Of a stretch of 58,050 bases of DNA, positions 1 through 58,050 are shown piece after piece. The notes under the pieces are model-generated. The model ran no database searches and was not told the origin of the DNA. It saw only the letters and a program-made list of their open reading frames with translations. This DNA is from Halodesulfurarchaeum sp. (lineage in GTDB: Archaea; Halobacteriota; Halobacteria; Halobacteriales; Halobacteriaceae), in the NCBI GenBank assembly GCA_042216015.1, contig JBDGUI010000026.1, positions 1 to 58,050 on the forward strand, given 5' to 3'. The translations under genes were made by a program, and so were the position numbers. Within the stretch, counting starts at the first letter, position 1. Each line of letters opens with the position of its first letter.

Positions 1-52
1 ATCCTCCTGGCTTGCGGAGCCAGGGACCGGAGTTCAAATCTCCGCCAGGACG
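1..52 (+). tRNA. tRNA-Arg(GCG), 3' portion (5' end lies outside the window)
   Basis: Anticodon arm CTGGC-TTGCGGA-GCCAG (anticodon GCG), T-arm CGGAG-TTCAAAT-CTCCG, then acceptor 3' strand CCAGGACG. Confidence 0.9.
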
Positions 53-159
53 TCATTCTCCCACGCTCACGCGACGAGCGACGCCGTCGCTCGTCGCGGG
101 TCGAATGTCGTCCTGACGTGCCCCCGGTCGCTTCGTTCCCGGGGACTCCGCCAGGACGT
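40..159. repeat. 14-bp direct repeat of the tRNA 3' end enclosing nested inverted repeats
   Basis: CTCCGCCAGGACGT at 40-53 and 146-159; perfect 13-bp hairpin arms at 70-82/86-98; outer arms at 46-58/103-115 (12/13 match); CCCCGG...CCGGGG at 122-144. Confidence 0.85.
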
Positions 160-332
160 TCCGTGGAAGCTCACGGAACGAACACCGTGGGTTTCTTGAT
201 TTGTCATCGCTCGGTGGCTTCTACGCCGTTCTATTCACGTCCAAAACTCGTCCATTGACAGGACTCACCGTCTTGCTGAGGTGGAAACCCCGCTGCCACC
301 GCCTATTTACCCCTACCCCGCTTGCTTCCGCT

Positions 333-1703
333 ATGCGAGACGTTGACGTGATCGTCATCGGCGGCGGAACGGGCAACTCCGTGGCCGAAGCCGCCGCGGA
401 GGCGGGGCTGGAGACGGTGCTGATCGAGAGGGGCCCGCTCGGTGGCACCTGTCTGAATCGGGGCTGTAACCCCTCGAAGATGCTCATCCACCGGGCGACG
501 ATCGTGGACGCGATCGACTCGGCCGGACACTTCGGCATCGATGCGACGGTCGAGAACGTGGACTTCGAGGGAACCGTCGAGGACGTGAACGCAACGCTTG
601 GAGACATCGCGGACCGGATGGAGCAGGACTTTCGCGAGCGAGCGAACCTTACCCTCGTCAAAGACCACGCTCGCTTCGTCGACGACCGAACGATCGAGGT
701 CGCCGGGGAGACCTACCGCGGGGATCGGGTCCTCATTGCGACCGGCAGCCGGCCGGTCGTCCCGCCCATCGAGGGGTTGGAGGCGGTCCCGTTCCTCACG
801 AGTGACGACGCCATCGCCCTCTCCGACCAGCCCGGGAGCCTCGTGATCGTCGGTGGCGGGTACATCGGGGCCGAACTGGGCTACTTCTTCGAACGAATGG
901 GGACTGCGGTCACGATCGTGCATTCCGGGGATCGCCTGCTCGACCGGGAGGATCGAGAGGTCGCGGCCGAATTCACCGAGATTGCCGCGACGCGCCACAC
1001 CGTCCTGACCGGGCATCGGGCGATCGCGGTGGAAGCGGCGGACGCCGGCGTGGCGGTACACGCCGAAAGCGAGGACGGCGAGACGACCGTCACGGGAGAC
1101 CGTCTCCTGCTCGCGGTCGGTCGGCGGCCCAACACTGACGATCTCGGGCTGGAACACACCGCCGTCGAGACCGACGAGCGGGGCTTCGTCGACACGAACG
1201 CGTCCCTCGAAACCACCGCGGAGAACGTCTGGGCACAGGGTGACGTCGCGGGCCACTTCCCGTTCAAACACGCGGGGGACTTCGAGACCAGGCACGCTAT
1301 CGACGCCATCGTCCACGAGGAGCGCGAGCCGGTCGATTACACCGCGATGCCCCACGCCGTCTTCGCGGAGCCGCAGATCGGTGGGGTCGGGGACACCCAG
1401 CAGGCTCTCGAGAGCGAAACGCGGGACTTCGTCCTGGGCCGGGCCCGATTCGAAGACACGGCGATGGGGCGTGCGAAGGGACTGGAGGGCCTAGCGAAGG
1501 TCCTCGCCGCCCCGGACGGCGAGATCCTGGGGGTTCACGTCCTCGGACACGAGGCCTCCTCACTGATCCACGAGGCCGTGATCGCGATGCGGGACGGGAG
1601 CGGCACCGTCTGGGATATCGCCGACGCGATCCACGCACATCCGACCCTCTCGAAGGTCGTCGAGGCGGCCTTCCGGGACGCGGCGGCGCAGGTCGATGCG
1701 TGA
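333..1703 (+). CDS. Dihydrolipoamide dehydrogenase-family pyridine nucleotide-disulfide oxidoreductase
   Basis: VIVIGGGTG FAD motif, GGTCLNRGCNPSK redox disulfide, GGGYIG NAD motif, C-terminal HAHPTLS; ATG at 333. Confidence 0.85.
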   Translation: MRDVDVIVIGGGTGNSVAEAAAEAGLETVLIERGPLGGTCLNRGCNPSKMLIHRATIVDAIDSAGHFGIDATVENVDFEGTVEDVNATLGDIADRMEQDFRERANLTLVKDHARFVDDRTIEVAGETYRGDRVLIATGSRPVVPPIEGLEAVPFLTSDDAIALSDQPGSLVIVGGGYIGAELGYFFERMGTAVTIVHSGDRLLDREDREVAAEFTEIAATRHTVLTGHRAIAVEAADAGVAVHAESEDGETTVTGDRLLLAVGRRPNTDDLGLEHTAVETDERGFVDTNASLETTAENVWAQGDVAGHFPFKHAGDFETRHAIDAIVHEEREPVDYTAMPHAVFAEPQIGGVGDTQQALESETRDFVLGRARFEDTAMGRAKGLEGLAKVLAAPDGEILGVHVLGHEASSLIHEAVIAMRDGSGTVWDIADAIHAHPTLSKVVEAAFRDAAAQVDA

Positions 1704-1745
1704 ATCGGGGTCGAAATCGCTCGACTCGGAGCAAGACGTCGCCCT

Positions 1746-2489
1746 TCACAGCCACACGATTGTCCCTGCCACCACGCCGACGGCGAGGAGGTAGAGGCCG
1801 AGATCGATCGGCCCGTGCTCGACGGTCGTGATCGAGGTCCGCGGCCCCGGCTCGTCGAAGCCGCGGGCCCTGAGGGCCGTCGAGAGCTCGTACCCGTAGC
1901 GAATCGTCGCGACGAGGAAGGGGACCAGCATCGGGATGCGGGCCCGCGTCCGGGCGATCGGTCCGCCCGAGAGATCGAGGCCGCGACTGCGCTGGGCGTC
2001 CTCGATCCGGCGGAATCGACGCCGGAGTACCGGCACGAGTCCGATCGTGAGCGAGAGCAGGAAGGCGAACGACCACGGAACGCCGATCCCCGCGAGTGCG
2101 GCCTCGAACCGGTCGGTCTCGGTGCCGAGGGCGAACCAGGCCGCCGCTCCCGCTACGACGACGAGCCGCACCGCGATGAGCAGTGCCCGTCTCACTCCGG
2201 CGGGCGTGAGCGCGAGCCGGACCGGCCCGACTGGCACCGAGATCCACGCCGGCCCGGAGGCATAGAAGATCGAGTTGATCCCGACGATGAGGACGACGAG
2301 GACGCCGATGGGGGCCAGCGCGGAAAGCCACTCCCCGAGGGAAACCTCGCGGAGAACCACGACGAGGCCCACGAACAGGGAGAGCAACACCAGCTGACTC
2401 GGGATCGAACCGGCGAGGAAGCTCGCGAGGACGAACCCGCTGGCGAGGGCGAATTTGGCCCGTGGATCGAAACGGGGGGCCTCCGTCAT
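1746..2489 (-). CDS. ECF transporter transmembrane component T (CbiQ/EcfT family)
   Basis: Hydrophobic; FDPRAK N-terminus, AQRSRG and ALRARGF motifs; start overlaps the stop of the upstream ATPase. Confidence 0.85.
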   Translation of the reverse strand: MTEAPRFDPRAKFALASGFVLASFLAGSIPSQLVLLSLFVGLVVVLREVSLGEWLSALAPIGVLVVLIVGINSIFYASGPAWISVPVGPVRLALTPAGVRRALLIAVRLVVVAGAAAWFALGTETDRFEAALAGIGVPWSFAFLLSLTIGLVPVLRRRFRRIEDAQRSRGLDLSGGPIARTRARIPMLVPFLVATIRYGYELSTALRARGFDEPGPRTSITTVEHGPIDLGLYLLAVGVVAGTIVWL

Positions 2490-3262
2490 GGCCCGCCCTC
2501 CGGCTTCTCGCCCCGTTCGAGCAGGTCGACGGCCTCGGCGACGGTGCGTGGCGGCGGCTCGATGTCCCGCGCGCTGGCCCACGCGACCGGCTGTGGTGGG
2601 TCGAGACCGGCGGCCTCGAGGTCGAAGTCGGGATCGGCGAGTACCGAATCGACCGGTCCCTGCCGACGGAGTCCCGACTCGTCGAGCACGATCGCCCGGT
2701 CGGCGTACCGCCACGCGAAATCCGTGTCATGGGTGACCGCGAGGACCGTTCGATCGAGTGCGCCGAGGCGGTCCCCGAGGCGCTCCCATGCCTCCCGGTC
2801 GAGCCCGCTCGTGGGTTCGTCGAGTCCGAGGATGTCCGGATCCCCGGCGAGCACCGCGGCGATCGTCACGAGACGCTTCTCGCCCTCGGAGAGGGTGTGG
2901 GGATCGCGCTCGGCGAGTCCCGCGATCCCGAGCCGATGCATGGCCTCGGTCACGTGTTCGTCGACGGGCAGGCCCCGATTCTCGGGGAAGAAGGCGATCT
3001 CCTCGGCGACCGTCGGGGAGAAGAGCCCGTCGGCCGGCGTCTCCGGGGCGAGGCCGACGATCGGCTCCCCTCGCCCGTCGATCTCGATTCCGCCGGCTGC
3101 CGGTTCGAGCAGTCCGGCGAGCAATCGGAGAAGCGTCGTCTTGCCGGTCCCGTTTGCCCCGAGCACGGCGAGGACCCCGCCGGTCTCGATGGAGAGGGTG
3201 AGCCCGTCGAACACCTGAGGGCCGTCGTCGAACGCGAAGGACAGGTCCTCGATTTCGAGCAC
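2486..3262 (-). CDS. ECF transporter ATPase (EcfA)
   Basis: Walker A GANGTGKTT, signature LSEGEKR, Walker B LGLDEPT, THD switch. Confidence 0.9.
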   Translation of the reverse strand: MLEIEDLSFAFDDGPQVFDGLTLSIETGGVLAVLGANGTGKTTLLRLLAGLLEPAAGGIEIDGRGEPIVGLAPETPADGLFSPTVAEEIAFFPENRGLPVDEHVTEAMHRLGIAGLAERDPHTLSEGEKRLVTIAAVLAGDPDILGLDEPTSGLDREAWERLGDRLGALDRTVLAVTHDTDFAWRYADRAIVLDESGLRRQGPVDSVLADPDFDLEAAGLDPPQPVAWASARDIEPPPRTVAEAVDLLERGEKPEGGP

Positions 3263-3265
3263 GGG

Positions 3266-4012
3266 TCACCCTCCGGAGAGCGGAACGGACTCGGCCGGCT
3301 CTCCTCTCGCCAGCGCGACGGCGGTCGCGAAGGGGATCTCGACGCCCGCCTCTTCGAGTGAACCGACGACCGTCCTCGGGGCCCCGCTCGCACCGATTTT
3401 CCCGTCCTCGAGCAGGATCGCCCGGTCGGCGAGTTCGAGGAGGGCGGTCGCGTCGTGTTCGGCGATCAGGAGGGCTCGCTCACCATGCAGCTCCTCGATC
3501 GCGTCGAGCACCAGTCGGCGATTCCTGGCGTCGAGAGCGGCCAGCGGTTCGTCGAGGACGACGAGGTCCGGCTCGGTGACGAGGGTCCCGAGGAGCGCCA
3601 CGAGTGTCGTTTCGCCCCGGGACAGCGCCGCTATCTCCCGGTCGAGGAGGTGGGTCACATCGAGTCGGTCGGCCCAGTCCGCTATCCGCCGGTGGATCTC
3701 CGGCGGCTCGACCCCCCGGTTTTCGAGGCCGAAGGCCACATCGGCGCGGACCCGGCCCCGGACGAGCTGGGTTCGCGGGTCCTGAAAGCACATACCGACG
3801 GAGCCGTCTCGGCTGACCTCGCCGTCGACCGTGACCGTCGAGGCGCCCGAGAGCAGCCCAGCGACCGCCCGTCCCAGCAGGGTTTTCCCGCTTCCCGATG
3901 GCCCCGCGAGCAGGACTGACTCCTCGGGTGTGACCGCGAGTGAGACCCCGTCCAAGAGCTTCGTTTCGTCCGTAGCGCGGACGGTCAACGCCTCGACGGT
4001 GAGGAGACTCAT
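3266..4012 (-). CDS. ECF transporter ATPase (EcfA')
   Basis: GPSGSGKT, FQDP, LSRGE, VLDEP; ATG at 4012 overlaps the S-component stop. Confidence 0.88.
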   Translation of the reverse strand: MSLLTVEALTVRATDETKLLDGVSLAVTPEESVLLAGPSGSGKTLLGRAVAGLLSGASTVTVDGEVSRDGSVGMCFQDPRTQLVRGRVRADVAFGLENRGVEPPEIHRRIADWADRLDVTHLLDREIAALSRGETTLVALLGTLVTEPDLVVLDEPLAALDARNRRLVLDAIEELHGERALLIAEHDATALLELADRAILLEDGKIGASGAPRTVVGSLEEAGVEIPFATAVALARGEPAESVPLSGG

Positions 4013-4509
4013 CTGAGTTCGGGGATTCGATCCTCGAGGACCTTCGACAGCGGAACCGCGAGGGCGAAGCCCACCACCGCCTGGAGGACGTCGATCAGCA
4101 GCTCCTTGCCCGCGAAGGGAATCCCCTCCACGACGGCTACCGTGAGGACGTAGGCCACGATCATCACGGGTGCCCCCGCCGCGACGGCGATGGCCTTGCT
4201 CCGGAGACTTGCTCCCGACAATCGGCCGACGACGTATCCCTCGACCCCCTTCGCTATGAAGGTGATCGGGGCGTACATCGGAAACCCCAGAAGGACGTCC
4301 GCCGCCGCCGCTCCCACCCCACCTGCAAGCCCGGCGACCGTTCCCCCGAAGAGGAACGCGGCCGTGTAGATGATCACCTCGCCGAAGTTCAGATAGCCGA
4401 TTCCGACGGGAATTGCGATGGCCATCGTGGCGACTGTCACGGCGGCCCCGATCACCGCGCTGAGCGCGACCGTCGTCGCGTCGAGTTCGAACGAGTTCCC
4501 TGATTGCAT
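4009..4509 (-). CDS. ECF transporter substrate-specific S component (substrate unknown)
   Basis: 166-aa hydrophobic protein with GYLNFGE motif, first gene of an S-A-A'-T operon. Confidence 0.8.
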   Translation of the reverse strand: MQSGNSFELDATTVALSAVIGAAVTVATMAIAIPVGIGYLNFGEVIIYTAAFLFGGTVAGLAGGVGAAAADVLLGFPMYAPITFIAKGVEGYVVGRLSGASLRSKAIAVAAGAPVMIVAYVLTVAVVEGIPFAGKELLIDVLQAVVGFALAVPLSKVLEDRIPELR

Positions 4510-4681
4510 TGTGCGTACGTCTCGCAGTCGGCAAGTAGGCCCTTTCGATTCGGGACAGTGTTACTGCCTGCCACATCGATCGTGAAGAATCGGAATGGCC
4601 GTGGGATCCGAGCGACCGGAAAGCCAGTGGCGCCTGCCGCACTGCGAACCCTCTTTTACCCGGGCGCGGAACGCTCCGGCA

Positions 4682-6070
4682 ATGGCTGACCCACCGCCCA
4701 CCGAGGAGGGCTGGTTCGTACTCCATGACTTCCGCCGAATCGACTGGCCCGAGTGGCAGGATACCCCCGAATCCCAGCAGGAGGTCGCGATCGAGGCCGC
4801 TGTCGAGTACCTCGAAACGATTGGCGAGGGGGAAGTGGGCGAGACGGCCATCTTCACCGTCGCCGGGCACGAGGCCGACCTCCTCCTCATTCACCTGCGC
4901 CCGACACTCGACGCGGTCGAGCGGGCCGAACGCCAGCTCGACCTCACGCCGTTCGGCCGATTCGCCGGGTCCACCCGCTCGTTCGTCTCGGTCACGGAGG
5001 TCGGCGGCTACACCTCACGGGACTACTTCGAGGAGGACGGCGAGGTCGATCCAGGACTGGCCCGGTACATGGAGTCGAAACTGTATCCCTCGATTCCCGA
5101 GACGGGTTATGTCTCCTTCTATCCGATGGAAAAGCGCCGGGACCCCGAGTACAACTGGTATGACACGCCCATGGACGAGCGGGCCCAAATGATGGCCGAA
5201 CACGGCGAGACCGGGAAGGGCTACGCTGGCCAGGTCGTCCAGTACATCACCTCCGGGTTCGGGCTCGACGACTGGGAGTGGGGGGTCACCCTCTTCAGCG
5301 AAGACCCGACGGCGCTCAAGCGGATCGTCTACGAGATGCGCTTCGACGAGGCGACCGCCAAGTACGGCGAGTTCGGTCCCTTCTTCGTCGGCCGTCGCTT
5401 CCCTCCAAGCGATCTCGGGGCTTACATGGCGGGTGAGACGGTTCCAGTCGAGAGCGGGGACGGGGCGGAGACCGACGCCGAGGGCCACGCCGTCCGCGAG
5501 GCCCTTGACGCGGAGAACGTCTACGCCGGCCAACCGCACGGCGAGGACGTCCACGCCGTCGCGCTCTATTCGGAAGCCGATGTCGAGACCCTCGAAGAGA
5601 CGATCGACGGAATGCGTTCGAACTTCGAGCACTACGACACCCACGTCTCGACGGTGGTGTACCGCTCCCGTGGCGACGGCCCGAACGCGGTCGTGAGCAT
5701 CTGGGACACTCAGTCGGCGGCCGAGACGGCCAGTGGCTTTCTCGCCGACCTCCCGGAGACCGTCGGCCGGCCGGGCGACGCCCCGGACGGGTGGGGCACC
5801 ATGGGGATGTTCTACACCGTCGAACCAGACCATCGCGAGGAGTTCGTCGAGACCTTCGATGGCGTCGTGGACGCACTCGAGGACCTCGATGGACATCGCG
5901 AGACCGACCTGCTCGTGAACGTGGACGACGAGAACGACATGTTCATCGCCAGCCAATGGGATTCCCGCGAGGACGCGATGGACTTCTTCGAATCCGCGGC
6001 GTTCCGCGAGACGGTTTCTGCGGGGCGCGAAATGCTCGGGGATCGGCCCAGGCACGTGTTTCTTGGCTAG
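4682..6070 (+). CDS. pitA: Chlorite dismutase/coproheme decarboxylase (ChdC/HemQ-like) domain fused to ABM domains (haloarchaeal PitA type)
   Basis: EGWFVLHDF, FYPMEKRR, WY...HG...G, GLDDWEWGV, YEMRFDE motifs; C-terminal ABM-like region (GMFYTV...FIASQW). Confidence 0.85.
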   Translation: MADPPPTEEGWFVLHDFRRIDWPEWQDTPESQQEVAIEAAVEYLETIGEGEVGETAIFTVAGHEADLLLIHLRPTLDAVERAERQLDLTPFGRFAGSTRSFVSVTEVGGYTSRDYFEEDGEVDPGLARYMESKLYPSIPETGYVSFYPMEKRRDPEYNWYDTPMDERAQMMAEHGETGKGYAGQVVQYITSGFGLDDWEWGVTLFSEDPTALKRIVYEMRFDEATAKYGEFGPFFVGRRFPPSDLGAYMAGETVPVESGDGAETDAEGHAVREALDAENVYAGQPHGEDVHAVALYSEADVETLEETIDGMRSNFEHYDTHVSTVVYRSRGDGPNAVVSIWDTQSAAETASGFLADLPETVGRPGDAPDGWGTMGMFYTVEPDHREEFVETFDGVVDALEDLDGHRETDLLVNVDDENDMFIASQWDSREDAMDFFESAAFRETVSAGREMLGDRPRHVFLG

Positions 6071-6123
6071 CTGGGACCGCTCCCCGCAATTGCTTTGTCC
6101 CGCGCCTGCCGTATGATACCGCA

Positions 6124-6996
6124 ATGACCGAGGACGAGGAACTCGCGGTGGACCACCGAAAGCCCGGGGCGGTGTTCGAACTCGTTTCGAACGACCTCCG
6201 GGTGGACATCGTCAGAGCACTCGGCGAGGCTCGAGAGCCCCTCTCGTTTTCCTCGCTGCGCGAAATCGTGGGTGAGCGGGATTCGGGCAAGTTCAACTAT
6301 CATCTCCGAAAGCTCGTCGGGCACTTCGTGACCCAGGGAGAGCAGGGCTACCGGCTCTCCATCGCTGGCGAACAGATGTACGGGACGATGCTTTCGGGGG
6401 CCTACACGGCCCATGCGACCGTCGAACCCTTCGAATTCGACGGGCCCTGTCCCCTGTGTGGGAACGACGTCCTCGTCGCGGAGTACGCAGCGGAGACCCC
6501 GGAACTGCACTGTCCGAACTGCGAGGACTGGTTCAACGAATTCCCGTTTCCACCCGGCAGTCTGGGCGAGTTCGATCGCCAGGAATTGCCGGCTGCCTTC
6601 GATCGCTGGATGCGGACGACGCTACAAACGTTCCTCCACGGCTTCTGTGCGAACTGCGGTGGCCGGGTGGAGGCTTGCCTCGAGCAAACGGCCGCCGGGG
6701 ATCCGTTGCCGATTCGGGCCACCTACGAGTGTGGACGGTGTGGCGAGGAACTCCAGGCCTCGCCATCGCTGCCGGTGTTTTTCCACTCGACGGCCGTCTC
6801 GTTTTTCGATCGGCACGGCGTCGACGTCTTCCGGGATCCCACCTGGCAGTTTTACGGCCCGGAGGACGAGGTCAGCGTCGAGATCGTCGACGAAGAACCG
6901 GTGCGGGTCGAGGTGGTCGTCACGATGGGGGCCGAAACCCTCCGGGCAACGGTCGGGCCCGAGGTGACCGTCGAACGCGTCTCGATCGATCAGTAG
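6124..6996 (+). CDS. Winged-helix (ArsR-like) regulator with multiple CxxC zinc-ribbon motifs
   Basis: LSFSSLRE...DSGKFNYHLRKL HTH; CPLC, CPNC, CANC, CGRC. Confidence 0.8.
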   Translation: MTEDEELAVDHRKPGAVFELVSNDLRVDIVRALGEAREPLSFSSLREIVGERDSGKFNYHLRKLVGHFVTQGEQGYRLSIAGEQMYGTMLSGAYTAHATVEPFEFDGPCPLCGNDVLVAEYAAETPELHCPNCEDWFNEFPFPPGSLGEFDRQELPAAFDRWMRTTLQTFLHGFCANCGGRVEACLEQTAAGDPLPIRATYECGRCGEELQASPSLPVFFHSTAVSFFDRHGVDVFRDPTWQFYGPEDEVSVEIVDEEPVRVEVVVTMGAETLRATVGPEVTVERVSIDQ

Positions 6997-7009
6997 CACG
7001 CTCGGTGAC

Positions 7010-7291
7010 CTACCGATCGAGTTTCGGCAACCGGTCATGCCGCCCTCCTTCGTGGCTAATACCAGTTATTACAGCACTTGGATGGAGTCGGCTTCCGCTG
7101 GGTCGCCAGACCCGGCTGGCGACCAGTCCGGCCACCAGCCCCATGATTGCGCTCGTCGCGGCGACTGGATAGGAAAGCGCGAACACGAGACCCCCTATCG
7201 CGATCAACACGATCGCACTCGCTTTGCCGATCTCGATCGTGGTGTAGGTTCGCGTCGATTCTTGGCCTGTGGGGGAATGGGAAGTCATCAT
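7010..7291 (-). CDS. Small hypothetical membrane protein
   Basis: 93 aa from ATG 7291 with two hydrophobic segments; AT-rich promoter-like DNA upstream. Confidence 0.4.
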   Translation of the reverse strand: MMTSHSPTGQESTRTYTTIEIGKASAIVLIAIGGLVFALSYPVAATSAIMGLVAGLVASRVWRPSGSRLHPSAVITGISHEGGRHDRLPKLDR

Positions 7292-7473
7292 TACAGCTTG
7301 TGAGAGGAATCCCACCTCCATAAGTATAATCTGAATTACATTTCTGTAATCCGAATTACTGAAATTCACTTCTGTCGATACGACACTGTTCGAATAAGCT
7401 GATTCCATACCCACGAACCCCCACAGTGCTGGGCAGATGTCGTCCGATCTCCTGGCCCTTTCGGAAATGCCAT

Positions 7474-8145
7474 TCACGCTCGACGTTCGCGATCCACGGT
7501 CCTCACCGAGAACAGGGAGGCATCCGAAAGGACCGTCTGCACCCGGCCGTGCCACGCCTCGGCGAACACTCGCCGCTCCTCCTCGCTGGCCGTCCCCTCG
7601 ATCATCCGCGGGAGGGTGCCGAGCGCCGGTCCCCCATCCGGGACGGCTCCGACGTCGTAGGTCACCTCGACGGTGTCGTCCGTGTCGGTCCGGTGGAATC
7701 GGAACGTGGGTGCCGCGCTGTCGGGTTCGAATGCGTCGTACACCAGCAGGTTCCGACGATCTCCATGGCCGTTCCCCAGGCCGCCGAAGCCGTCCTCCTG
7801 GGCCGCGCCGGTCACGTACGAGATGAGTCGCCCCATCACCCCGTAGGTGGCGTCCTCGCGGGGTTCCGGGGCACGCACTTCGACGTCGCCTCGAACCGGG
7901 AGATCCTCCGGGTAGAGGGCGTCGAGGCTCAATTGGGCAATCCTGTATGCGCCGGATGCGGTCGGGCAGGAGTGGCCGGCGGCTTTGACCAGATCCTCGT
8001 AGGTGAGGACGAACGGCTCGCCGGGTTCGAGGACCGCCAGTGCCTCCGCGACCGGATCGCGGATCCGGATCGGTTCGACGTCGTAGTCGACGGCCACGTT
8101 CGATTCTTTCCGGTTCGTGTCGGTCGGAGTCGTGTTCTGTGACAT
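7474..8145 (-). CDS. FmdE-like domain protein
   Basis: AGHSCPTASGAY resembles the FmdE HxCP motif; lies 36 bp downstream of the ATPase on the same strand. Confidence 0.6.
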   Translation of the reverse strand: MSQNTTPTDTNRKESNVAVDYDVEPIRIRDPVAEALAVLEPGEPFVLTYEDLVKAAGHSCPTASGAYRIAQLSLDALYPEDLPVRGDVEVRAPEPREDATYGVMGRLISYVTGAAQEDGFGGLGNGHGDRRNLLVYDAFEPDSAAPTFRFHRTDTDDTVEVTYDVGAVPDGGPALGTLPRMIEGTASEEERRVFAEAWHGRVQTVLSDASLFSVRTVDRERRA

Positions 8146-8181
8146 TGTGGTGAAAGTTCGCGTCTGGTTGTGTGTCTGTGC

Positions 8182-10104
8182 TCAGTGCCGCAGCAGGCGC
8201 ATCCCGTTGAGGATCACCGCGAGGACGCTCGCCTCGTGAACCAGCATGCCGAGTGCGAGCGTGACGTAACTACTCAGCACGCCGGCCAGCAACAACGTGA
8301 CCGTCAGCACGGCCAGCCCCACGTTCTCGTAGATGTTCCACCGCGTGGCCTTGCTGAGCGTGACCGCATAGGGGATGCGCTCGAGGTCGTCGGCCATCAG
8401 CGCCATGTCCGCCGTCTCGATCGCGGTGTCGGTTCCCGCTGCGCCCATGGCGATGCCCACGTCTGCGGTCGCAAGCGACGGGGCGTCGTTGATGCCGTCG
8501 CCGACCATCGCCACGACGTGCGCTTCGCTGAACTCCTCGATGACTGCCTGCTTGTCCTCGGGGAGGAGTTCGGCACGGTAATCGTCGATGCCGACCGCGT
8601 CGGCGACCGCCCGGGCCGTGCGTTCGTTGTCGCCGGTCAGCATCACCGTCTCGATCCCGGCGTCCTGCAGGCTGGCGATGACGCCAGGTGCGGACTCGCG
8701 AAGTTCGTCCCGGAGCGCGATGGCCCCGACGACGACACCATCGCGGACGACGTGGATGGCAGTTTCGCCGTGCTCCTCGCGCTCCCGGACGTACTCCCTG
8801 ACCTCCGCTGGGATGTCGATCCCGCGCTCGTCGAGCAGCGCCCGGTTCCCCACGACGATCTCGCTTCCGTCGTGGTGGGCAATGACGCCCTTTCCGGCGA
8901 CCACCTCGAAGTCCTCCGGGTCGGGGAGAGACTCCCGACCTCCGCCGGGCGGTTCGGTGCCTGCCTGGGCCGCTTTCGTCCCCCCGTCGGCGACGGGTTC
9001 CCGCCGGTCCCGGGCCGCCTCGAGGATGGCATCGCCGAGGTGATGCTCGCTCTTCTTCTCGGCGATGGCCGCGAGCTCGAGGACCTCGTCGTCATCGGTG
9101 GCGAACCCGTCCACGTCGGCAACGGCAGTCTCGCCCTTCGTCAGGGTCCCGGTCTTGTCGAAGGCGACGAGGTCGATCTTGCCGGCCTCCTCGAGGTGCT
9201 CGCCGCCCTTCATGAGGACGCCGTTTCGAGCGGCGTTGCCGATGGCGCTCACGATACTCACCGGCGGCCCGATCACCAGCGCACCGGGGCAGCCGATCAC
9301 CAGCAGCGTCAGCGAGAGAATCGCGTTCTGCGTGAGAGCGTAGGCCCCGATGGATAGCGCGATCACTCCCGGCGTGTAGTACTTCGCGAACCGATCGATC
9401 AGGCTCTCGGTCGGCGACTGGGCCTCCTGGGCCTCCTCGACGCGCTGGATGATGCGCTGGAGAGTCGTATCCGATCCGGCACCGGTCGTCTCGATTTCCA
9501 GGGCCCCCTCCTGATTGATGGTCCCGGCGTAGACCTCCTCGCCGTCGACCTTGTGGACGGGCGCGCTCTCGCCGGTGACCGGGGCCTGGTTGACGGCGCT
9601 CTCGCCATCGACGACGTCCCCATCGACCGGAATCTTCTCGCCCGGCTTCACGATCACGATCTCGCCGTCTTCGACCTCACGGGCGGGCACCTCCTGCTGT
9701 TCGCCGTCGCGGCGAACCGTCGCCGTGTCCGGCGTCATTTCGAGGAGTTCCTCGAGGGCGTTGCGGGTCTTTCGCATCGTCCGTCCCTCGAGGTAGGATC
9801 CGAGCGCGAACAGGAAGACCACGGCTGCGGCCTCCCAGTAGGCTCCAATGGCGATGGCACCGAGTGCCGCCAGCGTCACGAGCGTCTTGATCCCGAGCGT
9901 TCGGCTCTTGATCTCGTGGTAGGCGGTCTTGGCGATGTCGTACCCGCCGACGACCGCCGCGATGAGCAAGATCGCGTCACTGGTTGCTTCGAGCCCCGTG
10001 AAGTACCCGAGACTCCAGCCTCCACCGTAGAGCAGACCGCTCAGCGCGACGATGATGGCCTTTCGGTGTTTGCGATAGTGCTGTTTCACTGATTGTGTTT
10101 TCAT
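8182..10104 (-). CDS. Heavy-metal P1B-type ATPase (CPG variant)
   Basis: TGES actuator, IGCPGAL transmembrane motif, FDKTGTLT phosphorylation site, GDGINDAP, C-terminal HEAS; ATG at 10104. Confidence 0.93.
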   Translation of the reverse strand: MKTQSVKQHYRKHRKAIIVALSGLLYGGGWSLGYFTGLEATSDAILLIAAVVGGYDIAKTAYHEIKSRTLGIKTLVTLAALGAIAIGAYWEAAAVVFLFALGSYLEGRTMRKTRNALEELLEMTPDTATVRRDGEQQEVPAREVEDGEIVIVKPGEKIPVDGDVVDGESAVNQAPVTGESAPVHKVDGEEVYAGTINQEGALEIETTGAGSDTTLQRIIQRVEEAQEAQSPTESLIDRFAKYYTPGVIALSIGAYALTQNAILSLTLLVIGCPGALVIGPPVSIVSAIGNAARNGVLMKGGEHLEEAGKIDLVAFDKTGTLTKGETAVADVDGFATDDDEVLELAAIAEKKSEHHLGDAILEAARDRREPVADGGTKAAQAGTEPPGGGRESLPDPEDFEVVAGKGVIAHHDGSEIVVGNRALLDERGIDIPAEVREYVREREEHGETAIHVVRDGVVVGAIALRDELRESAPGVIASLQDAGIETVMLTGDNERTARAVADAVGIDDYRAELLPEDKQAVIEEFSEAHVVAMVGDGINDAPSLATADVGIAMGAAGTDTAIETADMALMADDLERIPYAVTLSKATRWNIYENVGLAVLTVTLLLAGVLSSYVTLALGMLVHEASVLAVILNGMRLLRH

Positions 10105-10115
10105 GTCTCTTTCCC

Positions 10116-10331
10116 TCATGCGGGCTGGGGCGTGTAGCCCTGGTTCTCGATGGTCTGTGCGAACGTGTCGGGCTCTGCAACACTGTCGTCGTAGTCGATT
10201 TCCACCCGACCGGTCGTATAGTGCACCTCGACGGCTTCGACACCCTCGACGTTCGAGAGGGCCCGTTCGACGGTGCTCGCACAGCTCGGACAGTCGAAGT
10301 CCAGGACACGGAGTTGGGTCGTTTCGCTCAT
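10116..10331 (-). CDS. Heavy-metal-associated (HMA/CopZ-like) protein
   Basis: 71 aa with DFDCPSC motif and C-terminal IENQGY. Confidence 0.9.
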   Translation of the reverse strand: MSETTQLRVLDFDCPSCASTVERALSNVEGVEAVEVHYTTGRVEIDYDDSVAEPDTFAQTIENQGYTPQPA

Positions 10332-10361
10332 TGCATTTCCACATAATGGGCGTCTTCCAAT

Positions 10362-10429
10362 AAGTATTTGCCAAATGATATGTTTGAACACCGATATGGG
10401 GTGTTTGAACGGACAAACAGGCCGTCTAG
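10362..10429 (-). promoter_or_regulatory. Promoter/operator copy 1, upstream of the HMA-ATPase operon
   Basis: Ungapped 51/68 identity with 13094-13161; contains imperfect palindromes CAAAT-N5-GTTTG (10372-10386) and CAAAC-N5-GTCTA (10414-10428). Confidence 0.75.
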
Positions 10430-10549
10430 AACGTTCCGGTCCTCGAATCGAGGTTGGCAGTCAACAGGTGACCACCGTGGGTTCGACGGAGCCTGCTGGT
10501 GGTTCGACCACAGACCCGATCGGGGCGATCTCGGGAGTGGTGATTCGGT

Positions 10550-12847
10550 TCAATCGTCCGACGGAACGATCCTTCCACTCACCGCATCGGTATCACTTGC
10601 AGGACTCCGGCTCGCGAGGACGGCCCGCCCCATCGCCACGAGATACAGGATCGCTCCTGCGATCAGGAGGATGTCCCCCGGCATCCGGGCCCACATGAGC
10701 TGTTGGACGAGCGGTCGATTATAGAAGGCAATCGACCGGGCCACGTCGTACCCGGCCGTGTAAACCGTTTCCAACTGCAGGAAGCCGATGGGAATGACCG
10801 AGAGGAGGAGCATCAGCGAGAGACCGATATTCATCGCCCAGAAGCCCTGCCGGAAGCGGGTCTCCGGGAACGCGGTCTGGGAGGTGGTGTACCGCAGGAC
10901 GAAGGTTCCGAGACCGAGAGCTAACATGCCGAAAGACCCGAAGAACGCGGCATGTGCGTGGGCCACGGTGAGGTAGGTTCCATGCTCGAAGTACCCGACG
11001 ACGGGGAAGTTGATCATGGTTCCGAGAATGCCCGCGCCGAGGAAGTTCCAGACGCCGCTTGCGATGACGAAGAGGAGCGGAACGCTGTAGGCGAAGTCGC
11101 TTTTCAACTCACCGAGGGTCCGGTACTGTGCGATGGCATCGTAGAGGATGATCAGAAGCGGGACGAGTTCCAACGTCGACCAGACACTGGAGATCGGCAT
11201 CCAGGCCTCGGGCATCCCGATCCACCAGTAGTGGTGGGCAATCCCGACGATGCCGGTCCCCATGACGAGGGCGGCCTCGAGGAGGATGGCCTTCTCCGCG
11301 ACACGCCTGCGGAGGAGTCCAATCGAAAGCAGGATGCCGGCGATTGCGGCCACGATGAAGAATTCGAAGACCCCCTCGACCCACATGTGGACGACCCACC
11401 AGCGCCAGAACTGGGTGACGACCCAGTTGCTCGCCGGGGTGAAGAGGAAGCCCGCGAGGAACAGGCCCGGGATCGAGACGCTCGCGTACAACAACATGTG
11501 CCCGATGCCGTACCGCTGTTCACCTTCGAGGACCGGCCGAATTGCGCGATACATGAGGCCGACCCAGAGCAGGAAACCGACGAGCACGCCGACCTGCCAG
11601 AGCCGTCCCATCTCGAGGTACTCGAGCCCCTCGTTTCCGAGAATCCACCAGAGATCGCCCCCGAAGAGGTCGAGAGTCCCGGCCCAGATCCCAAGGAGTG
11701 CGCCGACACCGACCACCGTCACCGCCCCGAGGAGGAGATTCGTGAGCGACTTTTGCCAGCGAGGCTCGTATCCGGAAAGCAGCGACGCCAGGAACAGGCC
11801 GCCACCCATCCAGAGGACCGCGACCCAGACGATGGCCAACTCGACGTGCCAGGCCTTCAGGACCTGAAACGGAAGAAGGGCGATGAGGTTGACCCCGAGG
11901 AGTTCACCGAGCCCGTAGAAGCCTCCCCGTTCGATATAGTAGTGGGCCATGAATCCCCCAAGGAGCGTCTGCAGGACGAAGAGAACAGCAGCGAGTAGCA
12001 TGAACCGGGCGGAGGCGATCTGTGAGGGGAGGAGCGAAATATCCTCGGGGGACGGAATATCCACGCCCTCGTGTTCCGGTTCCGGGAGTTCGACGGAGAA
12101 GAACAGCGCCACGGCGGCGCCCACCCCAACCACCAGGAATAGCAGCGCGAAGACACTCCAGATCATCGCCGCATCCGGGAGTTGGTTGCCAGTCCCGGGG
12201 ACGGGCGGCCAGTCGTTCGTGTAGCTCATGTCGGAGCCGGGTCTCTCAGTGTGGGCAATCCAGGCGGTCCAGAGGGCGAAATCGGCGAGCCGCCGGGCGT
12301 CAGCGGCGGACTCGACGGTTCCAGCGGCGATTCCCCGGTCCAGATCGCCCTCGTAGAATTTCTCGACGTACGCCTCACGCACCTGCTCGTGGGCGTAGAC
12401 TTCGGCAGCCGAATACCGGATTACGCTCTCATCGGACCCCGGACTCGATTGCAGATCCGCCTTGACCGTCGCGTCGATCACCGTGACCTGTGCTGGGGCG
12501 AGGTTCGAATAGGCCGTGTCATATCGCTGTTGGGCGTAGTACTGCCCCATGAAGTCCCGCTTCAGGGCGAGTGCATCCGCGGTGAAGTCCTCCCCATAGT
12601 AGGACCCCTCTCCAAGCACCGACCCGAAGTCCATCAACCCGTTCGACTGGAGGGTGACCTTCCCGGCCTGGATCTGCTCGCCCGTGGCGATGGTTTGTCC
12701 CTCCGGTCCGACGACGTCCTCGGGTATCGCTGGGGCCGATTCGTAGGTGTACCACGCCCCGAGCCCCATCACGACGAGATTGAGGACGAAGATCCCCGCG
12801 AGGATCTTTGCTATCGTCCCCCGATCGATCGTTTTCGAATCCATCAT
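10550..12847 (-). CDS. norB: Quinol-dependent nitric oxide reductase (qNor, NorZ type)
   Basis: N-terminal GSVLGEGSYYGEDFTADAL and YTNDWP; GLEYLEMG; RWWVVHMWVEGVFE; GIAHHYWW; AHAHAAFFG; WARMPGD. Confidence 0.93.
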   Translation of the reverse strand: MMDSKTIDRGTIAKILAGIFVLNLVVMGLGAWYTYESAPAIPEDVVGPEGQTIATGEQIQAGKVTLQSNGLMDFGSVLGEGSYYGEDFTADALALKRDFMGQYYAQQRYDTAYSNLAPAQVTVIDATVKADLQSSPGSDESVIRYSAAEVYAHEQVREAYVEKFYEGDLDRGIAAGTVESAADARRLADFALWTAWIAHTERPGSDMSYTNDWPPVPGTGNQLPDAAMIWSVFALLFLVVGVGAAVALFFSVELPEPEHEGVDIPSPEDISLLPSQIASARFMLLAAVLFVLQTLLGGFMAHYYIERGGFYGLGELLGVNLIALLPFQVLKAWHVELAIVWVAVLWMGGGLFLASLLSGYEPRWQKSLTNLLLGAVTVVGVGALLGIWAGTLDLFGGDLWWILGNEGLEYLEMGRLWQVGVLVGFLLWVGLMYRAIRPVLEGEQRYGIGHMLLYASVSIPGLFLAGFLFTPASNWVVTQFWRWWVVHMWVEGVFEFFIVAAIAGILLSIGLLRRRVAEKAILLEAALVMGTGIVGIAHHYWWIGMPEAWMPISSVWSTLELVPLLIILYDAIAQYRTLGELKSDFAYSVPLLFVIASGVWNFLGAGILGTMINFPVVGYFEHGTYLTVAHAHAAFFGSFGMLALGLGTFVLRYTTSQTAFPETRFRQGFWAMNIGLSLMLLLSVIPIGFLQLETVYTAGYDVARSIAFYNRPLVQQLMWARMPGDILLIAGAILYLVAMGRAVLASRSPASDTDAVSGRIVPSDD

Positions 12848-12856
12848 TCCACCTTC

Positions 12857-13063
12857 TCAGGCCCGCTTGGGCATGTTTGTCCCATTCTCGACGGGCTGTA
12901 CACCCCTTTCGACCGTGGCCACGCAGTTTCCTCTCCCGATTCCGATTCGACGGGTCGAATCATTCGGGACATCCTCGTCCATCGACTCTGTCGATGGACC
13001 GTTCGAAGGTTCACCGCTCGAACGGTCGAAATCGCCGAGTTGCAACGTGTCGGTGTCACTCAT
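12857..13063 (-). pseudogene. Degenerate, frameshifted copy of the HMA gene
   Basis: MSDTDTLQLGDFDRSSG aligns with MSETTQLRVLDFDCPSC; both Cys codons altered (TGT to CGT and TGT to GGT); ~4-nt deletion follows; STRRIGI resembles TTGRVEI; same spacing to the duplicated promoter. Confidence 0.7.
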
Positions 13064-13093
13064 CGCAGTTCGGCGTAGTTCCCAGACTCGCCA

Positions 13094-13161
13094 AAGTATT
13101 TTTTAGACGACATGTTTGAACGGTAAAACGGGGCGTTTGAGCGGACAAACGAGTCGTCTAG
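13094..13161 (-). promoter_or_regulatory. Promoter/operator copy 2, between the HMA remnant/qNor and the divergent ArsR gene
   Basis: Paralog of 10362-10429; TAGAC-N5-GTTTG (13104-13118) and CAAAC-N5-GTCTA (13146-13160). Confidence 0.75.
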
Positions 13162-13243
13162 GGCTTGGGGAGACAACCCCGATGGCGGAAGCGAGCGGAC
13201 GACAGTCGTCACAACTTAACCCGTTCGTGCCGTCGGTGCGGAC

Positions 13244-13777
13244 ATGAGCACGCCCGAAACCGGTCATACACTCGAGGACATCGCCGTTCGTGACACGCGG
13301 GTGTCTGATGCCATCGACGAACCGATGCGGACGATGATCCTCGACATCCTCGCCGAGGAGACACTGACCGCACGCGAGGTCCATGGTCGCCTCGCCGACA
13401 GGGGCATCGACCGGACGGAGAACACGGTTCGCCACCACATCAACGAACTCCGGGACGCCGGACTCGTCGACGTCGTCCGGTTCGAGGAGGGGCGAGGCGG
13501 GACGAAAAAGTACTACGGGGCCAATACGACCATCCTCTCGTATTCGATACCGGAATCGGCCGATCCCGCCCTCGAGGGGATGATCGAGGCGGTCCAGCCA
13601 GTAATCGAGGAAGCCCTCAGGACGTTGACCGACGAGTACGACGACGAGTTGGCCGACATCACCCAGGAGATGCAACCCTGTGAGCACTGTCGAAACCAGA
13701 AATACGAGACGTACGTCCTGTTGACCGTCCTTCGGCGGGCGTTCGTCCGGGCGCATCAGAACGAACAATCCGCCTAG
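13244..13777 (+). CDS. ArsR-family transcriptional regulator with C-terminal CxxC
   Basis: ENTVRHHINELRDAGLV HTH, GGTKKYY wing, QPCEHC. Confidence 0.85.
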   Translation: MSTPETGHTLEDIAVRDTRVSDAIDEPMRTMILDILAEETLTAREVHGRLADRGIDRTENTVRHHINELRDAGLVDVVRFEEGRGGTKKYYGANTTILSYSIPESADPALEGMIEAVQPVIEEALRTLTDEYDDELADITQEMQPCEHCRNQKYETYVLLTVLRRAFVRAHQNEQSA

Positions 13778-14046
13778 GGCGAAAACACGCGAAGCGGTCC
13801 GGTCTCGAGCCCAGATCGGGGCCTCCTTATTCGTGTCCAGCACGAAGCAGGTGACCGAGGTCATCGACGTTTCCGAATGCTCACTCAATTTATCCCAGAC
13901 CGTCCTGATCATACCTTTAGAAACCTTCCCGGGGTCCCCTCGCCTACCAGTTGTTCACTTCACCCGGCGAGTTGCCGCTGAAAGTACCGACCACTCGTGT
14001 GGGCTTCCCATCGCAACTGGATTGGATCACTCGATCGGGCGAGAAC

Positions 14047-14820
14047 TCACGAGTCGCCGCCCTCTTTCGGCTCGCCAGCCAGCGTGAAATCCCCCGAATT
14101 GTCCTGTGGCTCGTACCCCAGCACCTTCCGTGCCCGATCCAGCGAGTAAAACCTCCGGTCGTTATCGGAGATGCCGTAGACGATCTCGTAGTCGTACTCG
14201 GCCTGGATGGCCCGGTCGATCAGGTGGCCACAGTCCCGGTGGGAGAGCCACATCGCCTGCCCGCGCTCGTAGTTCCGCGGCGGGTGGTCCCTCGTCAGGT
14301 TGCCGATTCGGATGTTCAGGACGCTGATTCCGTGCTCGTCGTGGTAGTACCGGCCGAGGATCTCGCCGGCGGCCTTGCTCACGCCGTAGAGGTTGCCCGG
14401 ACGGGGCAGTTCGGTACCATCGAGGCGGAACTCGTCCTCGGCCCGGTAGATCTCGGGCTCCCGGTCGGTCTCGTAGTGCCCGACGGCGTGGTTCGAAGAG
14501 GCGAAGACGACCTTCTCGACCCCCTTCTCGACCGCCACCTCGTAGACGGTCCGGGTGCCGTCGATGTTGTTCCGGAGCACGCTCTCCCAGGGGGCGTCGG
14601 TGCGGGGGTCCCCGGCGAGATGCACGACGACCCCGACCCCGTCCATCGCCTCCTCGAGGGTCTCGCGGTCGGTGATGTCGCCGACGTAGAGCGGGTGGGA
14701 GACCGGTTCGGCGGGCGGTTCGCGATCGAGAAGACGGAAGTCGTACCGATCGCCGATTCCCTCCCTGATGGCGGTTCCGACCCGTCCAGAGGCCCCGGTT
14801 AGTAACACCGGATCGTCCAT
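14047..14820 (-). CDS. azf: NAD-dependent epimerase/SDR, Azf-type glucose-6-phosphate dehydrogenase
   Basis: MDDPVLLTGASGRVG, HLAGDPR, FASSNHAVG, YGVSK, NIRIGN; adjacent to mptD. Confidence 0.8.
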   Translation of the reverse strand: MDDPVLLTGASGRVGTAIREGIGDRYDFRLLDREPPAEPVSHPLYVGDITDRETLEEAMDGVGVVVHLAGDPRTDAPWESVLRNNIDGTRTVYEVAVEKGVEKVVFASSNHAVGHYETDREPEIYRAEDEFRLDGTELPRPGNLYGVSKAAGEILGRYYHDEHGISVLNIRIGNLTRDHPPRNYERGQAMWLSHRDCGHLIDRAIQAEYDYEIVYGISDNDRRFYSLDRARKVLGYEPQDNSGDFTLAGEPKEGGDS

Positions 14821-14904
14821 TCGAGTGGTGAGTGGACGAGCGGGAATAAGTAGGATGTGGTTCGAACCCGAACGGCTTTGGCCCCGACCGCACTGGTCTG
14901 TAGC

Positions 14905-15240
14905 ATGCCCACAGCCGGGGAACAGGCGAGTTTCGAACTCGGGATCAAGTTCGGCTCGCTCTTCCACCAGTTCGTCGGGACGCCGGTTAGCGAGGAGAGT
15001 GCGGCGAGTCTCGAGGCCGCAATCGAGGCGGCGATCGAGAACCAGCCCCACTGCGAGTCGGTCGCGGTGACGATCGATCGCGATTCCGTGGCCAGGGACG
15101 TCGGACCGTACGGCTACACCGGACTCGCGGGCAGGCACGTGGACGTCGAGGTCGTCGTGTCGATGGACGACACGCGAGCTCGCGGCTCGATGGCGATGGT
15201 CGAGGGCTACCCGCTGATGACCCTCGATTCGGTCGAATGA
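14905..15240 (+). CDS. mptD: Archaeal dihydroneopterin aldolase
   Basis: FELGIKFGSLFHQFVGTPVS, IENQP, C-terminal YPLM. Confidence 0.85.
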   Translation: MPTAGEQASFELGIKFGSLFHQFVGTPVSEESAASLEAAIEAAIENQPHCESVAVTIDRDSVARDVGPYGYTGLAGRHVDVEVVVSMDDTRARGSMAMVEGYPLMTLDSVE

Positions 15241-15514
15241 GGGCCGTCCCGTCACGATCGCCGCCGAACGGACGCGCCGATCTCCGATAGCCCCGCTTGC
15301 TCCGTCGTGTAAAACCCGCTCCACTGCCGCGGCTCGGTCTCGGAGGCACGCAGACCGATCAAATTCGACGCTCTCCCGTGCAGTACGACGAGTGAGTGGT
15401 CCCTCGAGGGTTCTTCCTGAACGATCCGCTACAGACTCTTCGGTTGGGAGACTGACGGCATGGCTCGACTTTCTTTGCCCTCCACGTTGCCGTGGGCCGA
15501 CCCAGCGATGAGGA

Positions 15515-16249
15515 CTACCGATGTGGCGGCTGTTTTACCGGGCGCTCGGCGATGGCCTCGAGGAGGGCGTCGAGCGCCGTGACGGCCCCCTCGAGGAGGC
15601 GTTCACCCTCCTCTGCCGTCGCCTCCGTCGGGTCCCCGACCGTTCCATTCTCGGTGAATTCGGCCGCATCGTGGGCCAGATTCAGGCCGGCCACCCATTC
15701 CCCCCAGCGGTCCATGCCGCCGTCACGCGCCGCCTCGAATCGGTCCTCGTGCACCAGTTCGGGCCGCGTGTGGAGCAGGAAGGAGGTCTCGACCGGCCCG
15801 GCGTGGCCCATCTCGAAGCTGGCCTCGACGGCATCGAACCAGGTGAACGGGACGACGACCGCGTCGTGGTGTCGCGCGAGGTTCGCGGCCACTTCACCGA
15901 GTGCCGGCACGTTCCCCCCGTGGCCGTTGACGAGGACGATCCGGTTCCAGCCGTGATGGAGGAGCGACTCGGCGACCTCCCGGACGTAGGAACGGAAGGT
16001 GTTCGGGGAGACCCAGAGCGTCCCGGTGAACTGGCGATGCTCCTCGGAGATCCCGACCGGAACCGACGGGGCGACCACGACCTCGGTTTCAGTCCGTTCG
16101 GCGGTCTCGCGTGCGACCATCTCCGCGGCCAGGTAGTCCGTTCCGAGCGGGTCGTGGGGACCGTGTTGCTCGGTGCTGCCGACGGGCAGGAGGGCCAGGT
16201 CGGTCCCGGCCGCGTCGGCGTCGGTCCAGGTACTCGCGTGCAGGTCCAT
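15515..16249 (-). CDS. Creatininase-family amidohydrolase
   Basis: PVGSTEQHGPH...GTD, GISEEH, NGHGGN, GHAGPVETS. Confidence 0.88.
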   Translation of the reverse strand: MDLHASTWTDADAAGTDLALLPVGSTEQHGPHDPLGTDYLAAEMVARETAERTETEVVVAPSVPVGISEEHRQFTGTLWVSPNTFRSYVREVAESLLHHGWNRIVLVNGHGGNVPALGEVAANLARHHDAVVVPFTWFDAVEASFEMGHAGPVETSFLLHTRPELVHEDRFEAARDGGMDRWGEWVAGLNLAHDAAEFTENGTVGDPTEATAEEGERLLEGAVTALDALLEAIAERPVKQPPHR

Positions 16250-16419
16250 GTGGAATCCCCGGGTGGGGAGACCAAAAAACACCCCGTTCGCGGGGCTCCG
16301 GGAATCAGCGGGTGCCGAGCGCGTCTGGGAGGGAGGGGCCCGGAGTTGGCCCGTCTCGGCAGATCGTCGACCCGTCCAGACGGATCGTCGGCCCGTTCGG
16401 CCGGATCGCCGACCTTCGG

Positions 16420-18354
16420 TCAGTCTCCCGAATCGAGTTCGCCCTCGATCAACCGCTCGCGGGCCCGCTCGACGAACGCCTCGGGGAGGTCCTCGATCTC
16501 TCCGGCCTGGACGCCCCAGAGGTTGGCGTAGAGCCCTCCCTCTTCCAGCAATTCCTCGTGAGTGCCCTGCTCGACGACCCGTCCTTCGTCCAGCACGACG
16601 ATGGTCTCGGCGTCTTTTACCGTCGAGAGGCGGTGAGCGATGGCGAAGGTGGTCCGATCAGCGGTGAGTTCGCGCAAACTCCGCTGGATGAGCATCTCCG
16701 TCTCCGTGTCGACGTCGGAGGTCGCCTCGTCGAGGATCAGAATCTCGGGATCCTCCAGGATCGCCCGGGCGATGGCGATTCGCTGGCGCTGTCCGCCCGA
16801 CAGTTTGACCCCGCGTTCGCCCACCTTGGTGTCGTATCCCTCGGGCAGGTTCTCGATGAACTCGTGGGCCCTGGCGGCCTTCGCCGCCTCGATGATCTCT
16901 TCGTCCGTGGCGTCCCTGGCGCCATAGCGGATGTTCTCCAGCACCGTCCCGTAGAAGAGGAACGTGTCCTGGCTGACGTACCCGATGTGCGAGCGGAGAC
17001 TGGACCGGGAGACCTCCCGGACGTCCTGTCCGTCGATTCGTATCGCCCCCTCGTCGACGTCGTACATTCGGAGCAGGAGCTTGAGTGCGGTCGATTTCCC
17101 GGCGCCCGTGGGCCCGACGAGCGCCAGGGTGTCGCCGCTTTCCGCCCGGAAGGAGAGGTCCTCGAGGATCCCCTCCTCCTCGTATCCGAAACTCACCGAG
17201 TCGAAGACGACCTCGCCGTCGGTCACCTCGAGATCAGGTGCGTCTGGATCCTCGGGGATCTGGCTCGGTTCGTCCATCAGGCCGAAGATCCGTTCGGCGG
17301 AGGCCCTGGCCCGCTGGTACATATTGATGATCTGGCCGAACTGCGCCATCGGCCAGATGAACTGCTGGGTCAGGAGGATGAACGTGACGAAACTCCCGAC
17401 CTCGAGCGTCCCGGTGAACGGACCAGGCGCGGCCCCGCGGAAGACCCACAGGCCGCCAACGGTGAACGTGGTGACGAAGCCGACCCCGGCCAAAAGCCGC
17501 AATCCGGGGAAGAAGGTGATCCGGGTCCGGATCGCGTCCCAGTTGGCGTCGTAGTACTCCATCGAGACGTCCTCGACTCTTTCTGACTCGTAGGCCTCCG
17601 TGTTCGAACTCTTGATCACCGAGATGCCCCCGAGATTGTTCTCCAGTCGGGAGTTGAGCGTGCCGACCGAGGAGCGAACGGCGGCGTATTTCGGCTGGAT
17701 CAGGCGGACGAAGAGGGAGGTGAAGCCCCCGATCAGGGGTACCGGAACGAGCGCGACGAGCGCGAGCTGCCAGTTGAGCGCGAACAGCACCCCGCCGATT
17801 CCAAGCACCATGACGGCCAGCCGGAGGGCTCCGTTCATTCCCTCGTTGAGGAATCGCTCGAGACGGTTGACGTCGTTCGAGAGGATCGACATCAGCTCGC
17901 CGGTCTGCTTGTCGGCGAAAAAGCGCATGTCCAGGCGCTGCATCTCGTCGTAGGTGTCGGTGCGCACGTCGTGCTGGATCTTCTGGGCGAAGGAGTTCCA
18001 TCCCCAGTTGCGGGCCCAGTGGAAGACCGCGGCGCCGGCGAAGCTGAAGGCGATCAGGCCGACAGTGAACCAGAACTTCCCCTCTGGCGTGGTGGGTAAC
18101 CAGGCCTCTGGGAACCACGAGATCGGCAACCTGGAATCGAAGGGGACGGTGTCCCGGAAGACCGAGTCGATGGCGATTCCCAGGAGAATCGGTGGGAGGA
18201 GGTCGAGCAACCGGGCGAAGACGCTCGTGAACAGACCCACGAGGAAGTAGGAAAGATATCCCCGGCCGTAGCCGACGAACAGCCGACCCATCGGGTTCGA
18301 GGCCTGCTCGCGGACGTCCTCGAACGGGTCGTCCTCCTCGGGGGCGTAGGCCAT
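16420..18354 (-). CDS. ABC exporter, fused permease/ATPase
   Basis: N-terminal transmembrane domain; GPTGAGKS, LSGGQRQR, LILDEATS, IAHRLST. Confidence 0.93.
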   Translation of the reverse strand: MAYAPEEDDPFEDVREQASNPMGRLFVGYGRGYLSYFLVGLFTSVFARLLDLLPPILLGIAIDSVFRDTVPFDSRLPISWFPEAWLPTTPEGKFWFTVGLIAFSFAGAAVFHWARNWGWNSFAQKIQHDVRTDTYDEMQRLDMRFFADKQTGELMSILSNDVNRLERFLNEGMNGALRLAVMVLGIGGVLFALNWQLALVALVPVPLIGGFTSLFVRLIQPKYAAVRSSVGTLNSRLENNLGGISVIKSSNTEAYESERVEDVSMEYYDANWDAIRTRITFFPGLRLLAGVGFVTTFTVGGLWVFRGAAPGPFTGTLEVGSFVTFILLTQQFIWPMAQFGQIINMYQRARASAERIFGLMDEPSQIPEDPDAPDLEVTDGEVVFDSVSFGYEEEGILEDLSFRAESGDTLALVGPTGAGKSTALKLLLRMYDVDEGAIRIDGQDVREVSRSSLRSHIGYVSQDTFLFYGTVLENIRYGARDATDEEIIEAAKAARAHEFIENLPEGYDTKVGERGVKLSGGQRQRIAIARAILEDPEILILDEATSDVDTETEMLIQRSLRELTADRTTFAIAHRLSTVKDAETIVVLDEGRVVEQGTHEELLEEGGLYANLWGVQAGEIEDLPEAFVERARERLIEGELDSGD

Positions 18355-18416
18355 ATCTCCATGTGGGGCGGTGTTCGTTCAAAAGGGTTGTCGAATCCCC
18401 ACGGTCGCGTGGGATT

Positions 18417-18902
18417 TCACCGGGGCAGGCCCCGGACCTCGTCCCCGACCGAGACGTTATGGGCCGCTGTGTACCCGCGATTCACCTCGATGACCCACCT
18501 GGCCCGGGCGGTGAAATGCCCCTCGGCGTCGGCGGCCGCGTGGTGAATCGCGGTGATCCTGCGGTCGGCCCCGACGAAGATGATGTCGAGTGGGAAGGAC
18601 ATGTTCCGCATGACGAAGGCTCGGGTGGCTTCATCCTCGTAGACGAAGATCATCCCCTCGTTCGGGCCGAGACTGTCCGTCTCGCTGAGTCCGGTGTACC
18701 GCTCGGATCTCGTGTCGGCGATGGGGCCGGATACCTGTCCCAGCTCGGTGCCGGAATCGTCGACGAAGGTGACCGTCGCGGTTTCCGCCCCGTGCGTCGC
18801 CTGCTCGCCCACGCGGACCTCCCCGCGTGGGCCGCCGCCGACGAGCGCGAAGGCCACGAGGAGCACGGCGAGGGCCAGTAGCCAGGGGTGACGTCGACTC
18901 AT
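18417..18902 (-). CDS. DUF192-family exported protein
   Basis: N-terminal hydrophobic segment; ADT..ER..GL, GMIFVY, MRNMSFPLDIIF, WVIEVN.G. Confidence 0.8.
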   Translation of the reverse strand: MSRRHPWLLALAVLLVAFALVGGGPRGEVRVGEQATHGAETATVTFVDDSGTELGQVSGPIADTRSERYTGLSETDSLGPNEGMIFVYEDEATRAFVMRNMSFPLDIIFVGADRRITAIHHAAADAEGHFTARARWVIEVNRGYTAAHNVSVGDEVRGLPR

Positions 18903-18954
18903 CGGACCCATCTTCGAAGGTGACCGTGAAAACCCATCCGTCCGGCCCACCCGC

Positions 18955-19689
18955 TCATTGCCGGAGGAGCAGGATCGATGCGCTGGAAACGACGCCGACC
19001 GCGACGACGTGCCCGAGGAGGGCAATCTGGATGAGCGGATGGCCTCCGAGAATCGGCACGAGCACCAGTTGCAGGCCGGCGAATCCGATCGTCATCGCAT
19101 CCAGTCTGGCATAGCGGCGGCGCGACGGCCTCGAGAGTTTGTCACCTACGACGAGCGAGCGCCAGAGCCCGGTGACACTCGCCCACCACCCGACCCCGAT
19201 CCGGTAGGCGACATCCCACCCCACGAGCAGCAGCACGAACGTGAATCCAGCCGGTGGGTGGGCCCCGAGAAGGTCGGCGACGAGTTCCGGGCCAGCGCCC
19301 TGCTGGTCGTACACGAACGCGTAGACGATCAACAGGGTAAAGGAGAGCAGTCCGAGGACGATTTCGATGCTCGAGCCGAAGAGCCGATCGATGTATTGGT
19401 CCGGTCCGTCCCCGTTTCTGAGGCCGCGGGAGAGCCGGAGCATGAAGACGCTGCCCGCGACGGCGACCAGGACCCCGGCTGTCCCTGCGAGTGCAGCCTC
19501 GGGGAGGTCGTGATACCAGCCCAACGCCAGCACTGCGGCTTCGAAGGCGAGAAACTGGACAGCCACGGCGACCCGGCGGGAAGTATTGACTCCGGGGACG
19601 CTGCGCACGATGCTCTCGTACACCCATTCTCGATCACCCGGGGGGCGTGGCTGACTCCTTTCGGTTCGATCCGGATCTGACTGGCTCAT
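18955..19689 (-). CDS. Haloarchaeal membrane protein of unknown function
   Basis: Multiple hydrophobic segments; start overlaps the stop of the upstream SDR gene. Confidence 0.7.
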   Translation of the reverse strand: MSQSDPDRTERSQPRPPGDREWVYESIVRSVPGVNTSRRVAVAVQFLAFEAAVLALGWYHDLPEAALAGTAGVLVAVAGSVFMLRLSRGLRNGDGPDQYIDRLFGSSIEIVLGLLSFTLLIVYAFVYDQQGAGPELVADLLGAHPPAGFTFVLLLVGWDVAYRIGVGWWASVTGLWRSLVVGDKLSRPSRRRYARLDAMTIGFAGLQLVLVPILGGHPLIQIALLGHVVAVGVVSSASILLLRQ

Positions 19690-20576
19690 TCCGCTTCGAT
19701 GGCCCGTCGGACGGCTTCGTCGAAGGGCGTCCGCTCGACCGGCAGCAACTCCTGGGCCCGATCGTCCTGCACGACGACCGGGTTCCGCAGCCCTTCGATC
19801 AGCGGGTGGGAGATGTGTTTCGGCGTGTCGGTCACCAGGTCGATCCAGTACACCGAGAGTTTGGGTGTAAGCACCGGGACGGGAAGGATGGAAAGTCGCC
19901 GTCCCATCGCCGCCGCCGTTCGCTCCATCATCTCCTGGTAGGAGAGCACTTCTGGCCCACCGATTTCGAGCGTTTCACCGCGAGTTTCGGGCTCCTCGAG
20001 CGCCCCGAGGAGGTATTCCACCACGTCAGAAATTGCGATCGGCTGGGAGGGGGTCCTGACCCACTTCGGCGTGATCATCACCGGCAGCCGGGAGACCATC
20101 TGGCGCACCATTTCGAAACTCGCGCTCCCGGCTCCAACGACGATCGCCGCCCGAAAACTCGTGAGATCGTAGCTGCCGGTCCGGAGGGTTTCCTCGACCT
20201 CCTGCCGGGACCTGAGGTGGGGTGAGAGATCTTCGCCGGTCTCTCCGAGCCCGCCGAGGTAGATCACTCGGTCGACTCCCACCTCGCTCGCGGCCTCGGC
20301 GAAGTTTTTGGCTGCCCGCTTATCCCGCTCCTCGAACTCGTCGCCGATGCCGAGGGAGTGGATGAGATAGTAGACCACGTCGATATCCTCGAAAACGCCC
20401 TCGAGAGACTCGGGGTCCAAGACGTCACCTTCGCGGACCTCGACCCGGGAATCCAGTTGGTCACGTCCTCGCTCCCGGTCCCTTGTCAGCGCCGTCACCT
20501 CGTAGTCCTGCTCCAGCAGGGCTGGAACCAGGTTGCCTCCAATGAAGCCGGTCGCTCCGGTGACCAAGACGTTCAT
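19686..20576 (-). CDS. Atypical SDR / NAD(P)H-binding protein
   Basis: VLVTGATGFIG, YYLIHS, HLRSR, GSASFE. Confidence 0.85.
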   Translation of the reverse strand: MNVLVTGATGFIGGNLVPALLEQDYEVTALTRDRERGRDQLDSRVEVREGDVLDPESLEGVFEDIDVVYYLIHSLGIGDEFEERDKRAAKNFAEAASEVGVDRVIYLGGLGETGEDLSPHLRSRQEVEETLRTGSYDLTSFRAAIVVGAGSASFEMVRQMVSRLPVMITPKWVRTPSQPIAISDVVEYLLGALEEPETRGETLEIGGPEVLSYQEMMERTAAAMGRRLSILPVPVLTPKLSVYWIDLVTDTPKHISHPLIEGLRNPVVVQDDRAQELLPVERTPFDEAVRRAIEAE

Positions 20577-20716
20577 AAATCCAAATGGGGGGCCATGCAG
20601 TTAACCGTGCCCGTGACGGTAATCCGCCTGTCGGAGGACTGTTGTGAACCACCCCATCGTGGGTCCTGCGAGACCGGAAGTGGTTATTGCCCGGTGTCCG
20701 TACCGCCTGACAGGCC

Positions 20717-21676
20717 ATGAAGGCGACCGCCGTCGCGCATCCGATCCAGGGCCTCCTGAAGTACCACGGGTTCCGCGACCCGGCCCGGAACGTCCCGGCC
20801 CACGACTCGATCTCGGTCTGCACGGCCCCCTCCCGGACCACGACGACGGTCGAGTTCGGCCACGACACCGATTCGGTCGTCGTGAACGGCGACCCCATCG
20901 ACGAGGAGGGCGCGGGTCGTGCCAACACGGTCCTGGCGCTGGTGAGGGCACAGGCGGGCCTCGACAGCGGCGCACGCGTCGTCTCCGAGAACACCTTCGA
21001 GTCGAACGTGGGATTGGGAGCCTCGGCCTCGGCCTACGCGGCACTGGCGAAGGCCGCTGCCGATGCGGCGGGCCTCGACCCCTCCCGGGAGGAACTCTCC
21101 CGGCTGGCCCGACGGGGAGCCGCCTCCGCCGCCCGGAGCGTCGTCGGGGGGTTCGCCCATCTCCAGACCCAGGGGGCCCCCGAGGAGGCAGTCGCGAGAC
21201 CGATCCCACCAGGATTCGACGAGGACGTCCGGATCGTCATCGCCTCGCTCCCCGAGCGGAAGTACACCTCCCGGGCCCACGCGACGACCCCGGACTCGCC
21301 GCACTTCGAGGCCCGGCTGGCCGGGGTGCACGAGACGAGCGCAGCGCTCAGGCGAGCGATTCGACGGGGGGACTTCGAGACCACCTTCGCCATTGCCGAA
21401 CGCGAGTCGGTCGAACTCCTGGGCGTCACGATGACCGGTCCGGAGGGCTGGCTCTACTGGCGGCCGGAGACCCTCGGCGTGCTTGAGACCGCCAGGAACC
21501 TTCGAGAAAGCGGGGTCCCGGTGTACTTCTCTGCGGACACGGGGGCGACGGCCTACCTCAACACGACCGCCGAACACGTCGAGACGGTCCGCCAGGCCAT
21601 CGAGGACGAGGGGATTCCGACCCGCGTCTGGCGGGTGGCCGGTGGCGTCGAACCCTCGGTGAAACACCTGTTCTGA
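20717..21676 (+). CDS. mvaD: Phosphomevalonate decarboxylase (haloarchaeal MvaD type, GHMP family)
   Basis: MKATAVAHPIQGLLKYHG, HDSISVCTAP, NVGLGASAS, SAARSV.GG, YFSADTGA. Confidence 0.85.
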   Translation: MKATAVAHPIQGLLKYHGFRDPARNVPAHDSISVCTAPSRTTTTVEFGHDTDSVVVNGDPIDEEGAGRANTVLALVRAQAGLDSGARVVSENTFESNVGLGASASAYAALAKAAADAAGLDPSREELSRLARRGAASAARSVVGGFAHLQTQGAPEEAVARPIPPGFDEDVRIVIASLPERKYTSRAHATTPDSPHFEARLAGVHETSAALRRAIRRGDFETTFAIAERESVELLGVTMTGPEGWLYWRPETLGVLETARNLRESGVPVYFSADTGATAYLNTTAEHVETVRQAIEDEGIPTRVWRVAGGVEPSVKHLF

Positions 21677-21702
21677 CTGCCACGAGTTGGGGGGGGAGGT
21701 CG

Positions 21703-23256
21703 CTAATGCAGCCACCTGAGACCGTCGACTGGCTCGAAATCGAGGTGGGTCTCCAGGAGCGAGGCGGCCCGTTCATACGGGGACTGACCCGCATCCTCCG
21801 CTTCGGGTCGCTCCAGTCCGGCTCGGTCGAACAGCGTCCGGACGAAGGCCTCCCGAACCGACCGGTTCTCGAAGAGGCCGTGGAGATAGGTTCCCACCAC
21901 GTCCCCGTCGACCGCGCTCGTTGGCTCGAGGGGATGCTCGAGGGACGTGAGAAAGCGCGTTTCGCCCATGTGGATCTCGTAGCCCGAGGCGGAGCCGGTG
22001 GCCCCGGCGATCGGTCCGCTCCCCCGGACCTGGCAGGTCGTCCTGGTAACCGCCTTCTCATTGGAGAATTCGGTCGCGACTGGAAGCAGTCCGAGACCCT
22101 CGACCGTCCCTTCGACGGCCGTGCTCTCGATGCCGGCCCGTTCGATCCGGTCGCCAAGCGTCTGGTATCCGGCACAGATGCCCACGACCGGTCCGTCGAA
22201 GGCCCGAATCCGCGGACCGAACCCAGCCTCCCGCAGGGCGAGCAGGTCGTCGACGGTGTTTTTCGAGCCCGGGAGGAGGACTGCCTCGAAGCGGTCGAGG
22301 TCGGCCGAAAGCGGGAGGTAATGGACCCGGACACCCGCCTGGGCGGCGAGCGGTTCGAGGTCGGTGAAGTTCGAGATGAAGGGGATCCGCGGGACGGCCA
22401 CGTCGACCGCCCGGTCCTCCTCGATCCCGTCCTCGGCCCCGAAGACGGTGTGCTCGCCCTCGGCCGGGAGCGAGACGCTGTCTTCCTCGGGGAGTCCCGG
22501 ATCGTCGGCCGGAAGCACACCGAGCACGGGTACGCCGGTCAGCTCCTCGAACTCCTCGATTCCCGGGTCGAGGACGGCTTTCGAGCCCCGGAACTTGTTG
22601 ATGACGACGCCGGCGACCCGCTCGCGGACGTCCGCCGGCATCAACTCGAGGGTGCCATAGAGGCTGGCGAAGACCCCGCCGCGCTCGATGTCGCCGACCA
22701 GAACGACTTCACTGTCGGCGAACCGGGCGGTCTCGACGTTCGCGAGATCGCGGTCGAGCAGGTTGATCTCCGCGACGCTCCCGGCGCCCTCGGCGACGAG
22801 CACGTCGTACTCCGCGGCGAGCCGGCGGTGTGAGGCGATCGCGGCCTCACGCGCGGACGCCCAGTGTTCCTCGTAGTACGTCCCGGGTTCGAAGTGTTCC
22901 CTGGCCTGGCCCTGGACGACGAGCTGGCTCTCGCCGTCCCCGCGGGGTTTGAGGAGCACGGGATTCATGTCCGTCGTCGGGGTCACCTCGGCAGCCCGGG
23001 CCTGCACGTACTGCGAGACGCCGATCTCGCCCCACTCCGCATCCGCGTCGGGCCCGGATTCGTCGTCCCGGTCCGGCGAGACCACCACACGGGCGTTGTT
23101 GCTCATGTTCTGGGCCTTGAACGGAGCGACGTCGACACCCCGGTTGGTCAATGATCGGGCCAGCCCGGCCGTCACCACCGACTTGCCAACGTGGCTGGCC
23201 GTGCCGGCCACGAGGATCGTCGTCGCGTCGGGTTCCTCCTTGCCCGTCTCGCTCAC
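21703..23256 (-). CDS. cobQ: Cobyric acid synthase (CobQ/CbiP)
   Basis: [62 protein letters not shown] start overlapping the cbiZ stop is inferred. Confidence 0.92.
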
Positions 23257-23957
23257 GGATGGAACACCTCGGCCCGCCTGCTCGTCACGATCCCGGAGTC
23301 GGCCGATTCGACCGACGTCGGTGGGGCCTCGGGGGCGTATCTCGACTCGAAACTTTTTCGGATGGCCTCGCGCACGGCGGCTCTCGTGGCGTCGCCGACG
23401 CCTGTCGCGCTTCCGGCAAAGGTGCTCTCCTCGCCCCCGCGGTCGGTGCCGACGGCCACGGCGTCGGAGGTCGTTCCCGAGAAGCCGGTCACCTGCTGCA
23501 GGGTCGCGGCCTTCGCCTCGACGGCGACGGCCATGAGCGTCGCGAGCGCGCCGTCCGAAAGCCTGCGGTCCGTCCCGACGAGCAGGTTGACGGTGCCGGC
23601 TTCGGGTGGCTCCTCGCTCACCAACCCTGGTGGCACGGTTCCGTCCGGCTCCATGGGAAGCGCAGCCGGGTTCGAGAGGCCGACGGTGGCGACGACTCGA
23701 ACGCCGTCGAGTTCGGCACCGGCGGCGTGTTCCATGTCGACCCCGGTCAGGAGCGCCGGGCCCGGGACGTCGAATCCGGCCGCCTCCCGTCTCTCGGCGG
23801 CGTACGCGTCGAGATCCGTCCGATTCCACCCCTCGGGAACAGAGACGTTGTAGACCGCCTCGCGGTCGCTGTACCCCCCACCAAAGCCCGTGAGCAACCA
23901 GCGGGAATCGGGCGATCGGGCCTGGAGAACCCCGTCACGGACTGTGGTCTCAAACAT
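23253..23957 (-). CDS. cbiZ: Adenosylcobinamide amidohydrolase
   Basis: [30 protein letters not shown]; position in the cob operon. Confidence 0.85.
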
Positions 23958-24957
23958 GCAACAGCACCTCCTCCAGGCGGCGATTTTCCGAGGGCATGCG
24001 AACCGCGACCCGGACGTGGGAGTCAAGGCCCCGAAAAGTCCGGGCGTCCCGGAGGATGACCCCTCGTTCGCGGGCCCGCTCGAGAAGCGCGGTGACGGAC
24101 CCATCGACCTCCAGCAGGAGGAACGGCGCCTCGGATTCGTGGATGTCGTACCGATCCTCCAGCGTGGCTCGCAGCTGGGCTCGTTCCCTCCGGACCCGAT
24201 CCCGGGTCTCTTCTATGAAATCGGTCGCCCGCATGACCTGGACGCCGACCTCCATGGCCGGAACCCCGACGTTCCAGGTGGGCCGTGCCGTCTCGAGTCG
24301 GTCGCGGAGGTCCCCAGTCGCGACCGCGAACCCGGCTCGAAGCCCCGGGAGCCCGAAGAGCTTGGTCAGCGAGCGGGCGACGATCACCCCCTCGGTACCG
24401 GCGAGCGTCGGCTCCTCGGTGAATCCGAGGAACGCCTCGTCCACGAGTACCGGCGTCTCGGCCTCCCTGGCCCGGTCGACGAAGGCCCAGAGGTCCCGGG
24501 CGTCGTATGCCGCTCCCGTGGGATTGTTGGGATTGCAGACGACGGCGAGTTCGTGGGGCTCCGGATCGGCATCGAGCAGTTCGTCGTGGGGAGCGAACTC
24601 GGGTTTGCCCCCCTGGAGGCGAACCTCCCGGGCGTACTCCCCGAAACTCGGATAGGGAATGAGGACGCTGTCCTCCGGGGAGACGGTAACCGAGAGGGCG
24701 AGCCTGATCGCGGCCAGGCCGCCGGCAGTCGGAATCACCGCCTCCGGGTCGACGTCGACGTACTCGCCGGCGGCAAATCGGTAGGTCGGCGCGGCGTCCG
24801 GTGGGTAGCTTCGACTCGAATCCAGAGCCGACTCGTACACCGATTCGATCCCCGGGGGAATCTCCGGGTTGACGTTCGCACTGAAGTCGATCCCCTCGCT
24901 CTCGGGTTCGCTCCCGTGGGGCACTCGCCCCACGTCGTCGATGCTATCGCGATCCAT
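23950..24957 (-). CDS. cobD: Threonine-phosphate decarboxylase (PLP-dependent)
   Basis: HG...DFSANVNP, CNPNNPTG, VDEAF, RSLTKLFGLPGLRAG. Confidence 0.88.
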   Translation of the reverse strand: MDRDSIDDVGRVPHGSEPESEGIDFSANVNPEIPPGIESVYESALDSSRSYPPDAAPTYRFAAGEYVDVDPEAVIPTAGGLAAIRLALSVTVSPEDSVLIPYPSFGEYAREVRLQGGKPEFAPHDELLDADPEPHELAVVCNPNNPTGAAYDARDLWAFVDRAREAETPVLVDEAFLGFTEEPTLAGTEGVIVARSLTKLFGLPGLRAGFAVATGDLRDRLETARPTWNVGVPAMEVGVQVMRATDFIEETRDRVRRERAQLRATLEDRYDIHESEAPFLLLEVDGSVTALLERARERGVILRDARTFRGLDSHVRVAVRMPSENRRLEEVLLHV

Positions 24958-25513
24958 CCTGCCTCGCGAGGTGGGTCGCGATCCGTGCGTCTCTCGGCCG
25001 GTTCACGTTCACGGCGAATCTCGGGTCGGTGCTCATGAGTGTGTGTTCGGGTTCAGGGTCCCCCACGACGTTGACGCCGCTCGGGACGACGGGCTGTCCG
25101 TCAGGTGCTGTGGTCTCGTCGATCGAAACGCCCAGTTCGGTCTTTCGCTCGGCCGGCACGGCGACCATCGCCGAGCCGGTCTCGTACCGGTCGAGAACCC
25201 AATCGACGGCTGAGCCGTCGAGAAGGGGCAGGTCGGCGCCCACGGTCAGCACCGGCTTCTCGACGGACTCGAGGGCCACGAGCAGGTCAGAGACGTATCC
25301 CTCGCCTACCCCCTCGATCGCCGGGACCTCCACGTGGGCCATGGTCCCGGGAACGTGAGGTGATCCGACCGCCAGGATTTCCTCGATCCGACTCGCCTGC
25401 AGAGCGTCGATGACGCGGTCGATCATTGGTTCGCCGTCGATCTCGTAGAGCGGCTTCTCGCCGTCGAACTCGAGTCGTTTCCCCCGCCCCCCGCACATCA
25501 CCAGAGCGTCCAT
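24944..25513 (-). CDS. cobY: GTP:adenosylcobinamide-phosphate guanylyltransferase
   Basis: MCGGRGKRL...EKPL, GEGYVSDL, ADLPLL, NVN; position in the cob operon. Confidence 0.85.
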   Translation of the reverse strand: MDALVMCGGRGKRLEFDGEKPLYEIDGEPMIDRVIDALQASRIEEILAVGSPHVPGTMAHVEVPAIEGVGEGYVSDLLVALESVEKPVLTVGADLPLLDGSAVDWVLDRYETGSAMVAVPAERKTELGVSIDETTAPDGQPVVPSGVNVVGDPEPEHTLMSTDPRFAVNVNRPRDARIATHLARQDGSR

Positions 25514-26241
25514 GCGATCACCCCCGCGAGGAGCGCGGCCAGCCGGGCCACCTCGTTCGTCGCGCCCAGCACGTCGCCGTTGATGCCCCCGAGTCGATCT
25601 CTCGCCCAGTACTCGGTCACGAGCCCCGTTCCGAGCCCCACTGCGACGGAGATCGCCGCGGCGGGGTGGGGAAAAGTCAGGATGGTCGCCGGAAGCGCGA
25701 GGATCACGCCCACCGGAAGCGTCCACGGGCCCGTGCTGTTCGACAGTGCGGAACCCAGCCCCTCGTGGCTGGCGGTTCCCCGGGCCACGACCCCGACCAT
25801 GGCGAGTTTCGCGCTCACCTCGGCGGCGACGACGAGGAGGAGTGCCCGCGATGGCGCCCCGGCAAGCGTCGATCCGACCGCGAACAGGCCGAGCAGGAGC
25901 AGGCCCAGCGCGAGGACCGCGCCGACGCCGATCGCGCTGTCCTTCATCGCCGCTCGGGCCTCGGCCGGGTCGCCGTGGGTCGCGACCCCGTCAGCGACGT
26001 CCAGCAACCCGTCGACGTTGTTGATGCCCGCGAAGACGCCGATCGAAAGCACGAACCCGAAGCCAGCGACCGTCCCGGGAAGCGGGAGGAAAAGCGGCAG
26101 GGTAAGCAAACCGCCGAGGACGTAGCCAACAGCGACCATGACGGCCGGCCGGTCCGCGAAGGCCTCCCAGGCGCCCGGGGACTGCCCCACGGGAAGCGTC
26201 GTCAGGAAGCCGAGTGCCCCCCGAAACGCCGTCAGTCCCAT
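25498..26241 (-). CDS. cobS: Adenosylcobinamide-GDP ribazoletransferase (cobalamin synthase)
   Basis: FLTTLP, DGLLDVADG, AMKDS..G, GGINGDVLGA. Confidence 0.9.
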   Translation of the reverse strand: MGLTAFRGALGFLTTLPVGQSPGAWEAFADRPAVMVAVGYVLGGLLTLPLFLPLPGTVAGFGFVLSIGVFAGINNVDGLLDVADGVATHGDPAEARAAMKDSAIGVGAVLALGLLLLGLFAVGSTLAGAPSRALLLVVAAEVSAKLAMVGVVARGTASHEGLGSALSNSTGPWTLPVGVILALPATILTFPHPAAAISVAVGLGTGLVTEYWARDRLGGINGDVLGATNEVARLAALLAGVIAWTLW

Positions 26242-27239
26242 TCGGTCACCCCGCCGGGAACCGAAGGAATGTCGCTGGCCCAGCCGACGCTGCCTGCCAT
26301 CCAGCCGACACCGCTCGGCGGCAAGCCGATCCCGCTCCCGAGCCAGGCGACTCCGGCAGCGAGGCCGAAGGCCAGGAGCCCGGCTCGCTGACCGACAGTT
26401 ACCCCCCGTCGGGCGTCCGACAGGGTCGGCAGCCGGGCTGTCGGGTTGAGATCGTACAGACCGGGCTTGTGGAGCCGGACGTCGATGGCCGCGGCCATCG
26501 TCGCCATCGGCCAGCCGGAGTTCGGCGAGGCCGGCTCGCGGGTCCATTCGGCAGCCCGCCAGACCGCCCCGGGATCGAGGGCCGCGAAGGCGATCAGGGC
26601 CGCGCTCACCCTGGCTGGGACCCACTCGACCGCGTCGTCCAGGCGGGCGCTCGCCGTGCCGTGGGGCCGATCGCGATAGCCGAGCATCGAATCGAGCGTG
26701 TTGACCGCCTTCACCCACGCCGCCGCCCCGACGGCGACGGGAAGCGAGACGAGGCTGCCGAGACCGAAGGCAAGAAGCGGGGCGAGGAGCCCGTCCGCGA
26801 GGTTCTCCGCCAGACTCTCGACGGCCGCGCTTCGAACCTCGCCAGCCGAGAGGTCCTCGGTGTCCCGACCGACGAGACCGATGACCTCGCCTTTCGCCCG
26901 ATCGAGGTCGGTTTTACTCGCCTCGATCACGTCTTTGCTCAGGCCGGTGAGCATGTCGAGGCTCACGGTCGAAAAGAGGATCGTGCCGGCCAGGACCGCG
27001 GCTCCGAGGGGGCTGTATTCGACGAGGAGCCAGACGGGCAACGCCGCGAAGAAGGCCGCAAAGAGGGGAACGACCAGCGCGATGATCCCCCCGAAGAGGG
27101 AGGGAACGGGCCCGGGTCGATCGAGGATGGCGATCAACGCGCCGAGTCTGGCGACCGGATGGATCGACTCGGGTGGCTCCCCGACGGTGGCGTCCAGTAG
27201 CAGGGCGACGCCGACCGCCAGGGGGCCGAGTGGTGTCAT
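26232..27239 (-). CDS. cbiB: Adenosylcobinamide-phosphate synthase
   Basis: GEPP...HPV, LVGRDT, VESLAENLADG, KAVNTLDSMLGY, ARLDD, SPNSGWPMA. Confidence 0.92.
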   Translation of the reverse strand: MTPLGPLAVGVALLLDATVGEPPESIHPVARLGALIAILDRPGPVPSLFGGIIALVVPLFAAFFAALPVWLLVEYSPLGAAVLAGTILFSTVSLDMLTGLSKDVIEASKTDLDRAKGEVIGLVGRDTEDLSAGEVRSAAVESLAENLADGLLAPLLAFGLGSLVSLPVAVGAAAWVKAVNTLDSMLGYRDRPHGTASARLDDAVEWVPARVSAALIAFAALDPGAVWRAAEWTREPASPNSGWPMATMAAAIDVRLHKPGLYDLNPTARLPTLSDARRGVTVGQRAGLLAFGLAAGVAWLGSGIGLPPSGVGWMAGSVGWASDIPSVPGGVTEWD

Positions 27240-27308
27240 GTCTGACTCGAATGTCCGGCGCGTGGGATATCAGTCGGTCGGTCCTGTGGCCGCGGTGACG
27301 GCGTCCAC

Positions 27309-28376
27309 TCACTCGCGGGCCACGAGCATCGCACCGATGATCGCGATCAGGGCCACGATCGGGCCGAAGCCAGGTGCTTTGCTGTGCGTGGTCTGGGCGC
27401 TCGTCTCCGGTGTGGCCTCGGTCGTGGTTCCCTCGGCGAAGCTCTCCAGGGCGGATTCGTACGCGTCGGGGTGCCACGTGCTCGCGAGGTCCTCCACGAC
27501 CTGGACGGTCCGGGGTGCGGGCTGGTTGAGGTAGTTGGCGTTGACCTCGATGATCTGGTCGTGCCTGACCGCGTACGTGTTGTTGTACGCCTCGGTGTTC
27601 GGAACCACTTGCGGGGCCTCGTTGCTCACGATGATGTACTCGATGCTCCGATTGGCCACGACCTCCGCACTGATCATTTCGTATCCGGTGATGCCGGCCT
27701 TCGCGGCGACGTTCGTCCCGCCCGCGGTCTCGATGACGCTATCGATGAACGTGTTCTCACCGGCCGTGAACTGGCCGCCGAGCAGGTAGAGTGCGGTCGG
27801 CCGTTCCGTCCCCTCGACAGCGGTCCGGACGATGTCGAGTGACTTCTCCATCTGATCGGCGCGGGCGTCTGCCGCCTTGACCCTTCCGACGAGTTTTCCC
27901 GTCAATCGAGTTTTCTCGACCACGTCCGCCAGCGAGGTCGCTCTTCTGAAGTTGTAGACGGTGAGGCCAACGCTTCTGAGCTGTTCGACCTTCTTGTCCG
28001 AGATGATGTCCGGGGCGAGCACCAGATCCGGCTTTTGGGCGACGACCTTCTCGGTGCTCGCAAAGCCCTTCTCGCCCGAGATGATCGCCTTCTCTTCGTC
28101 CCAGTCGAGGTACGTCGCTCGGGCGGAGGTGGCGACCACCTGCTTCTGGGCACCGATCTCGAACATCGTCTGGGCCGCGCTTGGCGCGAGTGTCACCACG
28201 CGCTCGGGTGGCGCCTCGATCGTCACCTCCTCGCCGGTGGCGTCAGTCACGGTGAGTGGGTACGAAACGGCCGTTGGCTCTTCCTGTGCAGTGACCGTGC
28301 CGATGGCCCCGATTGCCCCGGTGCTCAGGACGAGCAGGGCGAGTGCCACGGCGAACAGTTGCTTTTGGTGACGCAT
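27309..28376 (-). CDS. btuF: Corrinoid ABC substrate-binding protein (BtuF-like) with PGF-CTERM anchor
   Basis: Signal peptide, VTDATG, ERVVTLAPSAAQ, LNQPAPR, C-terminal PGFG plus transmembrane segment; adjacent to cob genes. Confidence 0.8.
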   Translation of the reverse strand: MRHQKQLFAVALALLVLSTGAIGAIGTVTAQEEPTAVSYPLTVTDATGEEVTIEAPPERVVTLAPSAAQTMFEIGAQKQVVATSARATYLDWDEEKAIISGEKGFASTEKVVAQKPDLVLAPDIISDKKVEQLRSVGLTVYNFRRATSLADVVEKTRLTGKLVGRVKAADARADQMEKSLDIVRTAVEGTERPTALYLLGGQFTAGENTFIDSVIETAGGTNVAAKAGITGYEMISAEVVANRSIEYIIVSNEAPQVVPNTEAYNNTYAVRHDQIIEVNANYLNQPAPRTVQVVEDLASTWHPDAYESALESFAEGTTTEATPETSAQTTHSKAPGFGPIVALIAIIGAMLVARE

Positions 28377-28587
28377 TGTCTTGATCAACTGGGCAGTACA
28401 ACTTAAATTTGTCTACCTCAATCGAAGTTGTGTTTTTGATGGGGGGATTGTGTTTTTTGTGCCCCTTTCTGGTATTGGAGAGAGGTTGGCTCGATTGGGG
28501 TCTGTACGACGCCGAGAAACGAAACAAATCACGGCTATTAGCAATCACCGACGCCGACCGGCGGGTCCAGAAACGGAGCATTGATTG

Positions 28588-28761
28588 ATGTCACCCGAAC
28601 AGGAGGCAATAATCGAGGACCACGGAGTCACGAGCGAAGACGACCTCTTTCCGGCTTGGGTGAAGATCAGGAACCACGGGGCCTGGGGCGAGCTGGGGTG
28701 GTGTGGAGAACCGAATTCCGGTTTCCGAGAAACCCCGAACACCGGCGATCGAACGGGGTGA
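28588..28761 (+). CDS. Possible 57-aa small protein (below the ORF-track cutoff)
   Basis: ATG 28588 to TGA 28761: MSPEQEAIIEDHGVTSEDDLFPAWVKIRNHGAWGELGWCGEPNSGFRETPNTGDRTG; acidic. Confidence 0.35.
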   Translation: MSPEQEAIIEDHGVTSEDDLFPAWVKIRNHGAWGELGWCGEPNSGFRETPNTGDRTG

Positions 28762-28798
28762 AATTTACTATCATTCAATCGGTAGGTGGATCTGGACC

Positions 28799-29092
28799 AT
28801 GGTGGTACAAAGCGAACTCCGCGAAGCGATGGAGACGGGTCGGGAGGAGACCATCGAACTGCTGGCCCGGACCGAGACCCTGCCGGTGGTGGACGAGGAG
28901 GCAGAGGTCTCAGGCCTCCTGGGCGGGCGGACGAAGCCGTCGTTCAAGCTGGTCGAACGGGGCGACGTGGAGACAGTGGATCGACAGACCAGACAGGACG
29001 TCCTGAACTTCCTCGGTATCGACGACGAGGACGACCTCGAACCGGTGCAGGAGGAGATCAAAACTCACGAGGCCTGGGGCGCGGACACGTAA
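28799..29092 (+). CDS. Hypothetical 97-aa acidic protein
   Basis: ATG at 28799, haloarchaeal codon and acidic bias, AT-rich promoter-like stretch upstream. Confidence 0.65.
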   Translation: MVVQSELREAMETGREETIELLARTETLPVVDEEAEVSGLLGGRTKPSFKLVERGDVETVDRQTRQDVLNFLGIDDEDDLEPVQEEIKTHEAWGADT

Positions 29093-29126
29093 CCGCCCCG
29101 GGTGGACTCGGGAACGACGGTCCTCG

Positions 29127-29876
29127 TTAGCAAAGCGCTTCCGGATCCTCTCCGAGGCTGATGCGTTCGCCGAGCCAGTCGAGGGCGGCCTCCACCGCCT
29201 CGGCGTCGTCGCCGGTCACGCGGACACGATTACGATCCGCCCGCTCGCCCGGGTAGCTGCCGGCTCGGACGTCAAAGTGTGACTCGAGCTCGGCCAGATG
29301 TCTCCCCAGGACGCCCTCCGGCGCATCCGTATATCTCGTCTCCATCGCCACGTCACCCGCGAACTCCCCGGCGACCCGTTCGAACGTGGCTCGCAATTCG
29401 CTGGGGACGCCCGGCAGCACATAGACGCCGTCGGCGACACAGCCGTTGGCGAGTCCCTCGGGATTCTCGATGATCTCCCCGCCGGCGATCGTCTCTGCGA
29501 CCCGCTCCGTGTCCAGGCCGAGGTCGTATTTCTCCGCGAGTTCGGGATGGGACTCGATGAAGGCCGCAGAGGACCGCCGGGCGGCCTCGCGGGCCTCCGG
29601 ATCGATCTCGAGATCCCGGTCCAGGGCGGCTGCCACCGCCGCCATCGTCACGTCGTCGGGCGTTCCGCCGAGTCCCCCGGTGACGATCACCCGATCGAAT
29701 TCCCCGGCCCGCGATTCGACCCGGGACGCGATCGTTCGGTGGTCGTCACCGACCGTCAGGATCTCGTGGACGCGCCCGCCGCGCTCGGTTATCTGGCGGG
29801 CCAGCCACGTCGCGTTGGTGTTCTCGGTTTCCCCGGCGAGGAGTTCGTCCCCGACCGTGATGATGGCCACCGCCAT
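29127..29876 (-). CDS. CinA-like molybdopterin-binding-domain protein
   Basis: ITVGDELLAG...NTNA.WL, TGGLGGTPDDVT, LPGVPSE. Confidence 0.88.
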   Translation of the reverse strand: MAVAIITVGDELLAGETENTNATWLARQITERGGRVHEILTVGDDHRTIASRVESRAGEFDRVIVTGGLGGTPDDVTMAAVAAALDRDLEIDPEAREAARRSSAAFIESHPELAEKYDLGLDTERVAETIAGGEIIENPEGLANGCVADGVYVLPGVPSELRATFERVAGEFAGDVAMETRYTDAPEGVLGRHLAELESHFDVRAGSYPGERADRNRVRVTGDDAEAVEAALDWLGERISLGEDPEALC

Positions 29877-29985
29877 GTGAGAACGGCGAACGCCCTTCGG
29901 GTTAAGCCTGTTCGAAAACGACAGCTCCCATCGGCGGATCGCCGTCTCCGGTACGTTAAAGCGAGCGGTTCTCCAAGTCCGGCAC

Positions 29986-32388
29986 ATGCACTACAGCGAG
30001 GCGGCGAGTTACCTCCTCGGCTTGCGTCGGTTCCGGACCCAGCTCGGGACCGAAGCCACGCGGAACGTTCTTGAACGGGCCGGCTCACCACACGAGGGGA
30101 CGGACTTCGTCCAGGTCGCGGGGTCGAACGGCAAGGGCAGCACCGCCCGGATGCTCGACTCGATCCTCCGGGAGGCAGGCCTCGACGTCGGGCTCTACAC
30201 CTCCCCCGAACTCGACGAGTTTCGAGAGCGGATCCAGGTAGACGGCCGGAAGATCCCGAAATCCGCCGTCACCGAGTTCGTCGAGACCTACCGGGACGGG
30301 ATCGACAGCGGGGCCGCCCGCGACGAACCGCTGACGCACTTCGAGGCGACGACCGCCCTCGCCATCTGGTACTTCGACCGCCGGGACGTCGACGTGGCCA
30401 TCCTGGAGGTGGGAATCGGCGGCAAATACGACGCGACGAGCGTGGTCTCGCCGGTCGCGAGCTGTGTGACGAACGTCTCGCTCGAGCACACCGACGTCCT
30501 CGGTGACACCGTCGAGGAGATCGCTCGCGACAAGGCCCACGTTGCGCCCGTCAACGGCCCGCTCGTGACCGCCGCGGCGAACGTCTTCGACACGCTTCGG
30601 GAGCAGAGTGACCTGTATACCGTCGGCACCGAGGGCACCGACCTCGTGGTCGAGTCCCTCGGGCGGAACGGGATCGAGTCACAGACGATCGGGATTCGCG
30701 GGTCGGGCATCGATCTCGAGGCGCGAATCCCTCACCTCGGTCGTCACCAGGCGCTCAACGCCGGGGTGGCCGTCGCCCTGGCCGGCCACCTCACCGAAAT
30801 CGAGGGGGACACGATCGCTCGCGGGCTCCGGAAGGCCGAGTGGCCGGGTCGCTTCGACGTGATGGAGCGGGACCCGACTGTGCTGCTCGACGGCGCGCAC
30901 AACCCTGACGCCTGCAAGCAGCTCGGGGCAGTGCTTGAGGACCTCGAGTACGACCACCTTCACCTCGTCTTCGGGGCCATGCACGACAAGGACCAGGCCG
31001 CGATGATCGAGGCGCTGCCCCGCCCCGATCGGGCGTTCACTTGCCGGCCGGATACCACGCGCGCCGAGGACGAGCGGGTGCTCGCGAGGGGATTCGAGGC
31101 CGCCGGGGTGGACGCGACGCCGATCCCGTCGGTGCTCGAGGCTGTCGACCGCGCCATCGCTCTTGCCGACGAGGGCGATCTGGTCGTGGTGGCCGGCTCG
31201 CTCTACACGGTCTCGGAGGCCAGACAGCGATGGACGCGGACGGTCGTTCCGACCGACTCGAAACTGGCCAGCGAGGCGGACGGGACGGCCCCGGTTGCGG
31301 ACCTCGACGTGGCGACGGATCCCCCCGATCCCGATTCGCGGCGCCACCTCACGCTCCGGACTCGCCTCCCCACTTCCTGTGCGCGGACGGTCCAGCGGGG
31401 GATGCTCCGGGCGGGCGGGGAATGTCGGGTCTCGGCCCTCATCGAGGCGGCCAGATTCGTGGACGTGCTCCTTTCGGGAACCCGGTCGACGTTCGAGGCA
31501 TTCCTCGAGCGGATCGAATCCCGACCGGGGTGTCCGACCCTGCCGAACGACGTCCGGGCCGCGCTCGAGCCGACGCCGAGGGAGCTCCCGATCGAGACGG
31601 ACCGTACACCGGCGCTTCTCGGCATTCTCAACATCACGCCGGACTCCTTCCACGACGGCGGTGAGTACGACACTGTCGAACAGGCCGTCGAGCGCGCGGA
31701 GCGACTCCTCGAGGAGGGGGCAGATATCCTCGATGTGGGCGGGGAGAGCACCCGGCCCGGGGCCGACCCTGTCGAAATTCAGCAGGAGATCGACCGGGTC
31801 GTGCCGGTGCTCGAAGCCCTGCAGGGGCTGGACGTCCCGGTCTCCGTCGATACGCGCAAGGCGGCGGTTGCGGAGGCGGCGATCGAAGCTGGCGCGGAGG
31901 TCATCAACGATCAGGACGGCCTCGAGGATCCGGAGATGCGGGCGGTCGTCGCCGAGCACGACGTCCCGGTCATCGTGATGCACAGCATCAACACCCCCGT
32001 CGATCCGGATGCGGCGGTGCCCTACGACGATGTGGTTGCAGACGTCATTGGCGACCTCCACGAGCGGGTTCGGCTGGCCGAACGGGCCGGGATCGACCCC
32101 GGTAGGATCATCCTGGACCCGGGCATTGGCTTTGGCAAGACCCCGGCGGAGAACTTCGAACTCCTCGATCGATTGCACGAACTGACCGGGCTGGGACTGC
32201 CCGTGCTCTTTGCTCACTCCCACAAGTCGCTCTTTGCGGATATCGGAGACGCGAACGGCGATCGTTTGCTACCGACGGTAGTCGCCTCGGCACTCGCGGC
32301 AGAGCGTGGGGCGGCGGCGCTTCGCGTTCACGACGTCCGCGAGAATCTCGCCGCGATTCGGACTGTCCGCGGCGTGCAGACGGAGTAG
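29986..32388 (+). CDS. folCP: FolC-linker-FolP fusion (folylpolyglutamate synthase + dihydropteroate synthase)
   Basis: VAGSNGKGST, LEVGIGG, WPGRF, LDGAHN; then GILNITPDSFHDGG, DVGGESTRPGA, LDPGIGFGK, SHKS, RVHDV. Confidence 0.92.
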   Translation: MHYSEAASYLLGLRRFRTQLGTEATRNVLERAGSPHEGTDFVQVAGSNGKGSTARMLDSILREAGLDVGLYTSPELDEFRERIQVDGRKIPKSAVTEFVETYRDGIDSGAARDEPLTHFEATTALAIWYFDRRDVDVAILEVGIGGKYDATSVVSPVASCVTNVSLEHTDVLGDTVEEIARDKAHVAPVNGPLVTAAANVFDTLREQSDLYTVGTEGTDLVVESLGRNGIESQTIGIRGSGIDLEARIPHLGRHQALNAGVAVALAGHLTEIEGDTIARGLRKAEWPGRFDVMERDPTVLLDGAHNPDACKQLGAVLEDLEYDHLHLVFGAMHDKDQAAMIEALPRPDRAFTCRPDTTRAEDERVLARGFEAAGVDATPIPSVLEAVDRAIALADEGDLVVVAGSLYTVSEARQRWTRTVVPTDSKLASEADGTAPVADLDVATDPPDPDSRRHLTLRTRLPTSCARTVQRGMLRAGGECRVSALIEAARFVDVLLSGTRSTFEAFLERIESRPGCPTLPNDVRAALEPTPRELPIETDRTPALLGILNITPDSFHDGGEYDTVEQAVERAERLLEEGADILDVGGESTRPGADPVEIQQEIDRVVPVLEALQGLDVPVSVDTRKAAVAEAAIEAGAEVINDQDGLEDPEMRAVVAEHDVPVIVMHSINTPVDPDAAVPYDDVVADVIGDLHERVRLAERAGIDPGRIILDPGIGFGKTPAENFELLDRLHELTGLGLPVLFAHSHKSLFADIGDANGDRLLPTVVASALAAERGAAALRVHDVRENLAAIRTVRGVQTE

Positions 32389-32453
32389 CTCTTTTTGGTG
32401 GAGTCGCCGCTCTTCGGCGTAAAAACGGAAGAAAATCGAAGTATTTCAGGCGA

Positions 32454-34094
32454 TCAGTCGTCGTCCGGACTGATGCCGCCGCTCGGATCGATCTCGCGAT
32501 CGGATGCGTCGTGTTGCTCCTGGGTCAGGAAGATCGGTTCGACCTGACGGAAGGTGCGGATGGTGGCCCACACCGCGATTAGCAGGACGAGGGCGAACGG
32601 TCCACCGGTGAGCACGGAGGCGGTCTGCAACGCGTTCCCGCCGCCGAAGACCATCAGCAGCGATGCGAGTGCACCCATCGTGATCCCCCAGATGGTGCGG
32701 TTGATCGTCGAGGGGTGCTCCTTGCCGCCCGTGGTGAGCATACCCAGCGCGAGCGTCGAGGAGTCCGCGGACGTGACGAAGAAGGTCGTCACGAGTGCCA
32801 GGAACGTGAGCATGAGGAACAGGCCCAGCACACCCGGGAGCAGGGCCTGAAACAGCGGGTAGCCCAGTCCGTCGTATCCGAGGTTGTTGTAGGTCTCGAC
32901 GATCGGGGCGACCTTGTTCACCTCCATCCAGATGGAGGTACCGCCCAGCGCGGCGAACCACGGGATGGTCACGCCAGTGGAGGCGAGCACGCCGGTGCCG
33001 ACCATCTGTCGGACCGTCCGGCCACGCGAAATGCGGGCGATGAACAGCCCGACGAACGGCGCCCACGCGAACCACCAGGCCCAGTAGAACACGGTCCAGG
33101 CAGCCGGGAACGAGGCCGGTTTGAGGCCGGCGGAGTTCACGTACGTGCTGATTGCCGGGAAGAAGGTGATGTACTTCCCGAGTGCGTCAGTACCCAGGTC
33201 GAGGATGTACCCGGTCGGGCCGAAGACGAAGACCACGGCCATCAGGAAGAAGAAAATCACCATGTTGGCGTTCGAGACCCGCTTGATGCCCTTCTCCACG
33301 CCGAGTGCGGCCGAGAGGGTGAAGAAGATCGTCAGGCCCGTGATCATCAGGACCGTGAGCAGGTCGCTCGGTTGAAGCCCGAAGATGTAGGTCAATCCGC
33401 CGAGGAACTGCCCCCCGACGAAGCCGAGCGAGGTCGCGATCCCGCCGATGGTCGCGAACACGCCGAGGATGTCGACGAGTTTCGGCAGCGGGCCATCGAG
33501 GTTCTCCGTGCCGAGGAACGGCGCGAGCACCGTCGAGATCCGGAGCGGTGCGCCATACCGGTAGGCGAAGAACGCGATCGGCAGGGCCAGAAGCACGTAG
33601 AACGACCACGCCGAGATCCCCCAGTGGAAGAACGTGTAGGTGATCGCGTCAACGGCAGCCTGTGGCGTGCCGCCGGCGTAGGGACCACCAAACGGACTGT
33701 TGGCCGGTGGCACCCAAAGCGTGTAGTGGGAGATGGCCTCTGCGGGCCCCCAGAACACGATCCCTGCGGCGATGCCCGCCGAGTAGAGCATCGCGAAGTA
33801 AGACTTGTAGCTGTGCTCCGGTTCCTCGTCGGGCTTGCCGATCCGAATATTGCCCCACGGACCGAAGAAGAGGAAGAGCCCGAAGAGCACCAGGAAGAAG
33901 CCCACCAGGAGGTAGGCCCATCCCAGCGTCGAGGTCATCCAGTTGAAGATGTTGTTGATTACTCTTTTCGACGCCTTCGGGGAGAGAAGCAATGCGAGAA
34001 TCGCGAGAAGCGATACCCCAAGGCCGATGCCATACACCGTCCAATCGATTTCGTCGATGAACGTGCCGATTGCACCTTTGTTTCCTGAACTCAT
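32454..34094 (-). CDS. BCCT-family (betaine/carnitine/choline) transporter
   Basis: AMLYSAGIAAGIVFWG..E, FFHWGISAW, WTVFYWAWWFAWAPFVGLFIARISRGRT, TSADS. Confidence 0.93.
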   Translation of the reverse strand: MSSGNKGAIGTFIDEIDWTVYGIGLGVSLLAILALLLSPKASKRVINNIFNWMTSTLGWAYLLVGFFLVLFGLFLFFGPWGNIRIGKPDEEPEHSYKSYFAMLYSAGIAAGIVFWGPAEAISHYTLWVPPANSPFGGPYAGGTPQAAVDAITYTFFHWGISAWSFYVLLALPIAFFAYRYGAPLRISTVLAPFLGTENLDGPLPKLVDILGVFATIGGIATSLGFVGGQFLGGLTYIFGLQPSDLLTVLMITGLTIFFTLSAALGVEKGIKRVSNANMVIFFFLMAVVFVFGPTGYILDLGTDALGKYITFFPAISTYVNSAGLKPASFPAAWTVFYWAWWFAWAPFVGLFIARISRGRTVRQMVGTGVLASTGVTIPWFAALGGTSIWMEVNKVAPIVETYNNLGYDGLGYPLFQALLPGVLGLFLMLTFLALVTTFFVTSADSSTLALGMLTTGGKEHPSTINRTIWGITMGALASLLMVFGGGNALQTASVLTGGPFALVLLIAVWATIRTFRQVEPIFLTQEQHDASDREIDPSGGISPDDD

Positions 34095-34279
34095 GTGTGT
34101 TATCGTCACCCAACCGTTGGTTGTGGGTCCGATACGCACTAACGATGCCACTCGGGGTTTATGAAATTATTTATTCCTTTTTCGTCATGATCGAACGCCG
34201 ATGTCGAAGAGCACACGCTTTCCAGGGGTTTTAGAACTGATAGATCGGGATAAAGCTGGCGTCGGCGCCAAATATTGCG

Positions 34280-34954
34280 TCACTCGGCGAGCAGATCGAT
34301 CGCCTTCTCCACGGCCGCGTCGGCGTTGTCGGCGTAGCCGTCCGCCCCGATCTCGTCGCGCCACTCCTCGGAGGTCGGTGCGCCACCGACCATGACCTTG
34401 ACCTGATCGCGGACGCCCTCCTCCTCGAGCAGTTCGATGACCTCCTCCTGGTGGTCCATCGTCATGGTCATGAGGGCGGACATGCCGAGGATGTCGGGGT
34501 CCTCGTCCTTGACGGCCTGGACGAAGTCCTCGTTGGGAATCTCGACGCCCAGGTCGACGACGTCGAAGCCGTTGGCCTTCAGCATCGTGATCAAAATGTT
34601 CTTCCCGATGTTGTGGATGTCCTCGTTGACGGTGCCGAGGATGACCTTCCCGGCCGTGTCCTCGTCCCCGAGGTCCATCTCGTCCAAAAGCGGCTCGACG
34701 AGTTCGACGCCGGCCCGCATACAGTCAGCGGACATGGCCAGTTCGGGCAGGAAGACCTCGCCCCTTCCGAACTTGTCACCGACGGTCCGGACCCCCTCGG
34801 TCAGTCCCTCCTGGAGGATGATGAGCGGGCTAATGCCCTTGTCGATGGCCTCCTGGGTGAGTTCGGCCGTTTTGTCCTCCTCGAGGTCGATGATCGCCTG
34901 CTGGATGTCCTCGATGATGGGGTCGAGGTCGTCGGCTGAGTCCTCGTCTGTCAT
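34280..34954 (-). CDS. Methyltransferase cognate corrinoid protein (MttC/MtgC-like)
   Basis: Cap domain VGDKFGRGEVFLPEL; B12-binding DIHNIGKNI (DxHxxG), DLG, GMSALMT, VMVGGAP, IGADGY. Confidence 0.93.
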   Translation of the reverse strand: MTDEDSADDLDPIIEDIQQAIIDLEEDKTAELTQEAIDKGISPLIILQEGLTEGVRTVGDKFGRGEVFLPELAMSADCMRAGVELVEPLLDEMDLGDEDTAGKVILGTVNEDIHNIGKNILITMLKANGFDVVDLGVEIPNEDFVQAVKDEDPDILGMSALMTMTMDHQEEVIELLEEEGVRDQVKVMVGGAPTSEEWRDEIGADGYADNADAAVEKAIDLLAE

Positions 34955-35319
34955 GTGAATCCCTATCCCAATAGGTCGCTGTTGCAAGAATAAAGGTTTT
35001 GGAAACCCGGTCTACCCGTTCGATAGTTGACTCGTTTGCCCCCGCTCCCGTCGTGTGGTTTTCTCGAAAATCGATCGCCCTCGGGCTATACAATCAGACC
35101 TTCATTAAGTAAACTAAAATTGGAACTGCTCGTCCGACAGTATCGGCGTCCCATCCGACAAACTCCCCCTCCCTCGGTTTCCCGTCCCGACAATCGCTTC
35201 TCTTTGCTGGATCTCCGGATCGAACAGGTGAACTCGGCGCTCGTCAATCGCTTTGCTCGGTGTGACGGGTCCGGCTCGCAGAATCTCTCTCGCTCGTGCT
35301 CTCTCACCGTCGCGGGAGT

Positions 35320-37089
35320 TCACTCGATCCCGTCCGGCAAATCGAGATCCGCGAGGCCGAGGGCCTCGAGTAGATCGCCCGTCGGAACGCCCCGGTCGTC
35401 CCAGCCCCGCTCCGCGTAGTACGCCTCCCGCATTGCCTCGAACGCTTCCCTCGAGACGGCCTCACCGGCTCCCGGTCCCTCCCCGATCGGCTCCTCGAGG
35501 ACCGGGGGCAGTTCGTCGTCGGCTCGGTCGAACCCTTCCCGTACGTTGTACAGCCGGGTCATCGTCCAGATGCGTGTCCCGACTCGTCCGAGTGCCTCCG
35601 GCGAGAGATCAAGCCCCACCGCCTCGAGCCACTCCGCCCCGAAGTCCTCCGCGAACAGGGTCTCCGTGAAGTCGTCGGCGATGAGACTCCAGAGCAACGA
35701 CCGGAAGTCCTGCTCCGCGATGACCTCCCGGGCGCGCCGGACGGGTTCGTCCATCTCGGGCTCGAAGACGGCCGTCTCGATCGGTCGGGCCCGGCGGTGA
35801 CACGCCCCGCGGTCGCTCGTCGCGTACGCGAGGGCCATGCTCGGGGCCCGACGGGGGTCATAAGAGGGCAGTTCCATCCCCTTGACCGTCGGGATCAGGT
35901 CCTCGCCGCCGTAGCGGGCGGCAGCCTCGTCGATTCCGTCCGCGAGCGCGTCTCCGAGTTCGGTCCCCCGCGTCGCGATATCCTCGGCGAGGGAGACGGC
36001 GGCATCGAGATCACCGAACTCCCCCTCGAAGTCGATGACGCCCTCCTCGCCGGCCCGAATCGCCCACGCGATCGCGTTGCCCACGCCGATGATGTCCACC
36101 CCCAGCCGATCGCAGGTGAGTCCGAGCCTCGCCACGTCCTCGAAGTCGTCGATGCCCAGGCCGGCACCGAGGGTCATCTGGGTGCCACCACGGGGCGTGC
36201 TCCGCTCGCCGTCGACTGACACCTGGAAACCGCCCGGAATCGACTCGGAGCCGTGTTCGCGCCCCTGCGCGCTCGACTCGACGGCCTCGATTCCGATGTC
36301 GTCGGCCCCCTCGAAGGTGCTCTCCTGCCACCCGCGGGTCGAGAGGGCCCCGACCTCGTCGGCGAAGTCCACGGATTCGACGGTCTCGCTCGCCCGGTGC
36401 CAGTCGTCGGTCGCCCCGTCGCCGTACCGCTCCTCGTACTCGGCCCGGAGGGACTCGAGCCCCTCCGGAGGAGGGTCTCTCACGACGACTGCCTTGAGTC
36501 GCTTCGATCCCATGACTGCCCCGGCACCCCCACGTCCTGCATGATGGTCGCCGCCGTCCGAGGCGATCGTGGCATAGACCACCCTGTTCTCGCCTGCCGG
36601 TCCCGTGCAGGCGACCTTCGCGTCCGGATAGGCCGCACAGGCCGTCTCGACGTCCTCGCTCCACTCTGAGGCCGATTCAATCTCGATGTCGCCGTTTGAG
36701 ACGACGAGCGAGACCGGGTCATCGGCCCGGCCGGTGACGATGATCCCCATCGCGTCGGCCAGGCTCCCGGCCAGGTGGGCGGCGAAGTCGCCGCCGCTGT
36801 AGGAGTCGAGGAACGTGCCGGTGAGCGGCGACTTCGTGATCGCCGCGTAGCGCGGCTCTCCCGGGATCAATCCCGAAATTGGGCCGGTCATGAAGAGCAG
36901 GGCGTTTCCCGGGCCGAGCGGGTCGACTCCCGCTTCGGTTCGCTCGTAGAGATATCGGGCTCCGAGCCCCTTCCCACCGATGAACTGCCGTCGCCAGGCG
37001 GGCGGAATCTCCGCCCGATGGACCGACCGTTCGGTGAGGTCGACTTCGAGCATCGACGTTCGACGGGGTGGGACTGTCTCCGGGCTCAT
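35320..37089 (-). CDS. Aldehyde:ferredoxin oxidoreductase-family protein (atypical)
   Basis: FIGGKGLG, TKSPLTG, GPAGEN, AGRGGAGAVMGSKRLKAV, CDRLGVD, VKGMELPSYDPR, RGACH, YY..RGWD..G.P. Confidence 0.85.
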   Translation of the reverse strand: MSPETVPPRRTSMLEVDLTERSVHRAEIPPAWRRQFIGGKGLGARYLYERTEAGVDPLGPGNALLFMTGPISGLIPGEPRYAAITKSPLTGTFLDSYSGGDFAAHLAGSLADAMGIIVTGRADDPVSLVVSNGDIEIESASEWSEDVETACAAYPDAKVACTGPAGENRVVYATIASDGGDHHAGRGGAGAVMGSKRLKAVVVRDPPPEGLESLRAEYEERYGDGATDDWHRASETVESVDFADEVGALSTRGWQESTFEGADDIGIEAVESSAQGREHGSESIPGGFQVSVDGERSTPRGGTQMTLGAGLGIDDFEDVARLGLTCDRLGVDIIGVGNAIAWAIRAGEEGVIDFEGEFGDLDAAVSLAEDIATRGTELGDALADGIDEAAARYGGEDLIPTVKGMELPSYDPRRAPSMALAYATSDRGACHRRARPIETAVFEPEMDEPVRRAREVIAEQDFRSLLWSLIADDFTETLFAEDFGAEWLEAVGLDLSPEALGRVGTRIWTMTRLYNVREGFDRADDELPPVLEEPIGEGPGAGEAVSREAFEAMREAYYAERGWDDRGVPTGDLLEALGLADLDLPDGIE

Positions 37090-37561
37090 GAACACTCGGT
37101 AGTGGATACGGGTTGAGAAGTCCACCGGTTTCGGCGAGTACCCGAGCTACGACAGTCGTCCCGTCTTTTCCCTCCACCCGGTCGGTACTGACGGGGTGTC
37201 AGGCTCATCGCTTCGAAGACCTCCAATTGTGCCGGACGAACCATTCTTCATGCGTGACACTTTTACCGTCGACCGTCGCCGGTTCCCGGTGTCCCACGAT
37301 GGTCGTCACCCATGAGTTTCCGAATACACTACGTGATTCTGTCAGGTCTGTGCCGCCACCCTCTCCCACTTTTCCATAACGTGAAATGTCATCCACCATT
37401 TGATGGCACGACGCTTTTATACATTGTGTATCACCAACTTCGTTAGTTATATGTGCAAAACCGGCTAGACAAATTGATGTGGGGCCGGTTCACATCCTGC
37501 GACGATCGGAAGGATCGTCGCCTCATGGCGATCGCACGTGGACAGTCCCGAGGTACAATAA

Positions 37562-40102
37562 ATGAGTTCGAACACACTACCCGACAGCGCCGGTACAGTA
37601 ATTATCGGCGCCGGCATCGTGGGGAACAGTCTCGCATATCATCTCGCAGATCAGGGTCGAGAGGACATTTTGCTCGTGGACAAGGGCCCGCTGCCCGACC
37701 CGGGTGGATCGACCGGTCACGCATCGAACTTCCTGATGCCGGTCGAGCATTCAAAGGAGATGACTGAGCTCACCCAGGACGCCATCGAGCAGTACAAGGA
37801 GGCCGGCGTCTTCACGAAGGCCGGTGGGCTCGAGGTCGCCCGGACCGAGGAACAGATGGAGGAGAACAAGCGCCGGGTTCAGTCCGCGAAGGCCTACGGG
37901 GCCAACGCCAAACTCATCGACGCCGATGAGGTCAAAGAGCTCGTCCCGTACATCAACGAGGACATCATCAAGGGCGCCATGTACGCGCCCGACGCCGGTG
38001 TCTGTGACTCCCTCCAGTTCGGTGAGATCTGCCGCGAGCGCGCGAAGGACATGGGCGCACTGACGGTCTCGCCGAACACGGAGGTCACCGACATCCACAC
38101 CGAGTGGGACACCGTCACCGAGATCGAGACCGACCGTGGTAACGTGAAGGTCGAGGACGAACTCGTCATTGCCGCCGGTATCTGGAGCCCGAAACTGGCC
38201 GAGATGGCGGGCACCCGCATTCCGCTCACCCCGGCGGTCCACCAGATGATCAGCGTCGGCCCCATCGAGCAGTTCGAGGAGCGGGGCGTCGAGGGCATTG
38301 AAGACCCGATCGTCCGTGACATGGACCACCGGATGTACGAACGCCAGCACGGCAGCGAGATCGAGGTCGGCTCCTATTCGCATCGACCGATCCTGTGGGA
38401 CGTCGAGGATATCCCGTCCATCGACGAGGCGCCGCTCTCTCCGACCCAGCCGCCGCTCACCGACGACGCCTTCGAGGAGTCGATGGAGCACGCTCTCGAG
38501 ATCATGCCGGAGATCCTGGACGACCCCAACGCGGGGATCCGCCACTCCATCGACGGCCTGCTCTCTCTGACTGCCGACGGCGGCCCGGTCGTGGGTCCGG
38601 TCAAGGACCTCGACAACCTGTGGTCCGTCGCGGCCATCTGGATCAAGGAGGCACCAGCCATCGCGAAGGAGGTCGCAAAGTGGATGACCCAGGGCTACGG
38701 TGCCATCGAGACGGACCTCGAGGGCATCAACATCGCCCGCTACGACGAGTACGGTCGCGCCGAGGACTACATCGACGCCCGCTCGAGGGAGGGCTTCCGC
38801 AAGATCTACGGTACAGTACACCCCTCCGAGCAGTGGCAGAGTGCCCGTCCACTCCGCACGACGGGCTTCCACGACCGCCTCGAGGAGCACGACGCCGAAT
38901 TCTGGGAGTCCGCCGGCTGGGAACGGCCGCGCTGGTTCCGGGAGAACGCGGACCTCCTTCAGACGTATCAGCAGACCATCAACGAGTTTTCCCGACCCAA
39001 CGAGTGGGACCGTCGCTGGTGGTCGCCGATCATCCTGGCCGAGCACCTGCACATGCGGGATAACGTCGGTCTGATCGGGGACATGGGCTTTGGCATCTAC
39101 GAACTCCAGGGGCCAGACGCCCTCGACATGGCGGAGAAACTCACCGTCGGCCGGATGGACGTCGACGTGGGCGATCTCGTCTACACGCCGGTCCTCGACG
39201 AGGAAGCTGGCTTCCGCGCAGACCTCACCGTCGTCCGTCTCGGCGAGGATCACTTCCGCTTCATCACCGGTGGCGGAGACGCCGGTCACGACAAGCAGTG
39301 GATCCGACAGCACATGGAGGGCGACATGGAGGTCGAGCTCGTCAGCAAGAGCTCCGCCCTCGGGACGATGGGCGTCTGGGGTCCGAATGCCCGGAAGGTC
39401 ATGCAGCAGATCACCGTGGAGGACATGTCCGATGAGGCCTTCCCCGCCTACACGGCAAAGGAGGTCCACATCGGCGACGTCGAGGCCTTCGCGATGCGCC
39501 TCTCCTACGTCGGTGAACTCGGCTGGGAGATCTACGCACCGATGGAGCAGACCGGTCGCCTGTGGGACACCATCTACGAGGCCGGCCAGGAGTACGATCT
39601 CCGTCCGGTCGGGACGGGTGTCTACGGTTCGACCGGTCGCATGGAGAAGGGCTACCGCCTACTCGGTGCGGAACTCGAGGCGGATTACAACCCGGTCGAG
39701 GCCGGACTCGACTTCCACGGCGTGAAGGACGCCGACTTCATCGGCAAGGATGCCTACGTCGAGGCCGTCGAGAGCGAGCCAGCGGCCAAGCTCTGCACGC
39801 TCTCCGTGAAAGATCACTCCCCGAACGGTGGCGAGGAACGCTACCCGCTCGGCGGCGAGCCGGTCAAGGACCTCGACGGGAACGTCCTGATCGACGACGA
39901 GGGCCGTCGCTCGTACGTCACGAGCGCAGCGACCGGGCCGTCCGTCGGCAAGCACCTCCTGATGGCGTACATTCCGACGGACATCGCCGAGGAGGGCAAA
40001 GAGCTGCAGATCGAGTACTTCGGCGAGGACTACCCGGTCGAGATCGAAGTCGTCGGTGCCCGACCGCTGTTCGACCCGAGCAACGAGCGGATCCTGAGCT
40101 AA
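37562..40102 (+). CDS. Dimethylglycine dehydrogenase/oxidase-like flavoprotein with GcvT (THF-binding) domain
   Basis: VIIGAGIVG, GGSTGHAS (flavinylated-His motif), GWERPRWF, RLSYVGELGWEIY, RMEKGYR; followed by etfBA. Confidence 0.88.
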   Translation: MSSNTLPDSAGTVIIGAGIVGNSLAYHLADQGREDILLVDKGPLPDPGGSTGHASNFLMPVEHSKEMTELTQDAIEQYKEAGVFTKAGGLEVARTEEQMEENKRRVQSAKAYGANAKLIDADEVKELVPYINEDIIKGAMYAPDAGVCDSLQFGEICRERAKDMGALTVSPNTEVTDIHTEWDTVTEIETDRGNVKVEDELVIAAGIWSPKLAEMAGTRIPLTPAVHQMISVGPIEQFEERGVEGIEDPIVRDMDHRMYERQHGSEIEVGSYSHRPILWDVEDIPSIDEAPLSPTQPPLTDDAFEESMEHALEIMPEILDDPNAGIRHSIDGLLSLTADGGPVVGPVKDLDNLWSVAAIWIKEAPAIAKEVAKWMTQGYGAIETDLEGINIARYDEYGRAEDYIDARSREGFRKIYGTVHPSEQWQSARPLRTTGFHDRLEEHDAEFWESAGWERPRWFRENADLLQTYQQTINEFSRPNEWDRRWWSPIILAEHLHMRDNVGLIGDMGFGIYELQGPDALDMAEKLTVGRMDVDVGDLVYTPVLDEEAGFRADLTVVRLGEDHFRFITGGGDAGHDKQWIRQHMEGDMEVELVSKSSALGTMGVWGPNARKVMQQITVEDMSDEAFPAYTAKEVHIGDVEAFAMRLSYVGELGWEIYAPMEQTGRLWDTIYEAGQEYDLRPVGTGVYGSTGRMEKGYRLLGAELEADYNPVEAGLDFHGVKDADFIGKDAYVEAVESEPAAKLCTLSVKDHSPNGGEERYPLGGEPVKDLDGNVLIDDEGRRSYVTSAATGPSVGKHLLMAYIPTDIAEEGKELQIEYFGEDYPVEIEVVGARPLFDPSNERILS

Positions 40103-40181
40103 ATCGACTGCGACCGGTCAGTCTTCCCGGGTCCGTCGGGATCCGGGTCTCAACCGGTAACGACCACACGGTATCACTAAC

Positions 40182-40931
40182 ATGGAAACACTAGCCTGTA
40201 TCAAACGCGTTGCGGACACCGGGGCAGAGATCGTCCTGACCGACGACAAGCAGTCGGTCGACGCCTCCGCCGTGGGCTACACGATGGGCCCACACGAGGA
40301 ATGTGCGATCGAGGAGGCGGTCCAGACCGTCGAGGAGGAGGGCGGCACGTCGACGGTACTGAGTCTCGGCCCCGAGGACGTGGAGGACCAGATTTACGAA
40401 GGAATCGGCCGCGGTGCCGACGAGGGGATCATTCTCGAGACCGACGGCGGGGAGTGGGGCCCCGAATCCACGGCCACCGCCATCGCCGACGCCGTCGAGG
40501 ATCGAGAATTCGATCTCCTCTTCTTCGGCAACGAGTCGGGTGACAATGCGAACTACCAGGTCGGGATTCGCGTCGCCCACCAGCTCGGCCTGCCGGTCGT
40601 GACCGGAATCAAGGACTTCGAGGTGGACGGGGAGACGGCCATCGCCAAACGCGACGTCCCCGGCGGCTCGGAGGTCTTCGAGGTCGACATCCCCGCCGTC
40701 ATCACCGTCAAGGAGGGCCTGAACACGCCGCGCTACCCGTCGATGCGCAGTCGAATGCAGGCCAAGAAGACCGAACTCGAGGTCATCGAACCGAAAGAAA
40801 CCGAGGATGGCCTGCAGATGCAGGAACTCGAAACGCCCGAGGCGGAGGACGAAGAGGCAGAAGTCCTCGGCGAAGGGCCCGAGGCTGTGGACCGTGCCGT
40901 CGAGGTTCTCGAGGAACTGGAGGTGCTCTAG
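40182..40931 (+). CDS. etfB: Electron transfer flavoprotein beta subunit
   Basis: CIKRV, AIEEAV, RGADEG, G..S.D...QVG, NTPRYPS. Confidence 0.92.
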   Translation: METLACIKRVADTGAEIVLTDDKQSVDASAVGYTMGPHEECAIEEAVQTVEEEGGTSTVLSLGPEDVEDQIYEGIGRGADEGIILETDGGEWGPESTATAIADAVEDREFDLLFFGNESGDNANYQVGIRVAHQLGLPVVTGIKDFEVDGETAIAKRDVPGGSEVFEVDIPAVITVKEGLNTPRYPSMRSRMQAKKTELEVIEPKETEDGLQMQELETPEAEDEEAEVLGEGPEAVDRAVEVLEELEVL

Positions 40932-40932
40932 G

Positions 40933-41901
40933 ATGGTGCTGACACTCATCGAGCACGCAGACGGAGAAATCGAGGAGACCTCTCTCGAGATGCTGACCCT
41001 TGCCCGGGACATCGCCGAACAGGTCGATGAGGACGTAGCCGCGGCGATGTTCGGCGGTTCGGACCTCGCCGCGGACCTGGGCGAGTACGGGGTCGACACC
41101 GCGTACGTCTGTGAGGGCGACCTCGCGGAGACGTATGCACCGGAGGCCCGTGCGGAGGCACTCGGCGTCCTGATCGACGACCTGGACCCCGCAGCATTGG
41201 TGGGCGGTGGGACCGAGACCGCAAACGAGGTCTTTGCCCACCTCAGCGCGAAGCAGGACCTCGCGATGTCGGCGAACACGCTCGAGATCGAGGCCGACGG
41301 TGAAACCTGGGAACTCACCCGCCAGCGGTGGGGCGGCAGTTTGCTCGAACATTCGACGATGTCCGGAGAGGCGAAAGTCTTCACGACGCCGGAACACGAA
41401 CTTCCGATCGAGACCGTCGGCGAGGGCGAGGCCACCGTCGAGACGGTCAGTCCGAACGTCGAGGACGCCTCCTTCGAGGTCAAAGTCGACCGAATCGAGG
41501 AATCAGACGTGGAGGGTGTCCCGCTTCCGGAGGCCCGGATCGTCGTCGGTGGCGGCCGCGGGGTCGGCAGCGCCGAGGACTTCGACCAGCTTGAGGAGCT
41601 TGCCGACCTCTTCGATGGCGCGACCGTCGGGGCAAGCCGCATTGCTGTCGACGAGGGCTGGCGGCCCCACGACGACCAGATCGGCCAGACCGGTCAGAAG
41701 ATCTCCCCCGATCTGTACATCGCCGCCGGCATCAGCGGTGCCGTCCAACACTGGGTCGGTGCGAAGGGCGCGGAGAACGTCCTGGCCATCAATATCGACC
41801 CGGAGGCGGCGATCATGTACAAGGGCGATTACGCCATCGTGGGCGACCTCCACGAGGTCGTGCCCGAACTGATCGAGGCCATCAGGGCCGCGAAGGAGTA
41901 G
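40933..41901 (+). CDS. etfA: Electron transfer flavoprotein alpha subunit
   Basis: EARIVVGGGRG, VGASR, QIGQTG, LYIAAGISGAVQH, AINIDPEA. Confidence 0.93.
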   Translation: MVLTLIEHADGEIEETSLEMLTLARDIAEQVDEDVAAAMFGGSDLAADLGEYGVDTAYVCEGDLAETYAPEARAEALGVLIDDLDPAALVGGGTETANEVFAHLSAKQDLAMSANTLEIEADGETWELTRQRWGGSLLEHSTMSGEAKVFTTPEHELPIETVGEGEATVETVSPNVEDASFEVKVDRIEESDVEGVPLPEARIVVGGGRGVGSAEDFDQLEELADLFDGATVGASRIAVDEGWRPHDDQIGQTGQKISPDLYIAAGISGAVQHWVGAKGAENVLAINIDPEAAIMYKGDYAIVGDLHEVVPELIEAIRAAKE

Positions 41902-42087
41902 GGACCCACCGAGGCCCCGACGGAGTACCGATTCGTCGAGGCCTCGATGACGGGGCGACAGTACCTCGGGATTTTCCCAACATTTTCTCTCGAAACGGAT
42001 CGACGGTCGAGGACCACAGAGACACCTCGTTCAGTCCCAAAGCACTTGCTCCGGGGCACTCGACGAAAACTTGAGAAGTCGCGAACC

Positions 42088-42963
42088 CTACGGCAGCTCG
42101 ACGTCGACGTCTTCCTGTAATGCTGCGGCCTTTGCCGTGTTGTAGAGGAGCATCGTGATCGTCATCGGGCCGACACCACCCGGAACCGGGCTAATGGCGT
42201 CAACGACATCCTTGGCGGACTCGAAGTCCACGTCACCGACCAGTTCGTCGTCGACGCGGTTCGTGCCGACGTCGATGACCGTCTGGCCCTCCGAGAGCAT
42301 CGACCCGTCGATCATCTCGGGGACGCCAGCAGCCGCGATAACGATGTCGGCGTTCCTGGTCTTCTCGGCCAGGTTCTCCGTCCGGGAGTGACAGACGGTG
42401 ACCGTCGCATTGCCGGTATCGGTCTTCTGCATGAGCAGGTTCGCGACCGGCTTGCCGACGATGTTCGACCGACCGACGACGGTAACGTCTTTGCCTTCGG
42501 TATCGACGCCAGCGTCTTCGATCATCTTGAGAACGCCGTGTGGCGTGGCGGGCTTGAAGCGGGCGTTACCCGAGACCATCAACCCCACGTTCGTCGGGTG
42601 GAAACCGTCGACGTCCTTGATCGGATCGATCTGCTGGAGGACCTGGCTCTCGTCGACCTGATCGGGAACGGGCAACTGGACGAGGATGCCGTGAACCTCG
42701 GGATTCGCGTTCAGTTCGTCGATGGTGTCATAGAGTTCCTCGGCTGGCGCATCGGGATCGATTTCGACGTGGAAACTCTCCATGCCGATCTCCTCACAGG
42801 CCTTCTGTTTCATCGAGACGTAGGTCTCACTCGCCGGATCGTCGCTCATCAGGACGGTGGCGAGACCGGGAGTGACGCCCTCGTCTTCGAGGGTCTGGAC
42901 GCTGTCTTCGAGGTCTGTCCGAATCGAGTCCGCGAGTTCGTTGCCGTCGATAATGTAGGTCAT
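42088..42963 (-). CDS. folD: Methylene-THF dehydrogenase/cyclohydrolase
   Basis: PGLATVL, YVSMK, GILVQLP, KDVDGFHP, GRSNIVGKP, VTVCHS, PVPGGVGPMT. Confidence 0.96.
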   Translation of the reverse strand: MTYIIDGNELADSIRTDLEDSVQTLEDEGVTPGLATVLMSDDPASETYVSMKQKACEEIGMESFHVEIDPDAPAEELYDTIDELNANPEVHGILVQLPVPDQVDESQVLQQIDPIKDVDGFHPTNVGLMVSGNARFKPATPHGVLKMIEDAGVDTEGKDVTVVGRSNIVGKPVANLLMQKTDTGNATVTVCHSRTENLAEKTRNADIVIAAAGVPEMIDGSMLSEGQTVIDVGTNRVDDELVGDVDFESAKDVVDAISPVPGGVGPMTITMLLYNTAKAAALQEDVDVELP

Positions 42964-43115
42964 TGGTCGATCGAACACGGAGTCCGTGCCGTCTGTATAC
43001 TACCCGGGAGGCCACCTTGAGGTTTTCTAGACCGACTCGTCGCCCGCTTCTAAATACCCCTCAAACTTCGGCTTGGCAAAGAGTGAAACCCCCCACCCGG
43101 CTAGGGTGGGCACAC

Positions 43116-43952
43116 ATGACACGGGAGGGCGTCCGCGAACTGCTGGCCGATCCGCACTACGAACTGCTCCCCTTCTCGGGGCTGTACGAGGAGGCCGAAC
43201 AGCTTCCGGAGGGGTCGACGGTCGCGTTGACCGCCTCGCCGGAGAAGGGCGTCGAGGAGACGGTCGACCGGTCGATCGAACTCCGGGAGATGGGATTCGA
43301 GGTCTCGACACACGTGGCCGCCCGCGCCGTTCGCAGTCGGGACCACCTCGCGGAGCTCACCGACCGACTGAAGGAGGCTGGAATCGAGGATATCTTCGTC
43401 CCGGGTGGGGACAACGAGGAGCCCGAGGGGCCCTATGACTCCTCGTATGCCCTGCTCACCGATCTCGAGGAGGAGATCGGGACCGAGTTCGAACGAGTGG
43501 GCATCACCGGCTATCCGGAAGGTCACCAGTTCATCGAGGACGACACGCTCCGAGAGCACCTCGTGAAGAAGGAGCCATACGCCGATTACATCGTCACCCA
43601 GATGACCTTCGACCCCGACGCGGTCGCGGCATGGGCGAGCGAGATCCGCGAGGAGGCGGAGGTTAGCCTCCCCATCATCGTCGGCGTGCCGGGGGTCATG
43701 AAGTACCAGCGCCTGTTGAGCATCTCCCGGGAGATCGGGGTCGGGGATTCGCTGTCTTATCTCCGCAAGACGACCGGGATCATCGACTTCCTCAAGCAGT
43801 TCCTCGGGTCCCGTGGCCAGTACGCTCCGGACGATTTCATCGAGGGGATCGGGAAGCACTATGCGAGTGGCGACTACGGCATCGAGGCCGTGCATCTCTA
43901 CACCTTCAACCAGGCAGGCGACACCGAGGCCTGGCGTCAGCAGTACGTCTGA
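43116..43952 (+). CDS. metF: Methylenetetrahydrofolate reductase
   Basis: YELLP, HVAAR, FVPGGD, GYPEGH, IVTQMTFD, HLYTFN. Confidence 0.87.
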   Translation: MTREGVRELLADPHYELLPFSGLYEEAEQLPEGSTVALTASPEKGVEETVDRSIELREMGFEVSTHVAARAVRSRDHLAELTDRLKEAGIEDIFVPGGDNEEPEGPYDSSYALLTDLEEEIGTEFERVGITGYPEGHQFIEDDTLREHLVKKEPYADYIVTQMTFDPDAVAAWASEIREEAEVSLPIIVGVPGVMKYQRLLSISREIGVGDSLSYLRKTTGIIDFLKQFLGSRGQYAPDDFIEGIGKHYASGDYGIEAVHLYTFNQAGDTEAWRQQYV

Positions 43953-44055
43953 TTCGGGCCAGAACCCCAGCATCCGGTAAGAATTGCAGGCTGACGGCCT
44001 GAACCCCGCGCGGAATTGAGAAGAATTAACTTGACTCGTTATCGAATTTTGCACG

Positions 44056-44964
44056 ATGTTCACCTTCGAGGCGGAGCAAGACGTATACGACGTCAGTGGC
44101 ACGAAAATCGGTGGGCAACCCGGGGAGACGCCCACGCTCATGGTCGGCAGCATCTTCTACAAGGGGGACTCCGTGCAGGAGGACCCGAAGACGGGCGAGT
44201 TCGACGAGGAAGCCGCCCTGGAGGCCATCGAAACGGTCGAAGAGGTCTCCGAGCAGACCGGCAACCCGCCCGCCTTCGACACGATCGGTGACTCTCCCGA
44301 GGCCCTCAAAAAGCACATCGAGTTCATGGCCGACGCCACGGACGCCCCGATCTTCATGGACGGACCGACCCCGTCGATCCGATCCGAGGCCGCGAAGTTC
44401 GCCGGCGAGATCGGCATCGAGGACCAGATCATCTACAACTCCATCGAGTCGAGCACGAAGGAGGTCGACAAGGAGATCGAGGCGATCCAGGAGTCCGGAA
44501 TCAACTCGGCGGTCCTGCTCTCGATCGACACGACGGACATGTCCATCGACGGTCGACGGGGCGCCCTCGACGCCAACCTCGAGGTCGCCGAGGAGGCCGG
44601 CATCGAGCAGCCGATCGTCGACCCCGGCATCATCGACATCCCGGACTCGGGGTACGTCGCGAAGATCATCCACGAGCTGAAAGACGAGTACGGCATCCCG
44701 ATGGGCTGTGCACCGCACAACGAGGTCATCCAGTGGGAGATGAACGACCCGCTCACGGAAAACTCCCGACAGCTCCGCCAGGCCGTCGCGAACTCGGTCA
44801 TCTCGATCCTCGGCGCGGACTTCAACATCTATGGCCCGGTCCACGGCGCTCCCGAGATGTACGAGGTCATGTCCACCGCCGACGCCTACGTCGCCTACGG
44901 CGCCCAGATGGGCGAAGGCCGGCGAGCAGATCCGGACCACCCGCTCTTCAAGATCTTCCGGTAA
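44056..44964 (+). CDS. MtrH-family methyltransferase, probably methyl-corrinoid:THF methyltransferase (MtgA-like)
   Basis: MFTFEAEQ...IGGQPGETPT.MVGSIFY, IYNSI, GCAPHN, GADF..YGP; no other mtr genes in the window. Confidence 0.88.
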   Translation: MFTFEAEQDVYDVSGTKIGGQPGETPTLMVGSIFYKGDSVQEDPKTGEFDEEAALEAIETVEEVSEQTGNPPAFDTIGDSPEALKKHIEFMADATDAPIFMDGPTPSIRSEAAKFAGEIGIEDQIIYNSIESSTKEVDKEIEAIQESGINSAVLLSIDTTDMSIDGRRGALDANLEVAEEAGIEQPIVDPGIIDIPDSGYVAKIIHELKDEYGIPMGCAPHNEVIQWEMNDPLTENSRQLRQAVANSVISILGADFNIYGPVHGAPEMYEVMSTADAYVAYGAQMGEGRRADPDHPLFKIFR

Positions 44965-45201
44965 CTGACCGGCAACCCTCCTCGAAACTGACCGGTGGCC
45001 ACGTTCGAAACCGACTGATATCTACTTTCGAAACAGACCGAGAGCCGCGTCAGTAATTGTGGCCGCGTGCGGATCGACGTCTGTTCGCAGAAAAAACCCA
45101 CAGCGGTCACCGCCCCGTGACGGTACGAGTGTCGAACCGTTTGCCCGCTTTCAGCACTCTCCTGGAGGAATCTCAGCGAACCAGGGTTCGCCCTCCGCGT
45201 C

Positions 45202-47154
45202 TCAGTCCTGGTTTTCCTTCGCCTCGAGCCTCGCGGCCTCGAGCGCTCGACTCCGTGTTACCCGCTCTTTAACGTGGGGATAGAGGTCGAAGTCCTGGTG
45301 GGGGAGATACATCGACTCCATGAAGTTCTCCTGGAAGACGTCGGTGCCCGCGATCTCGAAGTACTCGACCTCCTCGACGATCCGTTCGGCCTCTGCTCGG
45401 CGCTCCCTGTCGAGGAGGGCGAGTTTCGCCCCCACGCCGGCCGCGTTCCCGAGTGAGACCACGTCGTCGGGGTCGATGTCCGGATACATGCCGATGGTCA
45501 TCGCCGAGATCTTGTCGATGTAGTTGCCAAAGGCCCCGGCCATGAGCACGCGGTCCGGGGTGTCGATGTCGAGTTCGCCCATGAGCACGCGCGTGCCGGC
45601 CTGGATGGCAGCCTTGGCCATCTGGATCGAGCGGATGTCGTTCTGGGTGAGGACGATGTCCTCCGCGAGGGCGGCCTCCGCCTCTGGGGCGACGACGTAC
45701 TCGAGTTCCCCGTCGTCGTTCTCTCGAACCCGTGGATGGTCGAGCACCTCGTCGCGGAACTTCCCGCGCTGGTCGACGATCCCGACCTCGAACAGCTGGG
45801 CCAGCGCGTCGATCACGCCCGAACCCGTGATGCCGTTCGGCGGCTCGTCCTCGATGGTTTCGTACTCGGGGAGCAGGGTCTCCGGATCGATTCGCAGCGT
45901 CTCGATCGCCCCGGCCTGTGCGCGGACGCCGTATCGCAGTTCGGCTCCCTCGAGTGCCGGGCCCGCCGGGGCGGAGGTGACGAGCATCTTCTCCTCGTTG
46001 CCCACCGAGATCTCGCCGTTCGTCCCGATGTCGATGCAGACGGTCGTTTCGGGTTCCTTGTAGTGGCCGGCGACGAGGAGTACCGACACCTTGTCCGGTC
46101 CAACCCACCCGCCGCTCACGGGCAACCAGTAGACGTAGCCCGACTCGTTGATGTCGATGCCGAGTTCGCGAGCCTTGACCTGGATCGGGGCCTCCCTGGC
46201 GGCCACGTAGGGGGAGCCGGCGACGTAGGCCGGGTCGATGCCCAAAAAGAGGTGATGCATCGCCGTGTTGCCCACGAAGACGCTCTCGTAGATGTGTCTC
46301 CGGTCGATGCCCGCCTCGGTGACGACCTCCTCGATGGTCTCGTTGATCCCCTTCCGGATCTCCTCCTTGAGTTCCTCCCGACCGTCCTCGTTCCGGCGGG
46401 TGTACCGCATCCGGGTCATGATGTCCCCGCCCTGCTTGGTCTGCGGATTGAGTCGGGAGCTGATCGCCTCGGTTTCCCCGCTCTTCAGGTTCACCAGGTA
46501 GGTCGCGACGGTCGTCGTCCCGACGTCGATGGCCAGGCCGTAGGCGGTCTCCTCGAGCCCCGGCTCGACGTCGATGAGTTCCCGATCGTCATAGACGGTG
46601 GCGGTCGCCTCGAGGCGGTCCGCGACCTCCCGTTCGCGCACCCGGTTCGGGAGCTCCCGCTGGGCCTCGTAATCCACGCTCTCGAGTTCGAGGTCGTAGG
46701 TCTCCTCGAGGGCCTCCCCGATCCGCTCGAAGTCCGCGAGGTTGTCCGAGAGCGAGGGAAGCGGCAGCTCCACGTGGTACTTCTTGATGACCGGGTCGAT
46801 GGTGTACTCGAGTTCGTGGCCCTCCGTGAGCACGATCCCGGCGGTCTTCTGGGAGTCCGGGGGGACGGTCACGTCGACGGAGCCGGACTCGGCCATGGTC
46901 GCCCGACAGGTCAGTCGATAGCCGTTCTCGAGCTGTTCCGTGGAGAGTGTCTGCTCCTCGGCCGTGGTGACCGGGCTGAGGTGTTCCTCGCCGTCGTCGA
47001 TGATCGCCTTGCAGGTCCCACACCTGCCGTTGCCGGCACAGAGCCCCTCGATGCTCACCCCCGCGTCCGCCGCGGCGTCGAGAAGGGTCGTCTCCGCGTC
47101 GACGTCTATCGTCTTCTTCCAGGGGTAGAACGTAACCTGCGACTCCTCGGACAT
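45202..47154 (-). CDS. ASKHA-domain ATP-dependent reductive activator of corrinoid enzymes (RACE type) with N-terminal [2Fe-2S] domain
   Basis: CAGNGRCGTC...RLTC ferredoxin; AIDVGTTT, NPQ...GDIMTR, GNTAMHHL, DIGTNGEI, AGPALEG, AGAFG, GNAAG. Confidence 0.92.
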   Translation of the reverse strand: MSEESQVTFYPWKKTIDVDAETTLLDAAADAGVSIEGLCAGNGRCGTCKAIIDDGEEHLSPVTTAEEQTLSTEQLENGYRLTCRATMAESGSVDVTVPPDSQKTAGIVLTEGHELEYTIDPVIKKYHVELPLPSLSDNLADFERIGEALEETYDLELESVDYEAQRELPNRVREREVADRLEATATVYDDRELIDVEPGLEETAYGLAIDVGTTTVATYLVNLKSGETEAISSRLNPQTKQGGDIMTRMRYTRRNEDGREELKEEIRKGINETIEEVVTEAGIDRRHIYESVFVGNTAMHHLFLGIDPAYVAGSPYVAAREAPIQVKARELGIDINESGYVYWLPVSGGWVGPDKVSVLLVAGHYKEPETTVCIDIGTNGEISVGNEEKMLVTSAPAGPALEGAELRYGVRAQAGAIETLRIDPETLLPEYETIEDEPPNGITGSGVIDALAQLFEVGIVDQRGKFRDEVLDHPRVRENDDGELEYVVAPEAEAALAEDIVLTQNDIRSIQMAKAAIQAGTRVLMGELDIDTPDRVLMAGAFGNYIDKISAMTIGMYPDIDPDDVVSLGNAAGVGAKLALLDRERRAEAERIVEEVEYFEIAGTDVFQENFMESMYLPHQDFDLYPHVKERVTRSRALEAARLEAKENQD

Positions 47155-47310
47155 GTGTATGCCCGTCGTACACGATGACCATACAAAAGGTGATTGAAGG
47201 GAGTCGTTTTGGCCCGTACCAGGACGTTCCCAGACCCGGCTCGAGAACGTCCGCTCGCCGTCGAGTGCCCGATATGAACGTTGAAGGGGGATGCCAGTCG
47301 ATCCTTGGCC

Positions 47311-48267
47311 ATGACCGACCGCACCCCCACGCACACCGTCGAATCGGTGCCGCTTGCCCGATTGCCCTCGGGGCGCACCGTCGAGACGCTCCTCCACCGC
47401 TACAGGGGCGACGAACCCGGCCCGACCATCTACCTCCAGGCCCTCCAGCACGGCGGCGAGGTGAACGGTGCGGCCGTGCTCAGACGGCTCCACGACCGGC
47501 TCGCAGGCCGTCCACTCGCGGGGGAGGTGCTCGCGGTTCCGGTCGCCAATCCCTTCGCCTTCGATCACCGCGTCTACATGGCTCCCACGCGGCTCGACGC
47601 AGTCAACTCGAACATGAATCGGCTCTGGCCGGGCGATCCGGACGGCACGGTCATGGAACGGCTCGTGGACGGCCTCTGGGAACGGGCGAGTGGCGCCGAC
47701 GCCATCGTCGATCTGCACACTGGCGGCCCGTACATGCGCTCCCACACCCGATTCACCCCGGAGGAGACCCGGTCTCGGGACCTGGCCGAAGCCTTCGGCG
47801 TGGATCTGCTGCTCGCGGATGGCTCGAGTGTCGACGCGGAAACCGGCGAACAGGGCAAGCTCCGGGAGGTCGCCGCCGCTGCGGCGATTCCGGCGATCAC
47901 GCCGGAACTCGCCCACAGCCGCGAGATCGTAGAGTCCGCCGTCGAGACCGGGGTCGCGGGCATCGAGAACGTCCTCGCCGAACTCGGCGTCCTCGACGTC
48001 GCGGTGGAGCCACATTCTCCAACGGTCGGGCGGGAGAAGACGCCCCTCTTCGCGGAGGAGTCGGGCCTGTTTCGGTCGGCCGCCGTCAACGTCGGCGACC
48101 GACTCGAAGCGGGGACCGAAATCGGGGAGGTCTTCGACCCGACCAGCTACGAGCGCCTTCAGACCGTCACCGCCGAGCGGGACGGACTGTTGCTCTCGCT
48201 CAAGCGCGGGTCGACGGTGATGGAGGGGGAATCGGTCGGGAGCCTGATCACCGTCGAGGAGGAGTGA
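47311..48267 (+). CDS. Succinylglutamate desuccinylase/aspartoacylase-family (M14) amidohydrolase
   Basis: QHGGEVNG, NMNRLWPG, DLHTG, ITPEL; C-terminal biotinyl-like segment. Confidence 0.85.
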   Translation: MTDRTPTHTVESVPLARLPSGRTVETLLHRYRGDEPGPTIYLQALQHGGEVNGAAVLRRLHDRLAGRPLAGEVLAVPVANPFAFDHRVYMAPTRLDAVNSNMNRLWPGDPDGTVMERLVDGLWERASGADAIVDLHTGGPYMRSHTRFTPEETRSRDLAEAFGVDLLLADGSSVDAETGEQGKLREVAAAAAIPAITPELAHSREIVESAVETGVAGIENVLAELGVLDVAVEPHSPTVGREKTPLFAEESGLFRSAAVNVGDRLEAGTEIGEVFDPTSYERLQTVTAERDGLLLSLKRGSTVMEGESVGSLITVEEE

Positions 48268-48321
48268 TCGGCACGGATCGACTGTCGGGGGGCTTATTGG
48301 CTCCCACGCGGTAGCAGGCCC

Positions 48322-49050
48322 ATGGAGTACGTCACGGAGCTGGGCCTCGATTCGGGCCTGACCGCCGTCGTCGGCGCCGGCGGCAAGAAAAGCACGCTCT
48401 ATACCGTCGGGAACGCACTCGACCGGGGCGTGGTCACGACGGCCGTGCACATTCCCCGCTTCGACGAGCACGTCGCGGAACTGCACGAGACGACGGACCC
48501 AGTCTCGACCCTGGAGGCAGTCGAGAGGTGGCCGGTCGGGTTGGTTCCAGGCTTCGAGGAGGCACGCTATCTGGGCTACGAACTCGAGACGATCGAGGAA
48601 ATCGCGGCGAGCCCGATCCCGGAGGCCGTGCTGGTCAAGGCCGACGGAGCGCGAAACCGGGAGTTCAAAGCCCCGGGCGAGGACGAGCCCCGGATCCCCC
48701 CGGGTGCCGACCGCGTGCTTGGGGTGGTTAGCACTCACGTCGTGGGAAAGCCCCTGACCGAGGAGTACGTCCACCGCCCGGAACGGGTCACCGCGCTCAC
48801 CGGAGTGAAACGTGGCGAGACGATCGGGGTCGAGGACGTGGCGGCGGTCCTCTCCCATCCCGAGGGGACCGAAAAGCACGTCCCGGGTTCCGCCGAGTAC
48901 GTTCCGGTGCTCAACAAGGTCGACGACGAGAACGACCGGGGGACTGCCCGGGCGATTGCCGACCGCGTTCTGGAATCGAGTCGGGCCGAGCGGGTGGCGC
49001 TCGCTCGCCTCATCGACCCCGAGGAGCCGCTCGTCGAGGTCCGCGAGTGA
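48322..49050 (+). CDS. yqeC: YqeC-family molybdoenzyme/selenium cofactor accessory protein
   Basis: VVGAGGKKS, VKADGAR...FKAP...EP.IP, VHRPE, LNKVD. Confidence 0.8.
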   Translation: MEYVTELGLDSGLTAVVGAGGKKSTLYTVGNALDRGVVTTAVHIPRFDEHVAELHETTDPVSTLEAVERWPVGLVPGFEEARYLGYELETIEEIAASPIPEAVLVKADGARNREFKAPGEDEPRIPPGADRVLGVVSTHVVGKPLTEEYVHRPERVTALTGVKRGETIGVEDVAAVLSHPEGTEKHVPGSAEYVPVLNKVDDENDRGTARAIADRVLESSRAERVALARLIDPEEPLVEVRE

Positions 49051-49051
49051 T

Positions 49052-49408
49052 TCACTCGCTCTCGTCTGCAGCCGGCACGATCCGTTCTGTCTCCGGGTCG
49101 ACCTCGGCGTCCGAAAGGTGGCCCGTCCGTCGCCACGCGTAGAAGAAATACCCGAGGAACCCGCCGATCCCCACGAATATGAGTACCAGATAGCGGGTCT
49201 TCCCCCACTCGAGGCCGATCTCTCGCAACTCGACGATGTCGCGGGTGGCGTAGTAGACCGCGATGACGCCGATGATTCGGAAGGTGATGAATTCGCCACC
49301 GAACAGCAGGATGAGCACGTCGACGATCGCATAGAGGATGGCCACGACCATTCCCCGGCGATAGAACGTGTTGTCGACGAGGTCGACGGCTTCCGGGACG
49401 TCGCTCAT
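49052..49408 (-). CDS. Small membrane protein of unknown function
   Basis: 118 aa with about three hydrophobic segments, downstream of the Fdh gene on the same strand. Confidence 0.6.
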   Translation of the reverse strand: MSDVPEAVDLVDNTFYRRGMVVAILYAIVDVLILLFGGEFITFRIIGVIAVYYATRDIVELREIGLEWGKTRYLVLIFVGIGGFLGYFFYAWRRTGHLSDAEVDPETERIVPAADESE

Positions 49409-49448
49409 GCCACCCGATTGGGGGAGGGATGTAGTAAACCTGTGGGGC

Positions 49449-51521
49449 TCAGTCCGCACTCGATTCGGTGACGTCGACGGAGATGGTGGCGGCGGCCACC
49501 TTGAACTCGGGGATTTTCGCCACCGGGTCCATGGCATCGTTCGTCACCCGGTTCGTGGGCGAATCCTCGAAGTGGGGGGTCGTCCACACGACTCCCCGCT
49601 TCGTGGCCTCGGTCACGTTCGCTCGAACGTCGATCTCCCCGCGTCGGGTTCGCAACTGGACCATGTCGTCGTCCTCGATCCCCCGCTCCTCGGCGTCTTC
49701 CGGATGAATGTCGATGAAGTTGTGATCGGTCTTCCGCATGAGGTTCTCCGAGCGCCGGCTCATCTCTCCGGTGTTGTAGTGTTCCTCGATGCGGCCGGTC
49801 GTGAGTACGAGCGGGTACTCCTCGTCCTCGACCTCGGCCGGTGGCTGATGGCTCACACCGCGGATCTTCCCGAGCCCGTCCTCGGTCGGGAACTCCTCTT
49901 TGTGGAGGTACTGAGTCCCCTCGTCGTCCTCGCTCTCGACGGGCCACTGCATGCCCGTCTCGCCGATTCGGTCGTAGGTGAGCCCGGCGTAGATCGGGGC
50001 GACCTCGCGGAGTTCCTCGAAGACCTCCTCGGGGTCCCCGTAGGCAAAGCCCTCGCCGAACAGACGCGTACCGATCTCGCTCAGGATGTCGAAGTCGTGG
50101 CGGGTATTTCCCGGGACGTCGACGGCGGGACGCATGCGCTGGACGCGGCGGTCGGTGTTCGTCACCGTACCGCCACGTTCGACCCACGAGGTCGCCGGCA
50201 GGACGACGTCGGCGAGCTTCGCGGTCTCGGTCATGAAGATGTCCTGGGCGACCATGAACTCGAGTTCCCCCAGATTCTCCCGGACCTCGTCGGAGTTCGG
50301 CTCGCTCAGGACGGGATTCTCGCCCATGACGTAGAGCGACTGGATCTCCTCGCCGGCCGCGTTCGTCACCTCGAGACTCGTCAGGCCGTTCTCAGCCGGC
50401 GGCTCGAAGCCCCAGACCTCGGCAACGGCGGCTCGATCCTCGGGATCCTCCACCTCGCGGTAGCCCGGCAGGACGTTGGGAAGCGCGCCAACGTCGCTCG
50501 TCCCCTGGACGTTGTTCTGCCCGCGAAGCGGGTTGATCCCGGTTCCCGGCTTTCCCAGGTTCCCGGTCACGAGCGCGAGATTGATGAGGTTCTGGACGTT
50601 GTCGGTGCCACATGACTTCTGGCTCATTCCCATGCCCGTGAAGATGGCCCCGTTCTCGGCCTCGGCGAAGGTCCGGGCGGCCTCCTTGACCGTCTCGGCA
50701 TCGACTCCGGCGGTTTCGGCGGCCTCTTCGACGTCGAAGTCCGCGAGTTCGGTCTCCAGGGACTCGAATCCCCTCGTCCGCTCGGCGATGAACTCCTCGT
50801 CGTAGAGGCCTTCCTCGAGGATCGTCTTCAGGACGATGTTCAAGAGCGGGATGTCCGTGCCCGGCTTGACCTGCAGGTGGACGTCCGCGGACTTCGTGGT
50901 CTTGTTCTCGTGGGGGTCGACCTGGATGACCGTCGTCCCCTCGTTTGCGGCCTGCTTGAAGTACTTCGAGTGGCCGATGACGTGCTGCTCGGCCGGATTT
51001 GCCCCCTGGATCCAGTAGACGTCACTTGCCTCTTTCAGATCGGCCATACTGTTGGTCATCGCACCCGTGCCCAGACTGTCACGCAGCGCAGCCACGGTCG
51101 AGGCATGACAGAGCCGGGTGCAGTTATCGATATTGTTCGACCCGTATCGCCGGGCCAGCTTCTGGAGGAGGTAGTTCTCCTCGTTCATCACCTGCGAGGA
51201 GGCGAAAAAGCCCGCGGCTTCCGGTCCGTACTCCTCGCGAATCGACTCGAGTCCCTCGACGACGCGGGAGATGGCCTCCTCCCAGGTCGCCTCTCGAAAC
51301 TCACCGTCTTCCTTGATGAGGGGTTCTGTCAGGCGGTCCTCGTGGTCGACGTGCTGGACGGCGGCACTTCCCTTCACACAGAGTGCGCCCTCGTTGACCG
51401 GGGCGTCGAACCACGGTTTGAAGTTCACCGATCCGGGCTCCTCGCCCGGCTCGAGTTTGAGCCCACAGCCGACCCCACAGTACGGGCAGATCGTCTTGAC
51501 CGAATCGTCCTCAGTGCTCAT
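49449..51521 (-). CDS. fdhF: Formate dehydrogenase alpha subunit (FdhF/FdhA-like, Cys type), copy 1
   Basis: CPYCGVGC...CVKG, NEENY, IDNCTRLCHAST, LRGQNNVQG, GTVTNTDRRVQ, DPVAKIPEFK; no Tat leader; alternative ATG at 51533. Confidence 0.92.
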   Translation of the reverse strand: MSTEDDSVKTICPYCGVGCGLKLEPGEEPGSVNFKPWFDAPVNEGALCVKGSAAVQHVDHEDRLTEPLIKEDGEFREATWEEAISRVVEGLESIREEYGPEAAGFFASSQVMNEENYLLQKLARRYGSNNIDNCTRLCHASTVAALRDSLGTGAMTNSMADLKEASDVYWIQGANPAEQHVIGHSKYFKQAANEGTTVIQVDPHENKTTKSADVHLQVKPGTDIPLLNIVLKTILEEGLYDEEFIAERTRGFESLETELADFDVEEAAETAGVDAETVKEAARTFAEAENGAIFTGMGMSQKSCGTDNVQNLINLALVTGNLGKPGTGINPLRGQNNVQGTSDVGALPNVLPGYREVEDPEDRAAVAEVWGFEPPAENGLTSLEVTNAAGEEIQSLYVMGENPVLSEPNSDEVRENLGELEFMVAQDIFMTETAKLADVVLPATSWVERGGTVTNTDRRVQRMRPAVDVPGNTRHDFDILSEIGTRLFGEGFAYGDPEEVFEELREVAPIYAGLTYDRIGETGMQWPVESEDDEGTQYLHKEEFPTEDGLGKIRGVSHQPPAEVEDEEYPLVLTTGRIEEHYNTGEMSRRSENLMRKTDHNFIDIHPEDAEERGIEDDDMVQLRTRRGEIDVRANVTEATKRGVVWTTPHFEDSPTNRVTNDAMDPVAKIPEFKVAAATISVDVTESSAD

Positions 51522-51692
51522 GGTAATTGGCATCCCGGAGACCCGGGTTCGGTTGGAATTGGGGACAGATGATTAATAAGGTTCGGCAGCGGGGGGATGT
51601 CGCCGGCTCTCTCAGGTTCGGTTCGTCCAGGCAAATCCCGATCCCGCTCTCAAATACGGAAAACGGGGAATTCGTGGCGAATGTGGGCCGGT

Positions 51693-53393
51693 TTAGAAGA
51701 GCCCGGAGATCGTGCCGTCGGCGTCGATGTCCATGTCGGCGGCCGCCGGGCGGGCGGGGAGGCCGGGCATGGTCATGACGTCACCGGTGAGCGCGACGAC
51801 GAACCCGGCACCTGCGGATGGGTAGAGTTCGCGGACGTCGAGCTCCCAGTCGGTCGGGACGCCCTTCTTGGAGGCGTCGTCGCTGAAGGAGTGGAAGGTC
51901 TTCGAGAGGACGACCGGCACGTCGTCCAGGCCCATCTCCTTGAGCTGGGCGATGTCCTCCTCGGCGGAGCCAACGTAGTTGACCCCGCCGGCGCCGTAGA
52001 TCTTCGTCGCAACCGTCTCGATTTTCTCCTTGAGCGAGGCATCGAGGTCGTAGAGCGGGGCCCAGTTGCGGTCTTCGTTCTCGACCTTGTCGACGATTTT
52101 CTCCGCGAGTTCAGCACCGCCCGCGCCGCCCTCGCCGAAGACGTTGGACTCGGCGGCCGGGACGTCCATCTCCTCCTCGTAGTGCTCGATGATCGCGTCG
52201 ATCTCGGCCTGGGTGTCCTGCGGGAACCGGTTGATGGCCACGATGACGGGCACGCCGAACTGCTGCAGATTGCGAACGTGCTTGTCGAGATTCGGGAACC
52301 CGGCCTTGACGGCCTCGACGTCCTCATTCTCGAGCTCGTCGGCGTCGAAGGGCCACATGTCCTTGCCGTGGTACTTGAGTGCCCGGGCGGAGGCCACGAG
52401 CACCATCGCGTCGGGGTGGATGTCACTGAGCTGGCTCACGACGTTGTTGAACTTCTCGCCGCCGAGGTCCGAGCCGAAGCCGGCCTCGGTGATGAGGTAA
52501 TCGCCCATCTTCAGGCCGACCTTGTCCGCGATGAGGGAATTGGTGCCGTGGGCGATGTTCGCGAACGGACCGCCGTGGACCAGGGCCGGGGTCCCTTCGA
52601 TGGTCTGGACGATGTTCGGGCGAAGCGCGTCACGGAGCAGGATCGTGGCCGCGCCGGCGGCCTCGATGTCGCCCGCGGTGACGGGGTCGCCGTCCTCGTC
52701 GTAGGCGACGATGATACGACTGATGCGCTCTTTGAGGTCTCCGAGGTCCTCGGCGAGGCAGAGAATGGCCATCAGCTCGGAGGCGGCCGTCAGGACGTGT
52801 TCGTCCATCCGGGTGACGCCAGCCGAGTCGCCGGCGCCGACGATGGTCTGGCGCAGGGCACGGTCGTTGTGGTCGACGGCCCGTGGCCACGCGACACTCG
52901 TCGAGTCGATTTCAAGTTCGTTGCCCTTCGAGATGTGGGCGTCGAGCATCGCGGAAATCAGGTTGTGAGCCGCCGTGAGCGCGTGGATGTCCCCCGTGAA
53001 GTGGAGGTTGATGTCCTCCATCGGGAGCACCTGCGACCAGCCTCCGCCGGCCGCGCCGCCCTTGATCCCGAAGACTGGGCCCAGAGAGGGCTCGCGGATG
53101 GCGATCATCGCGTCCTCGCCGATGTGGTTGAACGCCTGGCTGAGTCCGACGGTGGTAACCGTCTTCCCCTCGCCCATCGGTGTCGGCGTCATGCCGGTCA
53201 CGAGTACGAGATTGCCGTCCTCCTCGTCGCTCTCGAGGAGGTCGTCGATGGCCTCCTCGCTGATCTTGGCCTTGTAGTCTCCGTAGAGTTCGAGGTCATC
53301 CTTCTCGAGTCCGAAGGGTTCGGTGACCTCCCAGATCGGTTTCTCGTCTACGGATTGTGCGATCTCGTAGTCAGTCTCTGGTTCCGAGGACAT
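51693..53393 (-). CDS. fhs: Formate--tetrahydrofolate ligase
   Basis: TPTPMGEGKT, REPSLGP.FGIKGGAAGGG, NLHFTGD, VHGGPFANIAHG, TEAGFG.DLG.EKF, MTMPGL. Confidence 0.97.
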   Translation of the reverse strand: MSSEPETDYEIAQSVDEKPIWEVTEPFGLEKDDLELYGDYKAKISEEAIDDLLESDEEDGNLVLVTGMTPTPMGEGKTVTTVGLSQAFNHIGEDAMIAIREPSLGPVFGIKGGAAGGGWSQVLPMEDINLHFTGDIHALTAAHNLISAMLDAHISKGNELEIDSTSVAWPRAVDHNDRALRQTIVGAGDSAGVTRMDEHVLTAASELMAILCLAEDLGDLKERISRIIVAYDEDGDPVTAGDIEAAGAATILLRDALRPNIVQTIEGTPALVHGGPFANIAHGTNSLIADKVGLKMGDYLITEAGFGSDLGGEKFNNVVSQLSDIHPDAMVLVASARALKYHGKDMWPFDADELENEDVEAVKAGFPNLDKHVRNLQQFGVPVIVAINRFPQDTQAEIDAIIEHYEEEMDVPAAESNVFGEGGAGGAELAEKIVDKVENEDRNWAPLYDLDASLKEKIETVATKIYGAGGVNYVGSAEEDIAQLKEMGLDDVPVVLSKTFHSFSDDASKKGVPTDWELDVRELYPSAGAGFVVALTGDVMTMPGLPARPAAADMDIDADGTISGLF

Positions 53394-53796
53394 ATCACTT
53401 CAACCGTTCGCCGCATCCCCACATTAATCTACTCATCTTGCCTGATAGGACGACGGGCGACTGTCCCCGTCTCGGCGGCTGTCTCGCCCGGATCGATCTC
53501 GGTCGAATACGTCGCTTCGAAAATCAAATTTGGTTTGTAACCACATAGCACGCGTCGAAATGGCCGATTCTCCCACATCGATAGATTCGTCTGGCGGGGT
53601 CTCCCTGCCACTCGACCGTGTCTCGTTGCGCCCCCTGGTCCCTCGTTATCCCGTAGTAATACAATTGACAAATCTGATCTCGTCTGGCGCCCCTCTTTCA
53701 CCCAATATTGTCAAATCTACTCAATTTTTCAACAGGTCTGGCACTCTTCTCTTCCTTCACGGCGAAACGGCACAGAACGGGTGGCTTTCCTGGCGA

Positions 53797-55260
53797 TCAG
53801 GCCTCGTCCATGATCCGGGCGGACTCCTCCTCGACGAAGGCGTTCAGGGCGTCCTGAATGTCCTCGTCGAGTTCCGGCTTCGAGTAGGCCTCGAGGTGCT
53901 CCTGGACCTTGTCGTGGCCCATCTCGAAGGCGGTCTTCTCACCGTCGTCCTTCCAGTCACCGTGGGAGCGCTTGTCAACGAGTTCGGGGATGAGGAAGTC
54001 CTCCCCAGCGAACTTCAGGGTGTGGGACTCGCCGAGGAAGTGGTCGTCGGGATCGATCTTCTCGACGACGTCAAGGGCGAGCATCTCCTCGTCGATGGTG
54101 TAGCCTTCCTGGAAACGGTCGAGGAAGCGAAGGGCTTCCGCGTCGAGGACGAATTTCTCCGGCGAGATGGTGGAATAGGACTCGATGATGCCGGCCGCGT
54201 GGAGAATGAAGTCCACGCCGGAGAACTCCGTGGCCATGTTGACAAGCATCGACTCGAAGCCGGCCTGGTAATCGACCGTCTTCGAGTCAGTGAGCCCCCC
54301 ACCACCACGGGAGGGAACGCCGTAGTACCGGCCCATCGTCCCGGCGAAGTTCGCGAAGAGCGCGGACTCCGCGCTGCCGATCGAGAGCGACCCATAGCGC
54401 ATGTCGAGGTTCGAGGCCGGGACCCCGTAGACGACGGGGTTGCCGGGGTTGATGAGCTGGGCGAGGGCGATGCCCATCAGGTTCTCCGCGTTCGCGAGTG
54501 CAACCGCGCCGGCCATCGTGCCCGGTCCGGACGCGCCGGCCTGGATGAACGAGGAGACGACGGGCGCCTGACCCTCCTTTGCGAGGCCGACGAGCCCGCC
54601 GGTCATCGCCTTATCGTGGGTTCGTGGTGGGACGGTGTTGACCAGGCCCGCCGCGTAGGTCTTCGAGAGGTCCGGATCGTCGACGGCGATGCCGACCATC
54701 TCGAGGTTGGCGTCCGTCCGGTCCTGGCCGTAGGTCGAGACCATGACCGGCAGGTCGGTGTACTCGAGCGAGCGCTTGACCATTTCGAGGTGCTTGACCT
54801 CCTGGTCGACGTCGGTCGGTTCGGCGGCATTGTAGCCCGTCGAGTTGATCACGTCCTCCTGCTGAGCCAGTTTCATGAACAGCTCGTAGTCCTCGACCGT
54901 CGAGCTGCGCCGACCGTCCTCGAAAGTGCGGATGTTCGGTGCCCCATATCCCGGCGCCCGGAAGGTATCCCCGCCGCCGATTTCGAGGTTGTTGTCTGGG
55001 TTCCTGGCATGCAGAGTGAAGGACTCGGGTGCTTCCTCGACCTTCTCCTCGATCAGCGAGCGGTCGGCCTTGACGAGATACTCGTCCTCGATGGTTGCAC
55101 CTGCCTCCTCGAAGTACTCGATCGCCTCGTCGTGCTTGACTTCGATACCCAATTCTTCGATGATGTACATCGAGGCCTCGTGAATGGCGTCACGCGCCTC
55201 CTCGTCGAGGCGGTCGATATACGGCGTCTGCTGTGTTTCGAGATCGAATTCGAGACTCAT
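53797..55260 (-). CDS. Non-pyrrolysine trimethylamine methyltransferase (MttB) family, MtgB-like glycine betaine:corrinoid methyltransferase
   Basis: APESFTLHARNP, PGYGAP, EPTDV, GASGPGTMAG, NAENL, LDMRYG, PSRGGGGLTDSK.VDYQAGFES, HAAG; no in-frame amber codon. Confidence 0.9.
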   Translation of the reverse strand: MSLEFDLETQQTPYIDRLDEEARDAIHEASMYIIEELGIEVKHDEAIEYFEEAGATIEDEYLVKADRSLIEEKVEEAPESFTLHARNPDNNLEIGGGDTFRAPGYGAPNIRTFEDGRRSSTVEDYELFMKLAQQEDVINSTGYNAAEPTDVDQEVKHLEMVKRSLEYTDLPVMVSTYGQDRTDANLEMVGIAVDDPDLSKTYAAGLVNTVPPRTHDKAMTGGLVGLAKEGQAPVVSSFIQAGASGPGTMAGAVALANAENLMGIALAQLINPGNPVVYGVPASNLDMRYGSLSIGSAESALFANFAGTMGRYYGVPSRGGGGLTDSKTVDYQAGFESMLVNMATEFSGVDFILHAAGIIESYSTISPEKFVLDAEALRFLDRFQEGYTIDEEMLALDVVEKIDPDDHFLGESHTLKFAGEDFLIPELVDKRSHGDWKDDGEKTAFEMGHDKVQEHLEAYSKPELDEDIQDALNAFVEEESARIMDEA

Positions 55261-55341
55261 AGCGTACAACACGACTATCGATGGTTCGCCAGTTAAGTAT
55301 ACCTGATGCTGCCCGGATTTCGCCGGTACCAACAACCCCCG

Positions 55342-55746
55342 TCAGTTCCGGTCGTCGTACCCGCCTTCAGCGACCTCGTATTCGCCGAAGTCCTCCCTGG
55401 TTCCGATCGGTGGCGCCCCGAACATGATCCAGACGGTGGGCTCATCGCCAGTGTTCAGCACCTGTCGCGGGACGCCAGACCCCACTCGAACGATACCTCC
55501 CTCCGGAACCTCGTGGTGCTCGCCGTCGATATACACCTCTCCGGCCCCGTCATGACAGACGTAGATCTCCTCCTGGCGCCTGTGGGTGTGATAGCCGACG
55601 ATCTCGCCCGGGTCGACGGTGACCTGATTCACCCGCATCTCCTGGGCACGCAATTCGCCGGAGAGTTTGCGGTGGGTCACGCCGGATTCGGGAAACGGCG
55701 TCTGTGGGATCGAGTCGGGATCGACGATCCGGTAGTTCTTCGCCAT
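55342..55746 (-). CDS. Cupin-domain protein
   Basis: YHTH..QEEIY...G.G motif 1, G..VRV....PRQV.N motif 2. Confidence 0.82.
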   Translation of the reverse strand: MAKNYRIVDPDSIPQTPFPESGVTHRKLSGELRAQEMRVNQVTVDPGEIVGYHTHRRQEEIYVCHDGAGEVYIDGEHHEVPEGGIVRVGSGVPRQVLNTGDEPTVWIMFGAPPIGTREDFGEYEVAEGGYDDRN

Positions 55747-55822
55747 CGATCGGCCCTTCGACAGCCGTCCTGAAAAAGGCGCGTGTCGGTCGAAAACCGC
55801 CCCCGAACAGGAAAAATCCCGG

Positions 55823-57868
55823 CTACTCCGCGAGCGAGACGGAGACACCGCTGTGCTTGAATTCGGGGATCTTCGCCACCGGGTCGAGGTAATCCCCGAC
55901 GAGAGTGTTGACGAGCGGCTCGGCGTAGTGGAAGGTCATGAACACCGTCCCCTCCGTGATCGCCGGTGTCACGGCGACCTCGACCTCGACCTCGCCCCGC
56001 TCGTTTTCGACGGTCACCCAGTCGCCGTCCTCGATACCTCGCGCCTCCGCGTCGCTCGGGTGCATCTCGAGGGTGTCCTCCCCGCGCATGCGCATGAGCG
56101 TCTCCGTCCGGCGGGAGAGCGCCCCGCTGTTGAAGTGCTGGAGGACCCGACCAGTCGTGAGCACGAGTTCGCCCTCCTCGAGTTCGTCCCCCGGCGGGAT
56201 GTGTCCAACCGCGGCGAACTCGGCGGTTTTCGAGCCGCTGTAAAACTCGCCTTCGTGGAGCACGTCGACGCCTTCATCGGTTCCCTCGTAGAAGGGCCAG
56301 CGCTGGTAGCTCTCCCCGATGCCGTCGTAGGACATGCCCGCGTAAATCGGGCTCACCGACGTGAGTTCGTCGAAGACCGCCTCCGGATCGTCGTACTCGA
56401 CGTCGAGGTCGGTCATCCGGCGACCGAACTCCTGAATGATTTCGAGGTCAGTTTTCGCGTCCCCCGGCGGGTCCCGCATCTGGCGCATCAGCTGGACCCG
56501 ACGGTCGGTGTTCGTCACCGTGCCGGTCTTCTCGGCCCAGGCGCTGCCCGGCAGGATCACGTCGGCGTGTTCGGCGGTCTCGGTCATGAAAAGGTCCTGG
56601 ACGACGAGGAAGGCCTCATCGAGTTCCTCGCGGATACGGCCGGAATGCGGTTCGGTGATCGCCGGGTTCTCGGCGAAGACGTAGAGGCCCTGGATCTCCT
56701 CGCCCGCGGCGTGACTCGCCTCGACCTCCGTGAGTCCCGGCTCGGCCGGCGGTTCGAATCCCCAGGCCTCCTCGAAATCGGCCCGGACCTCGGGGTCCTC
56801 GACGGACTGGTAGCCCGGAAGCGAGCTCGGGCTGGCGCCCACATCGCCGGCGCCCTGAACGTTGTTCTGGCCCCGGAGTGGATTCACGCCCGTTCCAGGT
56901 TTGCCGATGTTTCCGGTGAGCAGCACGAGGTTGATCAGCGCGTGGACGTTGTCGGTCCCGTACTTGTGCTGGCTCATGCCCATGCCGGTGAAGGCGGCGG
57001 CCCGCTCGGCCTCGGCGAAGGTCCGGGCAGCCTCGCGGATCGTCCCCTCCTCGACCTGCGCCAGTTCGGCGTTCTCTGTCACGTCGACGTCGGCGAGGTG
57101 CTCCTGGAAGGCCTCGAACCCCTCGGTGCGCTCCTCGATGAATTCCTCGTCGTACAGCCCCTCTTCGAGGATGACCTTCGCCATGGCGTTCAGCACGGGA
57201 ATATCGTAGCCCGGGGTGACCGGGACGTGCTGGTCGGCCTGTCGGGTGGTCTGATTCTCGCGCGGGTCGACGTGAATCAGTTCGGTCCCGTTTCGGATTG
57301 CCGGCCCGAGGTGAGAGTTGAAGATGACCGGATGCTGCTCGGCGGGATTGGCACCGCAGGCGAGGAACACGTCGGCCTCGCCGAGGTCGTCGGTGGTATT
57401 GGTCATCGCGCCCACGCCAAGGCGGTCGGCCATGGCGGCGACAGTGGAGGCGTGACAGAGTCGCGCGCAATTGTCGATCGTGTTCGTTCCGATCTTTCGG
57501 GCGATCTTCTGGAGGAGGTAGTTCTCCTCGTTCGTGCAGTTCGAGGAGGCGAAAAAGGCAAGCGCCTCGGGTCCGTGTGCCTCGACGATCTCGGAGAAGT
57601 TCTCGACGATCCGGTCGAATGCTTCGTCCCATGAAGCCGTCACCAGATGGCCGTTCTCCCGGACCATCGGTTGTGTCAGCCGATCGTCGGCGTCGAGCAT
57701 CTCGAAGGCGGCTGCTCCCTTCGGGCAGAGCTCGCCTCGGGTGTTGACCGATGCTTCCCAGCCGGTTCCTTTGCCGTTGTCCGCGTTGTACGTCAGTCCA
57801 CACCCGACCCCACAGAAGGGGCAGATGGACTTTTGCGGCTCCAGTTCGCCGTCACTGGCTGTTGCCAT
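55823..57868 (-). CDS. fdhF: Formate dehydrogenase alpha subunit (Cys type), copy 2
   Basis: CPFCGVGC...CPKG, NEENY, IDNCARLCHAST, LRGQNNVQG, DPVAKIPEFK. Confidence 0.92.
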   Translation of the reverse strand: MATASDGELEPQKSICPFCGVGCGLTYNADNGKGTGWEASVNTRGELCPKGAAAFEMLDADDRLTQPMVRENGHLVTASWDEAFDRIVENFSEIVEAHGPEALAFFASSNCTNEENYLLQKIARKIGTNTIDNCARLCHASTVAAMADRLGVGAMTNTTDDLGEADVFLACGANPAEQHPVIFNSHLGPAIRNGTELIHVDPRENQTTRQADQHVPVTPGYDIPVLNAMAKVILEEGLYDEEFIEERTEGFEAFQEHLADVDVTENAELAQVEEGTIREAARTFAEAERAAAFTGMGMSQHKYGTDNVHALINLVLLTGNIGKPGTGVNPLRGQNNVQGAGDVGASPSSLPGYQSVEDPEVRADFEEAWGFEPPAEPGLTEVEASHAAGEEIQGLYVFAENPAITEPHSGRIREELDEAFLVVQDLFMTETAEHADVILPGSAWAEKTGTVTNTDRRVQLMRQMRDPPGDAKTDLEIIQEFGRRMTDLDVEYDDPEAVFDELTSVSPIYAGMSYDGIGESYQRWPFYEGTDEGVDVLHEGEFYSGSKTAEFAAVGHIPPGDELEEGELVLTTGRVLQHFNSGALSRRTETLMRMRGEDTLEMHPSDAEARGIEDGDWVTVENERGEVEVEVAVTPAITEGTVFMTFHYAEPLVNTLVGDYLDPVAKIPEFKHSGVSVSLAE

Positions 57869-57976
57869 GCTATTATTGCGGTTGTTTTCGCTGCATTATA
57901 AGACAGGTGGATTTGCTTCCGTCGGGCGAGGTGGATCGACAAAGGTTTTGCGGTGGGATCGGTTTGTACGCCTACC

Positions 57977-58049
57977 GGGCTCGTGGTCTAGTGGTCATGA
58001 CGCGTCCCTTACAAGGACGAGATCGGCGGTTCGACTCCGCCCGAGCCCA
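57977..58049 (+). tRNA. tRNA-Val(TAC)
   Basis: Acceptor stem GGGCTCG/CGAGCCC plus discriminator A; anticodon arm CGTCC-CTTACAA-GGACG; T-arm GGCGG-TTCGACT-CCGCC. Confidence 0.95.
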
Positions 58050-58050
58050 T

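Follow-up and report, generated by a model that had tools for sequence, protein, structure and literature searches.

We found that a block of genes in Halodesulfurarchaeum sp., at 32454..57868 of the window (the whole stretch of 58,050 nucleotides that was analysed), probably encodes a catabolic system that oxidizes the methyl groups of glycine betaine (GB); judging from the sequence, we put the chance that this reading is right at roughly three in four (0.76). Profile searches recovered as an uninterrupted open reading frame (ORF) every gene that an earlier, sequence-only reading had named in this ~25 kb betaine block, although that reading had overlooked an aldehyde:ferredoxin oxidoreductase (AOR), an AstE/AspA-family hydrolase, YqeC, and a cupin inside the block, as well as the adjoining FolC-FolP fusion and the bordering tRNA-Val. 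Several longest-ORF starts are too long, and the likely starts given here were taken from upstream sequence and homolog lengths. The features are as follows:

29986..32388, + strand: FolC-FolP fusion (TIGR01499 and TIGR01496 above cut-off)
32454..34151, - strand: BCCT-family importer (likely start 34094; PF02028, E 1e-152)
34280..34987, - strand: corrinoid protein, MtgC-like (likely start 34954; DIHNIG, TIGR02370)
35320..37125, - strand: AOR-family oxidoreductase (PF02730 and PF01314)
37562..40102, + strand: dimethylglycine (DMG) dehydrogenase-like flavoenzyme with folate-binding domain (1pj5, E 3e-133)
40182..40931, + strand: EtfB (PF01012)
40807..41901, + strand: EtfA (likely start about 40933; PF00766 and PF01012)
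42088..42978, - strand: FolD (NF010764, 508 bits, cut-off 477)
42963..43952, + strand: MetF, closest to Sphingobium SYK-6 type (likely start 43116; PF02219, E 3e-13)
44056..44964, + strand: MtgA/MtrH-family methylcorrinoid:pterin methyltransferase (PF02007, E 2e-71; 6sj8, E 6e-64)
45202..47178, - strand: RACE/RamA-type corrinoid reductive activator (likely start 47154; Fer2 and RACo domains)
47281..48267, + strand: AstE/AspA-family hydrolase (PF24827; position conserved)
48322..49050, + strand: YqeC accessory protein (TIGR03172 above cut-off)
49449..51533, - strand: cytoplasmic formate dehydrogenase alpha 1, Cys form (likely start 51521; TIGR01591, 776/666)
51693..53393, - strand: formate-THF ligase Fhs (NF010030, 802/652)
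53797..55335, - strand: non-pyrrolysine MttB-family methyltransferase (likely start 55260, 487 aa; PF06253, E 2e-142)
55342..55848, - strand: cupin (PF07883; position conserved)
55823..57868, - strand: cytoplasmic formate dehydrogenase alpha 2, Cys form (TIGR01591, 711/666)
57977..58049, + strand: tRNA-Val(TAC) bordering the cluster (Rfam)

The cluster consists of several units on both strands rather than one operon. Its 18-gene order is repeated in five genomes of the genus, and four partial loci match that order over their whole extent; because the order recurs, the cluster is not a chance grouping, and its components are co-conserved rather than scattered. The AOR, whose position is conserved across the genus loci, may act in formaldehyde or betaine-aldehyde oxidation, and the FolC-FolP fusion, which also adjoins the cluster in the genus loci and in five other genomes, is predicted to serve folate synthesis and polyglutamylation, a cofactor supply travelling with the cluster. 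Recent transfer of the cluster is unsupported by its composition (GC 0.642 and GC3 0.847, versus 0.653 and 0.804 for the genome, sd 0.064), and its soluble products are acidic, of the salt-in type (D+E 15-25%). Rfam models matched only the tRNA-Val, with neither cobalamin nor THF riboswitches found; a scan for sigma-70 promoters and terminators, a model unsuited to archaea, gave signal at the level of shuffled sequence; ahead of the DMG dehydrogenase gene, a conserved leader shows weak folding (z -1.65); and the matches listed for public sequencing runs carrying the sequence include no RNA run, while two DNA runs that contain nearly all of it may be its source. The genome is 86.6% complete, which bears on the genome-wide absences reported below.

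The cluster MttB is well supported as a predicted glycine betaine:corrinoid methyltransferase. Its placement among the non-pyrrolysine members of the family stands, the ORF being continuous with L348 at the pyrrolysine position; its best PDB match is Desulfitobacterium hafniense MtgB (9yce/2qne, E 5e-118), and Y130/R343/H379/Y387 (512-aa numbering) align with the MtgB betaine site Y97/R312/H348/F356, four of four being kept if an aromatic exchange is allowed. As described for D. hafniense, F356Y is tolerated (Km 1.2 versus 0.88 mM), and the available text of the MtgB paper presents the four-residue motif as a minimum set to which further determinants are added. The motif occurs in 39 of 41 MttB homologs at 60% identity or more and in 59 of 79 below 60%, and it discriminates, since the second MttB of the genome reads R-R-N-F at these positions. 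Close homologs are found in the isolates HSR-GB, AArc-GB, and H-GB, and in AArc-GB, AArc-CO, and H. desulfuricum the MttB homologs lie in the same clusters. The suffix "-GB" is a betaine enrichment label of the same laboratory, a meaning that presumably extends to HSR-GB, AArc-GB, and H-GB.

The partners of MttB are less uniform in their likeness to characterized proteins. The corrinoid protein carries the DxHxxG motif as DIHNIG and passes TIGR02370 (228.8 bits, cut-off 215.3), but falls below the cut-offs of the MtgC-specific models (220/310 and 201/370), which we counted against the GB reading. The MtgA-like protein has D. hafniense MtgA (6sj8) as its best PDB match, and in alignment to that structure the pterin-binding core is kept at six of six positions (S32, D75, D102, N129, D194, and N227), a core that may be common to MtrH and so does not alone tell THF from H4MPT. 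Y35 is the only one kept among the tail residues checked (tail set H38, S226, Y230, R236, and W272); the loss of the folate-tail residues H38, R236, and W272 and a score below the NCBIfam MtgA cut-off (NF047990, 249 bits versus 550) also weigh against the GB reading, and for these reasons we class the protein as MtgA-like and not as an MtgA equivalog. A methanogen-type Mtr subunit H was rejected (TIGR01114 216/271, below cut-off; MtrA not found in the 86.6%-complete genome), and the nearest named non-haloarchaeal relatives belong to MSBL1 and Bathyarchaeia, which does not point to a bacterial origin. RACE combines a 2Fe-2S (Fer2) domain with all three RACo domains, namely linker, middle, and C-terminal (ASKHA), and scores 455/800 against the AcsV model. 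Among 401 Halobacteria genomes, the same 5 carry both MtgA and RACE, and all of these have MttB, while homologs of the DMG dehydrogenase occur in 88, mostly without any corrinoid module; the description of the system as atypical for Halobacteria thus holds for its corrinoid half, whereas the DMG dehydrogenase half is common. Gene order, this co-occurrence with MttB, and the homologs in "-GB" isolates were all counted for the GB reading.

The flavoenzyme fuses a FAD part to a folate-binding GcvT part (DAO, FAO_M, GCV_T, and GCV_T_C domains), matches DMG oxidase best among PDB entries, and in alignment to 1pj5 keeps H48, H225, Y259, and D552, which we take to be the catalytic residues of that oxidase; its prediction as a dimethylglycine dehydrogenase is well supported. 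No second full-length copy was found in the genome, and a third demethylation would therefore need this enzyme to accept sarcosine. Among solved structures, the one nearest to MetF is that of the Sphingobium SYK-6 enzyme (7xg9, E 1e-23, versus 1e-9 for Thermus MTHFR), to which its predicted model also fits best (Z 25.0, rmsd 3.0, 261 aligned, versus 23.5 for E. coli); MetF of the SYK-6 type has an oxidative role. FolD and Fhs both exceed their NCBIfam cut-offs. So do the two formate dehydrogenase alpha subunits (FdhA; 55% identical to each other, the first with an RLCH motif), although neither has beta or gamma partners inside the block, a further point against the GB reading. The Wood-Ljungdahl label once given to these genes suits the methyl branch but not the full pathway, as acetyl-CoA synthase (PF03598) was not found in the 86.6%-complete genome and CooS, next to CooC, is present without it. 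A match to Mch in the genome was given no weight because Haloferax volcanii has one too.

If the GB reading is correct, the BCCT protein would import GB, MtgB would pass a methyl group to the Co(I) corrinoid protein, whose activity RACE maintains, and MtgA would transfer that group to THF, giving DMG and CH3-THF, chemistry proposed earlier and now backed by the MtgB site and the pterin core. The flavoenzyme would then form sarcosine and CH2-THF from DMG and hand the electrons to EtfAB, as had also been suggested, a step consistent with the retained DMG oxidase residues and the adjacent EtfBA; from there electrons might reach menaquinone via FixCX (contig C4) or another ETF oxidoreductase. MetF would work oxidatively, FolD and Fhs would yield formate and ATP, the two cytoplasmic FdhA would take formate to CO2, and C1 units for biosynthesis would come from the same branch. 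Electrons would enter respiration, with sulfur or DMSO as acceptors in H. formicicum-like relatives and, in Halodesulfurarchaeum sp., more likely nitrate or traces of O2.

The locus itself is not novel, having been published for H. formicicum as HTSR_1736-1753 under another reading, formate C1 metabolism (PMC5437934). By locus-tag annotation the HTSR1 order runs FdhA, hypothetical, MttB, Fhs, FdhA, ..., RACE, MtrH, MetF, FolD, EtfAB, "GcvT", AOR, corrinoid protein, BCCT, FolP, the same as here, and the two MttB proteins are 88% identical. "Betaine" has 0 occurrences in the available main text of that paper, while its supplement gives the transporter a betaine label and names HTSR_1738 mttB. 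On the published account, formate is converted to methyl-THF for biosynthesis, with FdhA/EtfAB bifurcation and NADH-dependent reduction of methylene-THF, and betaine would merely top up methyl groups. We consider this unlikely, even though block proteins are abundant in formate-grown H. formicicum (PMC5437934), FolC/P adjoins the cluster, FolD and Fhs are reversible, and a corrinoid betaine demethylase of aerobic Ruegeria is linked to methionine synthesis (PMC12478193). It offers no account of MtgB, MtgC, MtgA, RACE, or BCCT; HTSR_1750 is taken there for the T protein of glycine cleavage, yet the ortholog is of the full DMG dehydrogenase type and contig C3 holds a GcvT/H/P set of its own; SYK-6 MTHFR is the enzyme nearest to the cluster MetF, while a second MetF (517 aa) is encoded elsewhere in the genome; and a biosynthetic role would hardly call for the cell's most abundant protein. 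Because the H. formicicum proteomes are from formate-grown cells, expression there is no sign of betaine induction; with sulfur, yeast extract was not a donor for that species, and betaine is absent from the donors listed in the available text.

One could also envision the same design acting on another substrate, with MttB and the importer handling proline betaine or the like, or with DMG or sarcosine as the main input, but we give this a low probability. The best NCBIfam model for the importer is the betaine BCCT NF047988 (441 bits, below the 650 cut-off), and scores against DddT, the TMA transporter, BetT, and BetP lie within 20 bits, so that carriers of DMSP, TMA, choline, and betaine are not told apart, a point that weighs against the GB reading as well; the genus also has MtgB paralogs with other motifs, and the wide spread of DMG dehydrogenase homologs noted above would fit as well. 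On the other hand, the aromatic pair, reported in the D. hafniense MtgB paper as not conserved in MtcB, MtpB, MthB, and MtyB, is present here. Demethylation of GB, moreover, gives the exact substrate of the adjacent DMG dehydrogenase. Least credible is a reverse flux in which methyl-THF derived from formate or CO methylates DMG to betaine, which would serve as osmolyte or as electron sink, for although high expression on formate in H. formicicum, CooS-CooC in the genome, and the chemical reversibility of corrinoid methyl transfers could be cited, the acidic salt-in proteins argue against it, the DMG dehydrogenase and importer suit breakdown and not synthesis, and we know of no precedent for reverse corrinoid flux making betaine from DMG.

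For the GB reading, the terminal acceptor deserves attention. S0, named earlier as an acceptor, is doubtful here: at syntenic positions inside contigs, three Psr/Phs-like operons known from a complete relative are absent, and no NrfD match was found in the genome (flanks of the DMSO-type and Ttr-type operons fall at contig ends, outside the syntenic comparison). Molybdopterin oxidoreductases number 4, versus 9-10 in complete genus genomes. The genome does encode a Nar-type reductase, cytochrome bd oxidase, qNor, and CooS, whereas NirK was not found in it. Nitrate or low O2 is thus a likelier acceptor than sulfur, and sulfur respiration seems, from gene content, to have been replaced by nitrate or oxygen in this genome. 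The absence of Psr-type operons at syntenic sites, with a Nar-type/bd/qNor/CooS set instead, is what is new here, and in CooS and the 4 molybdopterin oxidoreductases the genome is unlike that of H. formicicum HTSR1. From midpoint potentials, oxidation with S0 is uphill for both CH3-THF (+12 kJ/mol) and DMG (about +50 kJ/mol), and these energetics were counted against the GB reading. We offer only tentatively, as possible but on balance doubtful, the broader picture of a lineage that lacks sulfur respiration and lives on GB methyls, CO, and formate with nitrate or trace oxygen, relying on a B12 relay of an archaeal clade and on a MetF run in the oxidative sense.

That sulfur-respiring haloarchaea use betaine is probably already in print: Sorokin in 2021 and Sorokin et al. 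in 2022 are said to have described strains of Halalkaliarchaeum and/or Halanaeroarchaeum that demethylate GB oxidatively in a sulfur-dependent way, from which the genome studied here differs in having no Psr-type operons. Sorokin 2021 (Microbiology 90:567) is cited in PMC9796771; the main text of PMC6176080 has 0 occurrences each of "betaine" and "corrinoid"; and no description of corrinoid betaine demethylation in haloarchaea was found in a literature search outside which the two likeliest papers fell. In D. hafniense, MtgB/MtgC/MtgA and the RamA-type DSY3152 place the same four components in one locus (PMC13080624, PMC7154762). The two systems have in common a non-pyrrolysine MttB with a betaine site, an MtrH-fold MtgA with a pterin core, and, as described there, methyl-THF oxidized for anaerobic respiration and not acetogenesis; unlike its counterpart, the cluster is archaeal and acidic, with changed folate-tail residues and scores below the NCBIfam MtgA/MtgC cut-offs, and it adds a DMG dehydrogenase/EtfAB step where DMG is the product described for D. 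hafniense. Ruegeria pomeroyi MtgBCD/MetF2 likewise pairs an MttB-family demethylase with a dedicated MetF paralog proposed for methyl-THF oxidation, but this organism is aerobic and relies on parts of a split methionine synthase, MtgC/MtgD, in place of an MtrH-type MtgA (PMC12478193); the BHMT/MetH homocysteine domain (PF02574) was not found in the Halodesulfurarchaeum sp. genome, unlike the Ruegeria design.

GB is described as a main source of trimethylamine, hence of methane, in hypersaline sediments (PMC9796771), and a haloarchaeon demethylating it directly to DMG and CO2 would divert carbon from methanogens. The GB claim is cheap to test, because close MttB homologs occur in cultured H. 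formicicum, HSR-GB, and Halalkaliarchaeum; if true, it would mean re-annotation of the most abundant H. formicicum protein, which would then be a misannotated DMG dehydrogenase. The apparent swap of acceptor adds to the physiology of the genus, whose description has been one of strict sulfur/DMSO respiration, and should the broader non-sulfur picture also be true, the genus would have betaine methylotrophy, and not formate use, as its core catabolism.

The cluster at window 32454-57868 is real and coherent: every gene that the sequence-only reading had listed for it was found there, uninterrupted, in a source genome (G000; 1.68 Mb in 51 contigs, 86.6% complete) of which the window is contig C8, and its base composition agrees with that of the rest of the genome. 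We conclude, with a probability of roughly three in four, that it would encode a catabolic MtgBCA-type glycine betaine (GB) demethylase joined to a dimethylglycine (DMG) dehydrogenase and an oxidative folate branch, working as the Desulfitobacterium Mtg system does.

Gene order of the cluster and its surroundings (strand in parentheses)
Window 23950-28388: cobalamin-salvage genes (CobD-like, CbiB, BtuF-like binding protein)
Left border: FolC-FolP fusion
First stretch: BCCT (-), corrinoid protein (-), AOR (-), DMG dehydrogenase-EtfB-EtfA (+)
Middle: FolD (-), MetF (+), MtgA-like (+), RACE (-), AstE-like and YqeC (+)
Last stretch: FdhA (-), Fhs (-), MttB (-), cupin (-), FdhA (-)
Right border: tRNA-Val

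The AOR, AstE-like hydrolase, YqeC and cupin genes (window 35320-37125, 47281-49050 and 55342-55848) keep their position throughout the genus, and several of them likewise occur in G012, G399 and G417. Non-coding blocks at window 37380-37560, 53400-53450 and 34960-35000, strongly conserved in five or six genus genomes, sit upstream of the DMG dehydrogenase, Fhs and corrinoid genes and are probably archaeal promoters, plus a conserved leader ahead of the DMG dehydrogenase. The BCCT gene of G001:C2 (L030/L031) is split into two overlapping pieces, possibly by a frameshift or assembly error.

Among solved structures, the cluster MttB is best matched by D. hafniense MtgB, whose betaine site comprises Y97, R312, H348 and F356, with F356Y behaving much like wild type; the aromatic pair is not kept in carnitine, proline-betaine, butyrobetaine and phosphocholine enzymes as that source presents them, and its authors themselves warn against reading the motif as more than a minimum set (PMC13080624). 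The cluster protein aligns Y130, R343, H379 and Y387 to these positions and has Leu at the pyrrolysine position; among the 120 matches listed, 39 of the 41 homologs that reach 60% or above carry the motif, as do 59 of the 79 below 60%. MttB passes the sequence tests for MtgB, and the MtgA and MtgC proteins are "like" only, not members by cut-off. Aligned to D. hafniense MtgA, the MtgA-like protein (below the NCBIfam MtgA cut-off) retains S32, D75, D102, N129, D194 and N227 and lacks H38, S226, Y230, R236 and W272. We infer that its methyl acceptor would be THF, because FolC/P, FolD, Fhs and MetF adjoin and no MtrA was found in the 86.6%-complete genome. The flavoenzyme aligns full-length to DMG oxidase and retains H48, H225, Y259 and D552, which we take to be functional residues of that oxidase; no other full-length copy was found in the genome, which encodes SHMT and a glycine-cleavage set elsewhere. 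For the BCCT importer, match scores do not single out one substrate.

A second MttB (G000 C18:12383-13795) has R-R-N-F at the betaine-site positions, and its ortholog is scarce in the published H. formicicum proteome (PMC5437934). A second RACE (C18:1-1872) is truncated by the contig end, C3:64490-68960 holds a second corrinoid protein with a URO-D/MtaA-like neighbour and an adjoining LigM/GcvT-like gene, and more corrinoid cassettes lie near 1.72-1.74 Mb in the complete genus genome G002.

By sequence and by model, the cluster MetF lies nearest, among solved proteins, to the MTHFR of Sphingobium SYK-6, which oxidises methyl-THF generated by demethylases; the margin of the model (pLDDT 81.9) is modest, with Z of 25.0 against SYK-6 and 23.5 against E. 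coli. No acetyl-CoA synthase was found in the 86.6%-complete genome, which argues for an oxidative methyl branch rather than carbon fixation. C17 carries another, longer MetF, and sequence inspection places EtfAB with FixC/FixX-like genes on C4. By rough values of the redox potentials, oxidation of methyl-THF and DMG is uphill against S0 and downhill against DMSO, nitrate and O2.

G000 carries four molybdopterin oxidoreductases, versus 9 and 10 in the complete genomes G002 and G011.

Molybdopterin oxidoreductases of G000, and its sites syntenic with G002 operons
Cluster: two FdhA
C43: membrane Fdh
C2: type II DMSO-reductase-family enzyme
C18:3181-3385: empty site, flanks ~0.2 kb apart
C18:27236-28644: empty site, flanks ~1.4 kb apart, remnant match
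C1:98051-98823: empty site, flanks ~0.8 kb apart

The three PhsA/PsrA-like (polysulfide-reductase-type) operons of G002, all below the model cut-off, are missing at these sites, which lie inside contigs, and NrfD, matched in 10 of 12 genus genomes, has no match in G000. Two DMSO-type operons and one Ttr-type operon of G002 also have no ortholog in G000; that absence is not established, since each has a flank at the end of a contig. At the C1 site, archaellum-like genes of G002 are likewise missing. The C2 enzyme, with cytochrome b and Rieske-like neighbours, is closest to PDB 4ydd/5e7o and NarG, and its operon is presumably the haloarchaeal nitrate-reductase operon. Counting against nitrate are the incompleteness of the assembly (86.6%) and the failure of the tested H. 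formicicum isolates to grow with nitrate (PMC5437934). G000 also has cytochrome bd and a qNor-type nitric oxide reductase (window 10550-12847); NirK was not found in its assembly, and the COX1 family gave no match there except qNor. Full-length matches to COX1-family oxidases (E <1e-129) occur in G001, G003, G005, G007, G008 and G009, in a genus described as strictly anaerobic. The anaerobic CO dehydrogenase CooS of G000 scores above the TIGR01702 cut-off and precedes a CooC-like ATPase (C32:2556-5318, L094). CooS was found in four of the 12 genus genomes, neither of the two complete ones among them; judged from these genes, CO oxidation may extend to Halodesulfurarchaeum.

Synteny comparison recovered the complete 18-gene order in G001, G002, G011, G004 and G005. 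The nearest named MttB records are Halodesulfurarchaeum MAGs (86-94%), and MttB and MtgA each occur in 9 of the 11 other genus genomes, one of the nine with MttB (57% complete) having a distant paralog only. G012 and G417 have MtgA, MtgC and RACE in rearranged layouts, and corrinoid genes are also present at locus L018. The cluster had been called atypical for Halobacteria, which held for its corrinoid half but not for its flavin/folate half. A survey of 401 evenly sampled Halobacteria genomes found MtgA in 5 and RACE in the same 5 (four belong to Halodesulfurarchaeum and are hence not independent), MttB in 11, and homologs of DMG dehydrogenase in 88, of which 45 stand at 62% or above. Islands in G100, G349, G399 and G053 (L064-L071) combine MttB with Fhs, FolCP and DMG-dehydrogenase-family genes and gave no match to MtgA, MtgC or RACE; the flavin/folate half is therefore common and the corrinoid half rare. 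Asn is frequent at the H348 position in the MttB of these islands. Haloarchaeal MtgA homologs form one group of 67 clusters (63-94% identity), and because the nearest named matches beyond it are an MSBL1 archaeon (50%) and then Bathyarchaeia (42-44%), a bacterial origin is not demonstrated.

The locus has been published already, and its phenotype is probably known to specialists; a 2021 soda-lake GB paper and a 2022 ISME J carboxydotrophy paper reportedly describe sulfur-dependent GB demethylation by haloarchaea. Close MttB homologs occur in H. formicicum (88%), Halodesulfurarchaeum sp. HSR-GB (87%), Halalkaliarchaeum AArc-GB, AArc-CO and H. desulfuricum, and Haloarculaceae H-GB strains; at the R312 site, P0136, which represents the H-GB2-1 cluster, carries Phe. 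PMC9796771 marks betaine enrichments with "-GB" and cites [quoted passage not shown] (2021); a donor list in a 2024 review gives formate, H2, fatty acids, peptone, sugars and CO, with betaine not among them. In H. formicicum HTSR1 the same locus (FdhA HTSR_1736 and 1740, Fhs 1739, MetF 1746, FolD 1747, EtfAB 1748-49, and HTSR_1750, labelled "glycine cleavage T") was interpreted as formate-to-methyl-THF metabolism (PMC5437934). The main text of that paper contains neither "betaine" nor "corrinoid", and the tested electron donors do not include betaine. Its Table S11 gives, for three formate-grown proteomes, HTSR_1750 at 0.86-2.47%, Fhs at 0.58-1.46%, MttB at 0.45-0.93%, the MtrH-like protein at 0.21-0.62%, RACE at 0.18-0.60% and the corrinoid protein at 0.22-0.55% (PMC5437934), so the system is live, without this showing induction by betaine. 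What G000 newly contributes is residue-level support, an oxidative-type MetF, and a Nar-type enzyme alongside the loss of the sulfur reductases.

Follow-up and report, generated by a model that had tools for sequence, protein, structure and literature searches.

The closest described counterpart of the locus analysed here is the MtgB/MtgC/MtgA system of Desulfitobacterium hafniense (MtgA, 6SJ8; MtgB, 2QNE/9YCE), in which four roles are filled: MT1 is an MttB-family enzyme with a glycine-betaine motif, MT2 has the MtrH fold, and a corrinoid protein and an activase complete the set. The pterin-binding and catalytic residues of MtgA are Ser32, Asp75, Asp102, Asn129, Asp194, and Asn227, and the way in which it holds the THF tail has been described as unique (PMC7154762). 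Two further groups belong to the same family. One is canonical MtrH, which shares the Pfam family and the TIM-barrel fold and is part of the membrane-bound MtrA-H methyl-H4MPT:CoM methyltransferase; the other comprises archaeal stand-alone homologues from MSBL1, Hadarchaeota, Archaeoglobi, Hydrothermarchaeota, and Bathyarchaeia, encoded beside corrinoid proteins and RACo.

We have analysed a stretch of 58,050 nucleotides from Halodesulfurarchaeum sp. (the window in what follows), which appears to encode the same four roles. Based on gene context and active-site conservation, we propose, with a probability of roughly 0.7, that the MtrH-fold protein encoded at 44056-44964 acts as MT2 in a cobalamin-dependent demethylation system of four parts, by which methyl groups of glycine betaine would be passed to THF and oxidised to CO2. 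Compared with the D. hafniense system, the host is an archaeon and the genes are dispersed in a larger C1-oxidation island with a DMGDH-like enzyme, ETF, Fhs, and formate dehydrogenases. The features of the island, with the evidence for each assignment, are the following:

29986..32388, + strand: FolC-FolP fusion, folate biosynthesis (Pfam Mur_ligase_M, Mur_ligase_C, Pterin_bind)
32454..34151, - strand: BCCT betaine/choline/carnitine transporter (Pfam BCCT, E 1.3e-152)
34280..34987, - strand: corrinoid (B12) carrier protein, MtgC-like (Pfam B12-binding and B12-binding_2; NCBIfam TIGR02370, 228.8 bits, passing the cut-off of 215.3)
35320..37125, - strand: aldehyde:ferredoxin oxidoreductase (Pfam AFOR_N, AFOR_C)
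37562..40102, + strand: DAO-FAO_M-GCV_T flavoprotein of the dimethylglycine/sarcosine dehydrogenase type, with folate-binding domain (Pfam DAO, FAO_M, GCV_T, GCV_T_C)
40182..41901, + strand: ETF beta and alpha subunits, ORFs 40182-40931 and 40807-41901, alpha start uncertain (Pfam ETF, ETF_alpha)
42088..42978, - strand: FolD, methylene-THF dehydrogenase/cyclohydrolase (Pfam THF_DHG_CYH and C-terminal domain; NCBIfam NF010764, 508 bits, passing the cut-off of 477)
42963..43952, + strand: divergent methylene-THF reductase, MTHFR-like, on the same strand as MT2 and 103 bp upstream of it (Pfam MTHFR, E 2.7e-13)
44056..44964, + strand: MT2, stand-alone MtrH-family methylcorrinoid:pterin methyltransferase, MtgA-like (Pfam PF02007, 6SJ8 match, active-site residues)
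45202..47154, - strand: RACo-type reductive activase of the corrinoid protein, 2Fe-2S plus ASKHA ATPase (Pfam Fer2, RACo_linker, Raco_middle, RACo_C_ter)
49449..51533, - strand: formate dehydrogenase alpha subunit (NCBIfam TIGR01591, 776 bits, cut-off 666)
51693..53393, - strand: Fhs, formate-THF ligase (Pfam FTHFS, E 1.5e-243)
53797..55260, - strand: MT1, non-pyrrolysine MttB-family methyltransferase, MtgB-like, glycine betaine:corrinoid (Pfam MTTB, E 2.2e-142, no in-frame stop)
55823..57868, - strand: second formate dehydrogenase alpha subunit (NCBIfam TIGR01591, 711 bits, cut-off 666)

The MtrH homologue and its active site

An initial sequence-only reading had assigned the 44056-44964 ORF to the MtrH family, and this assignment is borne out. 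The ORF is complete from its ATG to the stop codon (302 aa), and its product matches Pfam MtrH PF02007 over profile positions 2-291 of 299 (E 1.9e-71, 241.1 bits against a gathering score of 22.8). The closest solved structure is that of D. hafniense MtgA (6sj8; E 6.2e-64, 219.6 bits), ahead of the solved MtrH of M. mazei (152.3 bits), and because the match to a solved structure is full length at E 6e-64 the fold can be considered settled. The base composition around the gene shows no sharp anomaly, and the haloarchaeal protein is strongly acidic. MT2 scores below the cut-offs of the NCBIfam models for MtgA (NF047990; 249.1 bits, cut-off 550), for mtrH (TIGR01114; 216.2 bits, cut-off 271.4, the tree representatives in the canonical part reaching 436-558), and for the 'MtrH family protein' (NF002142; 270.2 bits, cut-off 287, with relatives from MSBL1, Hadarchaeota, and Archaeoglobi at 298-309). 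MT2 is a member of the MtrH superfamily, but it is not an MtgA equivalog.

All six pterin-binding and catalytic residues of MtgA are kept in MT2, as S32, D75, D102, N128, D189, and N222, and the complete set is found in 15/15 haloarchaeal rows of the alignment. Canonical MtrH shares D102, N128, D189, and N222, but it differs at alignment positions 32, 75, and 194, where it has T (8/10), Q (10/10), and P (9/10) and MT2 has S, D, and D like all stand-alone rows. The archaeal stand-alone homologues have S32, D75, D194, and H221 in common with the haloarchaeal protein. The residues with which D. hafniense MtgA grips the THF tail are a different matter, as only one of seven is kept (Tyr35, which is Y35) by a hand mapping in which the alpha7' alignment is uncertain; the replacements, mapped by hand from the structure-match alignment, are H38D, Y230I, R236N, F243S, F251A, and W272E. 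Since the tail mode of MtgA has been described as unique (PMC7154762), these residues are unable to tell C1 carriers apart. At positions 38, 225, and 230 the haloarchaeal rows have D, I, and N, and their archaeal stand-alone relatives mostly H, D, and R.

Partner proteins and the proposed route

The MTHFR-like (metF), FolD, and RACo genes are indeed the neighbours of MT2, as had been noted from the sequence, but the description of the gene as an orphan does not hold, for the window also carries MT1, the corrinoid protein, the RACo activase, and a BCCT transporter. These components are scattered over ~23 kb (32.4-55.3 kb) on both strands, and they are neither adjacent nor part of one operon. 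The gene order of the entire island is preserved at loci L005, L009, L010, and L020, and cobalamin genes too are encoded within the window. At 12 of 16 haloarchaeal loci and at none of 64 others, an MTHFR-like gene is found within ~1.1 kb of the MtrH homologue.

The MT1 ORF extends over 53797-55335 on the reverse strand, and its homologues start at ORF residue 26 or 27; because residue 26 is a Met, where homologues begin, we have placed the 5' end at 55260. The closest solved structure is the glycine betaine methyltransferase MtgB of D. hafniense (9yce/2qne; E 4.6e-118), and the glycine-betaine motif is represented by Y130, R343, H379, and Y387. In this way, all four contact residues are kept or changed as in the MtgB variant F356Y, which acts like the wild type (paper on the glycine betaine methyltransferase), and the aromatic pair of the site is reported not to be conserved in MtcB, MtpB, MthB, and MtyB and to be lacking in the enzymes for carnitine, proline betaine, and butyrobetaine. 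These residues, together with a DMGDH-like neighbour that is consistent with dimethylglycine as the product, make it unlikely that MT1 is not specific for glycine betaine and takes another methyl donor, for example a quaternary amine such as choline, proline betaine, or carnitine. In favour of another donor, MT1 reaches none of the specific NCBIfam cut-offs, BCCT transporters take up several compounds of this kind, and the genome has a second, divergent MTTB paralogue. Among NCBIfam models, the BCCT protein of the window scores best against that for glycine betaine uptake BCCT transporters (441 bits, under the cut-off of 650).

The corrinoid protein has a DxHxxG motif at residue 123. The RACo gene starts at the ATG at 47154, the sole start codon shortly before the Fer2 domain, and four Cys lie within the first 110 aa; a 1376-aa ORF reaching 49332 was rejected as a high-GC artefact.

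According to our proposal, glycine betaine would be imported by the BCCT transporter and the MtgB-like MttB enzyme would transfer one of its N-methyl groups to the Co(I) corrinoid protein, after which the MtrH-fold enzyme would take the methyl group off methyl-Co(III) and place it on N5 of tetrahydrofolate. RACo would re-reduce the corrinoid after accidental oxidation. Methyl-THF could then be oxidised through the MTHFR-like enzyme, FolD, and Fhs, with a gain of ATP, and by the formate dehydrogenases to CO2, the electrons probably being used in the sulfur, thiosulfate, or DMSO respiration of the organism. The DMGDH-like flavoprotein and ETF could carry out the further breakdown of dimethylglycine.

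The orthologous island of Halodesulfurarchaeum formicicum HTSR1 has been published and its products were found in the proteome, with no discussion of the methyl-transfer system (PMC5437934). In the three growth conditions, spectral counts were 23/37/26 for the 'MtrH' HTSR_1745, 49/82/39 for the MttB protein HTSR_1738, 29/23/23 for the corrinoid protein HTSR_1752, and 20/31/25 for HTSR_1744, which is RACo by position (Table S11, PMC5437934). The word 'betaine' has no occurrence in the main text of that paper, and a literature search, mostly outside subscription journals, returned nothing on betaine demethylation by corrinoid-dependent enzymes in haloarchaea.

The same biochemistry could also be anabolic, feeding methyl groups of glycine betaine or of another donor to the folate pool or to homocysteine, for methionine and other C1 products, and not serving as a respiratory electron donor. 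In fact, the THF enzymes of the island were interpreted as a biosynthetic C1 supply (PMC5437934), and a study on marine bacteria is reported to link glycine betaine demethylation to methionine synthesis (PMC12478193). However, with Fhs, two formate dehydrogenases, and the DMGDH-like enzyme with ETF, the island covers the whole oxidation to CO2, proteins of this route are among the abundant ones in HTSR1 (HTSR_1750 up to 2.5%, Fhs up to 1.5%; PMC5437934), and no methionine synthase gene came up in the Pfam scan of the window (57 larger ORFs). A purely anabolic use seems improbable to us on these grounds. The anabolic and respiratory roles are mutually compatible.

The C1 carrier

The MtrH fold by itself does not fix the C1 carrier, because the closest archaeal relatives adjoin a URO-D-type MT1 and the Bathyarchaeia enzymes have been proposed to act on H4MPT. 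In agreement with what had been noted, other Mtr subunits and H4MPT-pathway families are absent from the 57 larger ORFs (23 + 34) of the window scanned with Pfam. As for an mtr operon elsewhere, MtrA lies upstream in all of ten validated canonical MtrH loci; the genome-wide search, which among the Mtr subunits covered MtrA and MtrE, found neither in the organism's own genome (86.6% complete), and MtrA was found in 0/4 related genomes, each 98-99% complete. The own genome likewise gave no match to Mer, McrA, CdhC, or RFAP synthase. Across five genomes there was no hit to RFAP synthase (TIGR00144), the control being positive in four archaea, and in three Halodesulfurarchaeum genomes, each 98-99% complete, neither MtrA nor RFAP synthase turned up. 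A genome search for mtrA-G, mch, and mer had been suggested as a check; MtrA, MtrE, and Mer were not found, and an Mch homologue is present. Mch is not diagnostic, however, because Haloferax volcanii is also positive.

These data bear on the possibility that the methyl group is passed to a methanopterin-type carrier instead of THF, as has been suggested for the nearest relatives among archaea. The lineages of the nearest non-haloarchaeal relatives of MT2 are thought to use H4MPT, which counts for such an acceptor, as does H221, which agrees with canonical MtrH and is replaced by Ser in 6/7 bacterial rows. The Bathyarchaeia 'MtgA' has been proposed to methylate H4MPT (PMC10989822), and the Mch homologue could be taken in the same sense were it not shared with Haloferax volcanii. 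Against this, besides the missing RFAP synthase, Mer, MtrA, and MtrE in the genomes searched, MT2 is flanked by MTHFR-like, FolD, and Fhs genes with the FolC-FolP fusion within the window, and six other loci of the archaeal stand-alone clade (L033, L038, L043, L057, L058, and L065) are also flanked by Fhs and FolD. We consider a methanopterin acceptor very improbable, tetrahydrofolate being the carrier that we favour.

Lineage, distribution, and significance

In the sequence-only reading, the protein was taken as a methyl-corrinoid:THF transferase repurposed from the Mtr complex, with an origin either from bacteria or from methanogen ancestors. The transferase part of that reading is backed by gene context and active-site conservation and may well be correct; the orphan status and the repurposing are not sustained, and AU tests rejected both origins. 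The maximum-likelihood tree of the MtrH family had 87 rows, labelled by genomic context and NCBIfam models, and it separates canonical from stand-alone proteins with a support of 100/99. The haloarchaeal clade is nested within the archaeal stand-alone homologues from MSBL1, Hadarchaeota, and Archaeoglobi (100/100 and 100/95), with which it forms a clade of 26 rows (100/100), and its stem branch is long (0.67). Grouping of the haloarchaeal rows with bacterial MtgA, for which six Eubacteriaceae proteins above the NCBIfam MtgA cut-off (597-610 bits vs 550) stood in place of D. hafniense MtgA, was rejected with p 0.0012. By sequence too, the nearest relatives are the archaeal stand-alone homologues (44-50% identity). 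Sequence and tree point to MT2 being part of a separate, mostly archaeal stand-alone lineage, from whose other members it differs at positions 38, 225, and 230, in its long stem and strong acidity, in its MTHFR-like neighbour, and in its partner, since at the two nearest named archaeal loci (L027 and L040; Archaeoglobi and Hydrothermarchaeota) the MT2 is paired with a URO-D-family MT1 and in haloarchaea with MttB.

Haloarchaea branch among methanogens, MtrH has been inferred to be ancient in Archaea (PMC13473441), and the near relatives include Archaeoglobi, which belong to the same phylum; MT2 might be what vertical inheritance from a methanogenic ancestor of haloarchaea has left of the methanogen Mtr complex. 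This is already contradicted by the tree, as a topology that joins the haloarchaeal rows to the canonical and MtrA-paired rows is worse by 144 lnL (p-AU 4e-49). Furthermore, identity to the ten validated canonical MtrH proteins is just 28-34%, the gene occurs in only 5/401 sampled Halobacteria, and one copy (L014) lies on a 359-kb plasmid, which leaves a vertical relic as the least credible of the explanations considered. All five positive Halobacteria carry MTTB as well. Horizontal transfer probably brought the MT2 gene, of stand-alone descent, into a few haloarchaeal lineages, where it was joined to an MtgB-type MT1.

A wider picture, which we put forward only tentatively, is that sulfur-respiring haloarchaea are anaerobic methylotrophs that could strip glycine betaine of its methyl groups and oxidise these completely through a chimeric pathway. 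Their MT2 would be archaeal, with nearest relatives that go with a URO-D-type MT1 and probably H4MPT, gained horizontally from MSBL1-like or Archaeoglobi-like brine anaerobes, re-tooled to tetrahydrofolate (as positions 38, 225, and 230 and the long stem branch might reflect), and coupled to an MtgB-type MT1, the DMGDH-like enzyme with ETF, and a reverse methyl branch.

Glycine betaine, the dominant osmolyte of hypersaline ecosystems, represents a large store of carbon and nitrogen in brines, and fermenting bacteria and methylotrophic methanogens are usually credited with its anaerobic turnover at salt saturation. As H. formicicum is cultured and expresses the whole island, our hypothesis is directly testable. 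If true, the betaine-to-folate corrinoid route would be a new catabolic mode for Haloarchaea, and the sulfur-respiring members would be competitors for methyl groups that are otherwise turned into methane. MT2 would then be a natural case of the MtrH fold using folate in an archaeon. For the evolution of haloarchaea, the gene is no leftover of methanogenesis but part of a patchy module that was probably acquired horizontally.

A probable folate-based C1-oxidation island with an MtgABC-like system

The MtrH homologue is encoded by a complete ORF, from ATG to stop, whose 302-aa product matches the Pfam MtrH family (PF02007) with E 1.9e-71 over profile positions 2-291 of 299. A genome-wide search of its own genome (1.68 Mb, 51 contigs, 86.6% complete, the window being contig C8) gave this gene as the only MtrH match. 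We scanned 57 of the larger ORFs of the window with Pfam and 13 ORFs with NCBIfam, and the genes around it are as follows (Pfam assignments unless stated otherwise):

44056-44964 (+), MtrH homologue (MT2)
42963-43952 (+), MTHFR-like (metF), same strand as MT2 and 103 bp upstream
42088-42978 (-), FolD
45202-47154 (-), RACo, the corrinoid-protein reductive activase
48322-49050 (+), YqeC
53797-55260 (-), MttB-family methyltransferase, non-pyrrolysine (MT1)
34280-34987 (-), corrinoid protein with a DxHxxG motif
35320-37125, aldehyde:ferredoxin oxidoreductase
21.7-28.4 kb, cobalamin biosynthesis and uptake block
elsewhere in the window: BCCT transporter; formate-THF ligase (Fhs); two formate dehydrogenase alpha proteins, both above the NCBIfam equivalog cut-off; DAO-FAO_M-GCV_T flavoprotein of the dimethylglycine/sarcosine dehydrogenase type, followed by ETF beta and alpha; FolC-FolP fusion

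The neighbours named in the sequence-only reading (metF, FolD and RACo) were thus confirmed, and none of the 57 ORFs encodes a further Mtr subunit. The description of the gene as an orphan did not hold, as the window also carries the MttB homologue, the corrinoid protein, the BCCT transporter and genes for C1 oxidation and cobalamin. The gene is the predicted MT2 of a system resembling MtgABC, the glycine betaine:THF methyltransferase system of Desulfitobacterium hafniense, inside a folate-based C1-oxidation island. Most likely, MT2 would transfer the methyl group carried by the corrinoid protein to THF, yielding methyl-THF, and the methyl donor is probably glycine betaine.

The RACo domains start right after the ATG at 47154 and occupy the C-terminal 650 aa of a 1376-aa ORF, 45202-49332(-). 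We rejected this longer ORF as an over-extension, a high-GC artefact, whose N-terminal part overlaps YqeC and another ORF on the opposite strand. The latter (47175-48314(+), 379 aa) matched no Pfam or NCBIfam family; its position is kept in Halodesulfurarchaeum loci at 38-62% identity, compared to ~80-95% for most neighbours. The window also contains two unrelated genes, at 4595-6070(+) and 10550-12847(-): a chlorite-dismutase-family and ABM fusion, and a NorB-like gene (cytochrome c-like domain and COX1).

In a scan for relatives with one genome per species, 334 were found; the 80 best, which we retained, come from haloarchaea (16), other archaea (57) and bacteria (7). The complete window gene order is kept in four loci (L005, L009, L010 and L020), and at other haloarchaeal loci the MtrH homologue lies beside varying subsets of corrinoid protein, RACo, MttB, MTHFR-like and FolD genes. 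Among these best 80 of 334, an MTHFR-like gene lies at most ~1.1 kb from the MtrH homologue at 12 of the 16 haloarchaeal loci, against 0 of the 64 others. Aldehyde:ferredoxin oxidoreductase genes (~30% identity) also occur near MtrH, RACo, MttB and corrinoid genes in several Bathyarchaeia loci (L029, L030, L032 and L055, at ~10.9-11.0 kb), with weaker cases in L052, L063, L074 and L083; that the association is found again in other phyla hints that the genes are functionally connected, and the oxidoreductase might, for instance, provide the low-potential electrons needed to reactivate the corrinoid.

Pterin site, carrier and methyl donor

Among solved structures, MT2 was matched best by D. hafniense MtgA (E 6.2e-64 over the full length), which acts as methylcorrinoid:THF methyltransferase when glycine betaine is catabolised; the MtrH entry 8z9u and Methanosarcina mazei MtrH (E 2e-43) came next. 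MtgA is reported to bind its pterin through Ser32, Asp75, Asp102, Asn129 and Asp194, with Asn227 at N5, and its D102A variant is inactive (PMC7154762). In the structure-match alignment these residues correspond to S32, D75, D102, N128, D189 and N222 of MT2, all six of which are invariant in our alignments. Canonical MtrH has been reported to differ from MtgA at three sites, with Thr32 in place of Ser, Gln75 in place of Asp and His229 in place of Ser (PMC12774963). In our alignment, S32 and D75 were present in 58/58 named or near stand-alone rows (15 haloarchaeal, 8 near, 28 archaeal and 7 bacterial), whereas the canonical rows, validated by MtrA genes (with F or G) directly upstream, had T at position 32 in 8/10 and Q at position 75 in 10/10. 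Likewise, every stand-alone row has D at position 194, where 9/10 canonical rows have P. H221 of the haloarchaeal MT2 is common to archaeal and canonical rows; 6 of the 7 bacterial rows have S.

Only one of the seven MtgA residues that lock the THF tail is kept in MT2 (mapped by hand), and this tail-binding mode has been described as unique to MtgA (PMC7154762). Because of this, we take fold and pterin site as evidence for a methylcorrinoid:pterin methyltransferase, but not for a particular carrier. At positions 38, 225 and 230 the haloarchaeal rows depart from their nearest relatives, and we can speculate that these changes reflect a carrier switch, salt adaptation, or both. MT2 is predicted to work like MtgA, yet it falls outside the MtgA equivalog family (249 bits, cut-off 550); it also scores below the curated NCBIfam cut-offs for mtrH (216 vs 271) and the MtrH family (270 vs 287).

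No in-frame stop interrupts the MttB homologue, whose top solved relative is D. hafniense MtgB, the glycine betaine methyltransferase (E 4.6e-118). In MtgB the quaternary nitrogen is held by Y97 and F356 and the carboxylate by R312 and H348; the F356Y variant is wild-type-like, and conservation of the aromatic pair does not extend to the carnitine, proline-betaine, butyrobetaine and related enzymes, as reported in PMC13080624 (2026). The contact positions, mapped from the structure-match alignment, are Y130, R343, H379 and Y387 in the window protein, present in 105, 119, 99 and 119, respectively, of 121 aligned MttB homologues. These residues favour glycine betaine as the putative methyl donor of MT1.

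A second, divergent MTTB paralogue lies in the own genome, outside the window (G000:C18:12302-13786, 285 bits vs 475 for the window copy) and is kept across the genus (G004, G010 and G020). Two other haloarchaeal MTTB matches carry one in-frame stop each, G073:C10:279303-280709 (TAG, 430 bits) and G394:C1:693966-695369 (TGA, 376 bits), and could be pseudogenes.

Origin of the haloarchaeal MT2

A full mtr operon elsewhere in the genome would have refuted the sequence-only reading. Neither MtrA nor MtrE, the two Mtr subunits sought genome-wide, was found in the 86.6% complete genome; CdhC, McrA and Mer were not found either, and the controls matched in methanogens. As this genome is incomplete, the key searches were repeated in further genomes: three belong to the genus and are 98-99% complete, one of these being a single contig, and a fourth is that of another haloarchaeon with MtrH. 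MtrA was found in 0/4. RFAP synthase, of H4MPT biosynthesis, was found in 0/5 genomes, own included. An Mch homologue is present in the own genome and in the genus, but it is not diagnostic since the same search matches Haloferax volcanii, which matches RFAP synthase too.

The nearest proteins to MT2 (89-94% identity) include those of Halodesulfurarchaeum sp.; identity falls to 63-85% in other Halobacteriales, 50% in an MSBL1 archaeon and ~44% in Bathyarchaeia. Its strongly acidic composition (D+E 19.5%, K+R 6.3%) is consistent with a native haloarchaeal protein. MT2 is 28-34% identical to the 10 canonical MtrH and to three further copies located in MtrA-MtrH pairs, and 39% to one copy located beside a URO-D gene.

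The final tree (IQ-TREE, LG+C20+F+G4 with PMSF, 87 rows, 308 columns) comprised the window protein, 14/16 haloarchaeal loci (L007 and L008, on short contigs, were omitted), 28/57 other archaeal loci, 7/7 bacterial loci, 8 near relatives (P0069-P0076), 14 context-labelled rows and 15/96 full-length additional representatives. Nine long-branch rows flagged in the earlier quick ML tree were excluded (P0124, P0129, P0131, P0138, P0140, P0144, P0145, P0161 and P0164), the root was assumed rather than inferred, and D. hafniense MtgA itself was not among the rows. Earlier trees (FastTree, 177 rows; quick ML, 98 rows) agree with it. Canonical and paired MtrH were split from all stand-alone forms (support 100/99). 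The haloarchaeal rows fall into a single clade (100/100), whose stem is long (0.67) and whose sister is the MSBL1 protein P0069 (93/83); three further proteins (95/91) follow, and after these a sequence from Hadarchaeota. The enclosing 26-row clade (100/100) includes Archaeoglobi JdFR-42 and a Hydrothermarchaeota sequence, and is nested in a 46-row clade (100/95) whose named rows are all archaeal. The bacterial rows group by themselves (100/96), and this clade represents bona fide MtgA, as 6/7 exceed the NCBIfam equivalog cut-off (597-610 bits).

To the question of a bacterial or methanogen origin, the tree answers with neither bacterial MtgA nor canonical MtrH: in AU tests, grouping the haloarchaea with the bacterial rows was rejected (delta lnL 82.7, p 0.0012), and so was a group of haloarchaea plus canonical and paired MtrH (delta lnL 144, p 4e-49), these groupings having been taken from the earlier hypotheses but delimited after the trees were seen. 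MT2 is not a canonical MtrH and, by its place in the tree, belongs to an archaeal stand-alone lineage.

Two observations concern the relatives. In six Brockarchaeota-type and Nitrososphaerota-labelled loci (L033, L038, L043, L057, L058 and L065) stand-alone MtrH is flanked by Fhs and FolD, with a FolC/FolP-like gene in four of them, so the stand-alone lineage also occurs outside H4MPT contexts. At L027 and L040, the two named loci closest to the haloarchaeal clade, the MtrH homologue is encoded with a corrinoid protein and a methyltransferase of the URO-D family, and the haloarchaeal MT2 thus appears to have been joined to another kind of MT1 than that of its nearest relatives.

Among 401 sampled Halobacteria, the MtrH family was found in five: the own genome, 3/3 others of the genus and one in another family. 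MTTB was found in 12 (11 above cut-off), including all five. In the wider phylum 207/301 genomes have MtrH, and among the 150 matches listed, all outside the genus, scores were 360-510 bits vs 241 for the window protein. On the 358,865-bp plasmid unnamed2 of Halomicrococcus gelatinilyticus (L014), the MtrH homologue occurs with a corrinoid protein, RACo and a distant DMGDH-like gene, and this megaplasmid is a plausible vehicle of spread among haloarchaea. The gene is rare in haloarchaea, has a plasmid copy and is nested among anaerobes of brines and the subsurface, all of which suggests that it was acquired horizontally and is not a relic of methanogenesis; vertical descent, which would imply massive loss, is improbable.

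The orthologous island of Halodesulfurarchaeum formicicum

HTSR_1736 to HTSR_1753 of H. formicicum have the gene order of the window, exactly reversed (PMC5437934). From HTSR_1736 they are annotated there as Fdh, hypothetical, MttB (1738), Fhs (1739), Fdh (1740), 'ferredoxin' (1744, RACo by position), 'tetrahydromethanopterin S-methyltransferase subunit H' (1745), MTHFR (1746), FolD (1747), ETF (1748-1749), 'glycine cleavage T' (1750), AOR (1751), 'corrinoid methyltransferase' (1752) and betaine transporter (1753). By position, HTSR_1743 ('succinylglutamate desuccinylase/aspartoacylase') may correspond to ORF 47175-48314.

Spectral counts of H. formicicum proteins in cells on sulfur / thiosulfate / DMSO (PMC5437934, Table S11)
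HTSR_1745: 23/37/26
HTSR_1738: 49/82/39
HTSR_1752: 29/23/23
HTSR_1744: 20/31/25
HTSR_1750: 95/192/103
HTSR_1739: 64/107/61
Isoleucyl-tRNA synthetase (comparison): 31/28/18

Compared to isoleucyl-tRNA synthetase, these counts suggest that the orthologous system is made at housekeeping-like levels in this relative, the data being those of H. formicicum and not of the genome studied here. The main text of that paper reads the THF enzymes as a biosynthetic route from formate to methyl-THF, and the words betaine, corrinoid and MtrH each have 0 occurrences in it. We found no description in the literature of corrinoid-dependent betaine demethylation in haloarchaea. Sulfur-respiring haloarchaea are thereby predicted to be capable of anaerobic methylotrophy on betaine, and this prediction is testable in an existing culture.
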